The notes: a model not told the origin generated them from the sequence alone. Shown: positions 1 to 64,000, counted from the first letter of the stretch. The stretch: 64,000 bases of DNA from Octopus bimaculoides (GCF_001194135.2 NC_068999.1:48712085-48776084); one strand, 5' to 3'. Made by a program: numbers and translations.

Positions 1-29
1 ATTAACTAATGATGATGATGATGATGATG

Positions 30-230
30 TGTGTGTGTGTGTGTGTGTGTGTTTGTCCCCACCACAGCTTAACAACCAGTGTTGGTTTGTTATGTCACCA
101 TAACTCAACAGTGCAGCAAAAGAGACTGATAAAACAAGTACCAGGTTGATTCGATTGACTAAATCCCTTAAAGTGGTGTCTCAGTATGACCACAGTCAAA
201 TGAGTGAAACTAGTAAAAGATAAAAGACAA
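30..230 (+). mobile_element. Family A SINE 3' half. Other partial copies at about 2330-2410, 4730-4800, 5647-5806, 21555-21686(-), 27153-27300(-), 29210-29350(-), 45813-45950(-), 49050-49205, 50990-51110(-), 56550-56900(-), 58060-58155(-)
   Basis: Shared tail or head motifs with 15423-15810; boundaries approximate. Confidence 0.7.
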
Positions 231-1052
231 AAGAATGAATGGATTTAGTCAGATGCTCTATTCTGCTCCCTTCAAAAAAAAATTAGCGTAATAATAAAGA
301 CTGTACAACTAAGAAATGCTCTGGAGGATGATAAAATAAACTACACACAAAGCCTTAAGCAAGAACAATTATGAATTTAGTCTATTAGCAACACAACAAA
401 ACAGAAAAAAATACAAACTTTTAAGAAAACACATACATTCATGCACACATCCATGCATATAAAGATACACCCATGCACAAACATATCTATGTAAATGGAT
501 TTTCTATCAGTTTTGACAAGTGGCTCAGTCAAGTGAACCATTTACTTATTGCGCAATGTGTAAGGGTCTGTGTTTCTCATGAACACATCAGGGGCATATA
601 TTCTGGGTGTGCTGCACACCTATTGAAAATGGCAAACTCGTTATAAATATAAAGTTTAGTCATTAATTTAAACACAAATCATAATGGAAAAACTTTTGTT
701 CTACCCCTGCCTGAAATTTGGTGACATTGGGTGTCCTGAAATAACACTGCACACCTCAGTTTGTACGCCTGATTTGAGTAATACTCATTTTAATCACAGT
801 ATGGTCAGTGTGGCAGCACATTCAATGACAACAACCATGATATGCCCCTAGAACACATGTACCCTTAACGTAATCGTTAGGCAGAATCGATGTGATGCAG
901 TGAGTGTAAGACAAGACTGGCCCTTTGAATTACAGGTATGGTCCATGTAAACAGACACCTAAACACAGACACATGCACACACACAAGATACAACAATGAT
1001 AAACGTTAAAATAATAAAGAAACTACAGAATACAAAACTTTTTAATGTTTAC

Positions 1053-3811
1053 CTGGCCAAACCTTATTTCTGAATTAACATTAATTGGGTGTTCTGCATC
1101 TTGATAAGGGGATCGCTGAAAAAGTAGGGTGTTGAAGATGAAAATGGATGCATGAATTTTATTTAGAAAAAGAAAAAAAATGTCCTGACAGCTAATAACC
1201 AAAAGAAAAATGTTTAAACCGATGTCTTTTACAAGCCACAATATTCTACATATGGCATATACCCCCATTTCACCTAACATTAAGCAGGATGATACTTAAT
1301 ACTCCTCTTGGAAAGAATACAGATTTATGCAAGTAGTTTTCCCCTTGGGAGGAATTGAACCAAGCATTAAAAGCTAACAAAATAGCCATCAATTCTACAT
1401 CACTGCTTCTGCTCACAGCAGTGAATTATACCTCTGGCAAGATGTGGACCATCAATTCCTCAGATAGTTATTTTGTATCTGTGGAATTCTGGTTTAGGCA
1501 CCCCATATAACACCTCCGTAACTTTTTTATTTTGAGTAATTTTCAAAAAATTCTTTGCATCTTTGTGTCCTGCACATGGGAATTCACAGGATGATGAAAA
1601 AAAAAAGGCATTTTTAACCCTACCCATCAAATCCTAAAACTACCATTAAAATATGGACAGTCCAATTTTTTTGCTTAAATTCCAGTAATGGACCACGTTT
1701 GGGTGTATCATCATTCCAATAAATGTGGGGGTTTTTTTTGGGGGGGGGGAATATTCAAAAACATCAATATATGCAAGAGTGACAAAGAAAAGAGGAAGGT
1801 ATCAAGTGGTCGTGGGATATGCTAAAAGCAGGGTAAATCGCCCTTAAATCACACACGTTTATAATCTAACATAAATCTAAAAATACATAAAAACGAAAAG
1901 ATTTTTGTATATTCTTACACTGAACGGTATTATTATGATGGTTCCTTGATATTTTGTGTCTTTGATAGCTCGTGGAGTGCGGTCGGAGAGTTGTATGAGA
2001 TTTCTCTGTCTATCCACTCGGTAAAGTTCAAACCTTTTACCTTCAAGTACAGGATAGATACTAATGAGGTACTGGAGGAAGCGGTCTTCTTTTTGTTTAA
2101 GGCACAGGTAAGTTTTTCTGGGAACTCCATTTATATAATCTTGGCTAGGAAACCCTGAAAACAAGAGAATTATAAAATTATCTGCTAATAGTAAAATATT
2201 TAACAACATCAGAATCATATATAGTGTCCATTTTCCATGCTGGCATGGGTTAGACAATTTGAATAGAACTGGTAAACCAAAGAGCTGCATCATTTTTGCC
2301 AGTTGAGTGGACTGGAGCAACGTGAATGAAGATTTGATTCGACTAAAGGCGGTGCTCCAGCATGGCCGCAGTCAAATGACTGAAACAAGTAAAAGAAAAA
2401 AAAAAAGAAAAGAAAAGTATGAAAAGATACCTCAAAAAGAGAAATAAGAAAGAAAAAAAAAACCAATAAACTCACCATAACCTTGGGTCTGGTAGGAGCG
2501 CACAATCTCTTGCTCAAGGGGGTCACTTGACGTAAATTTGGGCATTTTTGCATACATATCCGGCAAACAAAATAGAAAGCATCGAAAGAACTCTTTTTCC
2601 TTTGGTCCCCTTTTCATCTTCTCCCTTGGTAAACGATGACGTCTGTGCAACATGTAAGGCAAGTTGAATGCTCCTTTATCACCCATGGCACGTTTCGCTG
2701 GAGCACCATCGAACTGTAAGTCATTCAAGGTGGACATTGAGTACGTCGGTGAACTCCTGCATGTGGTGGTCGGCCAATACGGTAAAGTAACGTTTGTGCT
2801 GACACCTTCAGTGTTCGAGTGAGATATGGCTACGGTGGTCAACGAAGCATTTTCTTTCACCTGTGGAGATAGTTGAAGAGATTGTTGTAGTGATTGATTG
2901 GATGAATGCAGTTGTTGCAGTTGTTGTAATTGATGTTGTAATTGATGCAACTGTTCTGAATGATAATGATTTTGTTGTTGTTGTTGTTGTTGGTTTTGTT
3001 GTTGCTGATTTTGTTGTTGTCGTTGTTGATGATGATGCTGCTGATTTCTTTGTTGTTGTTGCTGTTGTTGATGGATTTGATGGTGGTGGTGATTCTGTTG
3101 CTGTTGTTGGTGGGGATGATGCTGACTTTGTTGTTGCTGTTGTTGTTGTTGATCATGGTGATGTAGCTGGGTTTGCTGTTGTGACTGTTGTTCAGGTTGC
3201 TGATGTATTTGTTGTTGCTGCTGTTGATGCTGCTGCTGATGATGAATCTGTTCTGGTTGATGTTGCTGATGTTTGGATTGGATCTGTGATGACTGTGAAA
3301 TTTGTTGCTGTGGGGCAATATGAGGTTGCTGTGGCTGTAGAGTTTTTTGATTAGAATTACCTCCCTGGGACTGGTGGCTCAGAGATGCTTCAGACTGTTG
3401 AGAATTTTGAAGGAGTTGTTGTTGCTGATGTTGAGGTGATGCTGGCTGTGGTGGTAGCGACTGTGGTGATGAAGTTGATGGCTGATGTGGATTTTGTGAT
3501 GAAGGTGGTATTGACTGTGATTGGTGTTGCTGTTGTTGTTGTTGTGGTTGTTGTGGTGGTGGTGGTGGTGGTGGTGGTGGTGGTGGTGGTTGTGAAGGTT
3601 GCTGAGAAGATGCAGTAGAAGCCTGCTGTATCTGTGGCATTAAGTTAATCAGAAGTCTGGCTACTTCAGCCACAGCATTGTTCATGGGAGAGGAATTCAC
3701 AGGAGCTGCAGTTGAACCATTAGAAACAGTACCAGCTGTAGTCGTTTGTGGCGCATTTTGCTGGGAGAATAGGTTAGCTAACTGCATAAAGAGTCTTGAA
3801 TTCTCTTCCAT
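1053..3811 (-). CDS. Gene A: uncharacterised protein with Q/H/P-rich low-complexity region, basic patch and a domain shared with gene B. CDS exons 3811-2476, 2154-1919, 1115-1053; 3' end probably outside the window
   Basis: ATG at 3811 lies 26 nt after an acceptor (ctatttatttcag, exon starts 3837). Exon 1 ends TATG|gtgagt (1336 nt, phase 1). Exon 2 starts ttttcag|GGTTTCCT and ends AGT|gtaaga (236 nt). Exon 3 is ctttttcag|CGATCC...GGCCAG|gtaaac (63 nt, RSPYQDAEHPINVNSEIRFGQ). All junctions keep frame, and exons 1-2 align ungapped to gene B with the same intron positions. Confidence 0.88.
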
Positions 3812-4819
3812 TTTCTACAATTAAATATTCCCTAGATCTGAAATAAATAGAAATTGAGACCAACATCATAAAAACTTAGAAACTTCAAAAGAATGTGAAA
3901 TGATCCCTGTTTCTGGAATGGTGAAACTCAAAGCAGATAAAGCTATAAATATTGTAAATATTTGATTGTCGAGGTGCAGTCAAGATCATGAGATTGTGGT
4001 TTTGATTTCTGGACTGGGTAGTGCGTTGTGTTCTTCACATTGCTCCAGTTCACTCAACTGGCAAAAATGAATAATCCTGTGACAGACCAGTGTCTCCTTC
4101 AGAAGACAAATAAATATGCAATAAAATTCAGGAATCTTGATTAGGGAAGAACTTTTGATCCTTTTCCTTTTGAAATACTAGATTAAAAACCTTGAGATAG
4201 AAAGTATTATCTGCTTAGAATTTCACCATTCCCAAAAAAGTAAAATTAAGATAATTTTAATCATGCCAATTTCCAAATTAGCTTTGAGTACCCTCATCCT
4301 TCATTCTTGAATTAGAATAGGTGTTGCAAAAATAATTAGAATTATGAGAAGATTTATGCTTGGAAGTTAAGAAGTTGCTTCTTTTTTTTTTCTTAAACAT
4401 TGGCAGCAAGTAAACAAACTTGTAAAGGATGAGTAGCATTATTGAAATTCACCCAAGTGCAGCTGGTACCTGCAGGGATAAAAGACAAACACGACCTTAA
4501 CCCATTACCTACCAGTGATCGCATATGGGATCACTTAAAAATTACAAATTTCGTAATTATCTGTCAATATTTACACATATCTAACCTTTTTGCTATATCT
4601 ACTAGGTATATTTCTCTGATATTCAAATGAGGTTTGCTAATTTTTCACCCAATATCTCGCTTATTTTTATTTAAAATGTTATTTTGATCATTCCAGCATG
4701 TTTCTAAGGCTGTTTTATGCTAGATTCATTTGACTAAAATCCTTCAAGGTAGTGCCCCAGCATGGCCACAGTGTAATGATTGAAACAAGTAAAAGCTAAA
4801 AGATAATCCTTCTTCTCAC

Positions 4820-4912
4820 CTTAGAGTAGAGTATTAAGTGGAGCATCCACCTGGAAATGACAGGTTGTTCAAACGTATGTGTGTGTGTGATCTCTTAATC
4901 AGATTCCTTTAC
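4820..4912 (-). other. Possible 5'-UTR exon of gene A
   Basis: Minus-strand acceptor cttttattttcag| at 4913 and donor ctaag|gtgaga at 4819; no coding signal. Based on splice-site pattern only. Confidence 0.35.
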
Positions 4913-5004
4913 CTGAAAATAAAAGCGTAAAAGTACAATTATAAAGTACGCTGAGTAACTACAAAGAGAGAGAAGGGTTGAGATGATCAATAATAAATAT
5001 TAGT

Positions 5005-5570
5005 ATGGCCTTGCTTTGACTCACCGTCAGTTATGATGACAAGTGTTCCAGTTGATACGAGCAATGGAACAGCCTGCTCATGAAATTCAAATGTGAGTGG
5101 TTGAGCACTCCACAAACACATATTCTTAACCCTTTAGCATTTAATCTAGCCAAATATTCTACCAAATATCCGAACAAAATATTCTACCTGTTTTATGTTA
5201 AAACTGATCAGATCCAGCCTCTCACACCTACCCTACAATGTCATTCTAAAAATATACAAACTCACCATTGAAACCTTGAAGCTACAAGATAATGCATGAT
5301 TAATTCAAAACAATGTGAATAAATAAGCAATACATTTGAGAGAATAATCTAAATGATAAAGGGTTAATATAGTTCTCAGAGAGATTCAGCATGACACAGA
5401 ATAATTATGAGGCTGGCCCTTTTGAATTACTGGTACAACTCAATTTTGCCAGGTGAGAGGACGGGAAAAACATGAAATAAAGTGTCTTGCTCAAGGACAC
5501 AACAGACAACTGGGAATCGAACTCACAACCTTACGATTGTGAGTTGAAGATCCTGACCACTAAGCCATCA
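5005..5570 (-). mobile_element. SINE family B-like copy interrupted by the piggyBac MITE
   Basis: Reverse-complement similarity to 20373-20757 on both sides of 5130-5363. Other fragments at about 800-940 and 12580-12675. Confidence 0.75.
5130..5363. mobile_element. piggyBac-type MITE (234 bp) inserted into a SINE
   Basis: TTAA TSDs at 5126-5129 and 5364-5367; TIRs CCCTTTAGCATTTA / TAAATGATAAAGGG (1 mismatch). It sits at the TTAA that is uninterrupted in the full-length SINE at 20373-20757. Confidence 0.88.
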
Positions 5571-5933
5571 ATATATCCAAGAGGAATATCAGTAAAAATA
5601 AAAGGAGTGGAGTGAAAAAATAAATATCAATAATCAGCATTTCGTAGGCACAGGTATGGCTGTGTGCTAAAACTTGCTTCCCAACCATGTGATCTTGAGT
5701 TCAGCCCCACTGCACAGCACCTTGGGAAAGAGTCTTCTACAACATCATTGGGCTGGCAAAAGTTTTGTGAGTGAATTTGTTAGATGGAAACTAAAAGAAG
5801 CCCATCATGAATGAGTGGAGTGTATACACAATGAATGAAATCTCCCATCAAAGACAGCACAGGAGTTCACACACTAAGTTCACTCCCTTCATCATTCCAT
5901 CAAATCGACATTTCATAAATATATATGAATGTA

Positions 5934-6200
5934 CATGGTCTGATCAATAAGTATCCAGATTGTTGCTATAGTAACGAAGCTAAAGCTTGCAAACTGAAGT
6001 CGCTTGGCACAGATTGACCTTGAACTCTGTTGTGCATGCACACTAGGTTTTAACATTCTAGCTTACTTCCGCTGTTTACAGCAGTGCTTGGAAGGAAGGT
6101 GTTTAGCATGTGATCATCGCACTGACATTATGAGTAAAAAAAAAAATCACCTTTCCTTGGAAACAAATGAGAGTTGGTAACAGGAAGTACATCAGCCATG
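5934..6200 (+). mobile_element. Mariner-like left-end fragment
   Basis: TA|CATGGTCTGATCAATAAGTATCC resembles mariner TIRs of the TACGAGGGxxxxCAATAAGT type; no right TIR. Confidence 0.45.
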
Positions 6201-6229
6201 AATTTGCATGCAGAGAGACCTTGAATGCC

Positions 6230-6690
6230 AGATGCACCTTCTAACCAACATTCATTCACTCAACGTTGGTGTTCCCAGGAGGCAATTCCTTGTAGTAGCA
6301 CTGAGGTCATTGATGACCTCTATGCTACCACATCCAACAACACACACACTCTTATGCAGGCAACATAATCCACCATTCCTCCCTAAGTATGCATTATCCA
6401 CATGCAACCTTAAATATAAACATTTATTCCATAAACAGAGACCTTGAGAGAATCCTTCAGACGGGCCACACCAACGTTGTCTCTTTTAACAGCAAAAAAA
6501 CTCAAGGACTATTTATATGAAGAAAACACCACCACACCACATCCCCTCTAATTGTGAATGGTACTCGGCACCTTCACACTCCCTCCAAATGCTGGGCCTC
6601 GTTATCACTGAGTATCTCTACTGGTTCTTCTCTTTAGGACCAGAAGGTATAATCAGCCCCAAACAGCTGTTGACACTCTTCAAGACTTAA
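6230..6690 (+). pseudogene. CR1/L2/Jockey-group LINE reverse transcriptase fragment
   Basis: Decayed NVGVPQG...F...INDL...THSYAD...INRDLERI..W...N.V.FN.KKTQ pattern across frames. Confidence 0.6.
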
Positions 6691-9600
6691 GTGAGGTCCA
6701 CAATGGAGTACTGACAAAAGTAACGATAAAAGCTGTGAATGAGAAACTCAATGGAAGGATTTGGCTGAAATTGGTAGCATTACAGACCAGGTTTCTGTGG
6801 AGATGTGGAACTGTATGTCCGAAAGTATTTGCTATGTGTAAAACTAATACCACTTCACACAGGGGACATGTGAAATTAGATTGAAAGAGATTAAAGCATG
6901 GATATCTGTATGTAAGGATCATGGATGTGCCAAGAATTATACAGCTCTTAAGAATTAAGAATCATTATCATCATTATATGTCTATTTTCCATGCTAGCAT
7001 GGGTTGGACAGTTTGACAGGAGCTGATAAGGCCAAGGGCTGCACCGGGTTCCATAGTCTGTTTTGGCTTGGTTTTTACAGCTTGATGCCCTTCTTTACAC
7101 CAACCACTCATGCGCCAGAGCAAGTTGTTTTACACCTATTACACTATTTTTTTCTTTTTCTTTTTTTCAGCTCGGGTCAAACACTATAGTTTAAAGGCCA
7201 TGGACTGACGATGTGGATTTTCCGAGCCCTCTTCCCCACCCCCCTTTCGCGAGCGCACATTTTTTTTTCATATTCGTTTAAGGCAAGTTGTTTTACACCA
7301 ATTTACACTATTTTTCCTTTGTTTTTGTGCTCGGGTCAAACGCTTTAGTTTAACCTTAACGGTTAGTCTAACTGTTAATTCTATATAGAGAAGATGGTCC
7401 CAGCCGGAATGCTTTTGATAACAGGTTTGCTCGATACAGATTAAACAATAACATTTTAGTTTTACCAGCAAAACGTCAAAAGACTGCATCCAAATAAGTG
7501 ATAAAATATGTTTTAGATAAATATAATATATTTATCAAAAGCTGTTGAAAAAAAATTATCAGAAATGTTAAACTTTTCGATACAACTCGTACTGCATATG
7601 CGAGGTTCTCTCAGTTTTAGGCACTAGCAGACAAAAACTTAATGTTTCACTCTACAGTGTGTTTAGAACATCTTTCTGAAGCAAGTTTTGTCAAGACAAT
7701 GAAATACCTTCGTAAGCTAATCATTAAAACATTGTGAAATATTGATCCAAACCAATTTCTTGAGAATTATAGGCAGCAACTAGTTAATGGTCGATCAAAA
7801 TCCGATAAGACATTTTGTTGCAGTAACTTCGCGAGAAAACATTAGTATCATTTCAAGCGTGTCTTCGATGATGATGATTATGATCATAATGATAATAATA
7901 TGGTAGGATTAATAACATAGTAGTTATCCATCTAATTTTTGGTTGTCCGTTGAAGGATTTCATATCAAACTAGCGTGCGTGCTTTACAAACATGAAGCGC
8001 ACCTCTTTGAGGAAGTAATTTTAAAGACCAATGGGTCACAAAATAATGAACTCTTAGATCAACACCCAAACAAATGAATTAATAGTGACTCTAATAAAGG
8101 AAAATCTGATTCGAATACAAAGAAAACTGGCCCCAAAAGTTGGCAGTTTCTCGGTAAACACAGGGCAATGCAGCTTGCATATGTTTACGTGTATATACTT
8201 TAAAAAAAAAACAAGTTCCAAGAATTGGAATTATTAGATCTAAAGTAGAATTTTAAATCCAATATAAATCGATGATAAAGAAAATAGTTTTCAGTTATTA
8301 CCTGACACTTTTTTCTGTTTTTCGTTTCGGCGGCCGGTGGTTTTATTCTTTTTATTACTTTTTTTTTTCCGAATTACATTCTCGTTCATATATTCTTCAC
8401 GCCGTCCAAATTCTGTGAATCGAATTTTTATATATATAGTTTCATGTTGTGCACATAAATACAACGAGGATACGTTCTTTATATAAGCTAGTCAAACAAG
8501 ATTTAATCGTTGTATTATAAATTCGTATTGGGACGATGGAATAGCAGGAACTGAAAGGTGACTTGAAGTGCCTTCCGGTTATTAGTTACGTCCCTTTACG
8601 CTCCGAGTTCAGTTTCTGTTGAAGGGTCCACTTTACCTTTCACGATTCTGCCATCCATAAAATAAGTTCCAGCTTCATATATATATATGTATGTATATAT
8701 ATATATATGGATATTTATTTATATAAGGGCATTATATAAATAAATATATATTACGGGAATAAATGATGGATTTTTTCCCTTATGAGGCTTTTTTCACGCT
8801 AGCTACTTGATAAATTCTTGTAAAAGAATTCATCCTATTATTGAATTTATATATATGGATGGATATATATATATATATATATANNNNNNNNNNNNNNNNN
8901 NNNNNNNNNNNNNNNNNNNNNNNNNNNNNNNNNNNNNNNNNNNNNNNNNNNNNNNNNNNNNTATGTATATATTTTTTTTTCCGACTAAATAAGAAGATGC
9001 ACTCGCTACAAATGTATTTGGCCAGTGATTCGAGTGTTACAAATTATGATAAATAACAAATAAATTATTATAATTACTAATTATTATCTTACAATTGATA
9101 TTCCCGATAATAAGATTTATTACTAAAAAGGGGGGGGGGACGAGAGTAAAATTTGAAAGATAAATAAAGGAATGAGTGAAATATATAAAGCATGTTGCTA
9201 ATAAAGAAAAGCAACAACAATATGAAAATAAAAACGATCAAAAAAAATCAATAAATGCTATGGCTTCGAAGGAGATAAATTAATTACTGATCTTTATTCG
9301 TTAGAATAGAGGATGAAAACAATTGCAATTGCGAAATGCTTTTCAGCTAAATACTGTTTGGCAATTATATTTGATAACATTTTGTATGAAATTGAGTTTT
9401 TTGGGGTTTTTTTGTGAAATTATTTGTACTTCTTTTCCAAACGGTTGACAATGATGGTTCGTATATATGAGTTGACAATGACGATTCGTGTATATAAGTC
9501 CCCAAAATCCTTGAGGTGACTGAAAACGATGTTACTAGAGAAAATAAGTGAAAAATTGTTTCTGCCTCATCGTATATTTGAAATGTGAAAAGTTTCGAAA

Positions 9601-11096
9601 CTAGAATTATAACAAGAGTGAAAAAATAAAATCAATGGAAAAAAAATTTTATGAATTAATTTGATAAGAAAATTTTAAGTTTTGCAGCAGCTGTAATTTT
9701 ATTCTTGTTGATTGTATTTTTCAGCACTATTAAATTTTAATAGCGCGTGTTTAAAAAACTAAAGGAAATTTAATGTGTGTGTAAGCAATTTCATCTAAAT
9801 CACAGTAGTGGGTAGGTGTAGCCCTCCCTACGTTGATGGTATGACACGTTATATAGTAGCTTTTTAAAAGGCTCTCGTTCGTAGTAATTACATATTATCT
9901 AATAGATATTTATATTGAGTGTACCATAAGCTATTCACATTAATGTAAAAGAAAAAAAGACATCATTCACTATAACTCTCATTTGATAAATACAATTATT
10001 TGTATTTGTTTTTCTTATTGAATTTTAGATTAATCAAAATGTTAAATTAAAAACCTGTTAATTATATTTTTATAGACGAATAATGATTTCATAATTATAA
10101 TTATCGTTATTAATAATACAATGATGATGATGATCATTGTCTGTTTCGATAATAGAGATATGGGCCTATAATAATACAAGGGACTTACTATAACACATGG
10201 AGATATTCTTAATGGATAAAGGGAGTAGTTCTTGATTAGAAGACAAATGTAATTTAGTTCCAGCCTTGACGTTGATTGCTGTAGTTATTTCTATATCAGA
10301 TATAATGCTTGGTCAAGACAATAGCGTCATTTTCGTTTAATATGAAGAAAGCTTAATTGCTTTTGACCAAGGATTAAACGACGTTAACCTAGTATACACT
10401 GGAGCTTACGGTTATAATTGTGGTCAGCTATTGAAAATAAATGCATGCTTTTCTTTACCGTTGTTTAATAAGAAAGTGAATTATAAGCAAATATATAGAG
10501 AAAGAGATTTGAAAATTAAACTAAAATATAGCAATAACTGTTGTTAGTTGTAATTATACATATAAATAATTTAATATATGGTTTAACTTCCGTAAATAGC
10601 CTTTCTGTCCACTACTACTATTACAATTGTAATAATAATCAGTAGACATTGATCAGGCCTTATGGTTTTTTCACTCCTGCCTATCGAATCCATGATCAGG
10701 TTTCAATTCCGGATGATAACCATCATGACGCTGATATCCTTGAGAAAAGCATGAACAATAATTATTACCATGGTGTTCTTTCGATTTGACTCGAAAAAGC
10801 AAAACATTGAAATCGACTCTTTCCGTAAAAAGCACGTTGACTTGTCAACTGTCAGTTGACGAAATGGGAGGAGGAGAAAGCTAATGGGTTATACGTGCGT
10901 GTGTTCTTGTTCCTCTGTCTGTGTGTACATGCTAATGTTGGTGTATACATATCTGTTTATCTAAATTCCTATAATAAAAATGGAAAAAGAGGAACAAGGT
11001 ATAGTGGAATGGAAGGTTTTATGATACCTGTGGAGTATCTCCTTCTCCCATTATAATTGTTTTGTAGTTTCAAGGAGCTGGAACAGGTCACCAATC

Positions 11097-12067
11097 TGTA
11101 ACGTCCATGTGAAGCGAGGTGATGAGAATGGCTCCTTAGCACATCACACGGTCAATGCAATGAATATAAATAGTACAATGCATATATGTGCCAGAGGGAA
11201 ATAAGAGACACAACAGGGTAGAATGTTTAAGAGAAGATTTATTGATATTGGTAACGTGTGATTGTGTGTGCATCATATATACAGAATAACAGACAGGCCA
11301 TCACAAGAACAAGATGTATGCATATGTGGGCATAATATGTATGTTAAGAACATATAAGGATGGCGATGAAGAAGAGACAGTGAAAGCGTCTATAGCCATC
11401 AAAGTGAGGAGTAAGTTTATAGGCACAAGAATGATAAATAACAGTTTGTAGTCAATTGTACACGATAGTTGTAATACTGTATCAAGTAGCGGCGATGAGG
11501 CAGAGCCGGTTATGGTACATGTCGTATGTGAAGTTGTGGCTGTGATGCTGCTGCCTGGGTTACTTGGTATAGGAGTTCTCGCAGGTTGTATATTCGCTGT
11601 TGATCTATGGTGAAGTAATTCATGAACAGTGGAGTGTTGTAACCAGGGCAAGTTGCTTGTTGAGGTGTGTACGTAGAGAGATGTTGGCGTTAGGATGAAT
11701 GATGGTGACAGAGATGGAGGTCACCATATGATGTTGGACGAAGTTGGTGAGTCTCCCCGTGGCTGCTGTTGTGTTGTCGCTGGAACTGGCAGTGTCTTGT
11801 GTGGTCAATGGCTAGACCCTAAGGGTCTGGAACCGAAAGACATCGAGACAAGGAGAAGCTAGGGTTTTATAAGAAGTTGTAGGCTCAAAGCAGGGTAGAA
11901 AACACATGTTACCTTATTTGAAGGCTGCGATTGGTTGGGTTTTGGATGTCAACTGGTGAAATAAATACATTCTCCTGACTTTGTCTTTATATTCTATATA
12001 CTTCTCGTGAAATAATCTTCACTGATTGGATTAACTGGATATCAACTGCTTAAGATTCTACATTACA
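11097..12067 (-). mobile_element. LTR (about 970 bp) with adjacent primer-binding-site remnant; likely orphan 5' LTR of a Gypsy-type element
   Basis: Minus strand begins TGTAA (12067) and ends TTACA (11097), with TATAAAA at 11871-11865 and AATAAA at 11243-11238. TGGTGACC (11093-11086) follows 3 nt after the end. No TSD found. Confidence 0.55.
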
Positions 12068-12174
12068 CTTCTCTGTGTTGGTTTGCTATGGGATTTGTAG
12101 CCTGGTCCACTGAAGGAGCTTTTTTTGTGATTACCTTCAGATTAGATAAATCCATATATTGTGCATTAAATATG

Positions 12175-12210
<36 letters not shown>

Positions 12211-12949
12211 CATATATATATAATGTATGATATAATAGATTCATGACATGAAAAACAGGCAATAGTTAGCAACAGTAGGCATCTAGCTCTATAATAATGC
12301 ATAATATATTCATGTAAGCCAATCTAAATATAGGCAAGATTAAACACTAACATTCAAATTAAACAACAAAGAAACACATAAATCTATGTACATTTGTATC
12401 GGTATTAATAGTAAACCTATATGTATGTATGTATGTATGTGTTTGTGTTGTGTAAATATACGAGGGTCCAGAGTTGTAGAAACATTCTTGAATAGTTGAC
12501 TTCATATCTCTTCCTTACTCATATTTATTTTTGTAATTAAAAGGATCTTGAAAAATATTTTATTATTTACATGCAAGCGGCTGAGGACTCCACAGGCACA
12601 TATACCCTTAATGTAGTTTTCAGAGAGATTCAGCATGACAAAGAATGCGACAAGGCCAGCACTTTGAATTACAATTCTTGTTGGGGTAGAAGAGACAACA
12701 TTCTACAAATCCTTTTGATTGAGGATACAATTCTATATTTCTATGGACATAGCTTAGTAGATGAGAATGTTGGTTAATGCAGCGCAATCATTTAGAGGTT
12801 CTGAGTTCAATCCCAGGCAAGGCACTAAGGTAATTCACAAAAAAATCAAATGAAGTAAAAAAAAATGTCATGAAATACAGAGAGTGAAATCAGAACAGCG
12901 TACTCCTGTAGATCAAATAAAGTGTTAGGTTTGAAACTCCAATTCAACA

Positions 12950-13045
12950 TCTGAGTTCAACACCACAAGACATCTGAAGAAGGCTGGAGAGTATAACAGC
13001 TGAAATGTAGTGAAAATAACAATCAAGATAAGAACACCAGCCTGA
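12950..13045 (+). mobile_element. Third, partial copy of the hammerhead-bearing SINE tail
   Basis: gacatCTGAAGAaGGCTGgagagtataaCAGCTGAAAtgtagtg (12969-13012): core retained, stems I and III weakened. Confidence 0.65.
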
Positions 13046-13073
13046 CTAGTATAAACATGATTTCTTCCATTAA

Positions 13074-13229
13074 CCCTTTAGTATTTAAACTGACCAGACC
13101 TGGCTTCTTAAATCTACTCTACAATGTCATGCTAAAAATATACAATCACATCTTAGAAATCTCAAAGTCACAAGATAATATGTGATCAATAAGTATTGCA
13201 TTTGGCAGAGGAATCTGAATCCTGAAAGG
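13074..13229. mobile_element. piggyBac-type MITE, internally deleted copy of 5130-5363
   Basis: TTAA|CCCTTTAGTATTTA...AAAGG|TTAA with internal similarity (ctacaatgtcat.ctaaaaatatacaa). Further fragments at about 24345-24419 and 60245-60540. Confidence 0.75.
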
Positions 13230-14212
13230 TTAAAAGAGAAGAGTTTTGTTGCTCAGTTTCAAAACTATTATAAGTCACTTGAATCTTCGCCATATGGTCT
13301 TTCAATCATCCTACACTAGATTTTATTGTGTGGGGAACCATGTTGGTGAAAATTCGCTTCAGCTGAATTATGTGGAAACATGTCACTGAATTAGAGGAGT
13401 AAGTCCATGTCAAAAATAACTTCTTGATAGCTTTTAGCAATTAAATATTCATTCATAATTTCAATACAGCCAAAATATCTCAACACATGGCTCCTCTAGT
13501 GACTGCAGATAGTACAAGGGAGATAATCCTTTCATAATATGAGGTGGGATTAGAAATATGAAATTGAAATTAAGGAATTATTAGAAAAAAAATGCATAGA
13601 ATTTACATATTTAATTTTGTTTGTTTGGTTTTGTTTACATATGTTTATGATGTTCATAAAATTTCTAGTCAGTGTAATCATATATATATTTCTTTATTGC
13701 CCACAGGGATGGGGCTAAACAAAAGACAAACAAGGACAGAGAAAGGGATTAAGTTGATTACATCGACCCCAGTGCATAACTGGTACTTATTTAATCAACC
13801 CTGAAAGGATGAAAGGTAAAGTTGACCTCGGCGGAATTTGAACTCAGAACGTTCAATACCGCTAAGCATTTTGACCAGCATGCTAACGATTCTGCCAACC
13901 CACCATAGTCATATATATATATAATGCTGTTTCATTCTTTTCAAAAATTGTCAGCATGGGAGACTTAAAAAAAAATCCACAGCATAACCACGACAGGCTG
14001 CTTTATTATTATTGTTGAATACCCAGGTAACAAATCTTCCTCTGTCTCAGCTCCTTATGTATTTTGGCATTCATCATCATCATCATTATAATTTAATGTC
14101 CATTTTTCCATGTTTGTATGGGTCAGACAGAATTTGTTGAGGCAGATTTTCTACGGCTGGATGCCCTTCCTGTAGTCAACACCCACTTACTTCCCACACT
14201 CTTAACCACTAT

Positions 14213-14485
14213 GCCATATGTCCATAGTGATTAAGAGCGCAGGCTACTAACCCCAAGATTCCAAGTTCGATTCCAAGCAGTGACCTGAATAATAATAACA
14301 ATGATGATGATGATGATGATGATAACATTGTAAAATACCTTAGGAATGAGAACCCTGGTTCAAAATTTCCCCAAGACACCTGATGTAGGCTGGAGGGTAT
14401 ATCAGCCAAAACGTGTTAACAACAAACAAGATGAGGACAAATATCTGTCAAATGTAAATAATGTAGATAATGTAAATAATGTACA
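14213..14485 (+). mobile_element. Second copy of the hammerhead-bearing SINE, core mutated
   Basis: Colinear with 32947-33184; the core reads CTGATGT...CAAAAC instead of CTGATGA...CGAAAC. Confidence 0.8.
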
Positions 14486-14639
14486 TAATTCCCCATCTCT
14501 TAAATATAGAACTGCTGAAGGAAAGGTTTGCAGCAAAATGTAAAATGAAATTATAAGGACAAAGTTGCCAAATCTTGCTGGAGAAATTGTTAAAATCCAT
14601 ATTGGTATAGGTTTTGAATGAACTGTTTTCACCACTACA

Positions 14640-15400
14640 GATAAAACTGTGAATGATATTCATGCACAAGGCACTCTCCTTAAAAATAATCCAGCAACAA
14701 GAGCCAATGACACAGACTCTACCTATGAATCGCCCCTATCTAAAAAGAAACTTATAAGAAACAAGGATAACCCCAAGGACAAAGAAATAAGGACCCACAT
14801 TCTGGTAGAAGCTATAGCCACTCATAATAAAAAGGAGTACTGGTGGAATGTCCCAGTGAAAACCTCAATAAAATATATGCACACCTGACCTGATATAATG
14901 ATTTGGGATAGAGAAGAGAAATTGTGTACAGTTGTGGAAATTAGCTGTCCAGTGGATGTGTTAACATAAAGCTGAAGATCAGTGGAAAAGAGAATACCTA
15001 TGCTAGACTATTGAGAAATCTACAGTTACCCTATCCAGATTACTAATTCAGGTTTATACTTGTAATTACTGAGGCACTGGGATATATAACACACTACCTA
15101 AATACCAATCTTGAGAAATTAGGCTTCTCAAAGCCAGAAAGGAGAAAGCTGATTCGAAGACTACAGATTCAGTCCATTGCTGGAACTGTAAAAATCTGTA
15201 AAACTTTCCAGAAGTTTATCATTAAATGTATATGAGCATGTCTGTATATGCAAGTATATGCATAAGATGACATACATGAAAACAAAACATGCAACTCTGC
15301 ACATATACATACATACAAAAATACTCTGTTGTTGATGTTGAGATTCCAATGAAAGATCCTTGGATCGAGGTTAGAAGCTGACACTTTCTCTATTGGCAAG
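14640..15400 (+). pseudogene. 3' end of an R4/Dong-like non-LTR retrotransposon with restriction-like endonuclease domain
   Basis: Translates with stops and frameshifts to ...EYWWNVPVKT..K..H..PDIMIWDREEKLCTVVEISCP..N.K.K...KEN.Y..LL...L..Y...ALG...L..LG...LQ.QSI.GTVKICKTF, which contains the PD-(D/E)xK-type RLE signature. Confidence 0.75.
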
Positions 15401-15422
15401 AAATCTTGAAATAATATTGAAT

Positions 15423-15810
15423 AGGTGCAGGAGTGGCTGTATGGTAAGTAGCTTGCTTACCAGCCACATGGTTCTGGGTTCAGTCACACTGCGTGGCACC
15501 TTGGGCAAGTGTCTTCTACTATAGCCTAGGGCCGACCAAAGCTGTGGATTTGGTAGACGGAAACTGAAAGAAGCCCATCGTTTATATGTATATATATATG
15601 TATATATATATGTGTGTGTGTTTGTCCCTCCAACATCGCTTGACAACCGATGCCGGTGTGTTTACGTCCCCGTTACTTAGTGGTTCGGCAAAAGAGACCG
15701 ATAGAATAAGTACTAGGCTTCCAAAGATTAGGTCCTGGGATCGATTTGCTCAACTAAAGGCGGTGCTCCAGCATGGCCACAGTCAAAAGACTGAAACAAG
15801 TAAAAGAGTA
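15423..15810 (+). mobile_element. Full-length CORE-type tRNA-derived SINE (family A, octopus OK/OR-like)
   Basis: Head GGCTGTATGGTAAG...GGTTCAGTC, CORE-like GGCACCTTGGGCAAGTGTCTT, central (AT/GT)n, tail GGCGGTGCTCCAGCATGGCC...GACTGAAACAAGTAAAAGA. The family name is from memory. Confidence 0.88.
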
Positions 15811-15973
15811 ATAATAATAACATACATACATACATAGGGATAGCTAGCTGGATGTATAGATGGCTTCACAGACTGTGTGGACCTGTTCGATTATGCCAAA
15901 CTATACAACTTATGCCAGCATGGAACAAGGTTATGATGAGGATAATGATGATGCTGATATGTGTGTGTATGTT

Positions 15974-16009
<36 letters not shown>

Positions 16010-16188
16010 TACACATACCACTTTTACAAGGAAAAGGTCAACAATGATTTTTCTTGTACATTGAGTCATAATTCAGATAATCTTCTCCTTTGTAGAAGTC
16101 AACATAAAGAATTCCANNNNNNNNNNNNNNNNNNNNNNNNNNNNNNNNNNNNNNNNNNNNNNNNNNNNNNNNNNNNNNNNNNNNNNNN

Positions 16189-16225
<37 letters not shown>

Positions 16226-17984
16226 TTGATAGATAGATAGATAGACAGGTATGCATGCAAGCATACACACTTAACTCTTATATACTCTCAGATATACCTG
16301 CATGTGTGTGTGTCTGTGTGTGTCTGTGTGCTTACGTGCATGTGGGTTCAGCAAGGGAGGTAAATAGGTATAACATATAATTTAGAAACTAACCAATCAT
16401 TTTCTTCGTACGAAATGTGGCTGAATAGGTTTTTTTTCTATAGTAATACTTACCTTGGATTGTCGGCATGGACAACAATGGAAAGCGACTGAAGAAATTC
16501 TGGATTATTTACCAAAAATATAGTTAGTTGCTGTGATATATTTGGGCAGGTATTTCCTTATAGTCACTGTTTTCTTATTGCAAACTCATTTTACTTGTGC
16601 GATTTCATTTTTGTAAATTAATTCAAATTGGTCTGGGCTGGACATGATTTGATTACTAAGACCAACATGTTCGTTAATTTCTGATAATTCTGTTTTTATT
16701 TTTATATTTCTTCATGTTTATATCGGTATATCGAACCATATTTTCATTCGGTACGAAATCATAATATATTTGTTTAGTCTCTCTGCAAAAGAAAACAATT
16801 TGAATGATCAGATTTCTGCTATCTGTTTGAAAACAAATATTAAGTCCATATAAATATTAGCTGGACTCTCTTGCTATTGGCTTTTTTTTGTTTTTTGTTT
16901 TTTTGTTAATTAACGCATCTGCATGCTACTGGGACTTAATCAGTTGTGAATAACAAATGGTTTGTTTTTCAATTGCCTTATTTTCGAATCCCCTTGTGGT
17001 GTTCCTTAGCAATATTCGTTCGATCGTCCAAATATTTTGATTTCTTCACTAAGTGAAAGTAGATAATGAGAAGTAAATATATACCAGTAGCTATTTTTAG
17101 TTAGAGGAGGGGGAATTCCCTTATCTACTTAAAGTGGTGGTGGTGGTAGTTAACAATAAATAAAAACAATGATTACTTGAGCGGGTTATGTATGAAACCT
17201 TTTGAGAGAATCGTTTTTGTTGAAATCCTAGTTAGCACTGATCGAGTAGGCTTATGATGGGAGGTGTTCCAGCCGTGACCATCCCGTTTTTTCATATCCA
17301 GGTCTACACAATCCAACGTGTCCTTCGTTTTATTAAAGACCGTAGGGATTTGATTCAAGGGAGATTTGGCTGTTATTTCTTGCAGGTTGAGTGACAACAG
17401 AGATGTTCCCTCATTGGCTCGCCCTTAAACGAGAATGGATACAAAGTCTCAGGATATATTGGGGAGAACGAATACAACGAAGTCTCGAATATATCGCATG
17501 AAATACAGGGGTCTTACATTCATACTTTATTTTTCCAAGGGCATTGATGAAGTGACAAATAAAATGAATTTCCATCTGGAAATCGAAACCGGGCCTCTGG
17601 CTCGGATCAGCGAGAAATTACTTACAAACCCGTGTTTTTGCATCAATGATTTTACACATAGGCAACAACTTTGAGATATTTAGAGAAAAAAATTGGTAAT
17701 TTAATTGTTCGTGCCCATAAAAAATTCTTATTGCTTACCGATACCTGCATCTCCTATTATAATTCCATTACCATGTTGGATACTTTAGAGAAATATTTTA
17801 GCCTTTTGTGCGCTACTTCAGCCAACTACTCAGGTTGGACTCCCTAGTTGTCAGACGTTTGTGGGAGGGATCATACCAAGTCGTATTCCATGAGTCCACA
17901 GTTGTTTCCAGTTAAACAACAAAAACTGCCATTTCAACATTTTTTTTTTGCTTCTTTTAGCCATCTCTTAAACGCCGCTAAAAG

Positions 17985-18026
<42 letters not shown>

Positions 18027-18204
18027 GTGTATGTTGTGTGTTAGGGAAATAGAGAATCGAATAATAACAATATTCATTTTTCGAAAACTTCATGTAAAAA
18101 ATAACAAGAGAAATGGTATTGATATTGAAAATGTATTAATTTTTTTCTGATATATATGTGTGTGTGTGTATACATATATTATATATATATGTATATTATG
18201 TGTG

Positions 18205-18268
<64 letters not shown>

Positions 18269-19044
18269 GAGAGAGATAGATATATATATATATACAAGCT
18301 TTTACTTGCATTTCACTCTTAGATTGTGGCCATGCTGGGGCTTCCAAAGAAATGTAGAATTAAACAATATTAATACACACTGAAAAACAATAGCATTATC
18401 ATACACACAAGCACGTATGTATGTATATGTGTATATATNNNNNNNNNNNNNNNNNNNNNNNNNNNNNNNNNNNNNNNNNNNNNNNNNNNNNNNNNNNNNN
18501 NNNNNNNNNNNNNNNNNNNNNNNNNATATATATATATATATATATATAATATGCCCACACTCATACATGATGGACTTCCATACAGTTTTCATCTACCAGC
18601 ACCTTGGATGTTTTTTGCAGTATTTCCAGGCCAGCCAGCATCTTTTTACTAAATTGATACAGGGAAACTACATTTATGTTTGTTTTATGTCCATTTTTTC
18701 CTTGTTAGCATGCACTTGTGGAATATATTATTGAGGCATTGTTTTACAGCTGGATGCCCTTTCTGTTGCTAACTCTTAACTTTCTTTCCAGTAATGAATC
18801 TCGTTTCACATATCTTTGAAGGCATGAAGCAAGTAGATAATTTGTCGACAGAAATTTTAATACCGCTAGTAACTCCTGACTTTCTTAGGATGCAAATGTA
18901 AACAAACAGACTGATACATGCACACCCACAGGCGTATACATACATACATACACACACACACTAGATTTTTTTATTAATGGATATAGGTCATTCAAATTGC
19001 CTATATTTGTAGAGTAACATCCTATTCTTCATCACAGGCAAATA

Positions 19045-19720
19045 ATGGGTTCCAAACAGAAGCAACATGCTGTCACTGAGTTCTTGATAAAGGAAGGGTA
19101 CAGGCTGTCTGGCAGTTACAGAAGGCTACAAGTTGTTTATGGAGGTGACACCATTGACAAGAGAAATGTGCATAAATCTTTGAAGAAATTTAAAGGAGGG
19201 GAAAACAGCTTTGAAGAAAAATCATGCTTTGGGAGCCTATCAATTACAATCACTGGCACAAATTGCCAGCTAGTGGACAAACCCATTCACATAGACTTGT
19301 TACACAACTGGACTGTTATCACAATGCATCACAGAAAATAGTGGAAAACTTTGGGCACTGGAAAATGAGTGTAAAGAGGGAACGTGGTTTGAAAGAGAGA
19401 AGGGTAGAATTCCTTTTAATCTACTGCAAGCATTTGAAGCCAATGAAAACCTGGGGGGGGGGGGTTCCAATCTGGTGATGGGATAAAACATGAACATTGT
19501 CTTTATGATCCAGAAACAAAGGCCCAGTCCAAAGAATGGCATCACAACTTTTCTCCAAAGTCTAAGAAGTTCAAGAGGCTATGATCACCACAGAAAATTG
19601 TGATGATTCTTTTCTTTAATGATTTTCTGAGACACAGCTATACCATGAACAACAAACAACACATTGAGATAGTAAAACAAGCTTAGAGAAGGTATTAGGA
19701 GGCAGAGACTGAATAACAAT
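19045..19720 (+). pseudogene. Mariner (DD34D) transposase remnant, N-terminal and central part
   Basis: KQHAVTEFLIKEG...RRLQVVYGGDTID...FKGGE (HTH region), then frameshifted TGDETW..YDPETKAQSKEWH-like and DFL...T.N...Y.E-like segments. Confidence 0.8.
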
Positions 19721-19740
19721 ATAGTAACAATCCACATTAA

Positions 19741-19840
19741 CCCTTTTGTTACCATATATGTGTTGAAATACGCTATCTTCGTTTCAATTAATTTTGAAAA
19801 TAATGACAGATTTAGTAAAATAACAGTCATTACTTAGCTG
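19741..19840. mobile_element. piggyBac-type MITE left end, second family
   Basis: TTAA|CCCTTTTGTTACC start directly after the mariner remnant; right TIR not found. Confidence 0.45.
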
Positions 19841-19849
19841 GTGTCATCA

Positions 19850-20260
19850 TCGTCACCATCATCATCAGTTTCATTATAAGGTACAACCCATTTACTATGC
19901 TGGCATGGGTTTGACAGGAGCTGGCCAGCTGAAGATTTGCCCAGGTTCCATGTCTGATTTGGTGTGGTCTCTACAGCTGGATGCCCTTCCTAATGCCAAC
20001 CACTTCACAGTGTGTAGTGGGTGCCTTTATGCAGCACTGGCATGGCTGTGTTTACATGGCACTGGTACAAGTGCATTTTATTTGGCACCAGCACCGGCAC
20101 CCATGAGCCCGCAAGATTAAGGATGCAAGGACAACCACATTTTTACTTGGCTTGGCATGTTTTCTCAAGTACAGTGAACTGCCAGGAGTCTCAGTCACCT
20201 GTCATCCCCTCTGTGAATCCCAACATCTGTAGATCCTTTCTCACCACTTCGTCCCACAAA
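19850..20260 (-). mobile_element. RTE-type 3'-tail repeat with (GAT)n end. Many copies: about 2215-2290, 6960-7110, 14075-14200, 21235-21350, 21695-21785, 26570-26780(+), 28870-29160, 31765-31920, 41905-42080, 44380-44560, 50080-50150, 56320-56540, 59455-59620, 60740-60900(+)
   Basis: Recurrent (ATC)n-TTTAA.GTCC..TTTCCATGCT.GCATGGGT...GGATGCCCTTCCTAATGCCAACC motif; boundaries approximate. Confidence 0.65.
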
Positions 20261-20372
20261 ATATAAATTAAGATGCAATTTTTGCTGGAAGATTTTAATT
20301 TAGATCACTTTAAAACAGGAAGTTTGTATCATAGAACCAAGGCCAGTTTCAGGCGGGTTGGTATCAAAAAGA

Positions 20373-20757
20373 GTGGAGGCGCAATGGCCCAGTGGTTAGG
20401 GCAGCGGACTCGCGGTCATAGGATCGCGGTTTCAATTCTCAGACCGGGCGTTGTGAGTGTTTATTGAGCAAAAACACCTAAAGCTCCACGAGGCTCTGGC
20501 AGAGAATGGTGGCGAACCCTGCTGTACTCTTTCACCACAACTTTCTCTCACTCTTTCTTCCTGTTTCTGTTGTGCCTGTAATTCAAAGGGTCAGCCTTGT
20601 TACACTGTGTCACGCTGAATATCCCCAAGAACTATGTTAAGGGTACACGTGTCTGTGGAGTGCTCAGCCACTTGCATGTTAATTTCACGAGCAGGCTGTT
20701 CTGTTGATCGGATCAACTGGAACCCTCGACGTCGTAAGCGACAGAGTGCCAACAACA
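20373..20757 (+). mobile_element. Full-length tRNA-derived SINE (family B), relatively young
   Basis: A box TGGCCCAGTGG, B box-like GTTTCAATTCT, (AAC)n tail, many CpGs retained, and a 13-bp TSD GGTATCAAAA(A/G)GA at 20360-20372 and 20758-20770. Confidence 0.9.
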
Positions 20758-20770
20758 GGTATCAAAAGGA

Positions 20771-21010
20771 TTAACCATGATAATACATAATCAATCACAC
20801 ATATGTGTGGCCACAAATCAGGCTATTGGCAAATTGGGCTTGGCAAACAGTGGAGTGTCTGCCATCCACTGTACAACCTGGATCTGGCACTCTCCAACTT
20901 CTCAACTTCTACCTGTTCAGTCCAGTGAAGAACAGTTTTCAGGGACAATGGTTTAATGACATGGATGATGTCAAAATGGCTGCGAAGTGTGTAACCACCT
21001 GAACCTTTTT
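20771..21010 (+). pseudogene. Mariner transposase remnant, C-terminal part, separated from 19045-19720 by nested insertions
   Basis: Decayed HPxYSPDLAPSDFxLFxPxKNxxxGxxFxDxDDVK motif (ORF track: ...YLFSPVKNSFQGQWFNDMDDVKMAA). Confidence 0.75.
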
Positions 21011-21797
21011 CAAAGAGAATTTGAGAATTAAATTCAACTTTGCTAAAAATTTATCGCTTGTGATGAAGACTATATTGCATTGTACCTTTGTATGGAGAGA
21101 GAGTTTCTCTACCAATATATGCACTTTGAATAACCTATGTCACTTAATGAAGAAGTTATGCTAACTTTCGCATTAATTTTACTATTATACTATGTATGTA
21201 TGGATGGATGGATGGATGCATGCATGTATATCATCATCATCATCATTCAACATCCGTTTTTCATGCTGGCATAGGCTGAATGATTTCTATGGTTGGGTGC
21301 CCTTCCTAATGCCAACCACTCCACAATGTTCTGGGTGCTTTTTGTGACACTAGCACCACCCATACACACACACACACACATTCTCTCTTTTATATATAAA
21401 TTGACATAAACACAAGCACTAATGTTTGTGTGTGTGTGTGAATTTTTTTATTCTTTTATTTATTTCAGTAATTTGACTGCAGCCACACAAAAATATGTGT
21501 GTGATAACTGAAAGAAGCTCATTATATACGTATGTGTGCATGTGAGATGATGTGATGGGTTTCTTTCAATTACCATCTTCCAAATCCATTCACAAGATTT
21601 TGGTTGGCCCAGAACTAGAGTAACATATGCCATTTAATAAGCAGAAACCATGTAGTTTGGAAGCAAACTTCTTAACCTCACAGCAGGCCAGTCGTCATTT
21701 AACGTCCGCTTTCCATGCTAGCATGGGTTGGACGATTTGACTGAGGACTGGTGAAACCAGATGGCTACACCAGGCTCCAATCTGATACATATATATA

Positions 21798-21831
<34 letters not shown>

Positions 21832-21864
21832 CACACATATATATACACATATATATATACATAC

Positions 21865-21896
<32 letters not shown>

Positions 21897-21922
21897 GCAT
21901 ATNNNNNNNNNNNNNNNNNNNN

Positions 21923-21980
<58 letters not shown>

Positions 21981-24976
21981 TGTACACACACATATATGCA
22001 TATACATACATACATACATAAAGAGAAATGTAAAGTATCCTGTCAGTTATCTTTCAATTATCATTTTTTTTCTTTACTATTCGATTTACCATTATTGGTA
22101 GTTTACACAAAATCCTATCGATTTCCTATTGATTCCTCTTGGAATTGTCTCAGTACTTTCTAAATTTATGCTAGCAGAATGTTGTGCAGTAGAAAAAAAT
22201 ATATATATTTAATTGTTTCTATATATTCATCTCCTGCACGACAACCCCCGTCCACCACTACTGTCTCACGTCTCCAATCATTCTTTTGAATTCAGAACTC
22301 GTGTATATGTGTGTATAAAATATGTATGTGTGTGTGTATGTATACATATATATGTATATATACACTCACATATGCACACATGTATACATCAACACATTTG
22401 TGTTTGTATGTACATATGAAATACTTTATTCATATATTTATCTGATGGTGTGTGTGTACGTGTGTCAATCGATAATGATGTGAGGTTGTGTCAGTACAGT
22501 GCACAGTCCCTTCTTCCATCCAAACATAATACTATCTCGCTGGACAGATTACTTGATAGAAAGATTTGAAGGAATGGATAGAGAGAGAGAAAAAAACGCA
22601 GCTCTAACGAGAGAGAGTGAGAGAGAATTGGCATCAGGTGCGACAACACAGAGATATAGATAGTGGTCGTTTGAATAATTAATCATGCTTCTAATAAGAC
22701 AACCTCTTAAACTCTTGTTTCTGCACCATCTTCCATTAGAAATTATTCCGTCTTTTACTGGATATTATAAACTTGAAGAGATATTTTGCTGTGTATTTTT
22801 GTGTTTTTGAGTTGCTTTTTCTTCCGATTTTTTTTTCGGTTTGTTGTTTTCTTTTGAAAACTTCAGTAAAGAAGTTTCTTAATATTTTTTAGCAAGAACT
22901 TTTTTTTCGAAAGTGTTGATTACACCCACCACCTCCTTTTAGACAATAGAAATTGAAATAAATATACCAAGTTTAAAAAACCGTCAATGGTTCTGAATTT
23001 AATTTATAGAGATAAAAAGAATTTTATCTTTTTTCTTTCGTGTCGGATTTATTATTTCTTGTCGTATCTCGTATTTTGTGGACAATTAAGTTTTGATATT
23101 GTTTTATATTTTATGGAAAATTGATTTAATTTTTTTTTCGAATAAAAATGGGGAGAATCAATAAAAAATAGTAATAAAATCGCAATAAAACGATGATTAA
23201 AAAAAAAGCAATTTTCCCGCCTCTGTACTTGTTAACCTTTTCTTCTTCAGTTTGCCAACACTCGAATTCTGGCGTGTTAAGTAGCTAGATGTAACTACGA
23301 TAGATCACGATCCTATTTGAGGTCGTTAAGAATTTATCTGGGGTTCGTCATGCCGCCCATATTTTAATAATGGTGGCAACAGAACCTTCGTCTTAGACAT
23401 AGTCGTTATTATGATCAATATTTTGTAATTTTTCGTTCAATAATTTGTCACAAAGAAGGTCTTGTATATATGCAAGTAATGTCATATTAACTTCTGAAGA
23501 ACTGAAAAAAGATTCATCAGAAATACATAATCGGGAATATTTTTGATTGAAGATAATTTTTTTTGTTAGGGTGATGTTACTAATGAATATTTCAATCACA
23601 TTGATAATCAATATTATTAGTAGCTTGGCTTTTGAATGTTTTGACTAAATTCGACACCAATTAAAAGTTGTTTTTAATTGCAAACTGCTGTATCATATTG
23701 TGGTGTTAATTCATTTCTTGTGAGCATGATAATTTTAGTTGGTGTTACTTTGAAATGGGGTTCCTCTGAAGGATGTCTGGAGTAATGTAACATGATGTGG
23801 AACTCAGAGATCAGGGAGTCTCTCTAGCTCGAACTGCAACTTCTCCGCATTGAGATATCATAATGCCAGTACTAATGGACATGTGAGTAACATGTTGCAG
23901 GAAAGAATCACAAGATAGATTCTTCAAGAAGACACTTGCCCAAGGTGCCATAGTCTCAGTTGGTGAAGGCACATGGATTACTGGTTAGGACACAGCACTC
24001 ATGATCATGAAATTGTGGTTTTGATTCAAAGACCAGGCGATGCATTGTGTTCTTGAGCAAAACCCTTCATTTCACATTGCTTCAGTTCGCTCACTTGGCT
24101 AAAGTGAGTAATCTGGCATCCCATTCAATGCAGAATGTATGCTGCACCATGGAAACCACCAGTTCTATGAGTCTATACAACTGATGAAGGATCTTTATCA
24201 TATCTGATCTTGTAGTCTCAGTTGATCACGCCTGGGAATCTAGCTAGAAACTATAATGACAGTTGCTTCTGATATGACCTTATGGAGAAGGTGCCTGAGG
24301 ACTCTATCGCCACAATCCTCCCAGGAATAGTGGGCAGAAGATAATACATGATTAACTCTAAACAACGTGAATAAATAAGCAGTACATTAGACAGAGTAAC
24401 TTGAATGTTAAAGGGTTAAATATCAGAAGATAAACTGCAATATGCAAGCAGTAGATAAAACCCATATTTAAATCAATTGAACTTTAATTTAAAAGCAAAG
24501 TTTTAATTATCATACCTTCTATTTTGGACAGAGTTTACGCATGTAGACAAAAACCCTATTTAGACTCCATGTGTTTTATCCTTAGCATAGAAAAATTAAT
24601 ACCTTCCCCTTCTACACTAATCTCAGTGAGGTAGCATGGGTTTTGGTTGCCCTCAGTAGTAGCCAAATTGGTTGCCTCCTGCCTACTTAAATGTAACATA
24701 CCTTCTACTATGGCAAACACACATATATAAAGTGGCTACCCTGTGCAGTCAGCACACTCTATGCCATACCATTGATTAATCTGATGGTTCATTAAAGTAT
24801 ACGAATGGTTCTGCATTAAAATAGTTAATGGTTTGTCCTGTCATGTAATTAATTTAACTCACATGTAATCAACTTAACACACGTTTTTGTATAAAATCAT
24901 AAATAATTTTGAAATCACTTTTTCTTTTCAGACGAGAAAACTGATTTGAATTTCAAGGGGAAGATTAAAATTAAAA

Positions 24977-27900
24977 ATGGATGACAATACAAAAGTAATG
25001 TTGAAGCTGGCTACTTTCTTAGCTCAGCAGAACAACTCTCGGGTCAACAATACAGGAAACCAAAATCCTCTTACTGAATTGGCTACCCAACTATTGATGA
25101 ATAGCACTAGTGAAACCCTTGCCATACCAACATCTCTGCAATCTCACCCAGCAAAACAACTGCCGTCTCATCAACCAGACAACAGCACCTCTAGCATGTT
25201 TCAAACACAAGCTGCACCAGTGCCTATCTCTCAGAACACTTCATCAAATCACATGAATAATACTTACAGTGTAAATGCTTCATCACTTCAAGGGAACATC
25301 ACAAATACAAAGAGTTCAGTTCCTAGGGCTAATGAGATGATGTCACTGAACAATACTTCAAACAAAGACATGATTCCAGTAGCATCCCCAATCAACAGAG
25401 ATTCTTTTAATGTAATGTCCCCTGTTATGGATCAAGAAAACTTCTCTCCTATTAACAGAGACAATTTCCCCATCAGCAGGGATACATTTAACGTGACAAC
25501 TGCCAACTCTTATCCTATCAACTCACCTATGAATCATGACACATTCACCACAGCTTCTTCTGTCAACCGAGATTCCTTTACAATGTCATCTGCAGTCAAC
25601 AGGGACTCCTATCCTGCAACATCATCTGGAAATTCACTGTCATCATCCCCAGCGACTAACCGGGAAATGTTAACTGTAATGCCGCCAGTAAATAGAGACA
25701 CATTTTCTGCTGCTTCTCCTGTCAACCGAGAAACATATCCCAATAATCCTGCTATGAATAGAGACACCTTTAATGTCAACCGAGACAACATGAGTGGGAA
25801 TTGTCCTGAGACAAGAGATTCATTTTCTTCAGATTGCTCTGCTACTAGAGTCTCCTTTAGTATAACATCACCAAGAAATCGAGAAAATTACACAAATACT
25901 CCAGTTATTGGTCGAGACTCGTATTCTGTAACCTCCCCAGTTAATAGTGACTCTTATGGATCTGGGATGCCAACAAGCCATGAGTCTTACCCAGTCAGTT
26001 CTCCTTCTAACCGAATTTCTGAAGATTCTGCTATGAACTCTTTGAATATGATGCGAGGAGATATCTCCAGAAATACAGCTTTAACAAGAGTTCCTGATGA
26101 GATGAATATGAACCAAATGGAGGATATGGTTGTCACTGGTGGGAGTAGTAACGGTAGTAGTATTAACAGCGGTTTGGGCTCAATCAACAGTTCAATGTCA
26201 TGCAACATGTCTTCCATGAATTCTTCTTCCAATGAAGTGCATATAAACTCTTCAAATAATTGTGCCTATTACAAGCGACCTATACAAGGAGAAAAGGGAC
26301 GATCGTATCCTCAGCCAGTCATACTTCGATCGCGACCTCGTCCTGTTAAGGAGAGGTCTAAAAGAGGTCCCAAAGAGAAGGATTATTTCCGAACTGCTTT
26401 CTTTTGTCTACCAAATGTGACAGCTCGACTACCACGCTTTACGTCCTCTGATCCTCGTGAGCAAGACCTTGTCCTTGATTATCAGAAACAAGGTTATGGT
26501 AAGAAATGTTTTTCTTTCATATTCTTTTAATTAATGCATCCTCCCCTCTCAAAAAATTCCTTGTCTTGCAAGTTACTTGGTGACCCTGCCAGTGCTGGTG
26601 CCAAATAAAAAGCATCCAGTCCAGAGTGTGAAGTGGTTGGCATTCGGAAGGGCATCTGGATGTAAAATCCATGCCAAAACAGATACAGTAGCTGAGGGTA
26701 GTTTTTCTAGTTTGGTGTAGTCTCCTACCTGTAGCATGGAAAATGAATGTTGTTGTTGTTGTTGATGATGATGATGGTGATGGTGATCACTTGATCTAAA
26801 TTAATTTTTCCTTTCACAGGTTTTCCAGCAAAAGACTACTTTGAAGGCAAACCTCAGAAGACTTATATTCGTCTCAGTCATGATGAAGAAAGTTTCCGTT
26901 GCTTTCTGTTAAGTATTTATCCGAAACTTGAGGGAAAGTATTATGAACTTTATAGAATTGATCGGCAGAGAAATTTGGTTCGCATTGAAGCTAAGACCCC
27001 CCGTGGTATCAAGAATGCTAAATACCAAGGAACGATCATCATTTTGCCCTACGTAAGTCTGCAAAGTCAAACTATTTGTATTTGTATTTCATTTAACAGC
27101 ATTAATACACTGGAGAAAGGTATGAACATCATGCAGTCTCTTTATGAAAGTGTTTTATTCTTCTCCATGTTTCAGTCATTTGAGTGTGGCCATGCTGGAG
27201 CACCACGTTGAAGGGTTTTAGTCGAACGAATCAACCCTCAGGACTTATTTCTTAAGCCTAGTTACTTATTCTATTGGTCTTTATTTGCCAAACCACTAAG
27301 CAATTTAATCTTTTTTTATAAACTAAATTATAAATTAAACTTTCTTACTCTTTAATTTAATTTCTTCTTTTGTGTTTTTCTTTTAATTTTTTTTATTTAG
27401 CCTGAAGCTTCAAATCCACCATCAGCTATTGTGCACAACCCAAGTAGTATTGGAGACTTACCTGTCCAGCTATGCAATGATTCCATGGAAAATATTAATG
27501 AAAACAATGAATGTGAAGAAGAAAACATGATACCATCACCAAGTGTCTGTGGTTCCACGCCCCAGCAATCTCCTTTCATGCCACCAAACCATGAAGTAGC
27601 TACATATGATCATAAGGTAACTATCCTTAATATAAATTATCATTGATTGAATTGGCAGAATTGATTAAGTTTCAGATTGAGTTAGTAATATCCATTTACA
27701 CTGTAAGTTGAAATCTCATCATGTTTGTCTTGCATTTCAACCTTGCAGAGCTTTTATCCTGTTAGTCCTCAATACCTAATCTTGTGGTGCTACTAACAGA
27801 CTTTCTGTCTCCCTTTTCAGCCTTCCTTTCTGCAACCATGACTAAATGTCTCACTATTACTATTTTCTACAATTATGTTTGAAAATCTGCTAAAGTTGGC

Positions 27901-28032
27901 TTTGCTTTTCATCCTTTCAAGATACAATAAGTACTGGTTGAGTGCTGGGGTTGACGTAAACAACTAACTAGTGCCTTCTCTGCAAATTACAGTCCTTGTG
28001 CCTATCATAGAAAGGACTACTACTACTACTAC

Positions 28033-28067
<35 letters not shown>

Positions 28068-29174
28068 AAATAATAATAATCAGGCATAGGACCTGAAATT
28101 AGGGGGAGAGGGTAGTTGATTACATTGACCCCAGTACTCAACTGGTACTTAATTTATCGACCGCTGAAAGGATGAAAGGCAAAGTCAACCTCAGCGGAAT
28201 ACTACTACTACTACTACTACTACTAATAATAATAATAATAATAATTTCTACAACAAATACTAAATGAAATAAGATAGCAAAATGGCAGCAAGTTTGAAGT
28301 CTGCTATTCCAAGAATACACAAGAAACAACAGAATCAACTGTATCCTGCTACTCCTATTAATTTGTGGCTCCCTGTCACATTATTAAGCAGAAAGAAAAT
28401 CATGCCAAACTAAATATCTTGATAGTATTTAATTTTGTACATCTACATTCTGAGTTCAAATCCTGCCATGTCAACTTTGTATTTGGGTTCATTCAATTGG
28501 TTATACTCCTCTACAAATTTATGGCTCTAAGTCAGTAACAGGAGTAGAGAGGAAGAGATGAATAAAGTATTAATTTATTCCATGTTTTCTACTTCAAAGG
28601 AATCCTACGAGTTATCACCTCCATCTCCAGAACGTGATATTAAACCATTTCAAAGATTTGATTCTGGTATGTATCTGTTAATCATCCTGACACCTTTTTT
28701 TTTGCCACTTTTGAAGACGATGAATTTCAGAATATCACATTATCTTTTTGAGAATTAGTCCTAAGCAGTACTTATCCTATCAATCTCTTTTGACAAACTA
28801 AGCTACTAGGACATAAACAAACCAACACCAGTTGTCAAGTGGTTGTGGGGAAAGACACACCGTTGGATGTCATTCATATATGTATATGACACACATCATC
28901 ATCGTTGTTAATGTTCATATTCCATACTGGCATGGGTTGGATGGTTTGACAGGAGTTCACAAGCTGCTGCAGAGCTGCACCAGGCTCCAGTTGTCTGTTT
29001 TGGTGCCACATAAAAAGCCCCATGTTGATGTCACATCTAAAGCACCCATGCTGGTGCCATATATAAAGAACTGGTTCTAGTTCCTCATAAAAAGCACCCA
29101 GTACACTTTGTAAAGTGGGTTGGCATTAGGAAAGGCATCCAGCTGTAGAAACCATGCCAAGACACACTCATATA

Positions 29175-29210
<36 letters not shown>

Positions 29211-30576
29211 GTGGGCTTCAACATAGTTTCTGCCAGCCAAATTCACTCACAAGGTTATAGTAGAAGACACTTGTTCAAGGTACCAGGCACTGGGACTGAA
29301 CCTGAAACCACCCAGTCGGAAAGCAAGCTTCTTAACCACACAGCATACCTTTAAATTTTTTTTTTTTATATCTTGGTTGTTATTGTCAGGCTTTTGCTTT
29401 ATACTCTTGCACTAGTTCCATTTATTTTCCATTCTCTGATTGATTTAATATTTAGATGTTCCATTTGTATCTAATATCAAATTTTAATTTCTCTTATTTT
29501 CTTTTTGCACAGAAAATTCTGAATTATTTCAAAGAATTTCCCTCATAAAGCAAACTCTTTCTGAAACGAGAAACTTGAAGATGGATAAAAGATCTATTGT
29601 TGGAAATCTGTTGGAGTTGTATCGTGCTGAGCATACCATCTGTAACTATGACATCCGAGTCACATTTAATAATGACCCCAATCTCACTTTATCGAATGAT
29701 CCATCATTTCAAACCCGTCACATGTTCTGCATATTCTGGAAGAAAATTTTCAACAATAATTTTGTCGGAAATGAAGAATACTATCCAGTCATAAGTCCCG
29801 AGGCTGAAGACGATATGTTTGAAATTCTCGGCCGCATTCTCGCTCATGGATTAATATTATGTAACTATTGGCCTATCCAGTTTGCTGTAGCATCAGCCAC
29901 CTACATGCTCTGTCAAGGCTGCTCTGATGAGCTCATTTTGAAATCATTCACCAATTGCCTCAGTGGATTTGATCAGAGGATTGTCATGTCAGCCCTAAAG
30001 GAATCTCGTTCCCAAATTGGAGAACCAACTTTCTCTTCCACTCTAGAAACCAATTTATCAGCATTTCTATGGACTAACGGTTGTCAAATAGACCGACCTG
30101 GTCAGCTTCCTGGTATTTTGTTAAGCATAGCCAGAAGTTTTCTTATATACCAACCATACTGGGCACTTGTGAAGCTGAAGAAAGGAATGGAACACTGCAG
30201 CAATAAAGTATTCAAAGATTGTTCTGAAAGTGATGTTGAAAACTTATACAAAACATTAACACCTGAAGCATCTCAAATTTGCAAATTAATCAAGTATGAG
30301 TTTAGTCAAGAAGAATCTCACCTGGAAATTGAGAAAACATTACAGACTTACTTAGAAAAATTACTTTGGGAAATGTCATTAGTTGAACTTGCAAACTTGT
30401 TACAATTGTGGACTGGTGTGAACTGCTTGTCACAACAAACATTGTTTGTGAAATTTGTGAACACTTCAGATCAGTTACTGTTTCAGAATTATAAATCTCT
30501 GCTTCGGATCCCTCGCAAAATACAGACATTTAAAGAATTTACAGATTCCATTCAATTACTTCTGGATGGAACATGA
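24977..30576 (+). CDS. Gene B: 1033-aa protein with N/S-rich 12-aa repeats, basic patch, domain shared with gene A and a C-terminal degenerate HECT-like domain. CDS exons 24977-26498, 26820-27052, 27401-27616, 28600-28666, 29513-30576
   Basis: Acceptor ttttcttttcag| at 24932 precedes the ATG. Junctions: TATG|gtaaga, ctttcacag|GT, TAC|gtaagt, ttttatttag|CCT, AAG|gtaact, cttcaaag|GAA, TCTG|gtatgt, tttttgcacag|AA. Exon lengths 1522+233+216+67+1064 = 3102 nt = 1034 codons with no internal stop. AATAAA at 31125-31130. Confidence 0.9.
29590..30576 (+). other. HECT-like domain (G2E3-type) of gene B with degenerate catalytic motif
   Basis: Motif order matches HECT: IRVTF, FW..F, ILGRILAHGL..P..F (N-lobe), then LLQLWTG...FVKF...LLRIP...F.EF (C-lobe). 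The GxDxGGxxRE signature is replaced by SNDPSFQTRH and PxAHTC by LLFQNY. Recognised by eye; no HMM was run. Confidence 0.7.
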
Positions 30577-32231
30577 TAAATTCTGTTTGAATGAGGGAGA
30601 AAAAGATTACCTATTCATTTATATACATACACACATACATATACATATATATATATATATACACATGTTTATTTTCTCCTTTCATAGATTTTTCTTTATT
30701 AGAAATGAAGATAAATCTCAGCTATTTTTGTTGTCTTCTTTTATTTAAAAAAGGTTGGTCTGATTGTTGTTATCAATATGAAAGTTGCCAGATGTAAACC
30801 GATAATTTAAATTACAATTATTTTTGAATTGTAACCTTTCAAATTCCCTTTGAATAATTCAAAAGGAAAGAGGTCCGTAAACTAGTTCCACACTAAGACA
30901 TCAACTGAAAATGCATGTACTCCATCTACCACATTCACTATGACCTTATATGTATAAACCATTATCACCACCATCATCATCATCATCATATATAAAACAG
31001 TAATAATCTGCAAAGAAACATTAGGTTGTCTCAAAATGCTTAAGGAACCAGCAACAGATTGGATGCTTTATAGGATCTAGTTTGGTACCCATCAAAGCTC
31101 AAATCGTTCCTTCCATCTATACTTAATAAAACAACCAATCAGTATTTATGTACTTCTTACTCACAAAGTCCTTATGCTTAATCAGAGGAGATCATAATTT
31201 TGATCATTCATAATTGTTTTAATTTCAATACTCTCTCTCTCTCATGTTTCTCTCCATCTACAGCAATCAAATCATTGCATCAACTGTACAGAGATGTAAG
31301 ATGTCCACCAGCACAACAAACATCATACTCTGTAGCCAAGTGTATAACACATTTTCAAATTTCAGCTTTCTGTTTAAAAGCCATTTCACCAGATACAAAA
31401 CCACTACTGAGCAATAATGCACAATTTTCATCATCTTTTTTTTTTTACTTTTCCTAAGAATATAGATTTTCTGAGTTTATTCATAATAAGCCAATATACA
31501 TACATATACCAGGACACAATATTGGTTGTAATATAACCACTAAGTCAACATTGTTTGTAATACCACTGCTAGTTCAGTAATACAACTAATTTGTTCAATT
31601 TTTGCTAAAATTGACTCCACTTTCCATCCTTCTTGGGGAGGGTTTATAAAATAAGCACAAGTCATATATTAAAATCAAATCAGTTTCCTCCTGTCTTTCT
31701 AAAAAGTATTGTGCCTTGTTGAAAGAAATTGATAATTCAGATAGAAGTGGATATAATCATCATCATCATTTAATGTTCACTTTTCCATGCTTGCATAGGT
31801 CAGACGAAATTTCGCTGAGACAGACTTTCTATGTCAGATGCCCCTCCTGTCACCTGTTTCTAATCAATAATATATACATGGAAATCCACGCCACCATCTC
31901 TTCAGTTATCTGGCCATTGAAAATTCCTATGAAAATGACCGTTAAACAAAGGGAAATTACTGTGTGGTTGACCGTTATTAAGACAAAAGAGCTATATACA
32001 CACATTAAATTAATTATATATATGTATATTATTATATAAAGGGATCAAGGGTTAAACTCCTTTTCGCCTTGATCCCTTAATGTAATTACATACATATATA
32101 ATTATTAATGTATAAATCACCTATAAATTTTTATTGTATGCTGACTACCTGATAAAAATTATTAACGTGATTTTATCCTTATATTCTATTCTAGTATGAA
32201 CTAATATATATATATATATATACATACATAT

Positions 32232-32263
<32 letters not shown>

Positions 32264-32319
32264 TATTATTATATGCATTTATTTTTCTCCTAGTTAATTA
32301 ACTCGGACAAAATATATAT

Positions 32320-32365
<46 letters not shown>

Positions 32366-32658
32366 GAGTGGTCTTTAAGGTTTGATATCAAAAGAATAAA
32401 AGAAATTGATGGAATTTCAGATGAAAAATATTTTGGCACATTTTATTTTCAATACATTCTTGCAGCCAACAGCATACACACATCTTTAGTCACTGATAAA
32501 ACAAACAATAGTTTTATATATACATAAATTTGATGTGGATAAGGCTATATCACAATTCTGTGGTGATTCATGATTATAACAGACCATTAACTTTGTCAAA
32601 CAATAAGATAATAAGATATCTGTTTGGCAGCTGAAGAAGACCTTTAATATACATATAC

Positions 32659-32691
<33 letters not shown>

Positions 32692-32946
32692 CACACACAC
32701 GAATGCTGTACAGTGGCCAGATTATGATAGGGGATATTTGGGTGGTATAATTAAGAATTATTTTTTCCGTTTTGCTATTGTTGATTGATTCTGGGCTATA
32801 TATTACCTCTGTGCAGCTGCTCAAGCTGGCTGTAATTGCAGTCAAATCTGCTAACAACCACACCTATCTTAAAGACCAACAAAAATTCTTATCGATCTGA
32901 GGTAATCACACACTCTAGACTTTAAGCAACTCAAAATGGGCCCACA

Positions 32947-33184
32947 GGCATATGGTGTAGTGGTTAAGAGCGCGGGCTACTAACCCCAAGATTCCGAGTT
33001 CGATTCCAAGCAGTGATTTGAATAATAATAATAATAACAACATCGAAAATACTTAAGGAATGAGAACTCAGGTTCAAAATTTCCTCAAGACACCTGATGA
33101 AGGCTGGAGAGTATAACAGCCGAAACGTTGTGTTAACAACAAACAAGCTGAGGACAAATATCCGTCAAATGTAAATAATGTAAA
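32947..33184 (+). mobile_element. tRNA-headed SINE with Penelope-like, hammerhead-containing 3' part
   Basis: A box TGGTGTAGTGG, B box GAGTTCGATTCC, (AAT)n spacer, hammerhead, and an AATGTAAAT-type tail. A homologous copy is at 14213-14485. Confidence 0.8.
33089..33134 (+). ncRNA. Minimal type-I hammerhead ribozyme inside a tRNA-derived SINE
   Basis: GACAC-CTGATGA-A-GGCTG(gagagtataa)CAGCC-GAAA-CGTT-GTGTT. Both core motifs are intact, stem II is 5 bp, stem I is GACAC/GTGTT, stem III is the palindromic ACGT, and cleavage is predicted after GUU at 33129. Confidence 0.72.
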
Positions 33185-33944
33185 GCAAAAACATTCAACA
33201 AAACAACACATATAAGAAGAAAAAAAATCATCCTTAATTACCTCCGAAATATTCCTTGTGACAATCAAGCTGATAGCAATATGACTTCTAAAAAAATTCC
33301 TTCATGAGACAAACGGATGGTTAACATGAATTTTACGACCGTGAAAATAAATTGTCTTAAAAATAATGAAAATAAATTGCGATGGAAACCAGAAGTGATG
33401 ACACTGACTTCCCATAATTTCATGTAAACAATGTATGTATAACCAATGTTTAGAACATACATATATTTAGGTAATCTTTCTATGAGAAACATGTGAAGTG
33501 AAAATATTTCGGTAATCACTCGCTTTTAGTCTCAGAACTGTCAAACCGTAAATTTTTTTATTTCTTTAATTATTTTTTTTCCAGCTGAATGGCTTATGTT
33601 TATATATTTTTGTGTATATATGTGTGTGTTTATGCGGAAGTATGTATGTATGTATATTTGTGTACCTAAGTATATGTATTAATATAACATGAAAACCGAA
33701 CATATATCTAATATAAGATGAAAACAGTCATACTTCTGTGTTGTTCGCTGTTAGGTATAGTAAATCGGAACGGTGTAGCTCAGCTGCTATTTCTGAAATA
33801 CTAGAAGGTACCATACATGTAGGTATCTGTTGACATAGTATATCACTTCCGGTTTGTATCACAATTTACTTTCACGACCGCAAAATGTATGTTGACCCAA
33901 ATTGATTATGAGCAAGTTTGACGAAGTGAAAGTAACACATTATA

Positions 33945-34151
33945 CAGGGTGTCCACAAAGTCTGGGTACATGGGGATTAACACATACTTTAAGAAATTAT
34001 TATTTTTTTATATTTAATCGTTTATGTTATTTTATTTACTCCATGTACACACATGGGGATTAACACATACTTGAAGAAATTATTTCTTATATTTAATTTT
34101 TTATATTATGATTTTATTTACACCATGTACCCAGACTTTGTGGACACCCTG
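33945..34151. mobile_element. Tc1/mariner-type MITE with internally duplicated core
   Basis: TA TSDs at 33943-33944 and 34152-34153; perfect 29-bp TIR CAGGGTGTCCACAAAGTCTGGGTACATGG; internal unit of about 80 bp present twice. Confidence 0.9.
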
Positions 34152-34599
34152 TAGAAAAGGGTATGTTCAAGGTTTGAAAATCTACGGGTTTCATTCAATA
34201 TCAGTCACACAATATACATAGCTCCCCTTTAATCACAGAGTATATTTTCCAATACCGACATGGATGATAAACAACTTGTACGCTATCACAAGTTTACAGA
34301 AATATTTTTCCATATTCAGGCAGTATCTCGTCTCTACACAGCATACGAACATGCTCAAACTTGATTAACTTATTTTGCTGATTGCAGAAAGACACACCGC
34401 AAGTTTCTTTTGAATATGGGTTATGTATTAATCTTACTCAACTTTAGTGTGGAGGTCATTGAAGAAAATGGATCTGTGGCGAAGAGTAAGCTTTCTATTT
34501 AAATTCGGGAAAACTTCATTAGGTAATGGTAATGAAAGTGATTTTCGTCAGATTATTATTGTGTACGTGAACTATGAGAGTTATATAAATAAAAGATGG

Positions 34600-35062
34600 C
34601 GTAATTCTGGTTTAAGAACTTCAAATAAGACCTCATTTTTTTTTTAGAATTTTCAGAAAATGTTTGCAAATTTGTATTCTACACACGGGAATTTATACGA
34701 TTATGAACGAAGATATATATTTTTTTTAGTTTTTTAAAATCTACTCCCACCTCCATAAATCCTAAAATTTTCACTCTTTTTCGAATTTTTAAAAAAATCA
34801 GAGTTTAAAAATACGGACAGTCCGAATGTTTTTGCTTAAATCCCAGCAATAGACCATTAAATGTGTTTATGGGGAGAAAAATATCTGTACATGTCAGAGG
34901 AACTAGGGAACGAGGAAGTTACCAGGTGGTCGTGAGATGTGTTAAAAGTAACTAATTCGCCCTAAGATCATACGCAATTTTTTTGTTTTTTTCATAATCG
35001 CCTGAATTCCCGTGTGCAAAACACAGATTCGCAAAACTTCCTGAAAATTCCAAAAAATAAGT
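34600..35062. repeat. Long-arm foldback repeat; partial homologs at 1484-1860 and 45222-45290
   Basis: Arm A (about 34630-34710) is inverted at about 34985-35062, around a core B that matches 1650-1855. Confidence 0.6.
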
Positions 35063-36081
35063 CACATACCATCATCAACAGCTCGACCAAAGATTGAGCA
35101 AAGTGTCAATACCCAACAAAAGTTGGTGGAATTGCATAACCTAATATATTCTATAATCACAATCGACACGTCAGTTTTTTTATTTAAGAGGTTTTGTTAA
35201 TTACCATATTTACTCGCTTATAGGTCACACCCTAGTTTTTTTGTTTTTCATTTAAAAATCAAAATTCTGTTACTTATATACAAATAAAGGTTAATATCTA
35301 GATCCGCACGGTACGTTACTTTGGCGATCTAAAAATACAGAACAAAAATATACAAATAATGAAAGTTAAATAAATCATAAGAACCACTTCATAAAAGTGA
35401 TCTTGACATTTAGAATCTTAAAAACAACTACATACATATTTTATTTACTTCTGCGTGAGTAAATCGACGACTTAAATGGAATTAAGTATCCGAACAAAGC
35501 AAAAATTAGTATCTACAATTAACGATTTTGTTCACCAATTGCTAATTAATTAAATTACATTGTTTTAGAATTGTTAATTTTTAAAAAAATGAATAATTTA
35601 AATGCTTTTCCACCTTCGGATGTTTCAAATTGTTTACAAATGATATTAACTTAATGGCCGAAAAGAGAAAAAACTTGAGGAGAGTTATTTTTAAATCCAA
35701 ATGTCAAGATCGCACAACACTATTCTTTTGTTCGGGTTGGATTAAAGCAAAAAAAAAAAAAAAGAAGCAAGAATGACAAAAAAATATAATATTCAAAATT
35801 TCTGTTTTAGAAAAAAAAAAAAGGAAAAAGGTAAGTTTTGTTTATCGGAATTAATTGTTGCTCAACAGGATGGTAAGAGGCGGGGGTACTGTGAAATTGG
35901 GGATAATAAAGTAAAATGTCACATCTATATAAACAATCTGATGGAATATTTTCAAATATAATTGTATATTAAAGGTAAAACAAGATTGTTATGCCGTAAT
36001 TGGTACACAGGTAAGGCAAAAAACAAACAAACAAAAAAACAAGGATAAATTTCAAATATTTCACAGTTTAAGACAGATCTT

Positions 36082-36963
36082 TTAACGGCGTTTAGTTCCA
36101 CCAAATCCAGAGGCTGTTCGAGTTTCGGAGCTGCTGAAGCTACTCGTGGGACCAGAATGGTAACCTGTTGGTGACCCAAACCAATCTCTTTGATAGCCAT
36201 CGCTGTAATAAGAGTTCGAGTGGTAACCACCTCTATTTCCAAAAAGGTAGCCGAGAAGTGCACCAGAAGCAAGACCACTGAAAAATCCTGGTTGCTGTCC
36301 ATTATTACTGTGAGTTGAGGAGCTGTACGGGGGTGGGGCACTCTGGCCTGAGCAGTAATCGGATCTGAAACCGTATGGCGGTGGAGGACCACTTGGAGTT
36401 GGCCCGCTTTGTGCGCCTCCAGGAAAAGATGATGGATCGGTAGGTGTTGCAAAACAAGTACGATACACGAAGAAGATAATCATAATAACAAAGAGGAAAG
36501 TGAAAATTGAGCCAAAACCCAAACCCGATTCGCGTTTCGACGAGTAATGATTGAAGTAACTGCCAGAGCTTTTCTGGTTTACGTAGTCAATGTCGTATTC
36601 CAGACCGCAAGAGCCAGCTAGGATGTAAGGGTCGTCAGCATAGTCGTAGCCTTCGCACGAAACAACAATCTGTCCAAAGCGATACTTTTTGTCCATGTCC
36701 GTTTTACATTCCCACTGAATATCGTAGCCGTCCCAACCTCGGTTGTAACACTGGACAGTCTGTGGAATGAAGGACCGACATCCTGCTGATCCACCAGTGC
36801 ATTTTAACTGGGGAACCGGTGAAGATCTTTTCGCAGTTGTCATTTGTCCATGGTTTAAAGTGATCACATTGACATCCTGCAACAGAACTTTTCTTCCTTC
36901 AATTTCATGGCCGTAAATCAAAAGCAGACAAATAAGTGTGGTCAGTGTCTTGATTGCCGTCAT
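36082..36963 (-). CDS. SARAF: Store-operated calcium entry-associated regulatory factor (TMEM66), single coding exon, 293 aa
   Basis: Signal peptide; luminal domain with hallmark motifs KVLL.DV..ITL..GQMTT..RSSPVPQLKC.GG.AGC, VQC.NRG.DG.D.QWEC and CEGYDY.DDPYIL.GSCGLEY; one TM helix (FTFLFVIMIIFFVY); cytosolic PPPY-containing G/S/Y-rich tail ending GFGGTKRR. Confidence 0.97.
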   Translation of the reverse strand: MTAIKTLTTLICLLLIYGHEIEGRKVLLQDVNVITLNHGQMTTAKRSSPVPQLKCTGGSAGCRSFIPQTVQCYNRGWDGYDIQWECKTDMDKKYRFGQIVVSCEGYDYADDPYILAGSCGLEYDIDYVNQKSSGSYFNHYSSKRESGLGFGSIFTFLFVIMIIFFVYRTCFATPTDPSSFPGGAQSGPTPSGPPPPYGFRSDYCSGQSAPPPYSSSTHSNNGQQPGFFSGLASGALLGYLFGNRGGYHSNSYYSDGYQRDWFGSPTGYHSGPTSSFSSSETRTASGFGGTKRR

Positions 36964-37212
36964 CTTGACACGCTCGTAACGTCGACAAAGCGCTCACTAG
37001 ATGTCGCTTTCCACCTGCGAAGGGAGATAATTTATCGTTTTTCTGAGCACTTGTAACTTATTAATTACTTAGAATTTAATTAAGATCTCTGTAGAAATAA
37101 ATATATTTAGTTAATCTTTCAAAGCTTTTATAAACGTCATGATATTTTGTGGGTGTGTATTTTTCCCAGTTATAAATAGATCAATACATTTTTTGCGAAA
37201 TAGAGGTATTCA

Positions 37213-37226
37213 GAATGACGTCATTC
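37213..37226. promoter_or_regulatory. Perfect 14-bp palindrome containing a consensus CRE (TGACGTCA), about 250 bp upstream of the SARAF ATG
   Basis: GAATGACGTCATTC in a CpG-richer stretch 5' of SARAF; function inferred from motif and position only. Confidence 0.5.
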
Positions 37227-37576
37227 AACAGAATGTATGTGGACGTAGTTGGCAGAAAAACGCAGTTGTTATTGTCAAAACAAATTTCATCAGCTGTATC
37301 CACTAGACACGTAACGATAAGCTGTTGGCTAGTTTTATAGTGTTTCACTCCTTGTATTATTTACTCAGAAAGAAATATAAAAGATGATGAAATATGTTGT
37401 CACATTAATTCTATGTTGTTACATTAATCTATATTTATTCATTTATTTATTTTGAGAGTTTAAAAATTAGACGTTACAAATATCAAATAAAGATCAAAGA
37501 TTGGTACTTTCAAAACAACATTTATTAAGAATGGGACGTATCTCGATATTTTTTAAACCGTTCCATAGAGACATAT

Positions 37577-38028
37577 TACTCTTTTACTTGTTTCAGTCAT
37601 TTGATTGTGGCCATGCTGGAGCACCGCCTTTCGCCGAGCAAATCGACCCCAGGACTTATTCTTTGTAAGCCTAGTACTTATTCTATTGGTCTCTTTTGCT
37701 GAACCGCTAAGATACGAGGACGTAAACACACCAGCATCGGTTGTCAAGCGATGTTGGGGGGGACAAATACAGGCAACAAAAAACACACACATATATATAT
37801 ACTTATATACGACGGGCTTCTTTCAGTTTCCGTCTGCCAAATCCACTCACAAGGCTTTGGTCGGCCCGAGGCTATAGTAGAAGACACTTGCCCAAGGTNN
37901 NNNNNNNNCTTTGGTCGGCCCGAGGCTATAGTAGAAGACACTTGCCCAAGGTACCACGCAGTGGGACTGAACCCGGAACCATGTGATTGGTAGCAAGCTA
38001 CTTACCATACAGCCACTCTTGCGCCTAT
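37577..38028 (-). mobile_element. Full-length family A SINE spanning a small N gap
   Basis: Reverse complement of the 15423-15810 type; high similarity and CpG-rich. Confidence 0.88.
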
Positions 38029-38099
38029 ACAGCCAAATTGACAAGATGTCTAATATTACAATAAAATGTAATATTACAACAAAATGACTGGAAAAGACA

Positions 38100-38580
38100 T
38101 TTACTAAGATTGATGTCAATGTTGTATTGCAGCAGGCATGTAAAACGTTGTTGCAGATGTTCTAAATATTCTTCTTCTGTAGAACTAAATATCAATAAAT
38201 TATCAGAATAGGTGAAAACGAAATCCAAACCACAAGTGGTTTCATCCATAAACCATTGAAAGGTACTAGCAGTGTTGCGTAGCCTGAAAAGCATTCAAAC
38301 AAATTCAAATAACTCAAAAGGAGTAGTGGTGGCAGTTTTAGGACTGTCCACAAACTCGACAGGAATTTGGTTATATGCATGTACCAAATCGATTTTTGAG
38401 AAAATTGTGCAATCGTACTAAGAGGCAGAAAAATAGTGCATGTGAGGGATCGGATAATGGTCTGGCACTGTTTTGGCATTCAAATGTCTGTAATCACCAC
38501 ACAGACACCAGTCTCCTGATGACATGTAATGGAGAGGACCAATTCAATTGGTGCTGGAAGGATGAATTACATCAAGGTCT
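38100..38580 (-). pseudogene. Gypsy-type reverse transcriptase fragment, frameshifted
   Basis: ORF pieces MLFRLRNTASTFQWFMDETTCGLDFVFTYSDNLLIFSSTEEEYLEHL (MPFGLxNAxSTFQRxMD...YIDDIL consensus, YxDD decayed to YSDN), with upstream remnants of SPLH.V...WR and FSKID motifs. Confidence 0.85.
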
Positions 38581-39879
38581 AGTATATGTCGAAATTGTTC
38601 TTTGATTGTTTAAATATAATTCAAAGTTTTAAAAATCTTATATGAATGGAGTACCTTGAAAAAGGTGTTATTCATAATTTTGCCACATACAATTATGAAT
38701 AATAATGCAAGTCAAGTTATAATTTTAGTTTTTTTAATATTTCATGCACAACACAACGTGAATCAGAAGTAGTGAACTAACTATTAATTATATATATAGT
38801 TCTATGGTTCACTCTCGTGGCTAAGGTTGTCTTATATTTAAATTCATTTCAGGGTCTTTTGTTGTTTATTTTAACACAAAGTGAACTAGTAATGTTTTTA
38901 TTGATTTCCAAAGTACTACGAAGTTAGAAAGGTTCAGAACCACTACCCTAAAAATTTGACAAAATAAAGCACATTGGATAATGGAATCCTAGAAAGAATT
39001 AGGCATGCTTTTAATCCTAAATCTGCCTGATAAGGCTTGTGCTAGGGGAAAACAAGGGCCTCTGGGACTTATTTTTTGCTTTGTCTTGTCTTTATAGAAG
39101 TGGCATCCATCAATAATAATGTGGATCTTTCACTCGAATAATATATCTCAATTTAACAACACGTGAAATTTCTAGATATTTGATTTTTCTTCTAGTGTTT
39201 GTTGCGAACATTCTATGAATAGCAATAATAAATCTCTGAAATAACAGGGAGATAACTCTTTTGTGTATAAGTGGAGCTAACTTAGTCCTACGCCTATCAC
39301 TATAGTACCTCTGAAATTTTCAGCGGCATCAATTACTCGAAATAAAAAACACACACACACACACATATATATATATGTGTGTGTGTGTGTATTGTTTTGC
39401 GAGATTCTTCATGTGAAATAATGTGTTGGAACAGATATTATTATATTTAGTGATAGTCATCTTTTGCCAATTAAACACAAGCACTGTTTATCTTCACTTC
39501 AGCTTTATATTTATTATTTTAGTTGCTTTGGAATAAGCAGAACAAGAGGAAATACGTGGGATAAAGAATCGTTGCTGAATTGATAATAATAATCCACCGA
39601 CGTCGTCTTTGCCTTCCATCTTTTCGGGGTCAATAAATTAAGTACCAGTTGTGAACTGGGTTGATCTAATCGACTGGCCCTCTCCTCAAAAATTTTGGGC
39701 CTTGTGCCTAGAGTAGAAAAGAATAATAAGGTTGAAGTGAAGACCAAATATGGAGTGCATGTATAGTGCATGCCTTCAGCACATCCTTCACTGCTCTAAC
39801 CCTTTGTGAGATTTCAATAACCGTCTCTCACTTTATAGTCACTTTTTGACCAAGATACACATTCCAGTTTATGTTTGGA

Positions 39880-40200
39880 ATCTTGCTATGAGATCACATC
39901 TGGAACGAGGAGATCAGGAATAGAACTGGAGTGAAGAAGGTCATCACAGAATACCATGAAACAATGCTACAATGGGCTGGTCATGTTGCAAGGTTCACAG
40001 ACAATCAGTGGACTCATGCAGTCGTCGAGTGGCACCCATCTAAATAGAAGACCTACAATGAGGTAAGAAGATGATTTAAGAAAGATATTTGGAACAATGT
40101 GGATGAGAATGGTGAGAGCACAAGGGAAATGGAACACATGTTGTGGCCAGTGGAGCCGACTTGGCATCAGACAGCCTGGCCTATGCAGGTGACATCGGTT
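39880..40200 (+). pseudogene. RTE-clade LINE 3' fragment
   Basis: Translates to NEEIRNRTGVKKVITEYHETMLQWAGHVARFTDNQWTHAVVEWHP...EDDLRKIFG, a typical RTE ORF C-terminus. Confidence 0.75.
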
Positions 40201-41100
40201 AGTTCTACATTTCTGAGCCTAATCAATGAATTAGAATCCAATAGCAAATTAAAAATTCAATATTTTATTTACAGTGTTATGAAATACAAAAAGAATGAAG
40301 AATAATAAAAATACATAATTTTTAAAAGAGATTAATACATCTATCCTTGTTTGTCTCAAATTCAATTATCACTGATCCAGGACAACTCAGTATGTTCAAT
40401 TATGAACTTGTTACGCTTATCAGAAATTGGTCTTTGATAACATGGGTTGGCAATCAGTCAAGAATTCTGCTTGAACCACAAAAGTGCACTCCCAATGTCC
40501 CGATGCTCAGGACAACTTGAAGCCTCAGAACAAAATTTATTCTTCCCCATATGTCCTATTGTCCATTTATCACTCATTCATTTAGAACTGAGTATCCATG
40601 GTAAACGAGGATAGATGTGCCATTAAATTATTTTATACCTACTAGTTGTTAGTTTGTCTTTCTGGCAGAATCAGTTGGGCATCAGGTAGAATGTCTTACA
40701 GTATTTGCTCTGGCTTTTTATAGTTTGAGTTCAAATCCTACCAACATCAACTTTGCCTTTCACCCTTCTGGGGTCAATAAAATAAAGCACCAATCAATTA
40801 CTGGGGATCAGTTTAATCAACTGACCAGTTTCCACAAAATTTCTGGCTTTGTGACTTTGTAAGAAATTATTTATCTATTTCAAAGGAATTTCTCACAAAT
40901 TTCCAATCAGTCAAAATAATCTTTAAAAATCAACATGAATTAGAAGGCATAAGTTGATTGATTGACATGAGGTACAAAATATATAATCTCAGGGAAAGAA
41001 ATGAAGGAATTTGTACATGGACGGAATGTTCTACATTGATAAATTCCAATTTACCAAATAATCTTACTCATCACAGAGTTTCTGTTTCTATGGCTGGAAT

Positions 41101-44100
41101 TCAATATGGTGCAGCTCTGAAAGAAATCAAAAAGAAATTATGAGCACAATGGGTAACTCAAGTAAAAAGAAATGAAATTTACAAGGACACCCCTACCCCA
41201 ATGATCACCCAGAGGTCCAGTCCTTGTTGCAGTGTGATGGTTTGTGTGCCTTAATGACCCTGAAAGCTCTGCCAAGTGGAGTTCAAGCTCCAGGTAGAAC
41301 CTCCCTTGCTGGACTTGTCAAAGGATAGAGGCCAGATTAATATGGACCACCTCTTCCCAGAAATAAAAATTGGTTTGTGTAGAGCCAACACCCTCAAAAG
41401 GGCAAAATTACAGAAGCACCCAGCCTGGGAGACAACGGCCTTCCACCAGGGAAACATATGAGGCAGAGCTGAAAAAGAAGGGAGTCAAATGGAAAGAAGC
41501 ATGAAAGATAGCCCAGAGTCGAGAACACTGGATAAAAAAAATCATCAATGGTTATGATTCATAGGGACTGAAGAGTTTAGTTTGCGACCTTTCATTTATT
41601 TGTTTGGATTCTCTTTTGACTTAATAATGTTGCTCTCAATCGCTTTAGAGACAAATAGAGTTGAAGTTCTAGAAATACTTTCAATGAGTTGCACAAAAAA
41701 TCACATTGTCAAACTCCCCACATTTGATAATGACTTAACAAATCTTTAGAATCATTACTTTCTTCACATGCAGCTTCATCTATGTGTGTACAAAGAGCCA
41801 AAAATAGCTTTGATTTTTGTGAAGACAGAACCCATTTCAAAAACATAATATTTAAAGGCAGAACTAGTTGATTTTCACCACCACCTCCAGCAACACTAGC
41901 ATTTAACATCCACGTTCCATTTTGGTATGGGTTGGGCAGTTTGACAGGATCTGATGGGTCCAAGGACTGCACTGAGCTCCATTGTCTCTGGTTTGGCATG
42001 GTTCATACAGCTGAATGCCAACCACTTCACACTGTATACTGGATGTTTTTCTCATACCAACACTAGTAAGGGTGCCACGCAGCTCATAAAACTACAAAAC
42101 CTGAAGCTGGAGATGGGGTTTCATGTCAAGGAGATAAGTGGTTAAAGTATAAGAGAAGGGAGGGGAACAAACAGCAGGAGGAGTAGTATGAGAGGAAAGG
42201 AGTAAGTCTCTTGAGTGTAATTCTGACAGTTAATGTTTCTTACCTTGCAAATGTAATAATGAAGAGAAGTCCAAATATAAATTCTGCACCAATAAATGTT
42301 ATTTCAATTGCTGTCAAAATAACTTCCAGCTGCAGGACATAGGACTGCCAGAAAGTGAGATAAAGTGTTACACTCAATGAAGGTAGACTCAAGAAGATGC
42401 TCATTGCTACGCCATTGATGCGTTCAGTAAGGTTACCCTTTTTACCTACAATGAAACATGTTAAAACAAACTAGTCACATGCAGGTAGACACAAAGAAAG
42501 TGTTGAGAAGACAATACTGGTGAAAGACTAACACACAAAGTATGACTTCATAGTTTATATGTAAGTCAGTTGTTCCCAAACTTTTTCAGGCTAGTGCCCC
42601 CTTGGCCCCAGGGTCATATTCCTAGCGCCCCCACAAACCACTTTCTGCAACAAATACAAAACAAATGTATTTCACAAATAAAAAGCTTTACCTAATTGAC
42701 CTATTTTTTAGTGAGGGTTTACATCCAACTTCAACCCTACACATAGGTGACCATAGGGTGACGGTCATTTTTGTGTCTTGCTGGACCTTCAATCATCGAT
42801 GGCAGCAGAGGATTCTCTCATTGTTTCGATGAAAGAGAGTCCAGCAAGACACAGAGCCTCGATAGTAAAGTAAAAGTTACATTCTAGAGTCATGCCGACT
42901 CACAAGGGCCGTTTTCCCAGTTTCATGGCATATATATTCTCCACCTGAACGGGATGCCAGTTTGTCACAGGATTACTCATTTTTGCTGGCTGAGTGGACT
43001 GGAGCAATGTGAAATCAAGTGTTTTGCTCAAGAACACAAAGCGTTGCCTGGTCCAGGAATTGAAATCACAATCTTATGATCATGAGTCCAACACCCTAAC
43101 CACCACAATGATTCATAGATGATTATTTATGGTGCTTATTTTTCAACTTGCCCGGCTGAGCTATTGAAAATTAAAGGTCAACCATACAACTAATTTCAAG
43201 CTGTTATGTCAACATTTTAGGGTCTTGGATTACTGAGGCTTTCAACAATTTACTTAAATGGTTTACAAGATGAAGCCATTCCAGCTTTGATTTCAGAGAT
43301 TCAGGCACAAATTAAGCACGAGAAAATATTTCTTAGACCTTACCAAAGAAAATCCGGAATTGCTCAATGATCAACAAGATGAAGAGCAGCAGCACTTCAA
43401 GACTCAAAACTCCTGGAGCATAGGGTAGCGTTTCACCTGTATTATAAAGAAATATATATGTATATGCTTGCATGACTTTAATGAGCAGCACCAAACAGAA
43501 AGATAAGAGATAATACAAATATGCATATATATACATATATATATATATAAATTATTATGTATACATACAGGGTGCGAGGTGAATTAAAATGATTTAAATA
43601 TATATGAGGATATTATTGTTTATAATAATATCAGTGGTTTAGCATGCATAAAAAAAACCTGTAACGCTATGAATTATCAATTAATAATTAAGGGTACTAA
43701 TTAATTAATAATTAAGGGTATCGGCATGCTTAGTTCAATACACCTTCAAAGTATTTAANNNNNNNNNNATATATACATATATATATTTCATCTTTGAACT
43801 TCTCTGCATTAAGATCTGAAATGCAAGATCTTCTTTACCCTGATGATGGAGGCTCATCTTATCCAATGTTGATTGCATCCATCATAGCCACATATTGTGA
43901 TGAACCACATCTACCAAGAAATTGCTGGCTTTGTGCTAAAATTTGAAATTAATTTTTTCTTTGTGCTCTAATTCTCCAGAAGATTTAACACCATGGCACT
44001 AAATTAGTAGGAAAGTATAATTTCACAATTCTTAGCAAAATTTTATGGAAGTAATTCTACTCACCTTTGAATATAAAGATAAATATTTCAAGAATAAAAA

Positions 44101-46465
44101 ATAATCCAAAGTACCACTGGTTAAGAAAGAGTAGAATCTGGTAAGACAACGATGATCTCTGGTGATGTAATCAAGAAGAATAACGATAGGGTTTCATGAA
44201 TATAAAAGTAGTAATTATTTTGTAATTATCATTAAAACCTTTATACCCTCAAGTTTTGCTTTGTACTTTTAGTTTCCATGAGATATCTTATAACGAGGGC
44301 TTGAAGAGTTATCTATACTTAATTCCTTAGAATAAGACAAGACAGTGCTTTGTAGGAAAGCAAGATATCCTCTTTCTCCTCCTCATCATTGTTTTAATGC
44401 CCACTTTTCCTTGCCTGCATGGGTCAAACGGAATTCATGGAGGCAGGTTTTGTACAGCTTGGCATACTTTCTTTCACCAACCCTCACCTGTTTCTGAATA
44501 GGGTAATATTTCCCCAAGTCTATACATATGGAAACAAAAGACATCACTTTTACAATGGTGATGCAATTCTGTGCCCTTAATCACATTACGTAGCCCTTTT
44601 ACTCTTCAACTTCGATGAAATTAGTACTGATTCAGTTTGATCGACCATGTTTGTCATCTGAACGGACAAAAATTACAAGGGAATTTCAAGACAAGGAGAC
44701 ATGAACGCAAGCATGCATACATACATGTGTATATATTTTGGAGTTTCAACATAAATTGTCATATCTGTGGTGGAACACTGATGAGGTGAATGCATGGTTG
44801 CTTAATGTTTCTACTAGTTATGTAATTATTTCAGTATTTTAATGAAACATGTGTATGTCCTATAAAACCTTGAATACTACACCTGTTTTCTGCTTACTAT
44901 TTTAAATATACAACATAAAGGAATAAAACTATTAAACACAGAGCTGTTCAATTTGCTTCAAAAACCATTAGTGGTAACACCTTAAATAACACTGCATACA
45001 TACATATACTCTGGATGATCTTATAATGCAACTGGATGCCACATATTAAGATATCAATACAGTAGAAACACATGACAGAAATCAGTTTCATAATTAAAAA
45101 CAAGGAGAAAGTTCCAAGGAATGAGATTCAAATTTGAAAAGGATACAATAGTAGTGCTACAGCCTAAAAAATAAAAGAGAAAAAAATTAAAATCTTTTGT
45201 TAAAAACATTAATGGAATTCTGGTTTATGCACCCCATATAACCCCTCATAACTTTTTTTATTTTTTGGAATTTTTACAGTATTTCTTAGGTTGGAGGCAG
45301 AAGCGTAGTTGGAGAGGGTGTGCCATGGAATGGGAGCAGTCAGCTCTGGGCAATGCGTAGTTGGAGAGGGTGTGCCATGGAATGGGAGCAGTCAGCTCTG
45401 GGCAACGCTATTATGTGGGTCAACACCTTTGGGTTTGCTGTATAAGCCTGTATAGGAGACAAAACAGTACAGGGGTGGGGGACAGATTCAAGGGCTGCCC
45501 CAGGTAGCACACGTTCTAGCTATGCTACTGGTTGGAGGACCATTATTCAATCACAGGTTTACTCAAAAACATTGTTTGTTTGTGGTTAAACACAGACGAC
45601 CGAGTCTACTTAGACAAATCTTACTGGGATTAAGACTTTTGGTTACATGTTGAACTCAAAACTATAATTGGCCAAGTTTATTACGAAGTCAATTTGCAAT
45701 ATAAAATTATATTATCCTGTGACTCTAGCAAAGACATTTAACTCTCAGAGAAGTTGTTTACTTAGAAATGATGCTGGGGATAGTCGCTGTCAAATATTTT
45801 ATTAAACTCCATCCGACAGGCTTCCACACAGGTTCAATCAACCCCATTTCAGTCACAAGGATTGGGGGTTGACTAGAGGATGCAATAAAAAAAAAATACT
45901 TGCTTGAGATGCCCCACAGTGAGATTGAACCTGTGATTGCGAAGTGAATCGAGCCTTGTCATGGACAGTATCACATCGATTACATCTGAGAACTAATGAG
46001 GATACATGTGTTTGTGGAATATTCAGCCACTTATATACTAATTCAATGAGTAAGTTGTTCAGTTGATTGAACAACTGAAAATCCCTCATCGAAACTGACG
46101 GAGATCCGTTGCAAAATTGCAGCCATAGCATCACATCCCTCATCCCAAAGTGTAAAAACAAACTTTTTTGTTTTTGTTCTGGAAGAGAATGATATAAGCT
46201 ATCCTCTACCCTAATATATCACTGGTACTTACTCAATCCGTTTACTGTCACAATGTTATGTATTATACCGATAATTCTCGTACTGCTTCATGCCGCAGTG
46301 GTATCTAAGAGGAAAAAAATCGGGTGAATGCACACTTATGTAGGTAAGCCAAAATTAGAACTATTTGAGAAAGAAAACGTATTAATGTATCAAATGCATA
46401 AATATACCCTGATGAGGAGCTGGGCTCATCGCTATCACTGGATGTTGCGGACTGTCAAGCGCCAT
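41101..46465 (-). CDS. TMEM216: TMEM216-like (TMEM17/80/216 family) ciliary transition-zone membrane protein, about 159 aa. CDS exons 46465-46408, 45163-45147, 44158-44065, 43436-43344, 42445-42244, 41116-41101
   Basis: Spliced product MALDSPQHPVIAMSPAPHQG CSTTI RSSLSYQILLFLNQWYFGLFFILEIFIFIFKG ETLPYAPGVLSLEVLLLFILLIIEQFRIFFG KKGNLTERINGVAMSIFLSLPSLSVTLYLTFWQSYVLQLEVILTAIEITFIGAEFIFGLLFIITFAR AAPY*. It matches family motifs (SS...IL.FLN.WY, KG..LPY, E..R.FFG.KGNL, Q.YVL.LE). 58+17+94+93+202+16 = 480 nt, in frame. The three core exons are secure; first and last exons are best fits. Confidence 0.88.
42567..42640. mobile_element. hAT/Charlie-like left-end fragment
   Basis: CAGTTGTTCCCAAACTTTTT...GCCCCCTT, a typical CAGTGGTTCCCAAAC terminus. 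Confidence 0.45.
42772..42853. repeat. 82-nt hairpin (15-bp perfect outer stem plus 7-bp inner stem) in a TMEM216-like intron
   Basis: TGTGTCTTGCTGGAC / GTCCAGCAAGACACA and TCATCGA / TCGATGA. Confidence 0.8.
43568..43758. mobile_element. Tc1/mariner-like terminus truncated by an assembly gap
   Basis: TA|CAGGGTG start, same terminus type as the 33945 MITE; ends at the N gap at 43759. Confidence 0.4.
44159..45146 (-). other. U12-type (minor spliceosome) GT-AG intron of the TMEM216-like gene
   Basis: 5' splice site GTATCCTTTT; branch-like TTCTTGAT with the A at 44171, 12 nt from the 3' AG; no polypyrimidine tract between branch and AG (acatcaccag). Confidence 0.8.
45298..45530. mobile_element. 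hAT-type MITE in the TMEM216-like first intron
   Basis: Exact 8-bp TSD GTTGGAGG (45290-45297 and 45531-45538); imperfect 16-bp TIRs CAGAAGCGTAGTTGGA / TCTAGCTATGCTACTG; internal 52-bp tandem duplication. Confidence 0.82.
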
Positions 46466-47965
46466 TTTCTATTGTATCTGATGTTGCCATAACAGACGGC
46501 TTCAAATAATAGATCTGCACTTAAACTAATTTCCGGTTATAAAAAAAATTAGCAAAAGAGGTTTTTCTTTCGGAAAAGCTTATTTGGAATTATTCTATCG
46601 ATTTCAATTGGAAAAAAAAACTTATTATTTTATAAGTATGTAAATATAATTTTTAACTGATAAAAAATATCTATATTGTTTGTTCTCTTTCTTTTACCTC
46701 ATTTTACGAAGAGATAGTTGCCACATCATCATTATATTCTTTAATGCATTCACTGACTTAATAAACATTTTATTGAGGTTTTGCTTTAAAGTAATTTATT
46801 TTGTTGTTATATATCCTTAGGTACAACCCTGATAGAGTAGATCTACGATCAAAAGCATTCCAAATATGACCACCCCCGTGTTTTTATAGGGTCTAGGACC
46901 ACCCACTTTATTCAACCTGATCCTAGAAGACGATGTGCAATTTGGAGAAGATTTTGTTGCTATTTCTAGCTGGTTAAGCAACTAGGTAGAAATTAACATC
47001 GTAATTTCAATCCGTTCGGACGACAAACGTGGCCGATCAAACCAAATGAATAATAATTTTGTCGAAGTTGAAGAGTGAAAGGGCTACGCAACGTGATTAG
47101 GGCATAGAATTAACTATCGTTGGCTTTGGGTTTTTATTCGGCAGCATCGTTTAAAAAGGGTTGGAAACATTTTAGACTATTTTCGAAATAAATGCTACTA
47201 ATTCCATACTTAATTCTAATTTTGTTTAATTTCATATCTACTTTTTAAAGTAGTATTTTTGACATTAAGGATATTTTTTTACGTAGGTACAAGATAGATT
47301 CACAGATGAATTGAACTGAAATTATGTAACGGTCAAAGCTTCCTTGGGTCGTCTAACACTGAGAATCAAACCTGTACCAATGATCATGCAGTTGCACGAT
47401 CTGTTAGAAATAGCATTCAAATTTTTCTCTAATTACGCCTCACTGCATTGGACATTATAGTTTTATTTCGTAAAAAAAAAAAAGAGAAAAAAAACAGGTT
47501 GATCAGTTAGAACGCTTTTGATTACAGTTCTGCTGGATTAGGGCTGCCCTTGGGCTAAATAAACAACACTACAACACACCGAAGTTTCCTTCTTTTTTAG
47601 AACTTTTTTGTTTTGTTTCTTATCTTGAATTTATTCTGGATGGAAAATAAGATAATCTGACAGACACATTTTTTTTCTCAGGGTCATTAATAATATTAGT
47701 GAAGGTGAATGGCTTCAGTAGAAAAAAAACGCATTATTTATGGAATGACCCAATATGTATGTATATATATATATATATATATNNNNNNNNNNNNNNNNNN
47801 NNNNNNNNNNNNNNNNNNNNNNNNNNNNNNNNNNNNNNNNNNNNNNNNNNNNNNNNNNNNNNNNNNNNNNNNNNNNNNNNNNNNNNNNNNNNNNNNNNNN
47901 NNNNNNNNNNNNNNNNNNNNNNNNNNNNNNNNNNNNNNNNNNNNNNNNNNNNNNNNNNNNNNNNN

Positions 47966-48520
47966 GCATGGCACCTTAGGTAAGTGTCTCTTCTATAGCC
48001 TTGGGCCGACCAAAGCCTTGAGAGTGGATTTGGTAGACAGAAACTGAAAGAAGCCCATCATGTATGACGTGCATGTGTGTGTGTGTGTGTGTGTATTTTT
48101 GTGTGTCTGTGTTTGCGTCCCCCTCCCCCAACATCGCTTGACAACCAATGCTGATGTGTTTACGTCCCCGTAACTTAGTAGTTCAGCAAAAGAGACCGAT
48201 AGAATAAGTACTAGGCTTACAAAGAATAAATCCTGGGGTTGATTTGCTCGACTAAAAGGTGGTGCTGCAGCATGGCCACTACCAAATGACTGAAACAAAT
48301 AAAAGAATATGTCTATATGTATGTGCGTTTGTTCACCTCCCACTTGAAAACAGGTGTTGGTTTCTTTGTGTCCCCATAACTTAGCAGTTTGGAAAAAGAG
48401 ACTGATAGAATAAGTACCAAACTTAAAAAATAAGTACTGGGGTTGACTTGTTTGACTAAAAATTCTGCAAGGTTGTGCTCCAGCATGACCACATTCCACT
48501 GGCTGAAACAAGAGGTAAAA
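47966..48520 (+). mobile_element. Family A SINE (47966-48306) followed by a second 3' half (48325-48520)
   Basis: GGCACCTTAGGTAAGTGTCT...GACTGAAACAAATAAAAGA, then a second tail. Confidence 0.8.
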
Positions 48521-49204
48521 GAAGAACAATTGATTGACAGCTGTCCTAAAAATTGTCATTAAAGTATAACCTTTCACTGTAGCATGATGTTGCTGCCTCA
48601 GTATTATTGAATGCCATCTGTAGGAAACACTATCGTGGGATAAATAACTGAAATATTTGAGATGCTGAATAAATTTTTAACATTTTGACATGGTGGAACA
48701 GTTTTATGGAAACTTCTGTCAAATACAAACTTAACAGCTGAGTGTGGGATTAAAAAAACAAAAACAAAAAGCAAAAATGTCTGGAAAGAAAAAAACAGAA
48801 TATGGTGCTTAAGAGCAGTCTAGACAACTTTTTAGTGTTCTACAGTATCGTTTAAAAAGCATCTGTTAAATGGCTGTGGAAGCAAGAAAAAGATGCAAAG
48901 ATAAAGAAAAAGAAAATTCTAAAAAAAAAGAAAGAAAAGAGAGAGAGAGAGAGAGAAGAGACATCAACCACATACAGAGGTCAGCTGCTCTGCAGATGTG
49001 AAAATATTTCATAATCAGGAAAAAAAGAGAATATTTATAGACATGAACACGGGTGTGGTTAAGAAGCACATTTTTGCAACCATGTAGTTAGTCTTGGGAT
49101 CAGTTCCACCGCATGGCATCTTGCTTGAGCAAGTATCTTCTTCTATAGCTTCAGGCTGACAAAGGCTTGTACATAAATTTGGTAGACAGAAACTGTGTGA
49201 AAGC

Positions 49205-49776
49205 TGAAGTAGTTGTATGCTGTCAGCATAATGTGACAGTCACATGAAGGGAATAATACTACTGTTGGTTAGACCTAGGAAGCTGCACCGCTTCCTGTCG
49301 GCTCTGACACATTTCCTGTGTCCTTATGTTTACAAGGGGGAGACAAGCACCTCCACTTAGCTAAGCCTGCATCCAGAGACATGTTTCTGAGTCTTTGCTT
49401 GTCACCAGTCTGGAGTAGCATGACCTGCTAGTCGAAGATACCTGTCAAGCTCTTGTAAACATAATAATTCTAGTGAAATACATTCACTGATTTCAAATTT
49501 AGAAATAATACATTTCTAAATCTCTCAGAGGGATTTATGCAGTAGCGATACGTTGAAGTAGTTGTATGCTGTCAACTTAATGTGACAGTCCCATGAAGGG
49601 AATAATACTACTGTTGCTTAGACCTAGGAAGCTGCACCGCTTCTTGTCGACTTTGGCACATTTCCTGTGTCCTTATGTTTACAAGGGGGAGACAAGCACC
49701 TCCACCCAGCTAAGCCTGCATCCAGAGACATGTTTCTGAGTCTTTGCTCGTCATCAGTCTGGAATAGCATGACTGG
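49205..49776. repeat. Direct repeat of about 222 bp (49205-49427 and 49554-49776), period about 349 bp
   Basis: The two copies align end to end at roughly 90% identity by eye, with a unique AT-rich spacer of about 125 bp. Confidence 0.85.
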
Positions 49777-50421
49777 TGAAAGTTGTTGCGATTCTGATTT
49801 CCAGATCAGGCAGTGTATTGCATTCCTGAGCAAAACATTTAATTTCATGTTGCTCTGTGATCACTTCAACATCTGATGCATTGCAACACTGTACGTGTAA
49901 TGTCAGTGTGATGTAAGGAGTGAGCTTTTGTACAGCACAAGCATCTTATCATTATAACCAAATCATGTATGCAAGTTGTTCAGTAGAAAATTGCGAAGCC
50001 CTCATGTATCATTTATGACAGGAGAGGCCATCATATACAATATATATCATTGTTGTCATCATCATCACTATCATCATGATCATCATTATCATTTAATGTC
50101 CGTTTTCATTGCTGGCATAAGTTGGATGACTTCCCAGGAACGGGAAGCTGTATTTTATTTTTATTCAGATGTCCTGCGGTGATGGAAAGGCGGCAAAGCA
50201 TACAGACCTGACAGGTTGGAAGCATGTAGTTAGCGACCTGCACATAGTCATTTCCTTGTCGCCCAAGACAGCGATAGGATTCGGTTGCTGCATGGGTGTC
50301 TGAACAGCTCCAATAGTGGTTGATATATATATATATATATATCTATATATATATATATATATACATACATAAAACCATTACTAAGGGAACCTATTATCAA
50401 TGTGTAAAAATGAGGTAAGAT

Positions 50422-50572
50422 GGCCTATAGTAGAAGATACTTGCCCAAGGTACCACACAGAGGAACTGAACTCGGGACCATGTGGTTGGTAAGAAGCTTG
50501 CTTCCCAACCACATGGTCCCGAGTTCAGTCCCTCTTTGTGGTACCTTGGGCAAGTATCTTCTACTATAGGCC
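50422..50572. repeat. Near-perfect 68-bp inverted repeat with 15-nt loop
   Basis: Arms 50422-50489 and 50505-50572 are complementary at 66/68 positions. Confidence 0.95.
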
Positions 50573-50845
50573 ACCCAAAACCTTGTGAATGGGTTTGGTA
50601 GACAGAAACTCAAAGAAGCCCACCAAGTGTGTGTGCGCGCGCGCACGCGTGTATGTTTGTGTCTGTCTTTGTCCCTCCCTCACCACTTGACAACTAGTGT
50701 AACTTAGTGGTTCGACAAAAGAACCAATATAATAAGTATTACGCTTAAAAATAAAGAAAATAAGTACAATTTGTTCAATTAAAATCCTTCAAGGCAGTGC
50801 CCCAGCATGGCCGCAGTCTAATGACTGAAACAAGTAAAAGATAAA
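50490..50845 (+). mobile_element. Family A SINE whose head is preceded by an inverted copy of itself
   Basis: Standard body and tail; 50422-50489 is the reverse complement of 50505-50572. Confidence 0.85.
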
Positions 50846-51447
50846 ATCTAAAGACAAACTTTTCTTCAGGGAATACTTACCAAAAAGAGAGTAATAGTGG
50901 CCCAAGCTATAAGTACTGCAGTATAGTCCCAGTTCAAACACTATGGAGTAGGATTGTATCCAAAGACATTCCGACCATGACTATCTCACCTTGTTTTCAG
51001 GCACAGGGAATATAGCACAATAATCCTGCTCAAGGTGCCATGCAGCAGGATCGAACCCAGGACAATATAGTTGGGAGCCAAACTTCTTTCCTCACAGCCA
51101 CATAGGCACCTATACACACACACACACACACACACACACGATGGTGTAAAGTGGGCTACCAGCAAGTATTGCAGGGAGAGCATATTTATTTATCATTATT
51201 TTTGGTTTTGAAATTTTGCGCCTACGGTAACTGCCCTTGTGGCCCCGCCCACATTATTCCCCAGCATACACACATATATATGTATCATGATAAGAATGAA
51301 AAAAAATATATAGTCCTGTTGTCACAATGAACCTAAACAAGTGAACAAGTATTTCTTTTAAATGCTGACGATTATTTTAAGAAGAAAACATAATTATTAA
51401 AACAAATAATAATGCCAGCGACAACAGCAAAAATTATTATATAATGT

Positions 51448-51650
51448 GGCGAGCTGGCAGAATCGTTAGCAGGTTGAACGAAATACTTAGCGGTATTTCG
51501 TCCGTCTTCTTGTTCTGAGTTCAAATTCCGCCACCCTTTCGGGGTCGATGAAATAAGTACTTGTTGAATACTGGAGTCGATGCAATCGACTAGTCCCTTC
51601 CCCAAAAATTTCAGGTCTTGTGCTTTTAGTAGAAAGGATTATTATTATTA
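51448..51650 (+). mobile_element. Nin-domain-like tRNA SINE. Other copies at about 8540-8680, 13688-13905(-), 27880-28080, 28081-28200(-), 39580-39728, 40662-40870
   Basis: GGCGAGCTGGCAGAATCGTTAG head, GAGTTCAAATTCC B box, central CCTTTCGGGGTCGAT(A)AAATAAGTAC block and (ATT)n tail. Family assignment from memory. Confidence 0.7.
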
Positions 51651-51684
51651 CTAAGTATCCGAATTAATAACGAACTATGTCGAG

Positions 51685-52051
51685 CAGTGTTTCTCAACCG
51701 GGGTTCATATGACCCCTAGGGGATCCATATAAGATTTTTGGGGGTCCACGTAAAGAAAATAGTAAATTGGGTACACACGGTGGTATGTTAAGGAGTGTGG
51801 ATCTATATAATAACCGTTAAGGATCTATGAAAAAAATTTGATTTAGATGTATTTATTGGGTAAACAGCTAAGTATCTTTCTCTAACGTTTTACATAGTTC
51901 AACCTACACAAGTTAAATGTTTGAAAAACAAAATAGGTATTTCGAAAGAAGTATCTATAAAACTAATTTTAAAATATTGAGAGGGGTTCATCAGAGTAAA
52001 ATTTTAAAAATCATAGAGGTCCGTAGGTGAAAAAATGGTTGAGAAGCATAG
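51685..52051. mobile_element. hAT/Charlie-like MITE immediately upstream of SND1
   Basis: Left end CAGTGTTTCTCAACC and right end GGTTGAGAAGCATAG form an imperfect TIR; TSD not preserved. Confidence 0.65.
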
Positions 52052-52143
52052 GTTGTAGCGAGTAAACTGTTATTGAGGTGGTTCGGGGCAAGTCGCGGCA
52101 GTTGAATATGATATTCTAGTTAAGACCCGAAACGAAGTGTGTA

Positions 52144-52155
52144 GGTCACGTGATC
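52144..52155. promoter_or_regulatory. E-box (USF/MiT-TFE/CLEAR-like) about 45 bp upstream of the SND1 ATG
   Basis: GGTCACGTGATC in a CpG-rich segment just 5' of exon 1. Confidence 0.45.
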
Positions 52156-52198
52156 GGCTGTCTCTTTTTCGACCATCGCTGAACGTCGCCTTGCAAGC

Positions 52199-53988
52199 AT
52201 GACTTCCCAACCTCCAGTCTTTCATTCCGGAATTGTGAAACAGGTAGGCTTCCTAAATCCGAAAAAAGACCCCTATATTTTGGATAACTAAACCAATAAG
52301 GATCCCCATATATCCTCAAGCTGTTTCTCTGCTCTTTTGGAACAAAATACAAAGAATGTTTTAGACAGAGATTCTATGGGGCGGAGAAGAACCTACACAT
52401 ATGTTCTAATTTTCTCCATCGTTTCTCTCAGGATTTAATCCCTTTTTTCTTTTTGTTACTTAATAACTTGCTCTGGTATTTTATTATTACTATTATTTCT
52501 ATAAGACCTTTGTAATTTTACTTACTGAAACTCCAAAACTATCTGTGGTTGAAGTAACAGAAAAAAAAAATTCATTCCTCAGATTTGATTTATTACTTTT
52601 TCTCCTTCTATATCTGATCTGGACCTTGAAAAAAATATACTCTTACGAAATAATAATCAGGGCTGGAAGCGAAAAAGCCCTTTAGTTTATGTGCATTCTT
52701 TTTATTTATTTCGTCACCTTTTATTCCCTGAATAAACAGATGTTTAGGTCGCTTTCTTTTGGAATAATGTATATATATTTGATAATCTTTCTCCTCCAGC
52801 GTGTGCGCACCTGTATATGCGATTTATTTATTAGTCTTACTAATACTATTATCAGCAATAAGTATTTATTATTATTTCACTAGATCAAATAAACAGGCAT
52901 TAACTACTAAAACGAAAAACACACTCCTCCAACAGTCGCTGGCTACTAAATTCTGTTTGTTAAATATGTTTGGTCTGTCCAATATGACTAACGCCTTTAG
53001 TTGAACGGATTCATAACTGGAACTTTTCACATTAGTTTATACATCAATAAATGTAGTGATACGCACATATGTTCATATATATGTATGTATGTATATGTGT
53101 ATATATGTATATATATATATGTATATAAGTATGTATATGTATATAAGTATGTATATGTATATAAGTATGTATATGTATATAAGTATATATATGTATATAA
53201 GTATATATATGTGTGTGTGTGTGTATATATATATGTATGTGTGTATATATATATGTATGTGTGTATATATATATGTATGTGTGTATATATATATGTATGT
53301 GTGTATATATGTGTATATATATGTGTGTATATATATATGTGTATATATATATGTGTATGTGTATATATATATGTATATATATATATGTGTATGTGTATAT
53401 ATATATANNNNNNNNNNNNNNNNNNNNNNNNNNNNNNNNNNNNNNNNNNNNNNNNNNNNNNNNNNNNNNNNNNNNNNNNNNNNNNNNNNNNNNNNNNNNN
53501 NNNNNNNNNNNNNNNNNNNNNNNNNNNNNNNNNNNNNNNNNNNNNNNNNNNNNNNNNNNNNNNNNNNNNNNNNNNNNNNNNNNNNNNNNNNNNNNNNNNN
53601 NNNNNNNNNNNNNNNNNNNNNNNNNNNNNNNNNNNNNNNNNNNNNNNNNNNNNNNNNNNNNNNNNNNNNNNNNNNNNNNNNNNNNNNNNNNNNNNNNNNN
53701 NNNNNNNNNNNNNNNNNNNNNNNNNNNNNNNNNNNNNNNNNNNNNNNNNNNNNNNNNNNNNNNNNNNNNNNNNNNNNNNNNNNNNNNNNNNNNNNNNNNN
53801 NNNNNNNNNNNNNNNNNNNNNNNNNNNNNNNNNNNNNNNNNNNNNNNNNNNNNNNNNNNNNNNNNNNNNNNNNNNNNNNNNNNNNNNNNNNNNNNNNNNN
53901 NNNNNNNNNNNNNNNNNNNNNNNNNNNNNNNNNNNNNNNNNNNNNNNNNNNNNNNNNNNNNNNATATGTATGTGTATATATGTATGTG

Positions 53989-54019
<31 letters not shown>

Positions 54020-54110
54020 GTATGTGTATATATATATATGTATATATATATGTATGTGTATATATATATATGTATGTGTATATATATATATGTATATATA
54101 TATGTATGTG

Positions 54111-54141
<31 letters not shown>

Positions 54142-57100
54142 GTATGTGTATATATATATATGTATGTGTATATGTGTGTGTGTGTGTATATATATATATG
54201 TATGTATATATATATATAATTTTCTATAAGACGTTCATCAATTAAGTTAAACTACGAATGTTTTAATTAACCTTTTTTTTTTTTTTTTTTTTTTTTCGTT
54301 TGTTCAGAAAGTGGGGTCCTCTTATTCCGCAGGAAGACTGTTGCTATTTTTACACCATTCTTCCCTGTTACAGGCTGCTCTAAAAAAAAATACTATCCTG
54401 CTGTTATGCATGTACTCAACGAAAGAGAAATGAAAGATTTTTTTAGCTATTTAGGGGAAATACTTTATGTTTTAAATGGTTTTTTTGTTCATTGAATCCT
54501 CGCAATTTATAGATAAGCTTTTTGTTACTTCAATAATCAAGTCTCAATGGAGTTTGTTTGCTATTAAACCCCCGTTTTGACGTTTGTGTCCCTACCAAAT
54601 CTGACTCCTAAATCTGTCGATGTGGCTTGCTAACAAGTAGAAAACTGCTATGATTATTTTTAACAGCTGCAATTTATTTACGGCAATATTTTGAGGGATC
54701 TGATTCGCGATCGTTTTTCATCTACAGCTGCTTAATATATTTTTGTTCCCCCACATTGGTATTTCAGTTTAAAATACCTCTTTCTCGTCATAATTGTTAT
54801 TTCACCCTTCACATATTGCATATAACATTATTTAAAGTGTAGAAACCAGGCGTATAAAGTAATAATTGACCGCAACATCCTGTATGCCTGCCTACTCATC
54901 TCGACTGTTTGCCTGACTAATGAGAACGTGTCGCTCCAAATATGTCTTACACGTGGATATTTTTCTATTATCGTGAACGTTCTCGCTTTTTACGTTTCTG
55001 TTTCCTTCGTAATTTACATAAAATTGCTCTCATTTATATTCACTGATTATGTAATTTATCAACTTAGCTTTTTGGAAATAATCTTCAATAGAATATTCGT
55101 GTACGGAATCGTTGATTTAGCCTTCAACAGTTCGAGTTACTCAAGATTTTATAACGAAGATCCTGTAACTGTTCTTTCACTGATACAATGTGTAATAAAA
55201 CAATGTACATAATCCCCACAACTTTGATATATTTCAACTTCAATTAAATATGGATATTTTATCCATGATATAAATTCCGCGGCGGCTAAAAATGGTTCGC
55301 CAGTTATAAACATATTGATTCGTTTTAAGGCGAACGATTTTTGATTGTTTGCTTTCTATAAACAACATAGTTTTTTATCACAATAGTTGTTATGAATTAG
55401 TTTAAAATTGTTTATCCCCATATTTGTTCTTATTCCTAAAAAAAAATACGATTGGGTGAGTGTATTACTGACGGCGAAGAAATAGTCTTCTAGTTTTATA
55501 TCAACGTGTCGCTTGTTCAGTAACACTAAAATTTAGGCAAAGTTACCCAATTCGTGTGTGTTGCAATAATCTGTTCTTTTCTGACTCTTAAAAAGGAAGA
55601 TTGGCAAAAATAACATTTATTACTCGATAGAATTTGTTCTTTTTCCTTTTTGTGATTTTTTTTCTTCTATTCATCTCAATATCATTCTCGGGTAGCTGGG
55701 CAACTGGTAATAAATACACCTAGCTTGCAAAGATTTAAATCCAGTAATTTTGTATTATATATTTTTTTCTTCCCGTCGGCGGCCCTTTTAAGCTCCTAAT
55801 CTCTCCAACTCTTCTTGAACTCCAATATTCTTCCTAATCCACCGAACCTTTATTTAATACCAATGTTTCCACCGAAAACTGGCTTATTTAAACTTTAAAA
55901 TTAATAATAATAATAATAATAATAAAAGTTGAGTGCATTTCCCCTATTATTCAGAGCCCTTCTGAGCGTAGGGACCATTAAATCTGAGTTTAATTTACCT
56001 GGGAAAAATATTTGAAGACCTAAATATTCATAACTATTTGGGCGTAGTATAAATATTTCCTGTCAGAATTCATCAAAAATGACGTGCTGTCGGTTCCACT
56101 GATCACTAAGCCATGTTTACAGCATAAAAGATGAAGCATGCATTGCTTTGAGATGAAAGAATTCCATTGTTTGATGGACTATTATCGAGGCATTTGTGAT
56201 ATTGCACATGAATATGCCTCTTCGAATTCTTGCCTTTGCGATTGTATTGCAGTTGCAACAACAACAATTTCTATTCGTTTTTGCGCTTGGAATTTTCGGT
56301 ATATTATCATCACTGTTTTAGCGTCCACTTATCCGAGCTTGCATGGGTTGGATGAAATTGGTTGAGGCAGATATCCTACAGCCATATGCCCTTTCTGTCA
56401 GCATACATCACCTGTTTCCAAGCAAGGTGTTTTCTCCGCCCATGGCACGACATGTTTCCACGAAAGATTGGAAACTAACATGATTGCTTTGTATGATGGT
56501 GATGCTCATTTGCAAACTATACGGTGATGTCAAGACAAGGAGAAACAAAGACATCACCGGTTTCTTTCAAATTCTATCTACCAAATTCACTCACATGGCT
56601 CTGGTCACTCGTGGGCTATATTAGAAGAGGTTTGCACAAGGTGCCACATAGTGAACGCGAAACCGTGTGTTTTGGAAGCAAATTTCTTAACCACAGAGCC
56701 TTGTCTGCACTTATATGGCTTTTCAAAAATTCACACAAATACACTTATGCACGCACATATACGATGGTATTCTTTCAGATTCTATCGACCAAATCCTCTT
56801 ACAGGGCTCTGGTTTCTTCATGGTTGTATTAGTAAACACTTGCCTAAGATGCCATGTGGTTGGGATGCAAACTTTTTAACCACACAGCCAGGCATGCACT
56901 TCAAGTTCATAAATTTTAGTATTTTAGTTGCATTCAATTTCTTTGTATAATATTCTACTGACAGTCATGTTCTATTTTGACGTCAATGTTGCTTCAAGGT
57001 CAGTTGTACCAAAATGTTTTTTTTTGTGGATTTCGCTTAATTTTTATTTTTTTATTTTATCCCTTTTTCCATGACAGGTTATTTAAGAAATTTCAATTTC

Positions 57101-58614
57101 TAAAATCTTCCTTGCAGTGCTTTTTATAAACAACCATATGTAACACTTTTGAAAAAACATCCCTCATTGTTGTTCTCCCCTCAATTTCCAGTTTTACTCT
57201 TGGTGGATGACACCTTTGCATCACCCAAGGGACACCCCTTCAATGCATGTGTGTGCATGTGAACCTCCCTTACCCACTGAAATTTTTCAATTTTTTTCTG
57301 GTATTGCAAAAGTTCTTTTAAGCCCCACTTCAGGTCTCTTCAAACAGACATTCCTAATGTGATCATCTTCTGTATCTGGGACTACCTTATCAAATGTGTC
57401 TTCCCCTTTTCTTTAAATTCAGCAGGATGTAATCTGGGAGGGGCTTAATTGCTATGTCTAACTGGTTGGACAACTGTACAATAGTTGTCTTGTTGATTTG
57501 AATGAATAGACCAATATGTGTATAGTGAGATGGGGGAATTCCATAACCTATTGGATTGTAGTGAGACCATAGATTTTTGCCTTAATGTAATATATCTTGT
57601 ACAAGTCAACCTGGTTGACCCACCCTTTCTGCGGCTATGTAGACACATCCACAGAAAGAGTCACTGCAAGCTGAAGTTCATATGTTTTTTGTCTACCACT
57701 GATTACAGTGATTTGTTCCTAATTTCCATTTAGTTATAACAAAATGGACTAAGACCACATGAGAAAAAAAACTTTTGGCCATAGACACAATGCAAAGCTG
57801 ACAACAGGATACAAAGTCCTGACTGCAGTATTTCTCTCAATACAGACACATGTAGCTTCCTTATGAGCATATATACGTATTGTATGTAATTTTAATGTGA
57901 AGGTACATAGTTCAGTAGTTAGTGTCAAGCTCACAATCATGAGGTAGTGAGTTCGATTCCTGGTAAGTTTTAACGAAATATTGGAAGTGAACAACATTAC
58001 TTGTATGATAATCGCAATCATTTACAACTATCCTGTAATGTCAAGGATGGACACACACACTGTCTACTTCCAGTTTCTGCGTCCCAAATCCACTCACAAG
58101 GCTTTTGGTTGGCTTAAGCCTATAGTAGAACCATTTAACCACACAGCCACACCTGTTATTTATTTCTATTTATAAGTCTTAACATCATAATTTGTGAACG
58201 ATAGTCTCATTGGTTATGTTCTTCTAATGAACACTGGCTCGTGTTTCTAATTGTGAAAATAACCTAGGAGTGCCATTAACTTCAGTTTCATATCAGTTCA
58301 CAGACATATAATCACCCCCCCCCNNNNNNNNNNNNNNNNNNNNNNNNNNNNNNNNNNNNNNNNNNNNNNNNNNNNNNNNNNNNNNNNNNNNNNNNNNNNN
58401 NNNNNNNNNNNNNNNNNNNNNNNNNNNNNNNNNNNNNNNNNNNNNNNNNNNNNNNNNNNNNNNNNNNNNNNNNNNNNNNNNNNNNNNNNNNNNNNNNNNN
58501 NNNNNNNNNNNNNNNNNNNNNNNNNNNNNNNNNNNNNNNNNNNNNNNNNNNNNNNNNNNNNNNNNNNNNNNNNNNNNNNNNNNNNNNNNNNNNNNNNNNN
58601 NNNNNNNNNNNNNN

Positions 58615-58652
<38 letters not shown>

Positions 58653-61600
58653 GGAGAGAGAGAGACGCATCTGTGGGGTAGCAATTCTGCTTTCCAATCA
58701 CATGGTTCCAGGTTAAGTCCCTCTGTGTGGCACCTTAGGCAAGTGTCTTCTATAGTCATGGGTCAATCAAAGCCTTGTGAGTGGCTCTTGTAGACAGAAA
58801 CTGAAAGAAGCCCGCCATGTGTATATGTGTTTATATATATATATTTATGTGTATGTGTCTTTGTGCCTTTGTTTGCCCCCCCCCCATCACTTGACAACTG
58901 GTGTATTTACATCCCCATAACTTAGCAGTCGGCTAAAGAGACCAATAGAATAAGTACTAGGCTTAAAAAAGAATAAGTCCTGGGGTTGATTTCTTTGACT
59001 AAAAAACTCTTAAAGGTGGCGCTCCAGCATGGCTGCAGGTAAATGACTGAAACGAGTAAAAAAAGAATATGCGTGAATATTTACACATACAGTGCAGGCG
59101 TGGTGGGTGTGTAGTCAAGAAGTGCAAGCATGGCTGTGCGATTGGAAGCTTGCGTTGCAACCACGTGGTTTTGGGTTCAGTCCCACAACATAGCACTTTG
59201 AGCAAGTGCTTTCTCCTTTTTTGCTTTAGGCTTGGGCCAACCAATGCCCTGTGAGTGAATCCGATAGATGGTAACTGTGTCGAAGCCCATTATGTGTGAG
59301 TGTGTACGTCTTTGTGTTTGCACCCCACTCCATCATTTCTTGGTAACTGGTGTTGGTTTATTTTTGTCTCTGTAACTTAGTTGTCCAGCAAAAGAGATCA
59401 GTAGGATTAGTAGCAGACTAAAAAAAAAATATATGTACTGGGACTGATTTCAACATCATTCAATGTCCGTTGTCCATGCTAGCATGGTTTGGTTGCTGTG
59501 ACCATAACTGGCAAGCTGGAGGCCTGCACCAGGTTCCAGCTTGATTTGGCATGGTTTCTACAGCTGGGTGCCCTTCCTAATGCCAACCACTTTACAGAGT
59601 GTGATGGGCACTTTTATGTGGTGCCTGTTCAATTACAACCCCCAAGGCGGTAACTCTACCATGACTGCTGTCCAATGACAGAAACAAGTACAAAAAAATG
59701 GTAAAAGTTATATATTTGAAGAGCTGCAATATAGCTTCTGTCTGTTAATTCTCATCAAGTATTGTTTAGTCAGGCTGAAGATAGTTGCCCAAGATCTTGT
59801 TTGTTAGGAAGTGATTCAAAATCACATAATTGCAAAGGAAACTTAACCACAACCCACCCTGTCTTTCTTTATATGGTGTAGCTGTGTGGTGGATTGTAAA
59901 AACGTTGCTGCTATTTCCAGCAGGTTGGACAGCCATGTAGCAGTTCTTTCTTTAGCTCATGTTTTTAAACTAAATTGCTCTAATCTTTGCCAGTCTGTTA
60001 CATGAGAAGATAGAAAAACAATTACCATACTTGCATGTGGATGTGTTGCACCCTTGGTACCAAATTTTTTTCCCCTTATAGTTTTAGCTTTGCCCCGTGT
60101 ATGTTGCACTTCAGTTATTTCAGATAAAATCAACAAGTAATTATGGTAATTCAATATCCATGTTTTCATTCTTCCAACCCATTTGATATTAACCCACTTA
60201 GAATGAATGCTGTTTTTATGATACAAAGTCTTTTATTTTATCGTTCATACCGAGCCCTTTAGCATTCAGATTACCCTGTCAAGTGTAATACTTATTTATT
60301 TGACAAAAAAAAAAAGGAAAAATCTTTGGCATTTTGAATCTATGCTTTTCAATAGCAAGGAATAAGGAAAGAAAGAAAATGGAGAGAGAAAAAAAAAAAC
60401 ATTGTCTGGATTAATGGTGCCATGTGTCAAAATATTGTTTTATATTCAAACTGGCCCCTCACACTTACCCTACAATATTACTCCAAAAATAAACACTCAC
60501 GTCATTGGAATCTTAAAGCTACAAAGACAATGGATGATTAATTCAAACTGATCTAAATAAATAAGAAGTTTGCTTTGCAACTACATGATTTCGTGTTCAA
60601 TCTCACTGTATAGCATCAAGGGTGAATGTTTTCCTATGTAGCCCTGGGCCAACTAATTCGTTCTCAGTGAACTGTACGGAAGCCAGTTGTATGTGTGTGT
60701 ATGTATCTTCACATTGGCACCACTATGGCAGTTTGATGTGTGAAGGCCAGTGGAATATTTATCTTAGTTGTTTTCTGAAAAGAGTGTTTTCTCACTTGAA
60801 AACAAGCATGGTTTGGCACCTGGCCATTGAATTCTGTCTCGAACAACCTTGTCTGACATGTGCCAGCATAGAAAAAGCGGCTGTGAAAATACTGATGATG
60901 TGATACATGAGAATTTGTTGAAAAGCCATTATCATATTATATATTATTTTCCTTTGTTTTGCAAGGACAATATGGATATTTTCATTATTTCATTAGCACT
61001 TTTGCCATTATTGGAAAATATTGGAGTGAACGTCTTTTGAATCCTCACCAGGTCGGCTGTAACAAGGGAAGAAGGGACAGTTTTCATTTTCTCTTGGACT
61101 GCCTGAAATTATATCTTTGGTCCCAGGATATCAAACTGCTTAAAATAACTCAAATGTTCATATTTAAATTACAATTCTTTTCTGAATTATAACTAAGCAA
61201 ATGGTTTTGGTAAAGTTATGTTCAAAACATTAATGTATCGTTAAATACAAGGGTTAGTTATTTCAGCAAACCACTTCAGATTTCTGATTCATTTGTAAAT
61301 AAATTTAAACACAGCAGCAGCGACAGCCTATGTTGTTTAGGGAAAACTGATCACACAAGACATTTGACTTCTGCATTTGTTTAGTTGATTTGTACTACCT
61401 CAATCACTTTAACAGTTTGGTTTTAAGAATGGATTTATAATGGTTGAATACTGATTAACCTTCATTTATTTTATCATTACAGATTTTGTCAGGTGATGCT
61501 GTTGTTATTCGGGGTCAACCACGTGGTGGACCTCCCAAAGAACGAACTATATGTCTGTCAAATATTACAGCTCCCAGGTTAGCTCGTAGGGCTAATCCGA

Positions 61601-63989
61601 AAGAAACAAAAGATGAGGTAAACTGTTTTTTGATTTTCTATGTTTGTTATAGCACAGGTGTGGCTGAGTGGTTAATAAACTTGCTTCCCAACCATGTGTT
61701 CACTGTGCAACACCTTGGGCGAGTGTCTTCTATACAACCCTAGGTTCACCAAACCCATGAGTGGATTTGGTTGACAAACTGAAAAAGAGCCCGGTTTATA
61801 ATTACAAACATACATATATGTATGTTTATGTATGTACCTATACCAGACTTAAAAAATATAAGTACCGTGGTTGATTTGTTTGACTACACCATTCAAGAGG
61901 GTGCCCCAGCATAGATGCCATCTATGTAAAAGTAAGTTTGTGTGTATTTTTGTCTAGACATCACATGGTGGTTTGTAAATGAGCATCAGGGTAAAGGGTA
62001 TAAGATCCCTTTCAGTCATGAATGGCCATGGGATTGCATCTAGAATGTTCCCCTCTGAGGTACAAGTCTGGGCAAGGTTGTTTATGGAAGACCAGCAATC
62101 ACCCATGCATATCAGCCTCTCCTCTCCATGCCACTGATGTTATCCAAGGGAAAGGCAAAAGGGGATGATACAGCTTGGCGCCAATTACGATGCAACTCCT
62201 TTCTATAGCTGAGTGATCTAGAGCAATATGAAATAAAGTGTCTTGCTCAAGAACACAACACACAGCCTGGTCCGGCAATTGAACTATTTTATGATTGTGA
62301 ATCTGACACTCCATGCATCATAGTGATACAAATGAGGTCGTTTCCGGTCTTCTGTCAAGTCTGCTAACAACTATATAGTTCTCTTAATGTTGTGTTCCTC
62401 TAAATATTGGAAATTTGAAAATTTGTTTCTTCTGTTCAGTTAACTTTTGGTGTACCATCATGATTTTGTGTTGTTATTTCTTTAAAGCCTTATGCTTGGG
62501 AAGCCAGAGAATATCTTCGTAAGAGGTTAATAGGCCTTGAAGTGACTTTCACTGTGGAATATACTGTTCCAGGTACAAATAGAGAATATGGATGTATCTA
62601 CATTGGATCTGGTGAGTGTGCAATTGTTTCTTAAGAGAAATGAAAATATTGTCATCAAATATTACACATCATATTTTGATCTAAACATTTTTTATTATCT
62701 TGTTTTCTAAATTAGGCATGGAAGGAGGGGAAGTATATCTATGGCTTTTGCAGGTCTTTCTGCACTGGTGGGATTGATGGGGCTAATATCCAGTAAATTA
62801 ATTTCTTCAGGAAAAAAAACATAGCTATTCAAAAGAAAGACTTAATCTAAAGATCAAAATTTAACAAATTCAATGCAATTTTAATATCATTTGTATTCAA
62901 AATTTATAAGTTTTAGTAAAGGACATGAAATGGAGATGAGAATTAAATAAATGATGGATATTTATATTTTGTGTATTATTATGCTAAGCAATCACTTATC
63001 TTGATAAATTCGTTTTCTGTTGTGTTCTGAGAAAACTATTATCTGAATTACATCTCTTATGATATAGTGTAGCCAACACCATTTGTTCAAATAATCTATT
63101 AGGACTCTTCAATTATCTGGACTGAGCAGTTCAATTAATGCAGTTCCCATCTAGGTTCATTTAGCTATTTGTATTACCACAGTCAGTGAAACAAGTACCA
63201 GATTAAAAGTGTTAAAGTAAGTTTGATGTAGGATGTCTTGACTTTGGTGGATGTTAGCTTTTAACTCAGATCCTTCTGGCAGTGTTTTTTTTTTTTTTCT
63301 TTTTTTCTCATCTTGCAGTCGCTTAACCATTAATCTCATATATCTCAATGGTTGCTCATCTTCTTGGCTAAAAAAAAAAAAAAACTGAACGGATATCTTA
63401 CGATTTTGAAGCAACCAATGTAGTAAAAATGAATATTTTACAGGCTTAGTGGTGTTGGTAGATAGATCATTAAATATTGTATGTAATTGCTAAGATTAAT
63501 TTTCTTAGTATTTTTCACTAACAATATATTTGAATTGTAATTAGATTGCTAATGTCCTTGAGAAAGGTGAGAGGTATGTTCATCTCTATAATATTCATTA
63601 TAGAGATGAACATTACTTGTCTCATCTCTTGTGATATTAGGAAAATGTAAAAGTTCAGTTCTACAGATCTTCAACTGTTTCTTGATTTTCTTTTAGGTGG
63701 GAAGAATGGCTAATGCTGTTCCTACTCTGTGTCCAATATCTTAAATGCCATTGTTTCAAAAGCTATAGTGTTTGTACAAGATATGGTTTGTAAGGGAAAT
63801 CAACATTGAAATTATTATTAAAAATATCATTTAATTTGATCTAGGTTGTTCAGACATAATGACGTAACTGTAATTGACTTGATTGTATCTTAATTTGAAT
63901 GTTCCAGATAATTCTCGGGAGAATATGACTGAATCATTGATATCTGAAGGTCTAGTAGAAGTAAGGCGAGGCGGTTTGAAACCATCTGA
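52199..63989 (+). CDS. SND1: Staphylococcal nuclease domain-containing protein 1 (Tudor-SN), exons 1-4: 52199-52243, 61483-61617, 62488-62611, 63908-63989; continues beyond the window
   Basis: Spliced product [15 protein letters not shown]|[45 protein letters not shown]|[41 protein letters not shown]|[27 protein letters not shown] is the SN1 domain of SND1. All junctions are GT-AG with compatible phases (0,0,1,2). Confidence 0.96.
53075..54220. repeat. Complex (AT/GT)n microsatellite flanking N gap 53408-53963
   Basis: Direct reading. Other N gaps, mostly next to (AT)n: 8884-8961, 16117-16188, 18439-18525, 21903-21922, 37899-37908, 43759-43768, 47783-47965, 58324-58614. Confidence 0.95.
58664..59450 (+). 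mobile_element. Two adjacent family A SINEs (58664-59066 and about 59122-59450) in SND1 intron 1
   Basis: Head, CORE-like block and tail match 15423-15810. Confidence 0.8.
61651..61920 (+). mobile_element. Family A SINE in SND1 intron 2
   Basis: Head and CORE-like block, decayed tail. Confidence 0.7.
61985..62315 (-). mobile_element. tRNA-derived SINE (family C). Related copies at about 3960-4095, 23965-24250, 42870-43105(-)
   Basis: Shared block TTGAGCAAGACACTT(T/C)ATTTCAC.TTGCTCCAGT.CACTCA.CTG downstream of a tRNA-like head. Confidence 0.65.
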
Positions 63990-64000
63990 GTATGTATACT

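Follow-up and report, generated by a model that had tools for sequence, protein, structure and literature searches.

G2E3 and the 'G2E3-like Metazoa' (GL-Metazoa) carry highly divergent HECT domains and are placed with UBR5 in class IV; the HECT domain of human and mouse G2E3 has been described as non-functional (Grau-Bove et al. 2013, PMC3673628). The window analysed here, a 64,000 nt stretch of the Octopus bimaculoides genome (NC_068999.1:48712085-48776084), contains two divergently oriented genes, A and B, of an unnamed protein family that invites this comparison. As in G2E3 and GL-Metazoa, the family has a very divergent C-terminal HECT, and its best structural match is UBR5, the other class IV member. 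Unlike G2E3, the family has no PHD/RING-like zinc fingers, and the N-terminal partner of the HECT is a different, unnamed domain (here called the N-domain). We consider it likely that A and B are head-to-head, cephalopod-specific duplicates of an unnamed mollusc host gene that combines the N-domain with a Cys-less, probably non-catalytic pseudo-HECT.

The features of the locus are as follows.

1053..1115, minus strand: gene A coding exon 3, RSPYQDAEHPINVNSEIRFGQ, with acceptor ...tttttcag and donor gtaaac
1919..2154, minus strand: gene A coding exon 2, second part of the N-domain (GFPSQDY...IIIIPFS), then a phase-0 donor
2476..3811, minus strand: gene A coding exon 1, with the ATG at 3811 and a phase-1 donor at its end
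3811-3755, minus strand: N-terminal helical motif of gene A, within exon 1
3812..24976: spacer between the divergent start codons, with four assembly gaps, (TA)n microsatellites and a mariner-type HTH fragment
8884-8961: assembly gap between the two ATGs
16117-16188: assembly gap between the two ATGs
18439-18525: assembly gap between the two ATGs
21903-21922: assembly gap between the two ATGs
24977..26498, plus strand: gene B coding exon 1, with the ATG at 24977 and a phase-1 donor at its end
24977-25033, plus strand: N-terminal motif of gene B, within exon 1
about 25385-25939, plus strand: 11 copies of [SP]x[VI]NR[DE][STN][FY] in the disordered region of gene B
26820..27052, plus strand: gene B coding exon 2, second part of the N-domain (GFPAKDY...IIILPY), then a phase-0 donor
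27401..27616, plus strand: gene B coding exon 3, linker (PEASNPPS...YDHK)
28600..28666, plus strand: gene B coding exon 4, ESYELSPPSPERDIKPFQRFDS, present in transcript P0001
29513..30576, plus strand: gene B last exon, the entire degenerate HECT domain (residues 680-1033) and the stop codon
30490..30492, plus strand: codon of Tyr1006 in B, where active HECT domains have their catalytic cysteine

Gene B is complete, with five coding exons whose introns are all GT-AG, and its 1033 aa product is identical to library protein P0007 and to an annotated gene model in GCA_001194135.2. The small exon at 28600-28666 was overlooked in the earlier model of gene B, and is required because the frame into the last exon depends on it; exon 2 shows 98.7% identity to the B-type transcript P0001. 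Gene A runs past position 1 of the window after exon 3, which corresponds to the linker in the A-type transcripts P0002 and P0003, so that its C-terminal exons lie outside the window. As the same C-terminal domain is present in full-length A-type transcripts of other cephalopods, octopus gene A probably also ends in a dead HECT. An intron just upstream of each ATG had been proposed; the UTRs of orthologous transcripts did not align to the window. Good acceptor-like sites lie upstream of both start codons, where an exon would begin at 3837 in gene A (26 nt before the ATG) and at 24932 in gene B (45 nt before it). Any 5′ UTR exons and promoters of the two genes must fall within the spacer.

The encoded proteins share a layout that opens with one or two short helical motifs at the N-terminus and a rapidly evolving disordered region, followed by a basic K-R-G-P-K-E-K patch, the N-domain of about 125 aa, a variable linker and the HECT. 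Exon 1 of both genes runs from the N-terminal motif through the disordered region and basic patch into the N-domain, as far as GYG in gene A. The hand count of 75 identical residues in an ungapped shared domain was accurate: from KRGPKEK onward, which begins at 2614 in gene A and stands at 26360 in gene B, 75 of 125 residues are identical without a gap, and BLASTP aligns the two proteins with 83 identities over 148 aa (E 1e-54). The N-terminal motifs, identical at 7 of 19 positions, are as originally quoted and recur in the Potamilus and Dreissena orthologues. Both genes interrupt the last Gly codon of GYG with a phase-1 intron (...TATG|gtgagt in A, ...TATG|gtaaga in B), and both have a phase-0 intron directly after the domain (after IPFS in A, LPY in B). 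Between the conserved blocks, the sequence has been replaced as reported, with low-complexity sequence that is Q/H/P-rich in A (residues 61-370: 37% Q, 13% S, 11% P, 10% H) and S/N-rich in B (residues 61-430: 20% S, 14% N). A and B are paralogues of an unnamed family, as had been proposed; the only names given to orthologues are 'uncharacterized protein LOC...' or 'hypothetical protein', and no well-characterized named family with one-to-one orthologues was found.

The shared N-domain matched no Pfam family and no sequence profile. Its AF2 model (pLDDT 89.7, pTM 0.81) is arranged as β1, a helix and loop insertion, then β2-α-β3-β4-short α-β5, and the insertion of about 45 residues between the first two strands bears the signature Q-x-x-G-[YF]-G-[YF]-P. 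In its modelled topology and best Foldseek matches the domain weakly resembles ubiquitin-like β-grasp modules (UBX of p47, PB1, RAWUL of RING1B, UBL of USP4/11/15, Atg8/GABARAP): β-grasp domains make up nearly all the best PDB matches and the leading few in BFVD. It differs from them in the long insertion and the missing sequence-profile match, and the structural matches are weak (E 8e-3 at best, none at E<=1e-3, TM 0.35-0.45, about 10% identity). The suggestion of a ubiquitin-like module is therefore weakly compatible with the modelled fold, and lacks a significant structural match. A nuclear location of the A and B proteins is at most a possibility suggested by the basic patch, whose K-[RP]-G-P core in fact belongs to the conserved N-domain.

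The C-terminal domain of gene B is a degenerate, full-length, two-lobed HECT encoded by a single last exon, in agreement with the preliminary description. Direct searches with the gene B protein gave no Pfam and no PDB sequence match, so its HECT homology rests on profiles. A profile from five close members retrieved 530 proteins at E<=1e-10, and 37 of 48 aligned members match Pfam HECT (PF00632) at E<=0.001. Comparison of the Cys-less clade with the Pfam-positive HECTs by hhalign gave a probability of 100% (E 2.8e-44, 328 columns), and the joint profile matched HUWE1 in the PDB across the whole domain (1e-11) and AREL1 over the C-lobe (3.9e-13). The AF2 model, built on an alignment that includes genuine HECTs, has a pLDDT of 95.8; its top 50 Foldseek matches are all HECTs, led by UBR5 (E 5e-12, TM 0.66) and followed by NEDD4 and HUWE1. 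The family therefore shares with HECT ligases a full-length two-lobed fold in the C-terminal 350 aa or so, at the very C-terminus. In contrast to those ligases, gene B, A-type P0003 and Potamilus P0004 gave no match to PF00632 at E<=0.01, and the Haliotis orthologue aligned over the full length of the model below threshold (17.9 bits, cut-off 23.9).

HECT enzymes carry a catalytic cysteine in the C-lobe (...P-x-A-H-T-C...) and end in a tail whose conserved Phe lies four residues before the C-terminus. That cysteine is absent from B, from P0001-P0004 and from two further relatives. Its position is occupied by Tyr1006 in B, by Tyr in the B-type P0001, by His in the A-type P0002 and P0003 and in Potamilus P0004, and by Ser or Arg in the two further relatives, which were read column by column. 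The cephalopod proteins also stop before the tail that relatives carry (...FDSI, ...WEYTL) and that some bivalve members keep, an alignment that is uncertain at the extreme end. Because a HECT without the cysteine cannot take ubiquitin as a thioester, the protein is probably a non-catalytic 'pseudo-HECT'.

Beyond the octopus, the five-member profile found 'uncharacterized' proteins of full architecture in Dreissena, Tegillarca, Saccostrea, Pecten, Mytilus, Solemya, Potamilus and Haliotis, mostly as a single 'LOC' orthologue per mollusc species among the matches listed. Relatives, including those outside molluscs, were read from the best 150 of 1203 matches. The N-domain does precede Cys-bearing divergent HECTs in Hydractinia, the jellyfish Sanderia, Mytilus and a marine-metagenome contig, in line with its reported occurrence in other invertebrates. 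The claimed fish relatives did not appear among the matches that could be named; neither did any G2E3-named protein. Full-length B, A-type and Potamilus proteins scanned against Pfam yielded no domain of any kind, and ten long relatives had nothing besides HECT, apart from unrelated extras in three. The label 'G2E3-type' is not supported: G2E3-like PHD/RING fingers were found neither in the family nor in any scanned relative.

In the unionid mussel Potamilus the gene is likewise split into five coding exons, and the two intron positions described above coincide with those of gene B; read-through fragments among the matches break at these two points. Both the N-domain and the HECT-like domain are under strong purifying selection: between P0002 and P0003 (dS about 0.5), dN/dS was 0.088 for the N-domain, 0.080 for the HECT-like domain and 0.15 for the linker, and dN between B and P0001 was 0.037 on the N-domain. 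These values exclude the dN/dS near 1 expected of decaying transposon cargo. The disordered region, at 0.39, evolves much faster than the flanking modules, as the reported replacement of this segment had implied. Spliced transcripts of both paralogues exist in another cephalopod: a single run taken as RNA-seq, SRR27666071, yielded the B-type P0001 and the A-type P0003 as intron-free contigs. P0003 occurs on 21 contigs, of which the three shown are from three different runs. A and B arose by a cephalopod-specific duplication of one gene, with 99.5% bootstrap for their monophyly and 99.5% for the grouping of gene A with the A-type transcripts.

Domestication from a transposon, in which an N-domain and HECT ORF was captured from a mobile element, duplicated and kept, would account for the multi-copy or intron-poor appearance of the more distant N-domain and HECT relatives. 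Mytilus has several different such proteins (P0026, P0051, P0064, P0186), one with two tandem N-domains; a single-exon ORF of 454 aa lies on a marine-metagenome contig, with a cluster-mate on 20 contigs; and hundreds of short HECT-only ORFs are among the profile matches. We nevertheless regard this origin, also favoured in the preliminary description, as unlikely, since the octopus genes contain at least four introns, placed as in the unionid mussel, the orthologues are mostly one per mollusc species and dN/dS lies around 0.08. A and B are linked to no transposase, reverse transcriptase or terminal repeats; the transposon pieces nearby are limited to a piece of RT and an unrelated mariner HTH fragment. 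No transposon gene adjoins the metagenomic relative, the only one whose surroundings were inspected. Capture, if it occurred, would be older than the split of the mollusc classes sampled here. It is very improbable that the head-to-head adjacency is a scaffolding artefact, produced by a wrong join at one gap, or that one copy is a decaying pseudogene. The four N gaps leave continuity across them uncertain and make the ATG-to-ATG spacing of 21.2 kb an estimate only. However, the gaps are short and each adjoins a (TA)n microsatellite on one side or both, as is typical of unresolved microsatellites within a scaffold. All four lie between the ATGs and none in a coding exon, so no reading frame of A or B relies on them, and the paralogy of the two genes is independent of their adjacency. 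Decay is countered by intact frames and canonical splice sites in both genes, each of which has a transcribed orthologue under purifying selection.

The HECT-like domain might instead still be a ligase, acting through another nucleophile or without a thioester. The strong constraint (dN/dS 0.08) extends over the whole domain including the C-lobe, and all nine sequences in an alignment of the Cys-less clade conserve a Cys at the place of Cys984 of B (C-domain position 305, in W-T-G-x-N/D-C-L). Migration of catalytic residues is known among pseudoenzymes (PMC10211241). Yet Cys984 looks structural, as Cys-bearing relatives also vary at this position (Cys in some, Thr or Leu in others), and the other candidate, a Cys two residues after the catalytic position in P0001-P0003, is Ser in gene B and in Potamilus. 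The catalytic position itself varies among Tyr, His, Ser and Arg, unlike a conserved substitute, and the cephalopod proteins lack the tail of their relatives. Retained ligase activity is, therefore, distinctly unlikely.

Our data are more consistent with a model in which the pseudo-HECT protein probably serves the ubiquitin system in a non-enzymatic capacity. Its N-domain and the conserved surfaces of its HECT could together form a single module that binds an E2, ubiquitin, a ubiquitin-like protein or an active ligase, and the disordered region would recruit partners; the A and B proteins may thus have a scaffold or adaptor role. The family probably arose from ligases with an N-domain and an active HECT, which survive in cnidarians and mussels. 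After the duplication, the folded module would have been retained in both copies while the disordered region diverged, so that A now has a poly-Q/H tract and B has repeats of NRD(S/T)(F/Y), a divergence that suggests different partners or tissues.

Taken together, these observations allow a broader and tentative reading, which we put forward as a possibility more apt to fail than to hold. The N-domain would be an undescribed β-grasp-type domain that became, before cnidarians and bilaterians separated, the obligate partner of a single clade of divergent HECTs and has remained so. Molluscs would have made the ligase into a conserved non-catalytic adaptor, and cephalopods would have duplicated it with different disordered 'recruitment' regions, of which the 11 conserved NRD(S/T)(F/Y) motifs in B may bind a specific partner. 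If true, this reading would define a new pseudo-ligase family with a new domain, K-[RP]-G-P...G-[YF]-G-[YF]-P...K-Y-Q-G.

The divergent paralogues A and B were rebuilt from open reading frames and splice signals, and translation of the coordinates quoted in the preliminary description reproduced the block that the two genes share. That description was accurate in its coordinates, in its count of 75 identities and in both intron positions. The gene models, and the assembly gaps that lie between them, are as follows.

3811 (minus strand): ATG start codon of gene A
3811-2476, 2154-1919 and 1115-1053 (minus strand): coding exons of gene A within the window, with canonical GT-AG borders throughout
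24977 (plus strand): ATG start codon of gene B
24977-26498, 26820-27052, 27401-27616, 28600-28666 and 29513-30576 (plus strand): the five coding exons of gene B
8884-8961, 16117-16188, 18439-18525 and 21903-21922: four runs of N, all between the start codons of A and B

Past its third exon, which matches the linker of the A-type proteins of other cephalopods, gene A runs off the left edge of the window. The fourth exon of B (67 nt) was overlooked in the preliminary description, and the reading frame needs it. The resulting product of 1033 aa is the same, letter for letter, as protein P0007 of the representative library, and exactly matches a gene annotated on the chromosome record CM046619.1 of assembly GCA_001194135.2, on which the window begins at about 48,712,085. 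From the KRGPKEK of the basic patch onward, A and B are identical at 75 of 125 positions without a gap, and BLASTP aligns them with 83 identities over 148 aa (E 1e-54). In both genes a phase-1 intron splits the last Gly codon of G-Y-G, and a phase-0 intron lies immediately after the shared domain of about 125 aa, here termed the N-domain. As a check of the introns upstream of the ATGs, the 5′ UTRs of orthologous transcripts were aligned to the window and showed no similarity to it, because the divergence is too deep (dS>2).

Each run of N is bordered on at least one side by a (TA)n microsatellite. The exons and coding introns of A and B are all gap-free, so no reading frame depends on these runs. 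The 21.2-kb distance between the genes and, strictly, their adjacency are estimates; their paralogy is not. A second cephalopod assembly (locus L007; ENA ERZ21867824, contig ctg121759l, 10001-21533) was inspected for the head-to-head order; the locus with its 10-kb flanks contained exon 1 of the B orthologue only, and no A-type exon, too little to inform on that order. More than 10 kb follow that exon without an exon 2, versus an intron of 321 bp at the same point in octopus B; the ORFs found there include a faint zf-CCHC match and a DUF7047 match, and the intron may possibly hold a mobile-element insertion.

The C-terminal domain of B (residues 680-1033, last exon) was not recognizable by routine searches. 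Pfam scans of the N-domain, of the last exon of B and of the full-length proteins returned nothing meaningful, the matches to Ndc80, Nrap and SNU71 being rejected as noise (E>0.003), and sequence searches of the PDB with the last exon or a five-sequence profile gave chance matches only (poxvirus 16L protein, Cmr6 and SKP2). The family profile, in turn, reaches hundreds of proteins of about 330 aa with E values of 1e-20 to 1e-80 over the whole domain, and 37 of the 48 aligned members match Pfam HECT on their own. A joint profile searched against the PDB found AREL1 (3.9e-13, C-lobe) and HUWE1 (1e-11, full length), then E6AP, UBR5 and NEDD4, and hhalign of the Cys-less members (alignment A4) against the Pfam-positive relatives (A5) gave a probability of 100% and an E value of 2.8e-44 over 328 columns. 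The AF2 model of the domain (pLDDT 95.8, pTM 0.92) had exclusively HECT structures among its 50 best PDB matches in Foldseek, the first being UBR5 (E 5e-12, TM 0.66); as genuine HECTs were included in the AF2 input alignment, the model is corroboration and not independent proof. The orthologue of the abalone Haliotis has a full-length, sub-threshold Pfam HECT match.

Opposite the catalytic Cys of the motif R-R-P-I-A-H-T-C, MAFFT and hhalign agree in placing Tyr1006 of B (codon 30490-30492). Read column by column, the catalytic position is also Tyr in P0001, a B-type cephalopod protein, His in the A-type proteins and in the mussel Potamilus, and Ser or Arg in two other relatives. In the alignment, which is uncertain at its extreme end, the cephalopod proteins appear to stop short of the C-terminal tail of the relatives. 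The earlier term ‘degenerate HECT’ is correct, and the profile and structural matches concur; judged from the alignments, the degeneracy is common to the whole mollusc clade. A column occupied by C or S two positions beyond the catalytic site was considered as the active site and ruled out by the column-by-column alignment and by hhalign. There is a small chance that the nucleophile was relocated to Cys984 (30424-30426, in W-T-G-V-N-C-L), which is invariant in the nine-sequence Cys-less alignment A4; the corresponding position in Cys-bearing relatives is Cys in some and Thr or Leu in others, and the residue is probably structural. Loss of the nucleophile is the reading followed here: with the defining catalytic feature missing and the score below the Pfam threshold, the domain, though homologous to HECT, is not filed as a HECT ligase.

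The N-domain belongs to no Pfam family. Its signature, K-[RP]-G-P ... [FY]-x-L-P ... Q-x-x-G-[YF]-G-[YF]-P ... Y-P-x-L ... Y-R-x-D ... T-P-R-x-x-K-x-x-K-Y-Q-G-x-[IV]-I, takes in the K-[RP]-G-P core of the basic patch, which is therefore partly an integral edge of the conserved domain and not just a nuclear-localization signal. In the AF2 model, which is confident (pLDDT 89.7, pTM 0.81), an insertion of a helix and a loop, with the GYG motif in it, separates β1 from the succession β2-α-β3-β4-short α-β5. Foldseek found nothing significant for this model (best E 8e-3, TM 0.35-0.45), and comparison with viral structures gave weak ubiquitin-like matches only. Because the best of the weak matches are nearly all β-grasp proteins (UBX of p47, PB1, RAWUL, USP UBL and GABARAP), a ubiquitin-like fold is plausible from the model but unproven.

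A first database search with the conserved part of B yielded six proteins only. They are listed here.

P0001: B-type protein, 986 aa, 72% identical
P0002 and P0003: A-type proteins, 813 and 795 aa
Potamilus streckersoni (mussel): hypothetical protein, 834 aa
P0005 and P0006: truncated B-type models

P0001 and P0003 are encoded on intron-free contigs of about 3 kb, both from run SRR27666071, taken to be RNA-seq, which indicates that both paralogues are transcribed, and spliced as predicted, in another cephalopod. P0003 occurs on 21 contigs, the three displayed coming from three different runs. In the transcript species the A-type protein runs to full length and ends in the same HECT-like domain. 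Word-indexed searches with alignments A2 and A3, for named relatives and the spread of the N-domain, found 9 and 3 proteins, none with an informative name. A five-member profile searched against 1.84 billion representatives gave 1203 matches; among the matches listed, the top ones with the full architecture bear no other name than ‘uncharacterized protein LOC...’ or ‘hypothetical protein’, in keeping with the proposal of an unnamed family, and come from the bivalves Dreissena, Tegillarca, Saccostrea, Pecten, Mytilus and Solemya and the gastropod Haliotis. In the Tegillarca granosa protein P0009 (KAJ8314875.1, residues ~110-240), the closing ~25 residues of the N-domain (VKTPRA.KDL.Y.GTLVVI) appear in four additional copies, either by tandem exon duplication or as an assembly or annotation artefact.

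The suggestion that the N-domain recurs beside HECT domains was confirmed: it adjoins Cys-retaining HECTs in Hydractinia (P0065), the jellyfish Sanderia (P0038), Mytilus (P0026 and P0051) and a Tara Oceans contig (P0099), which indicates that the pairing predates molluscs. A Mytilus coruscus protein (P0064, CAC5409682.1) has two tandem N-domains without a HECT domain, so the N-domain can stand alone. The five coding exons recur in the Potamilus gene, with introns inside G-F-G|Y-P and directly after I-I-P-Y, and the last exon there contains the entire HECT-like domain; read-through fragments from the representative search end at the same two intron points.

Neighbour-joining trees of the N- and C-domains, tested by bootstrap, cluster the cephalopod A and B proteins (99.5%), which, together with the BLASTP match and the common introns, upholds the proposed paralogy. 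Window A joins the A-type transcripts (99.5%) and B joins the B-type (100%), so the duplication is specific to cephalopods and took place before octopus diverged from the transcript species; bootstrap for the Cys-less mollusc clade is 93.5%. Selection was measured on the A-type pair P0002/P0003, for which dS is about 0.5 and unsaturated.

Table. dN/dS by region, P0002/P0003
N-domain: 0.088
HECT-like domain: 0.080
Linker: 0.15
Disordered region: 0.39

For octopus versus other cephalopods the ratio is unusable, dS being saturated or undefined; between B and P0001, where dS is saturated, the dN of the N-domain is only 0.037. The low ratios on the folded domains and the low dN exclude decay, for which a ratio near 1 had been proposed as the sign.

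In the stretch that separates the N-terminal motif from the basic patch, A and B are unrelated, that of A being 37% Gln with Pro and His runs and that of B rich in Ser and Asn. In B, 25385-25939 (residues ~137-321) encodes 11 copies of [SP]x[VI]NR[DE][STN][FY], versus 0.05 expected by shuffling; P0005 has 13, P0006 11 and P0001 only 3, and the A-type and bivalve proteins have none. No tandem repeat is detectable at the DNA level under the array, so conservation seems to act on the motif itself, which from its sequence looks like a putative short binding motif in repeated form. In exon 1 of A, imperfect trinucleotide arrays (CAA/CAG, read as TTG on the plus strand; CCA/CCN) make up the Gln/His and Pro tracts (2967-3226 and 3516-3594), which far exceed in length those of the A-type transcripts of other cephalopods. 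The disordered region spans roughly 350 aa in window A versus about 150-200 aa in those transcripts, which suggests lineage-specific repeat expansion.

Several other elements lie in the spacer and downstream of B.

19018-19338 (plus strand): degenerate mariner/Mos1-type transposase fragment in the spacer (sub-threshold Pfam HTH_48 match, E 1.3e-3)
36085-36993 (minus strand): SARAF, a regulator of store-operated calcium entry, with 303 unbroken codons and a complete domain (Pfam PF06682, E 2.7e-82); public annotation calls the same frame as a 293-aa gene
38028-38294 (minus strand): retroelement remnant close to an assembly gap, with a reverse-transcriptase fragment (Pfam RVT_1, E 3.6e-7)
61459-61600 (plus strand): short open frame, without a match in a Pfam scan, which resembles the opening coding exon of a homologue of SND1 (Tudor-SN)

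Class IV HECTs comprise UBR5, G2E3 and fast-evolving ‘G2E3-like’ groups (Grau-Bove et al. 2013, PMC3673628), and the best structural match of the HECT-like domain of B, UBR5, is consistent with this neighbourhood. The PHD/RING fingers of G2E3, however, are absent from the A/B family and from ten scanned relatives, and the earlier assignment to a G2E3 type is not sustained. Neither the proposed transposon origin of the pair nor its nuclear location found support. A transposon connection may apply to distant, possibly multi-copy relatives only; the marine metagenome relative P0099, searched for such a context, has no annotated neighbours.

Our data show a mollusc-wide host gene that joins a new domain to a cysteine-less HECT, is present as a head-to-head duplicate in cephalopods, and is both constrained and expressed. 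A HECT-like domain without its nucleophile could not act as a thioester-forming ligase, and, given how strongly both folded parts are constrained, the protein may have a role in binding or regulation. The folded parts could hold an E2, ubiquitin, a ubiquitin-like protein or an active ligase, with partners supplied by the disordered region, to which the difference between the two cephalopod copies would be essentially confined.

Conserved but catalytically dead HECTs have been little described, the only example in the literature consulted being G2E3, whose HECT domain is stated to be non-functional in human and mouse (PMC3673628). The A/B family, as read from its sequences, combines a conserved pseudo-HECT and a partner domain not previously described, and is not a new kind of system. 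It provides a clean natural case in which an entire HECT fold has stayed under strong purifying selection after loss of the nucleophile, in bivalves, one abalone and cephalopods, always paired with a domain unnamed in Pfam, and so offers a testable way into the non-catalytic roles of HECT scaffolds. The catalogue of ubiquitin-system domains gains a candidate new β-grasp module, and the family accounts for a number of ‘uncharacterized LOC’ proteins of molluscs left unclassified by standard annotation. The cephalopod duplicates, with shared folded modules and unrelated disordered regions, represent a neat case of divergence via disorder.
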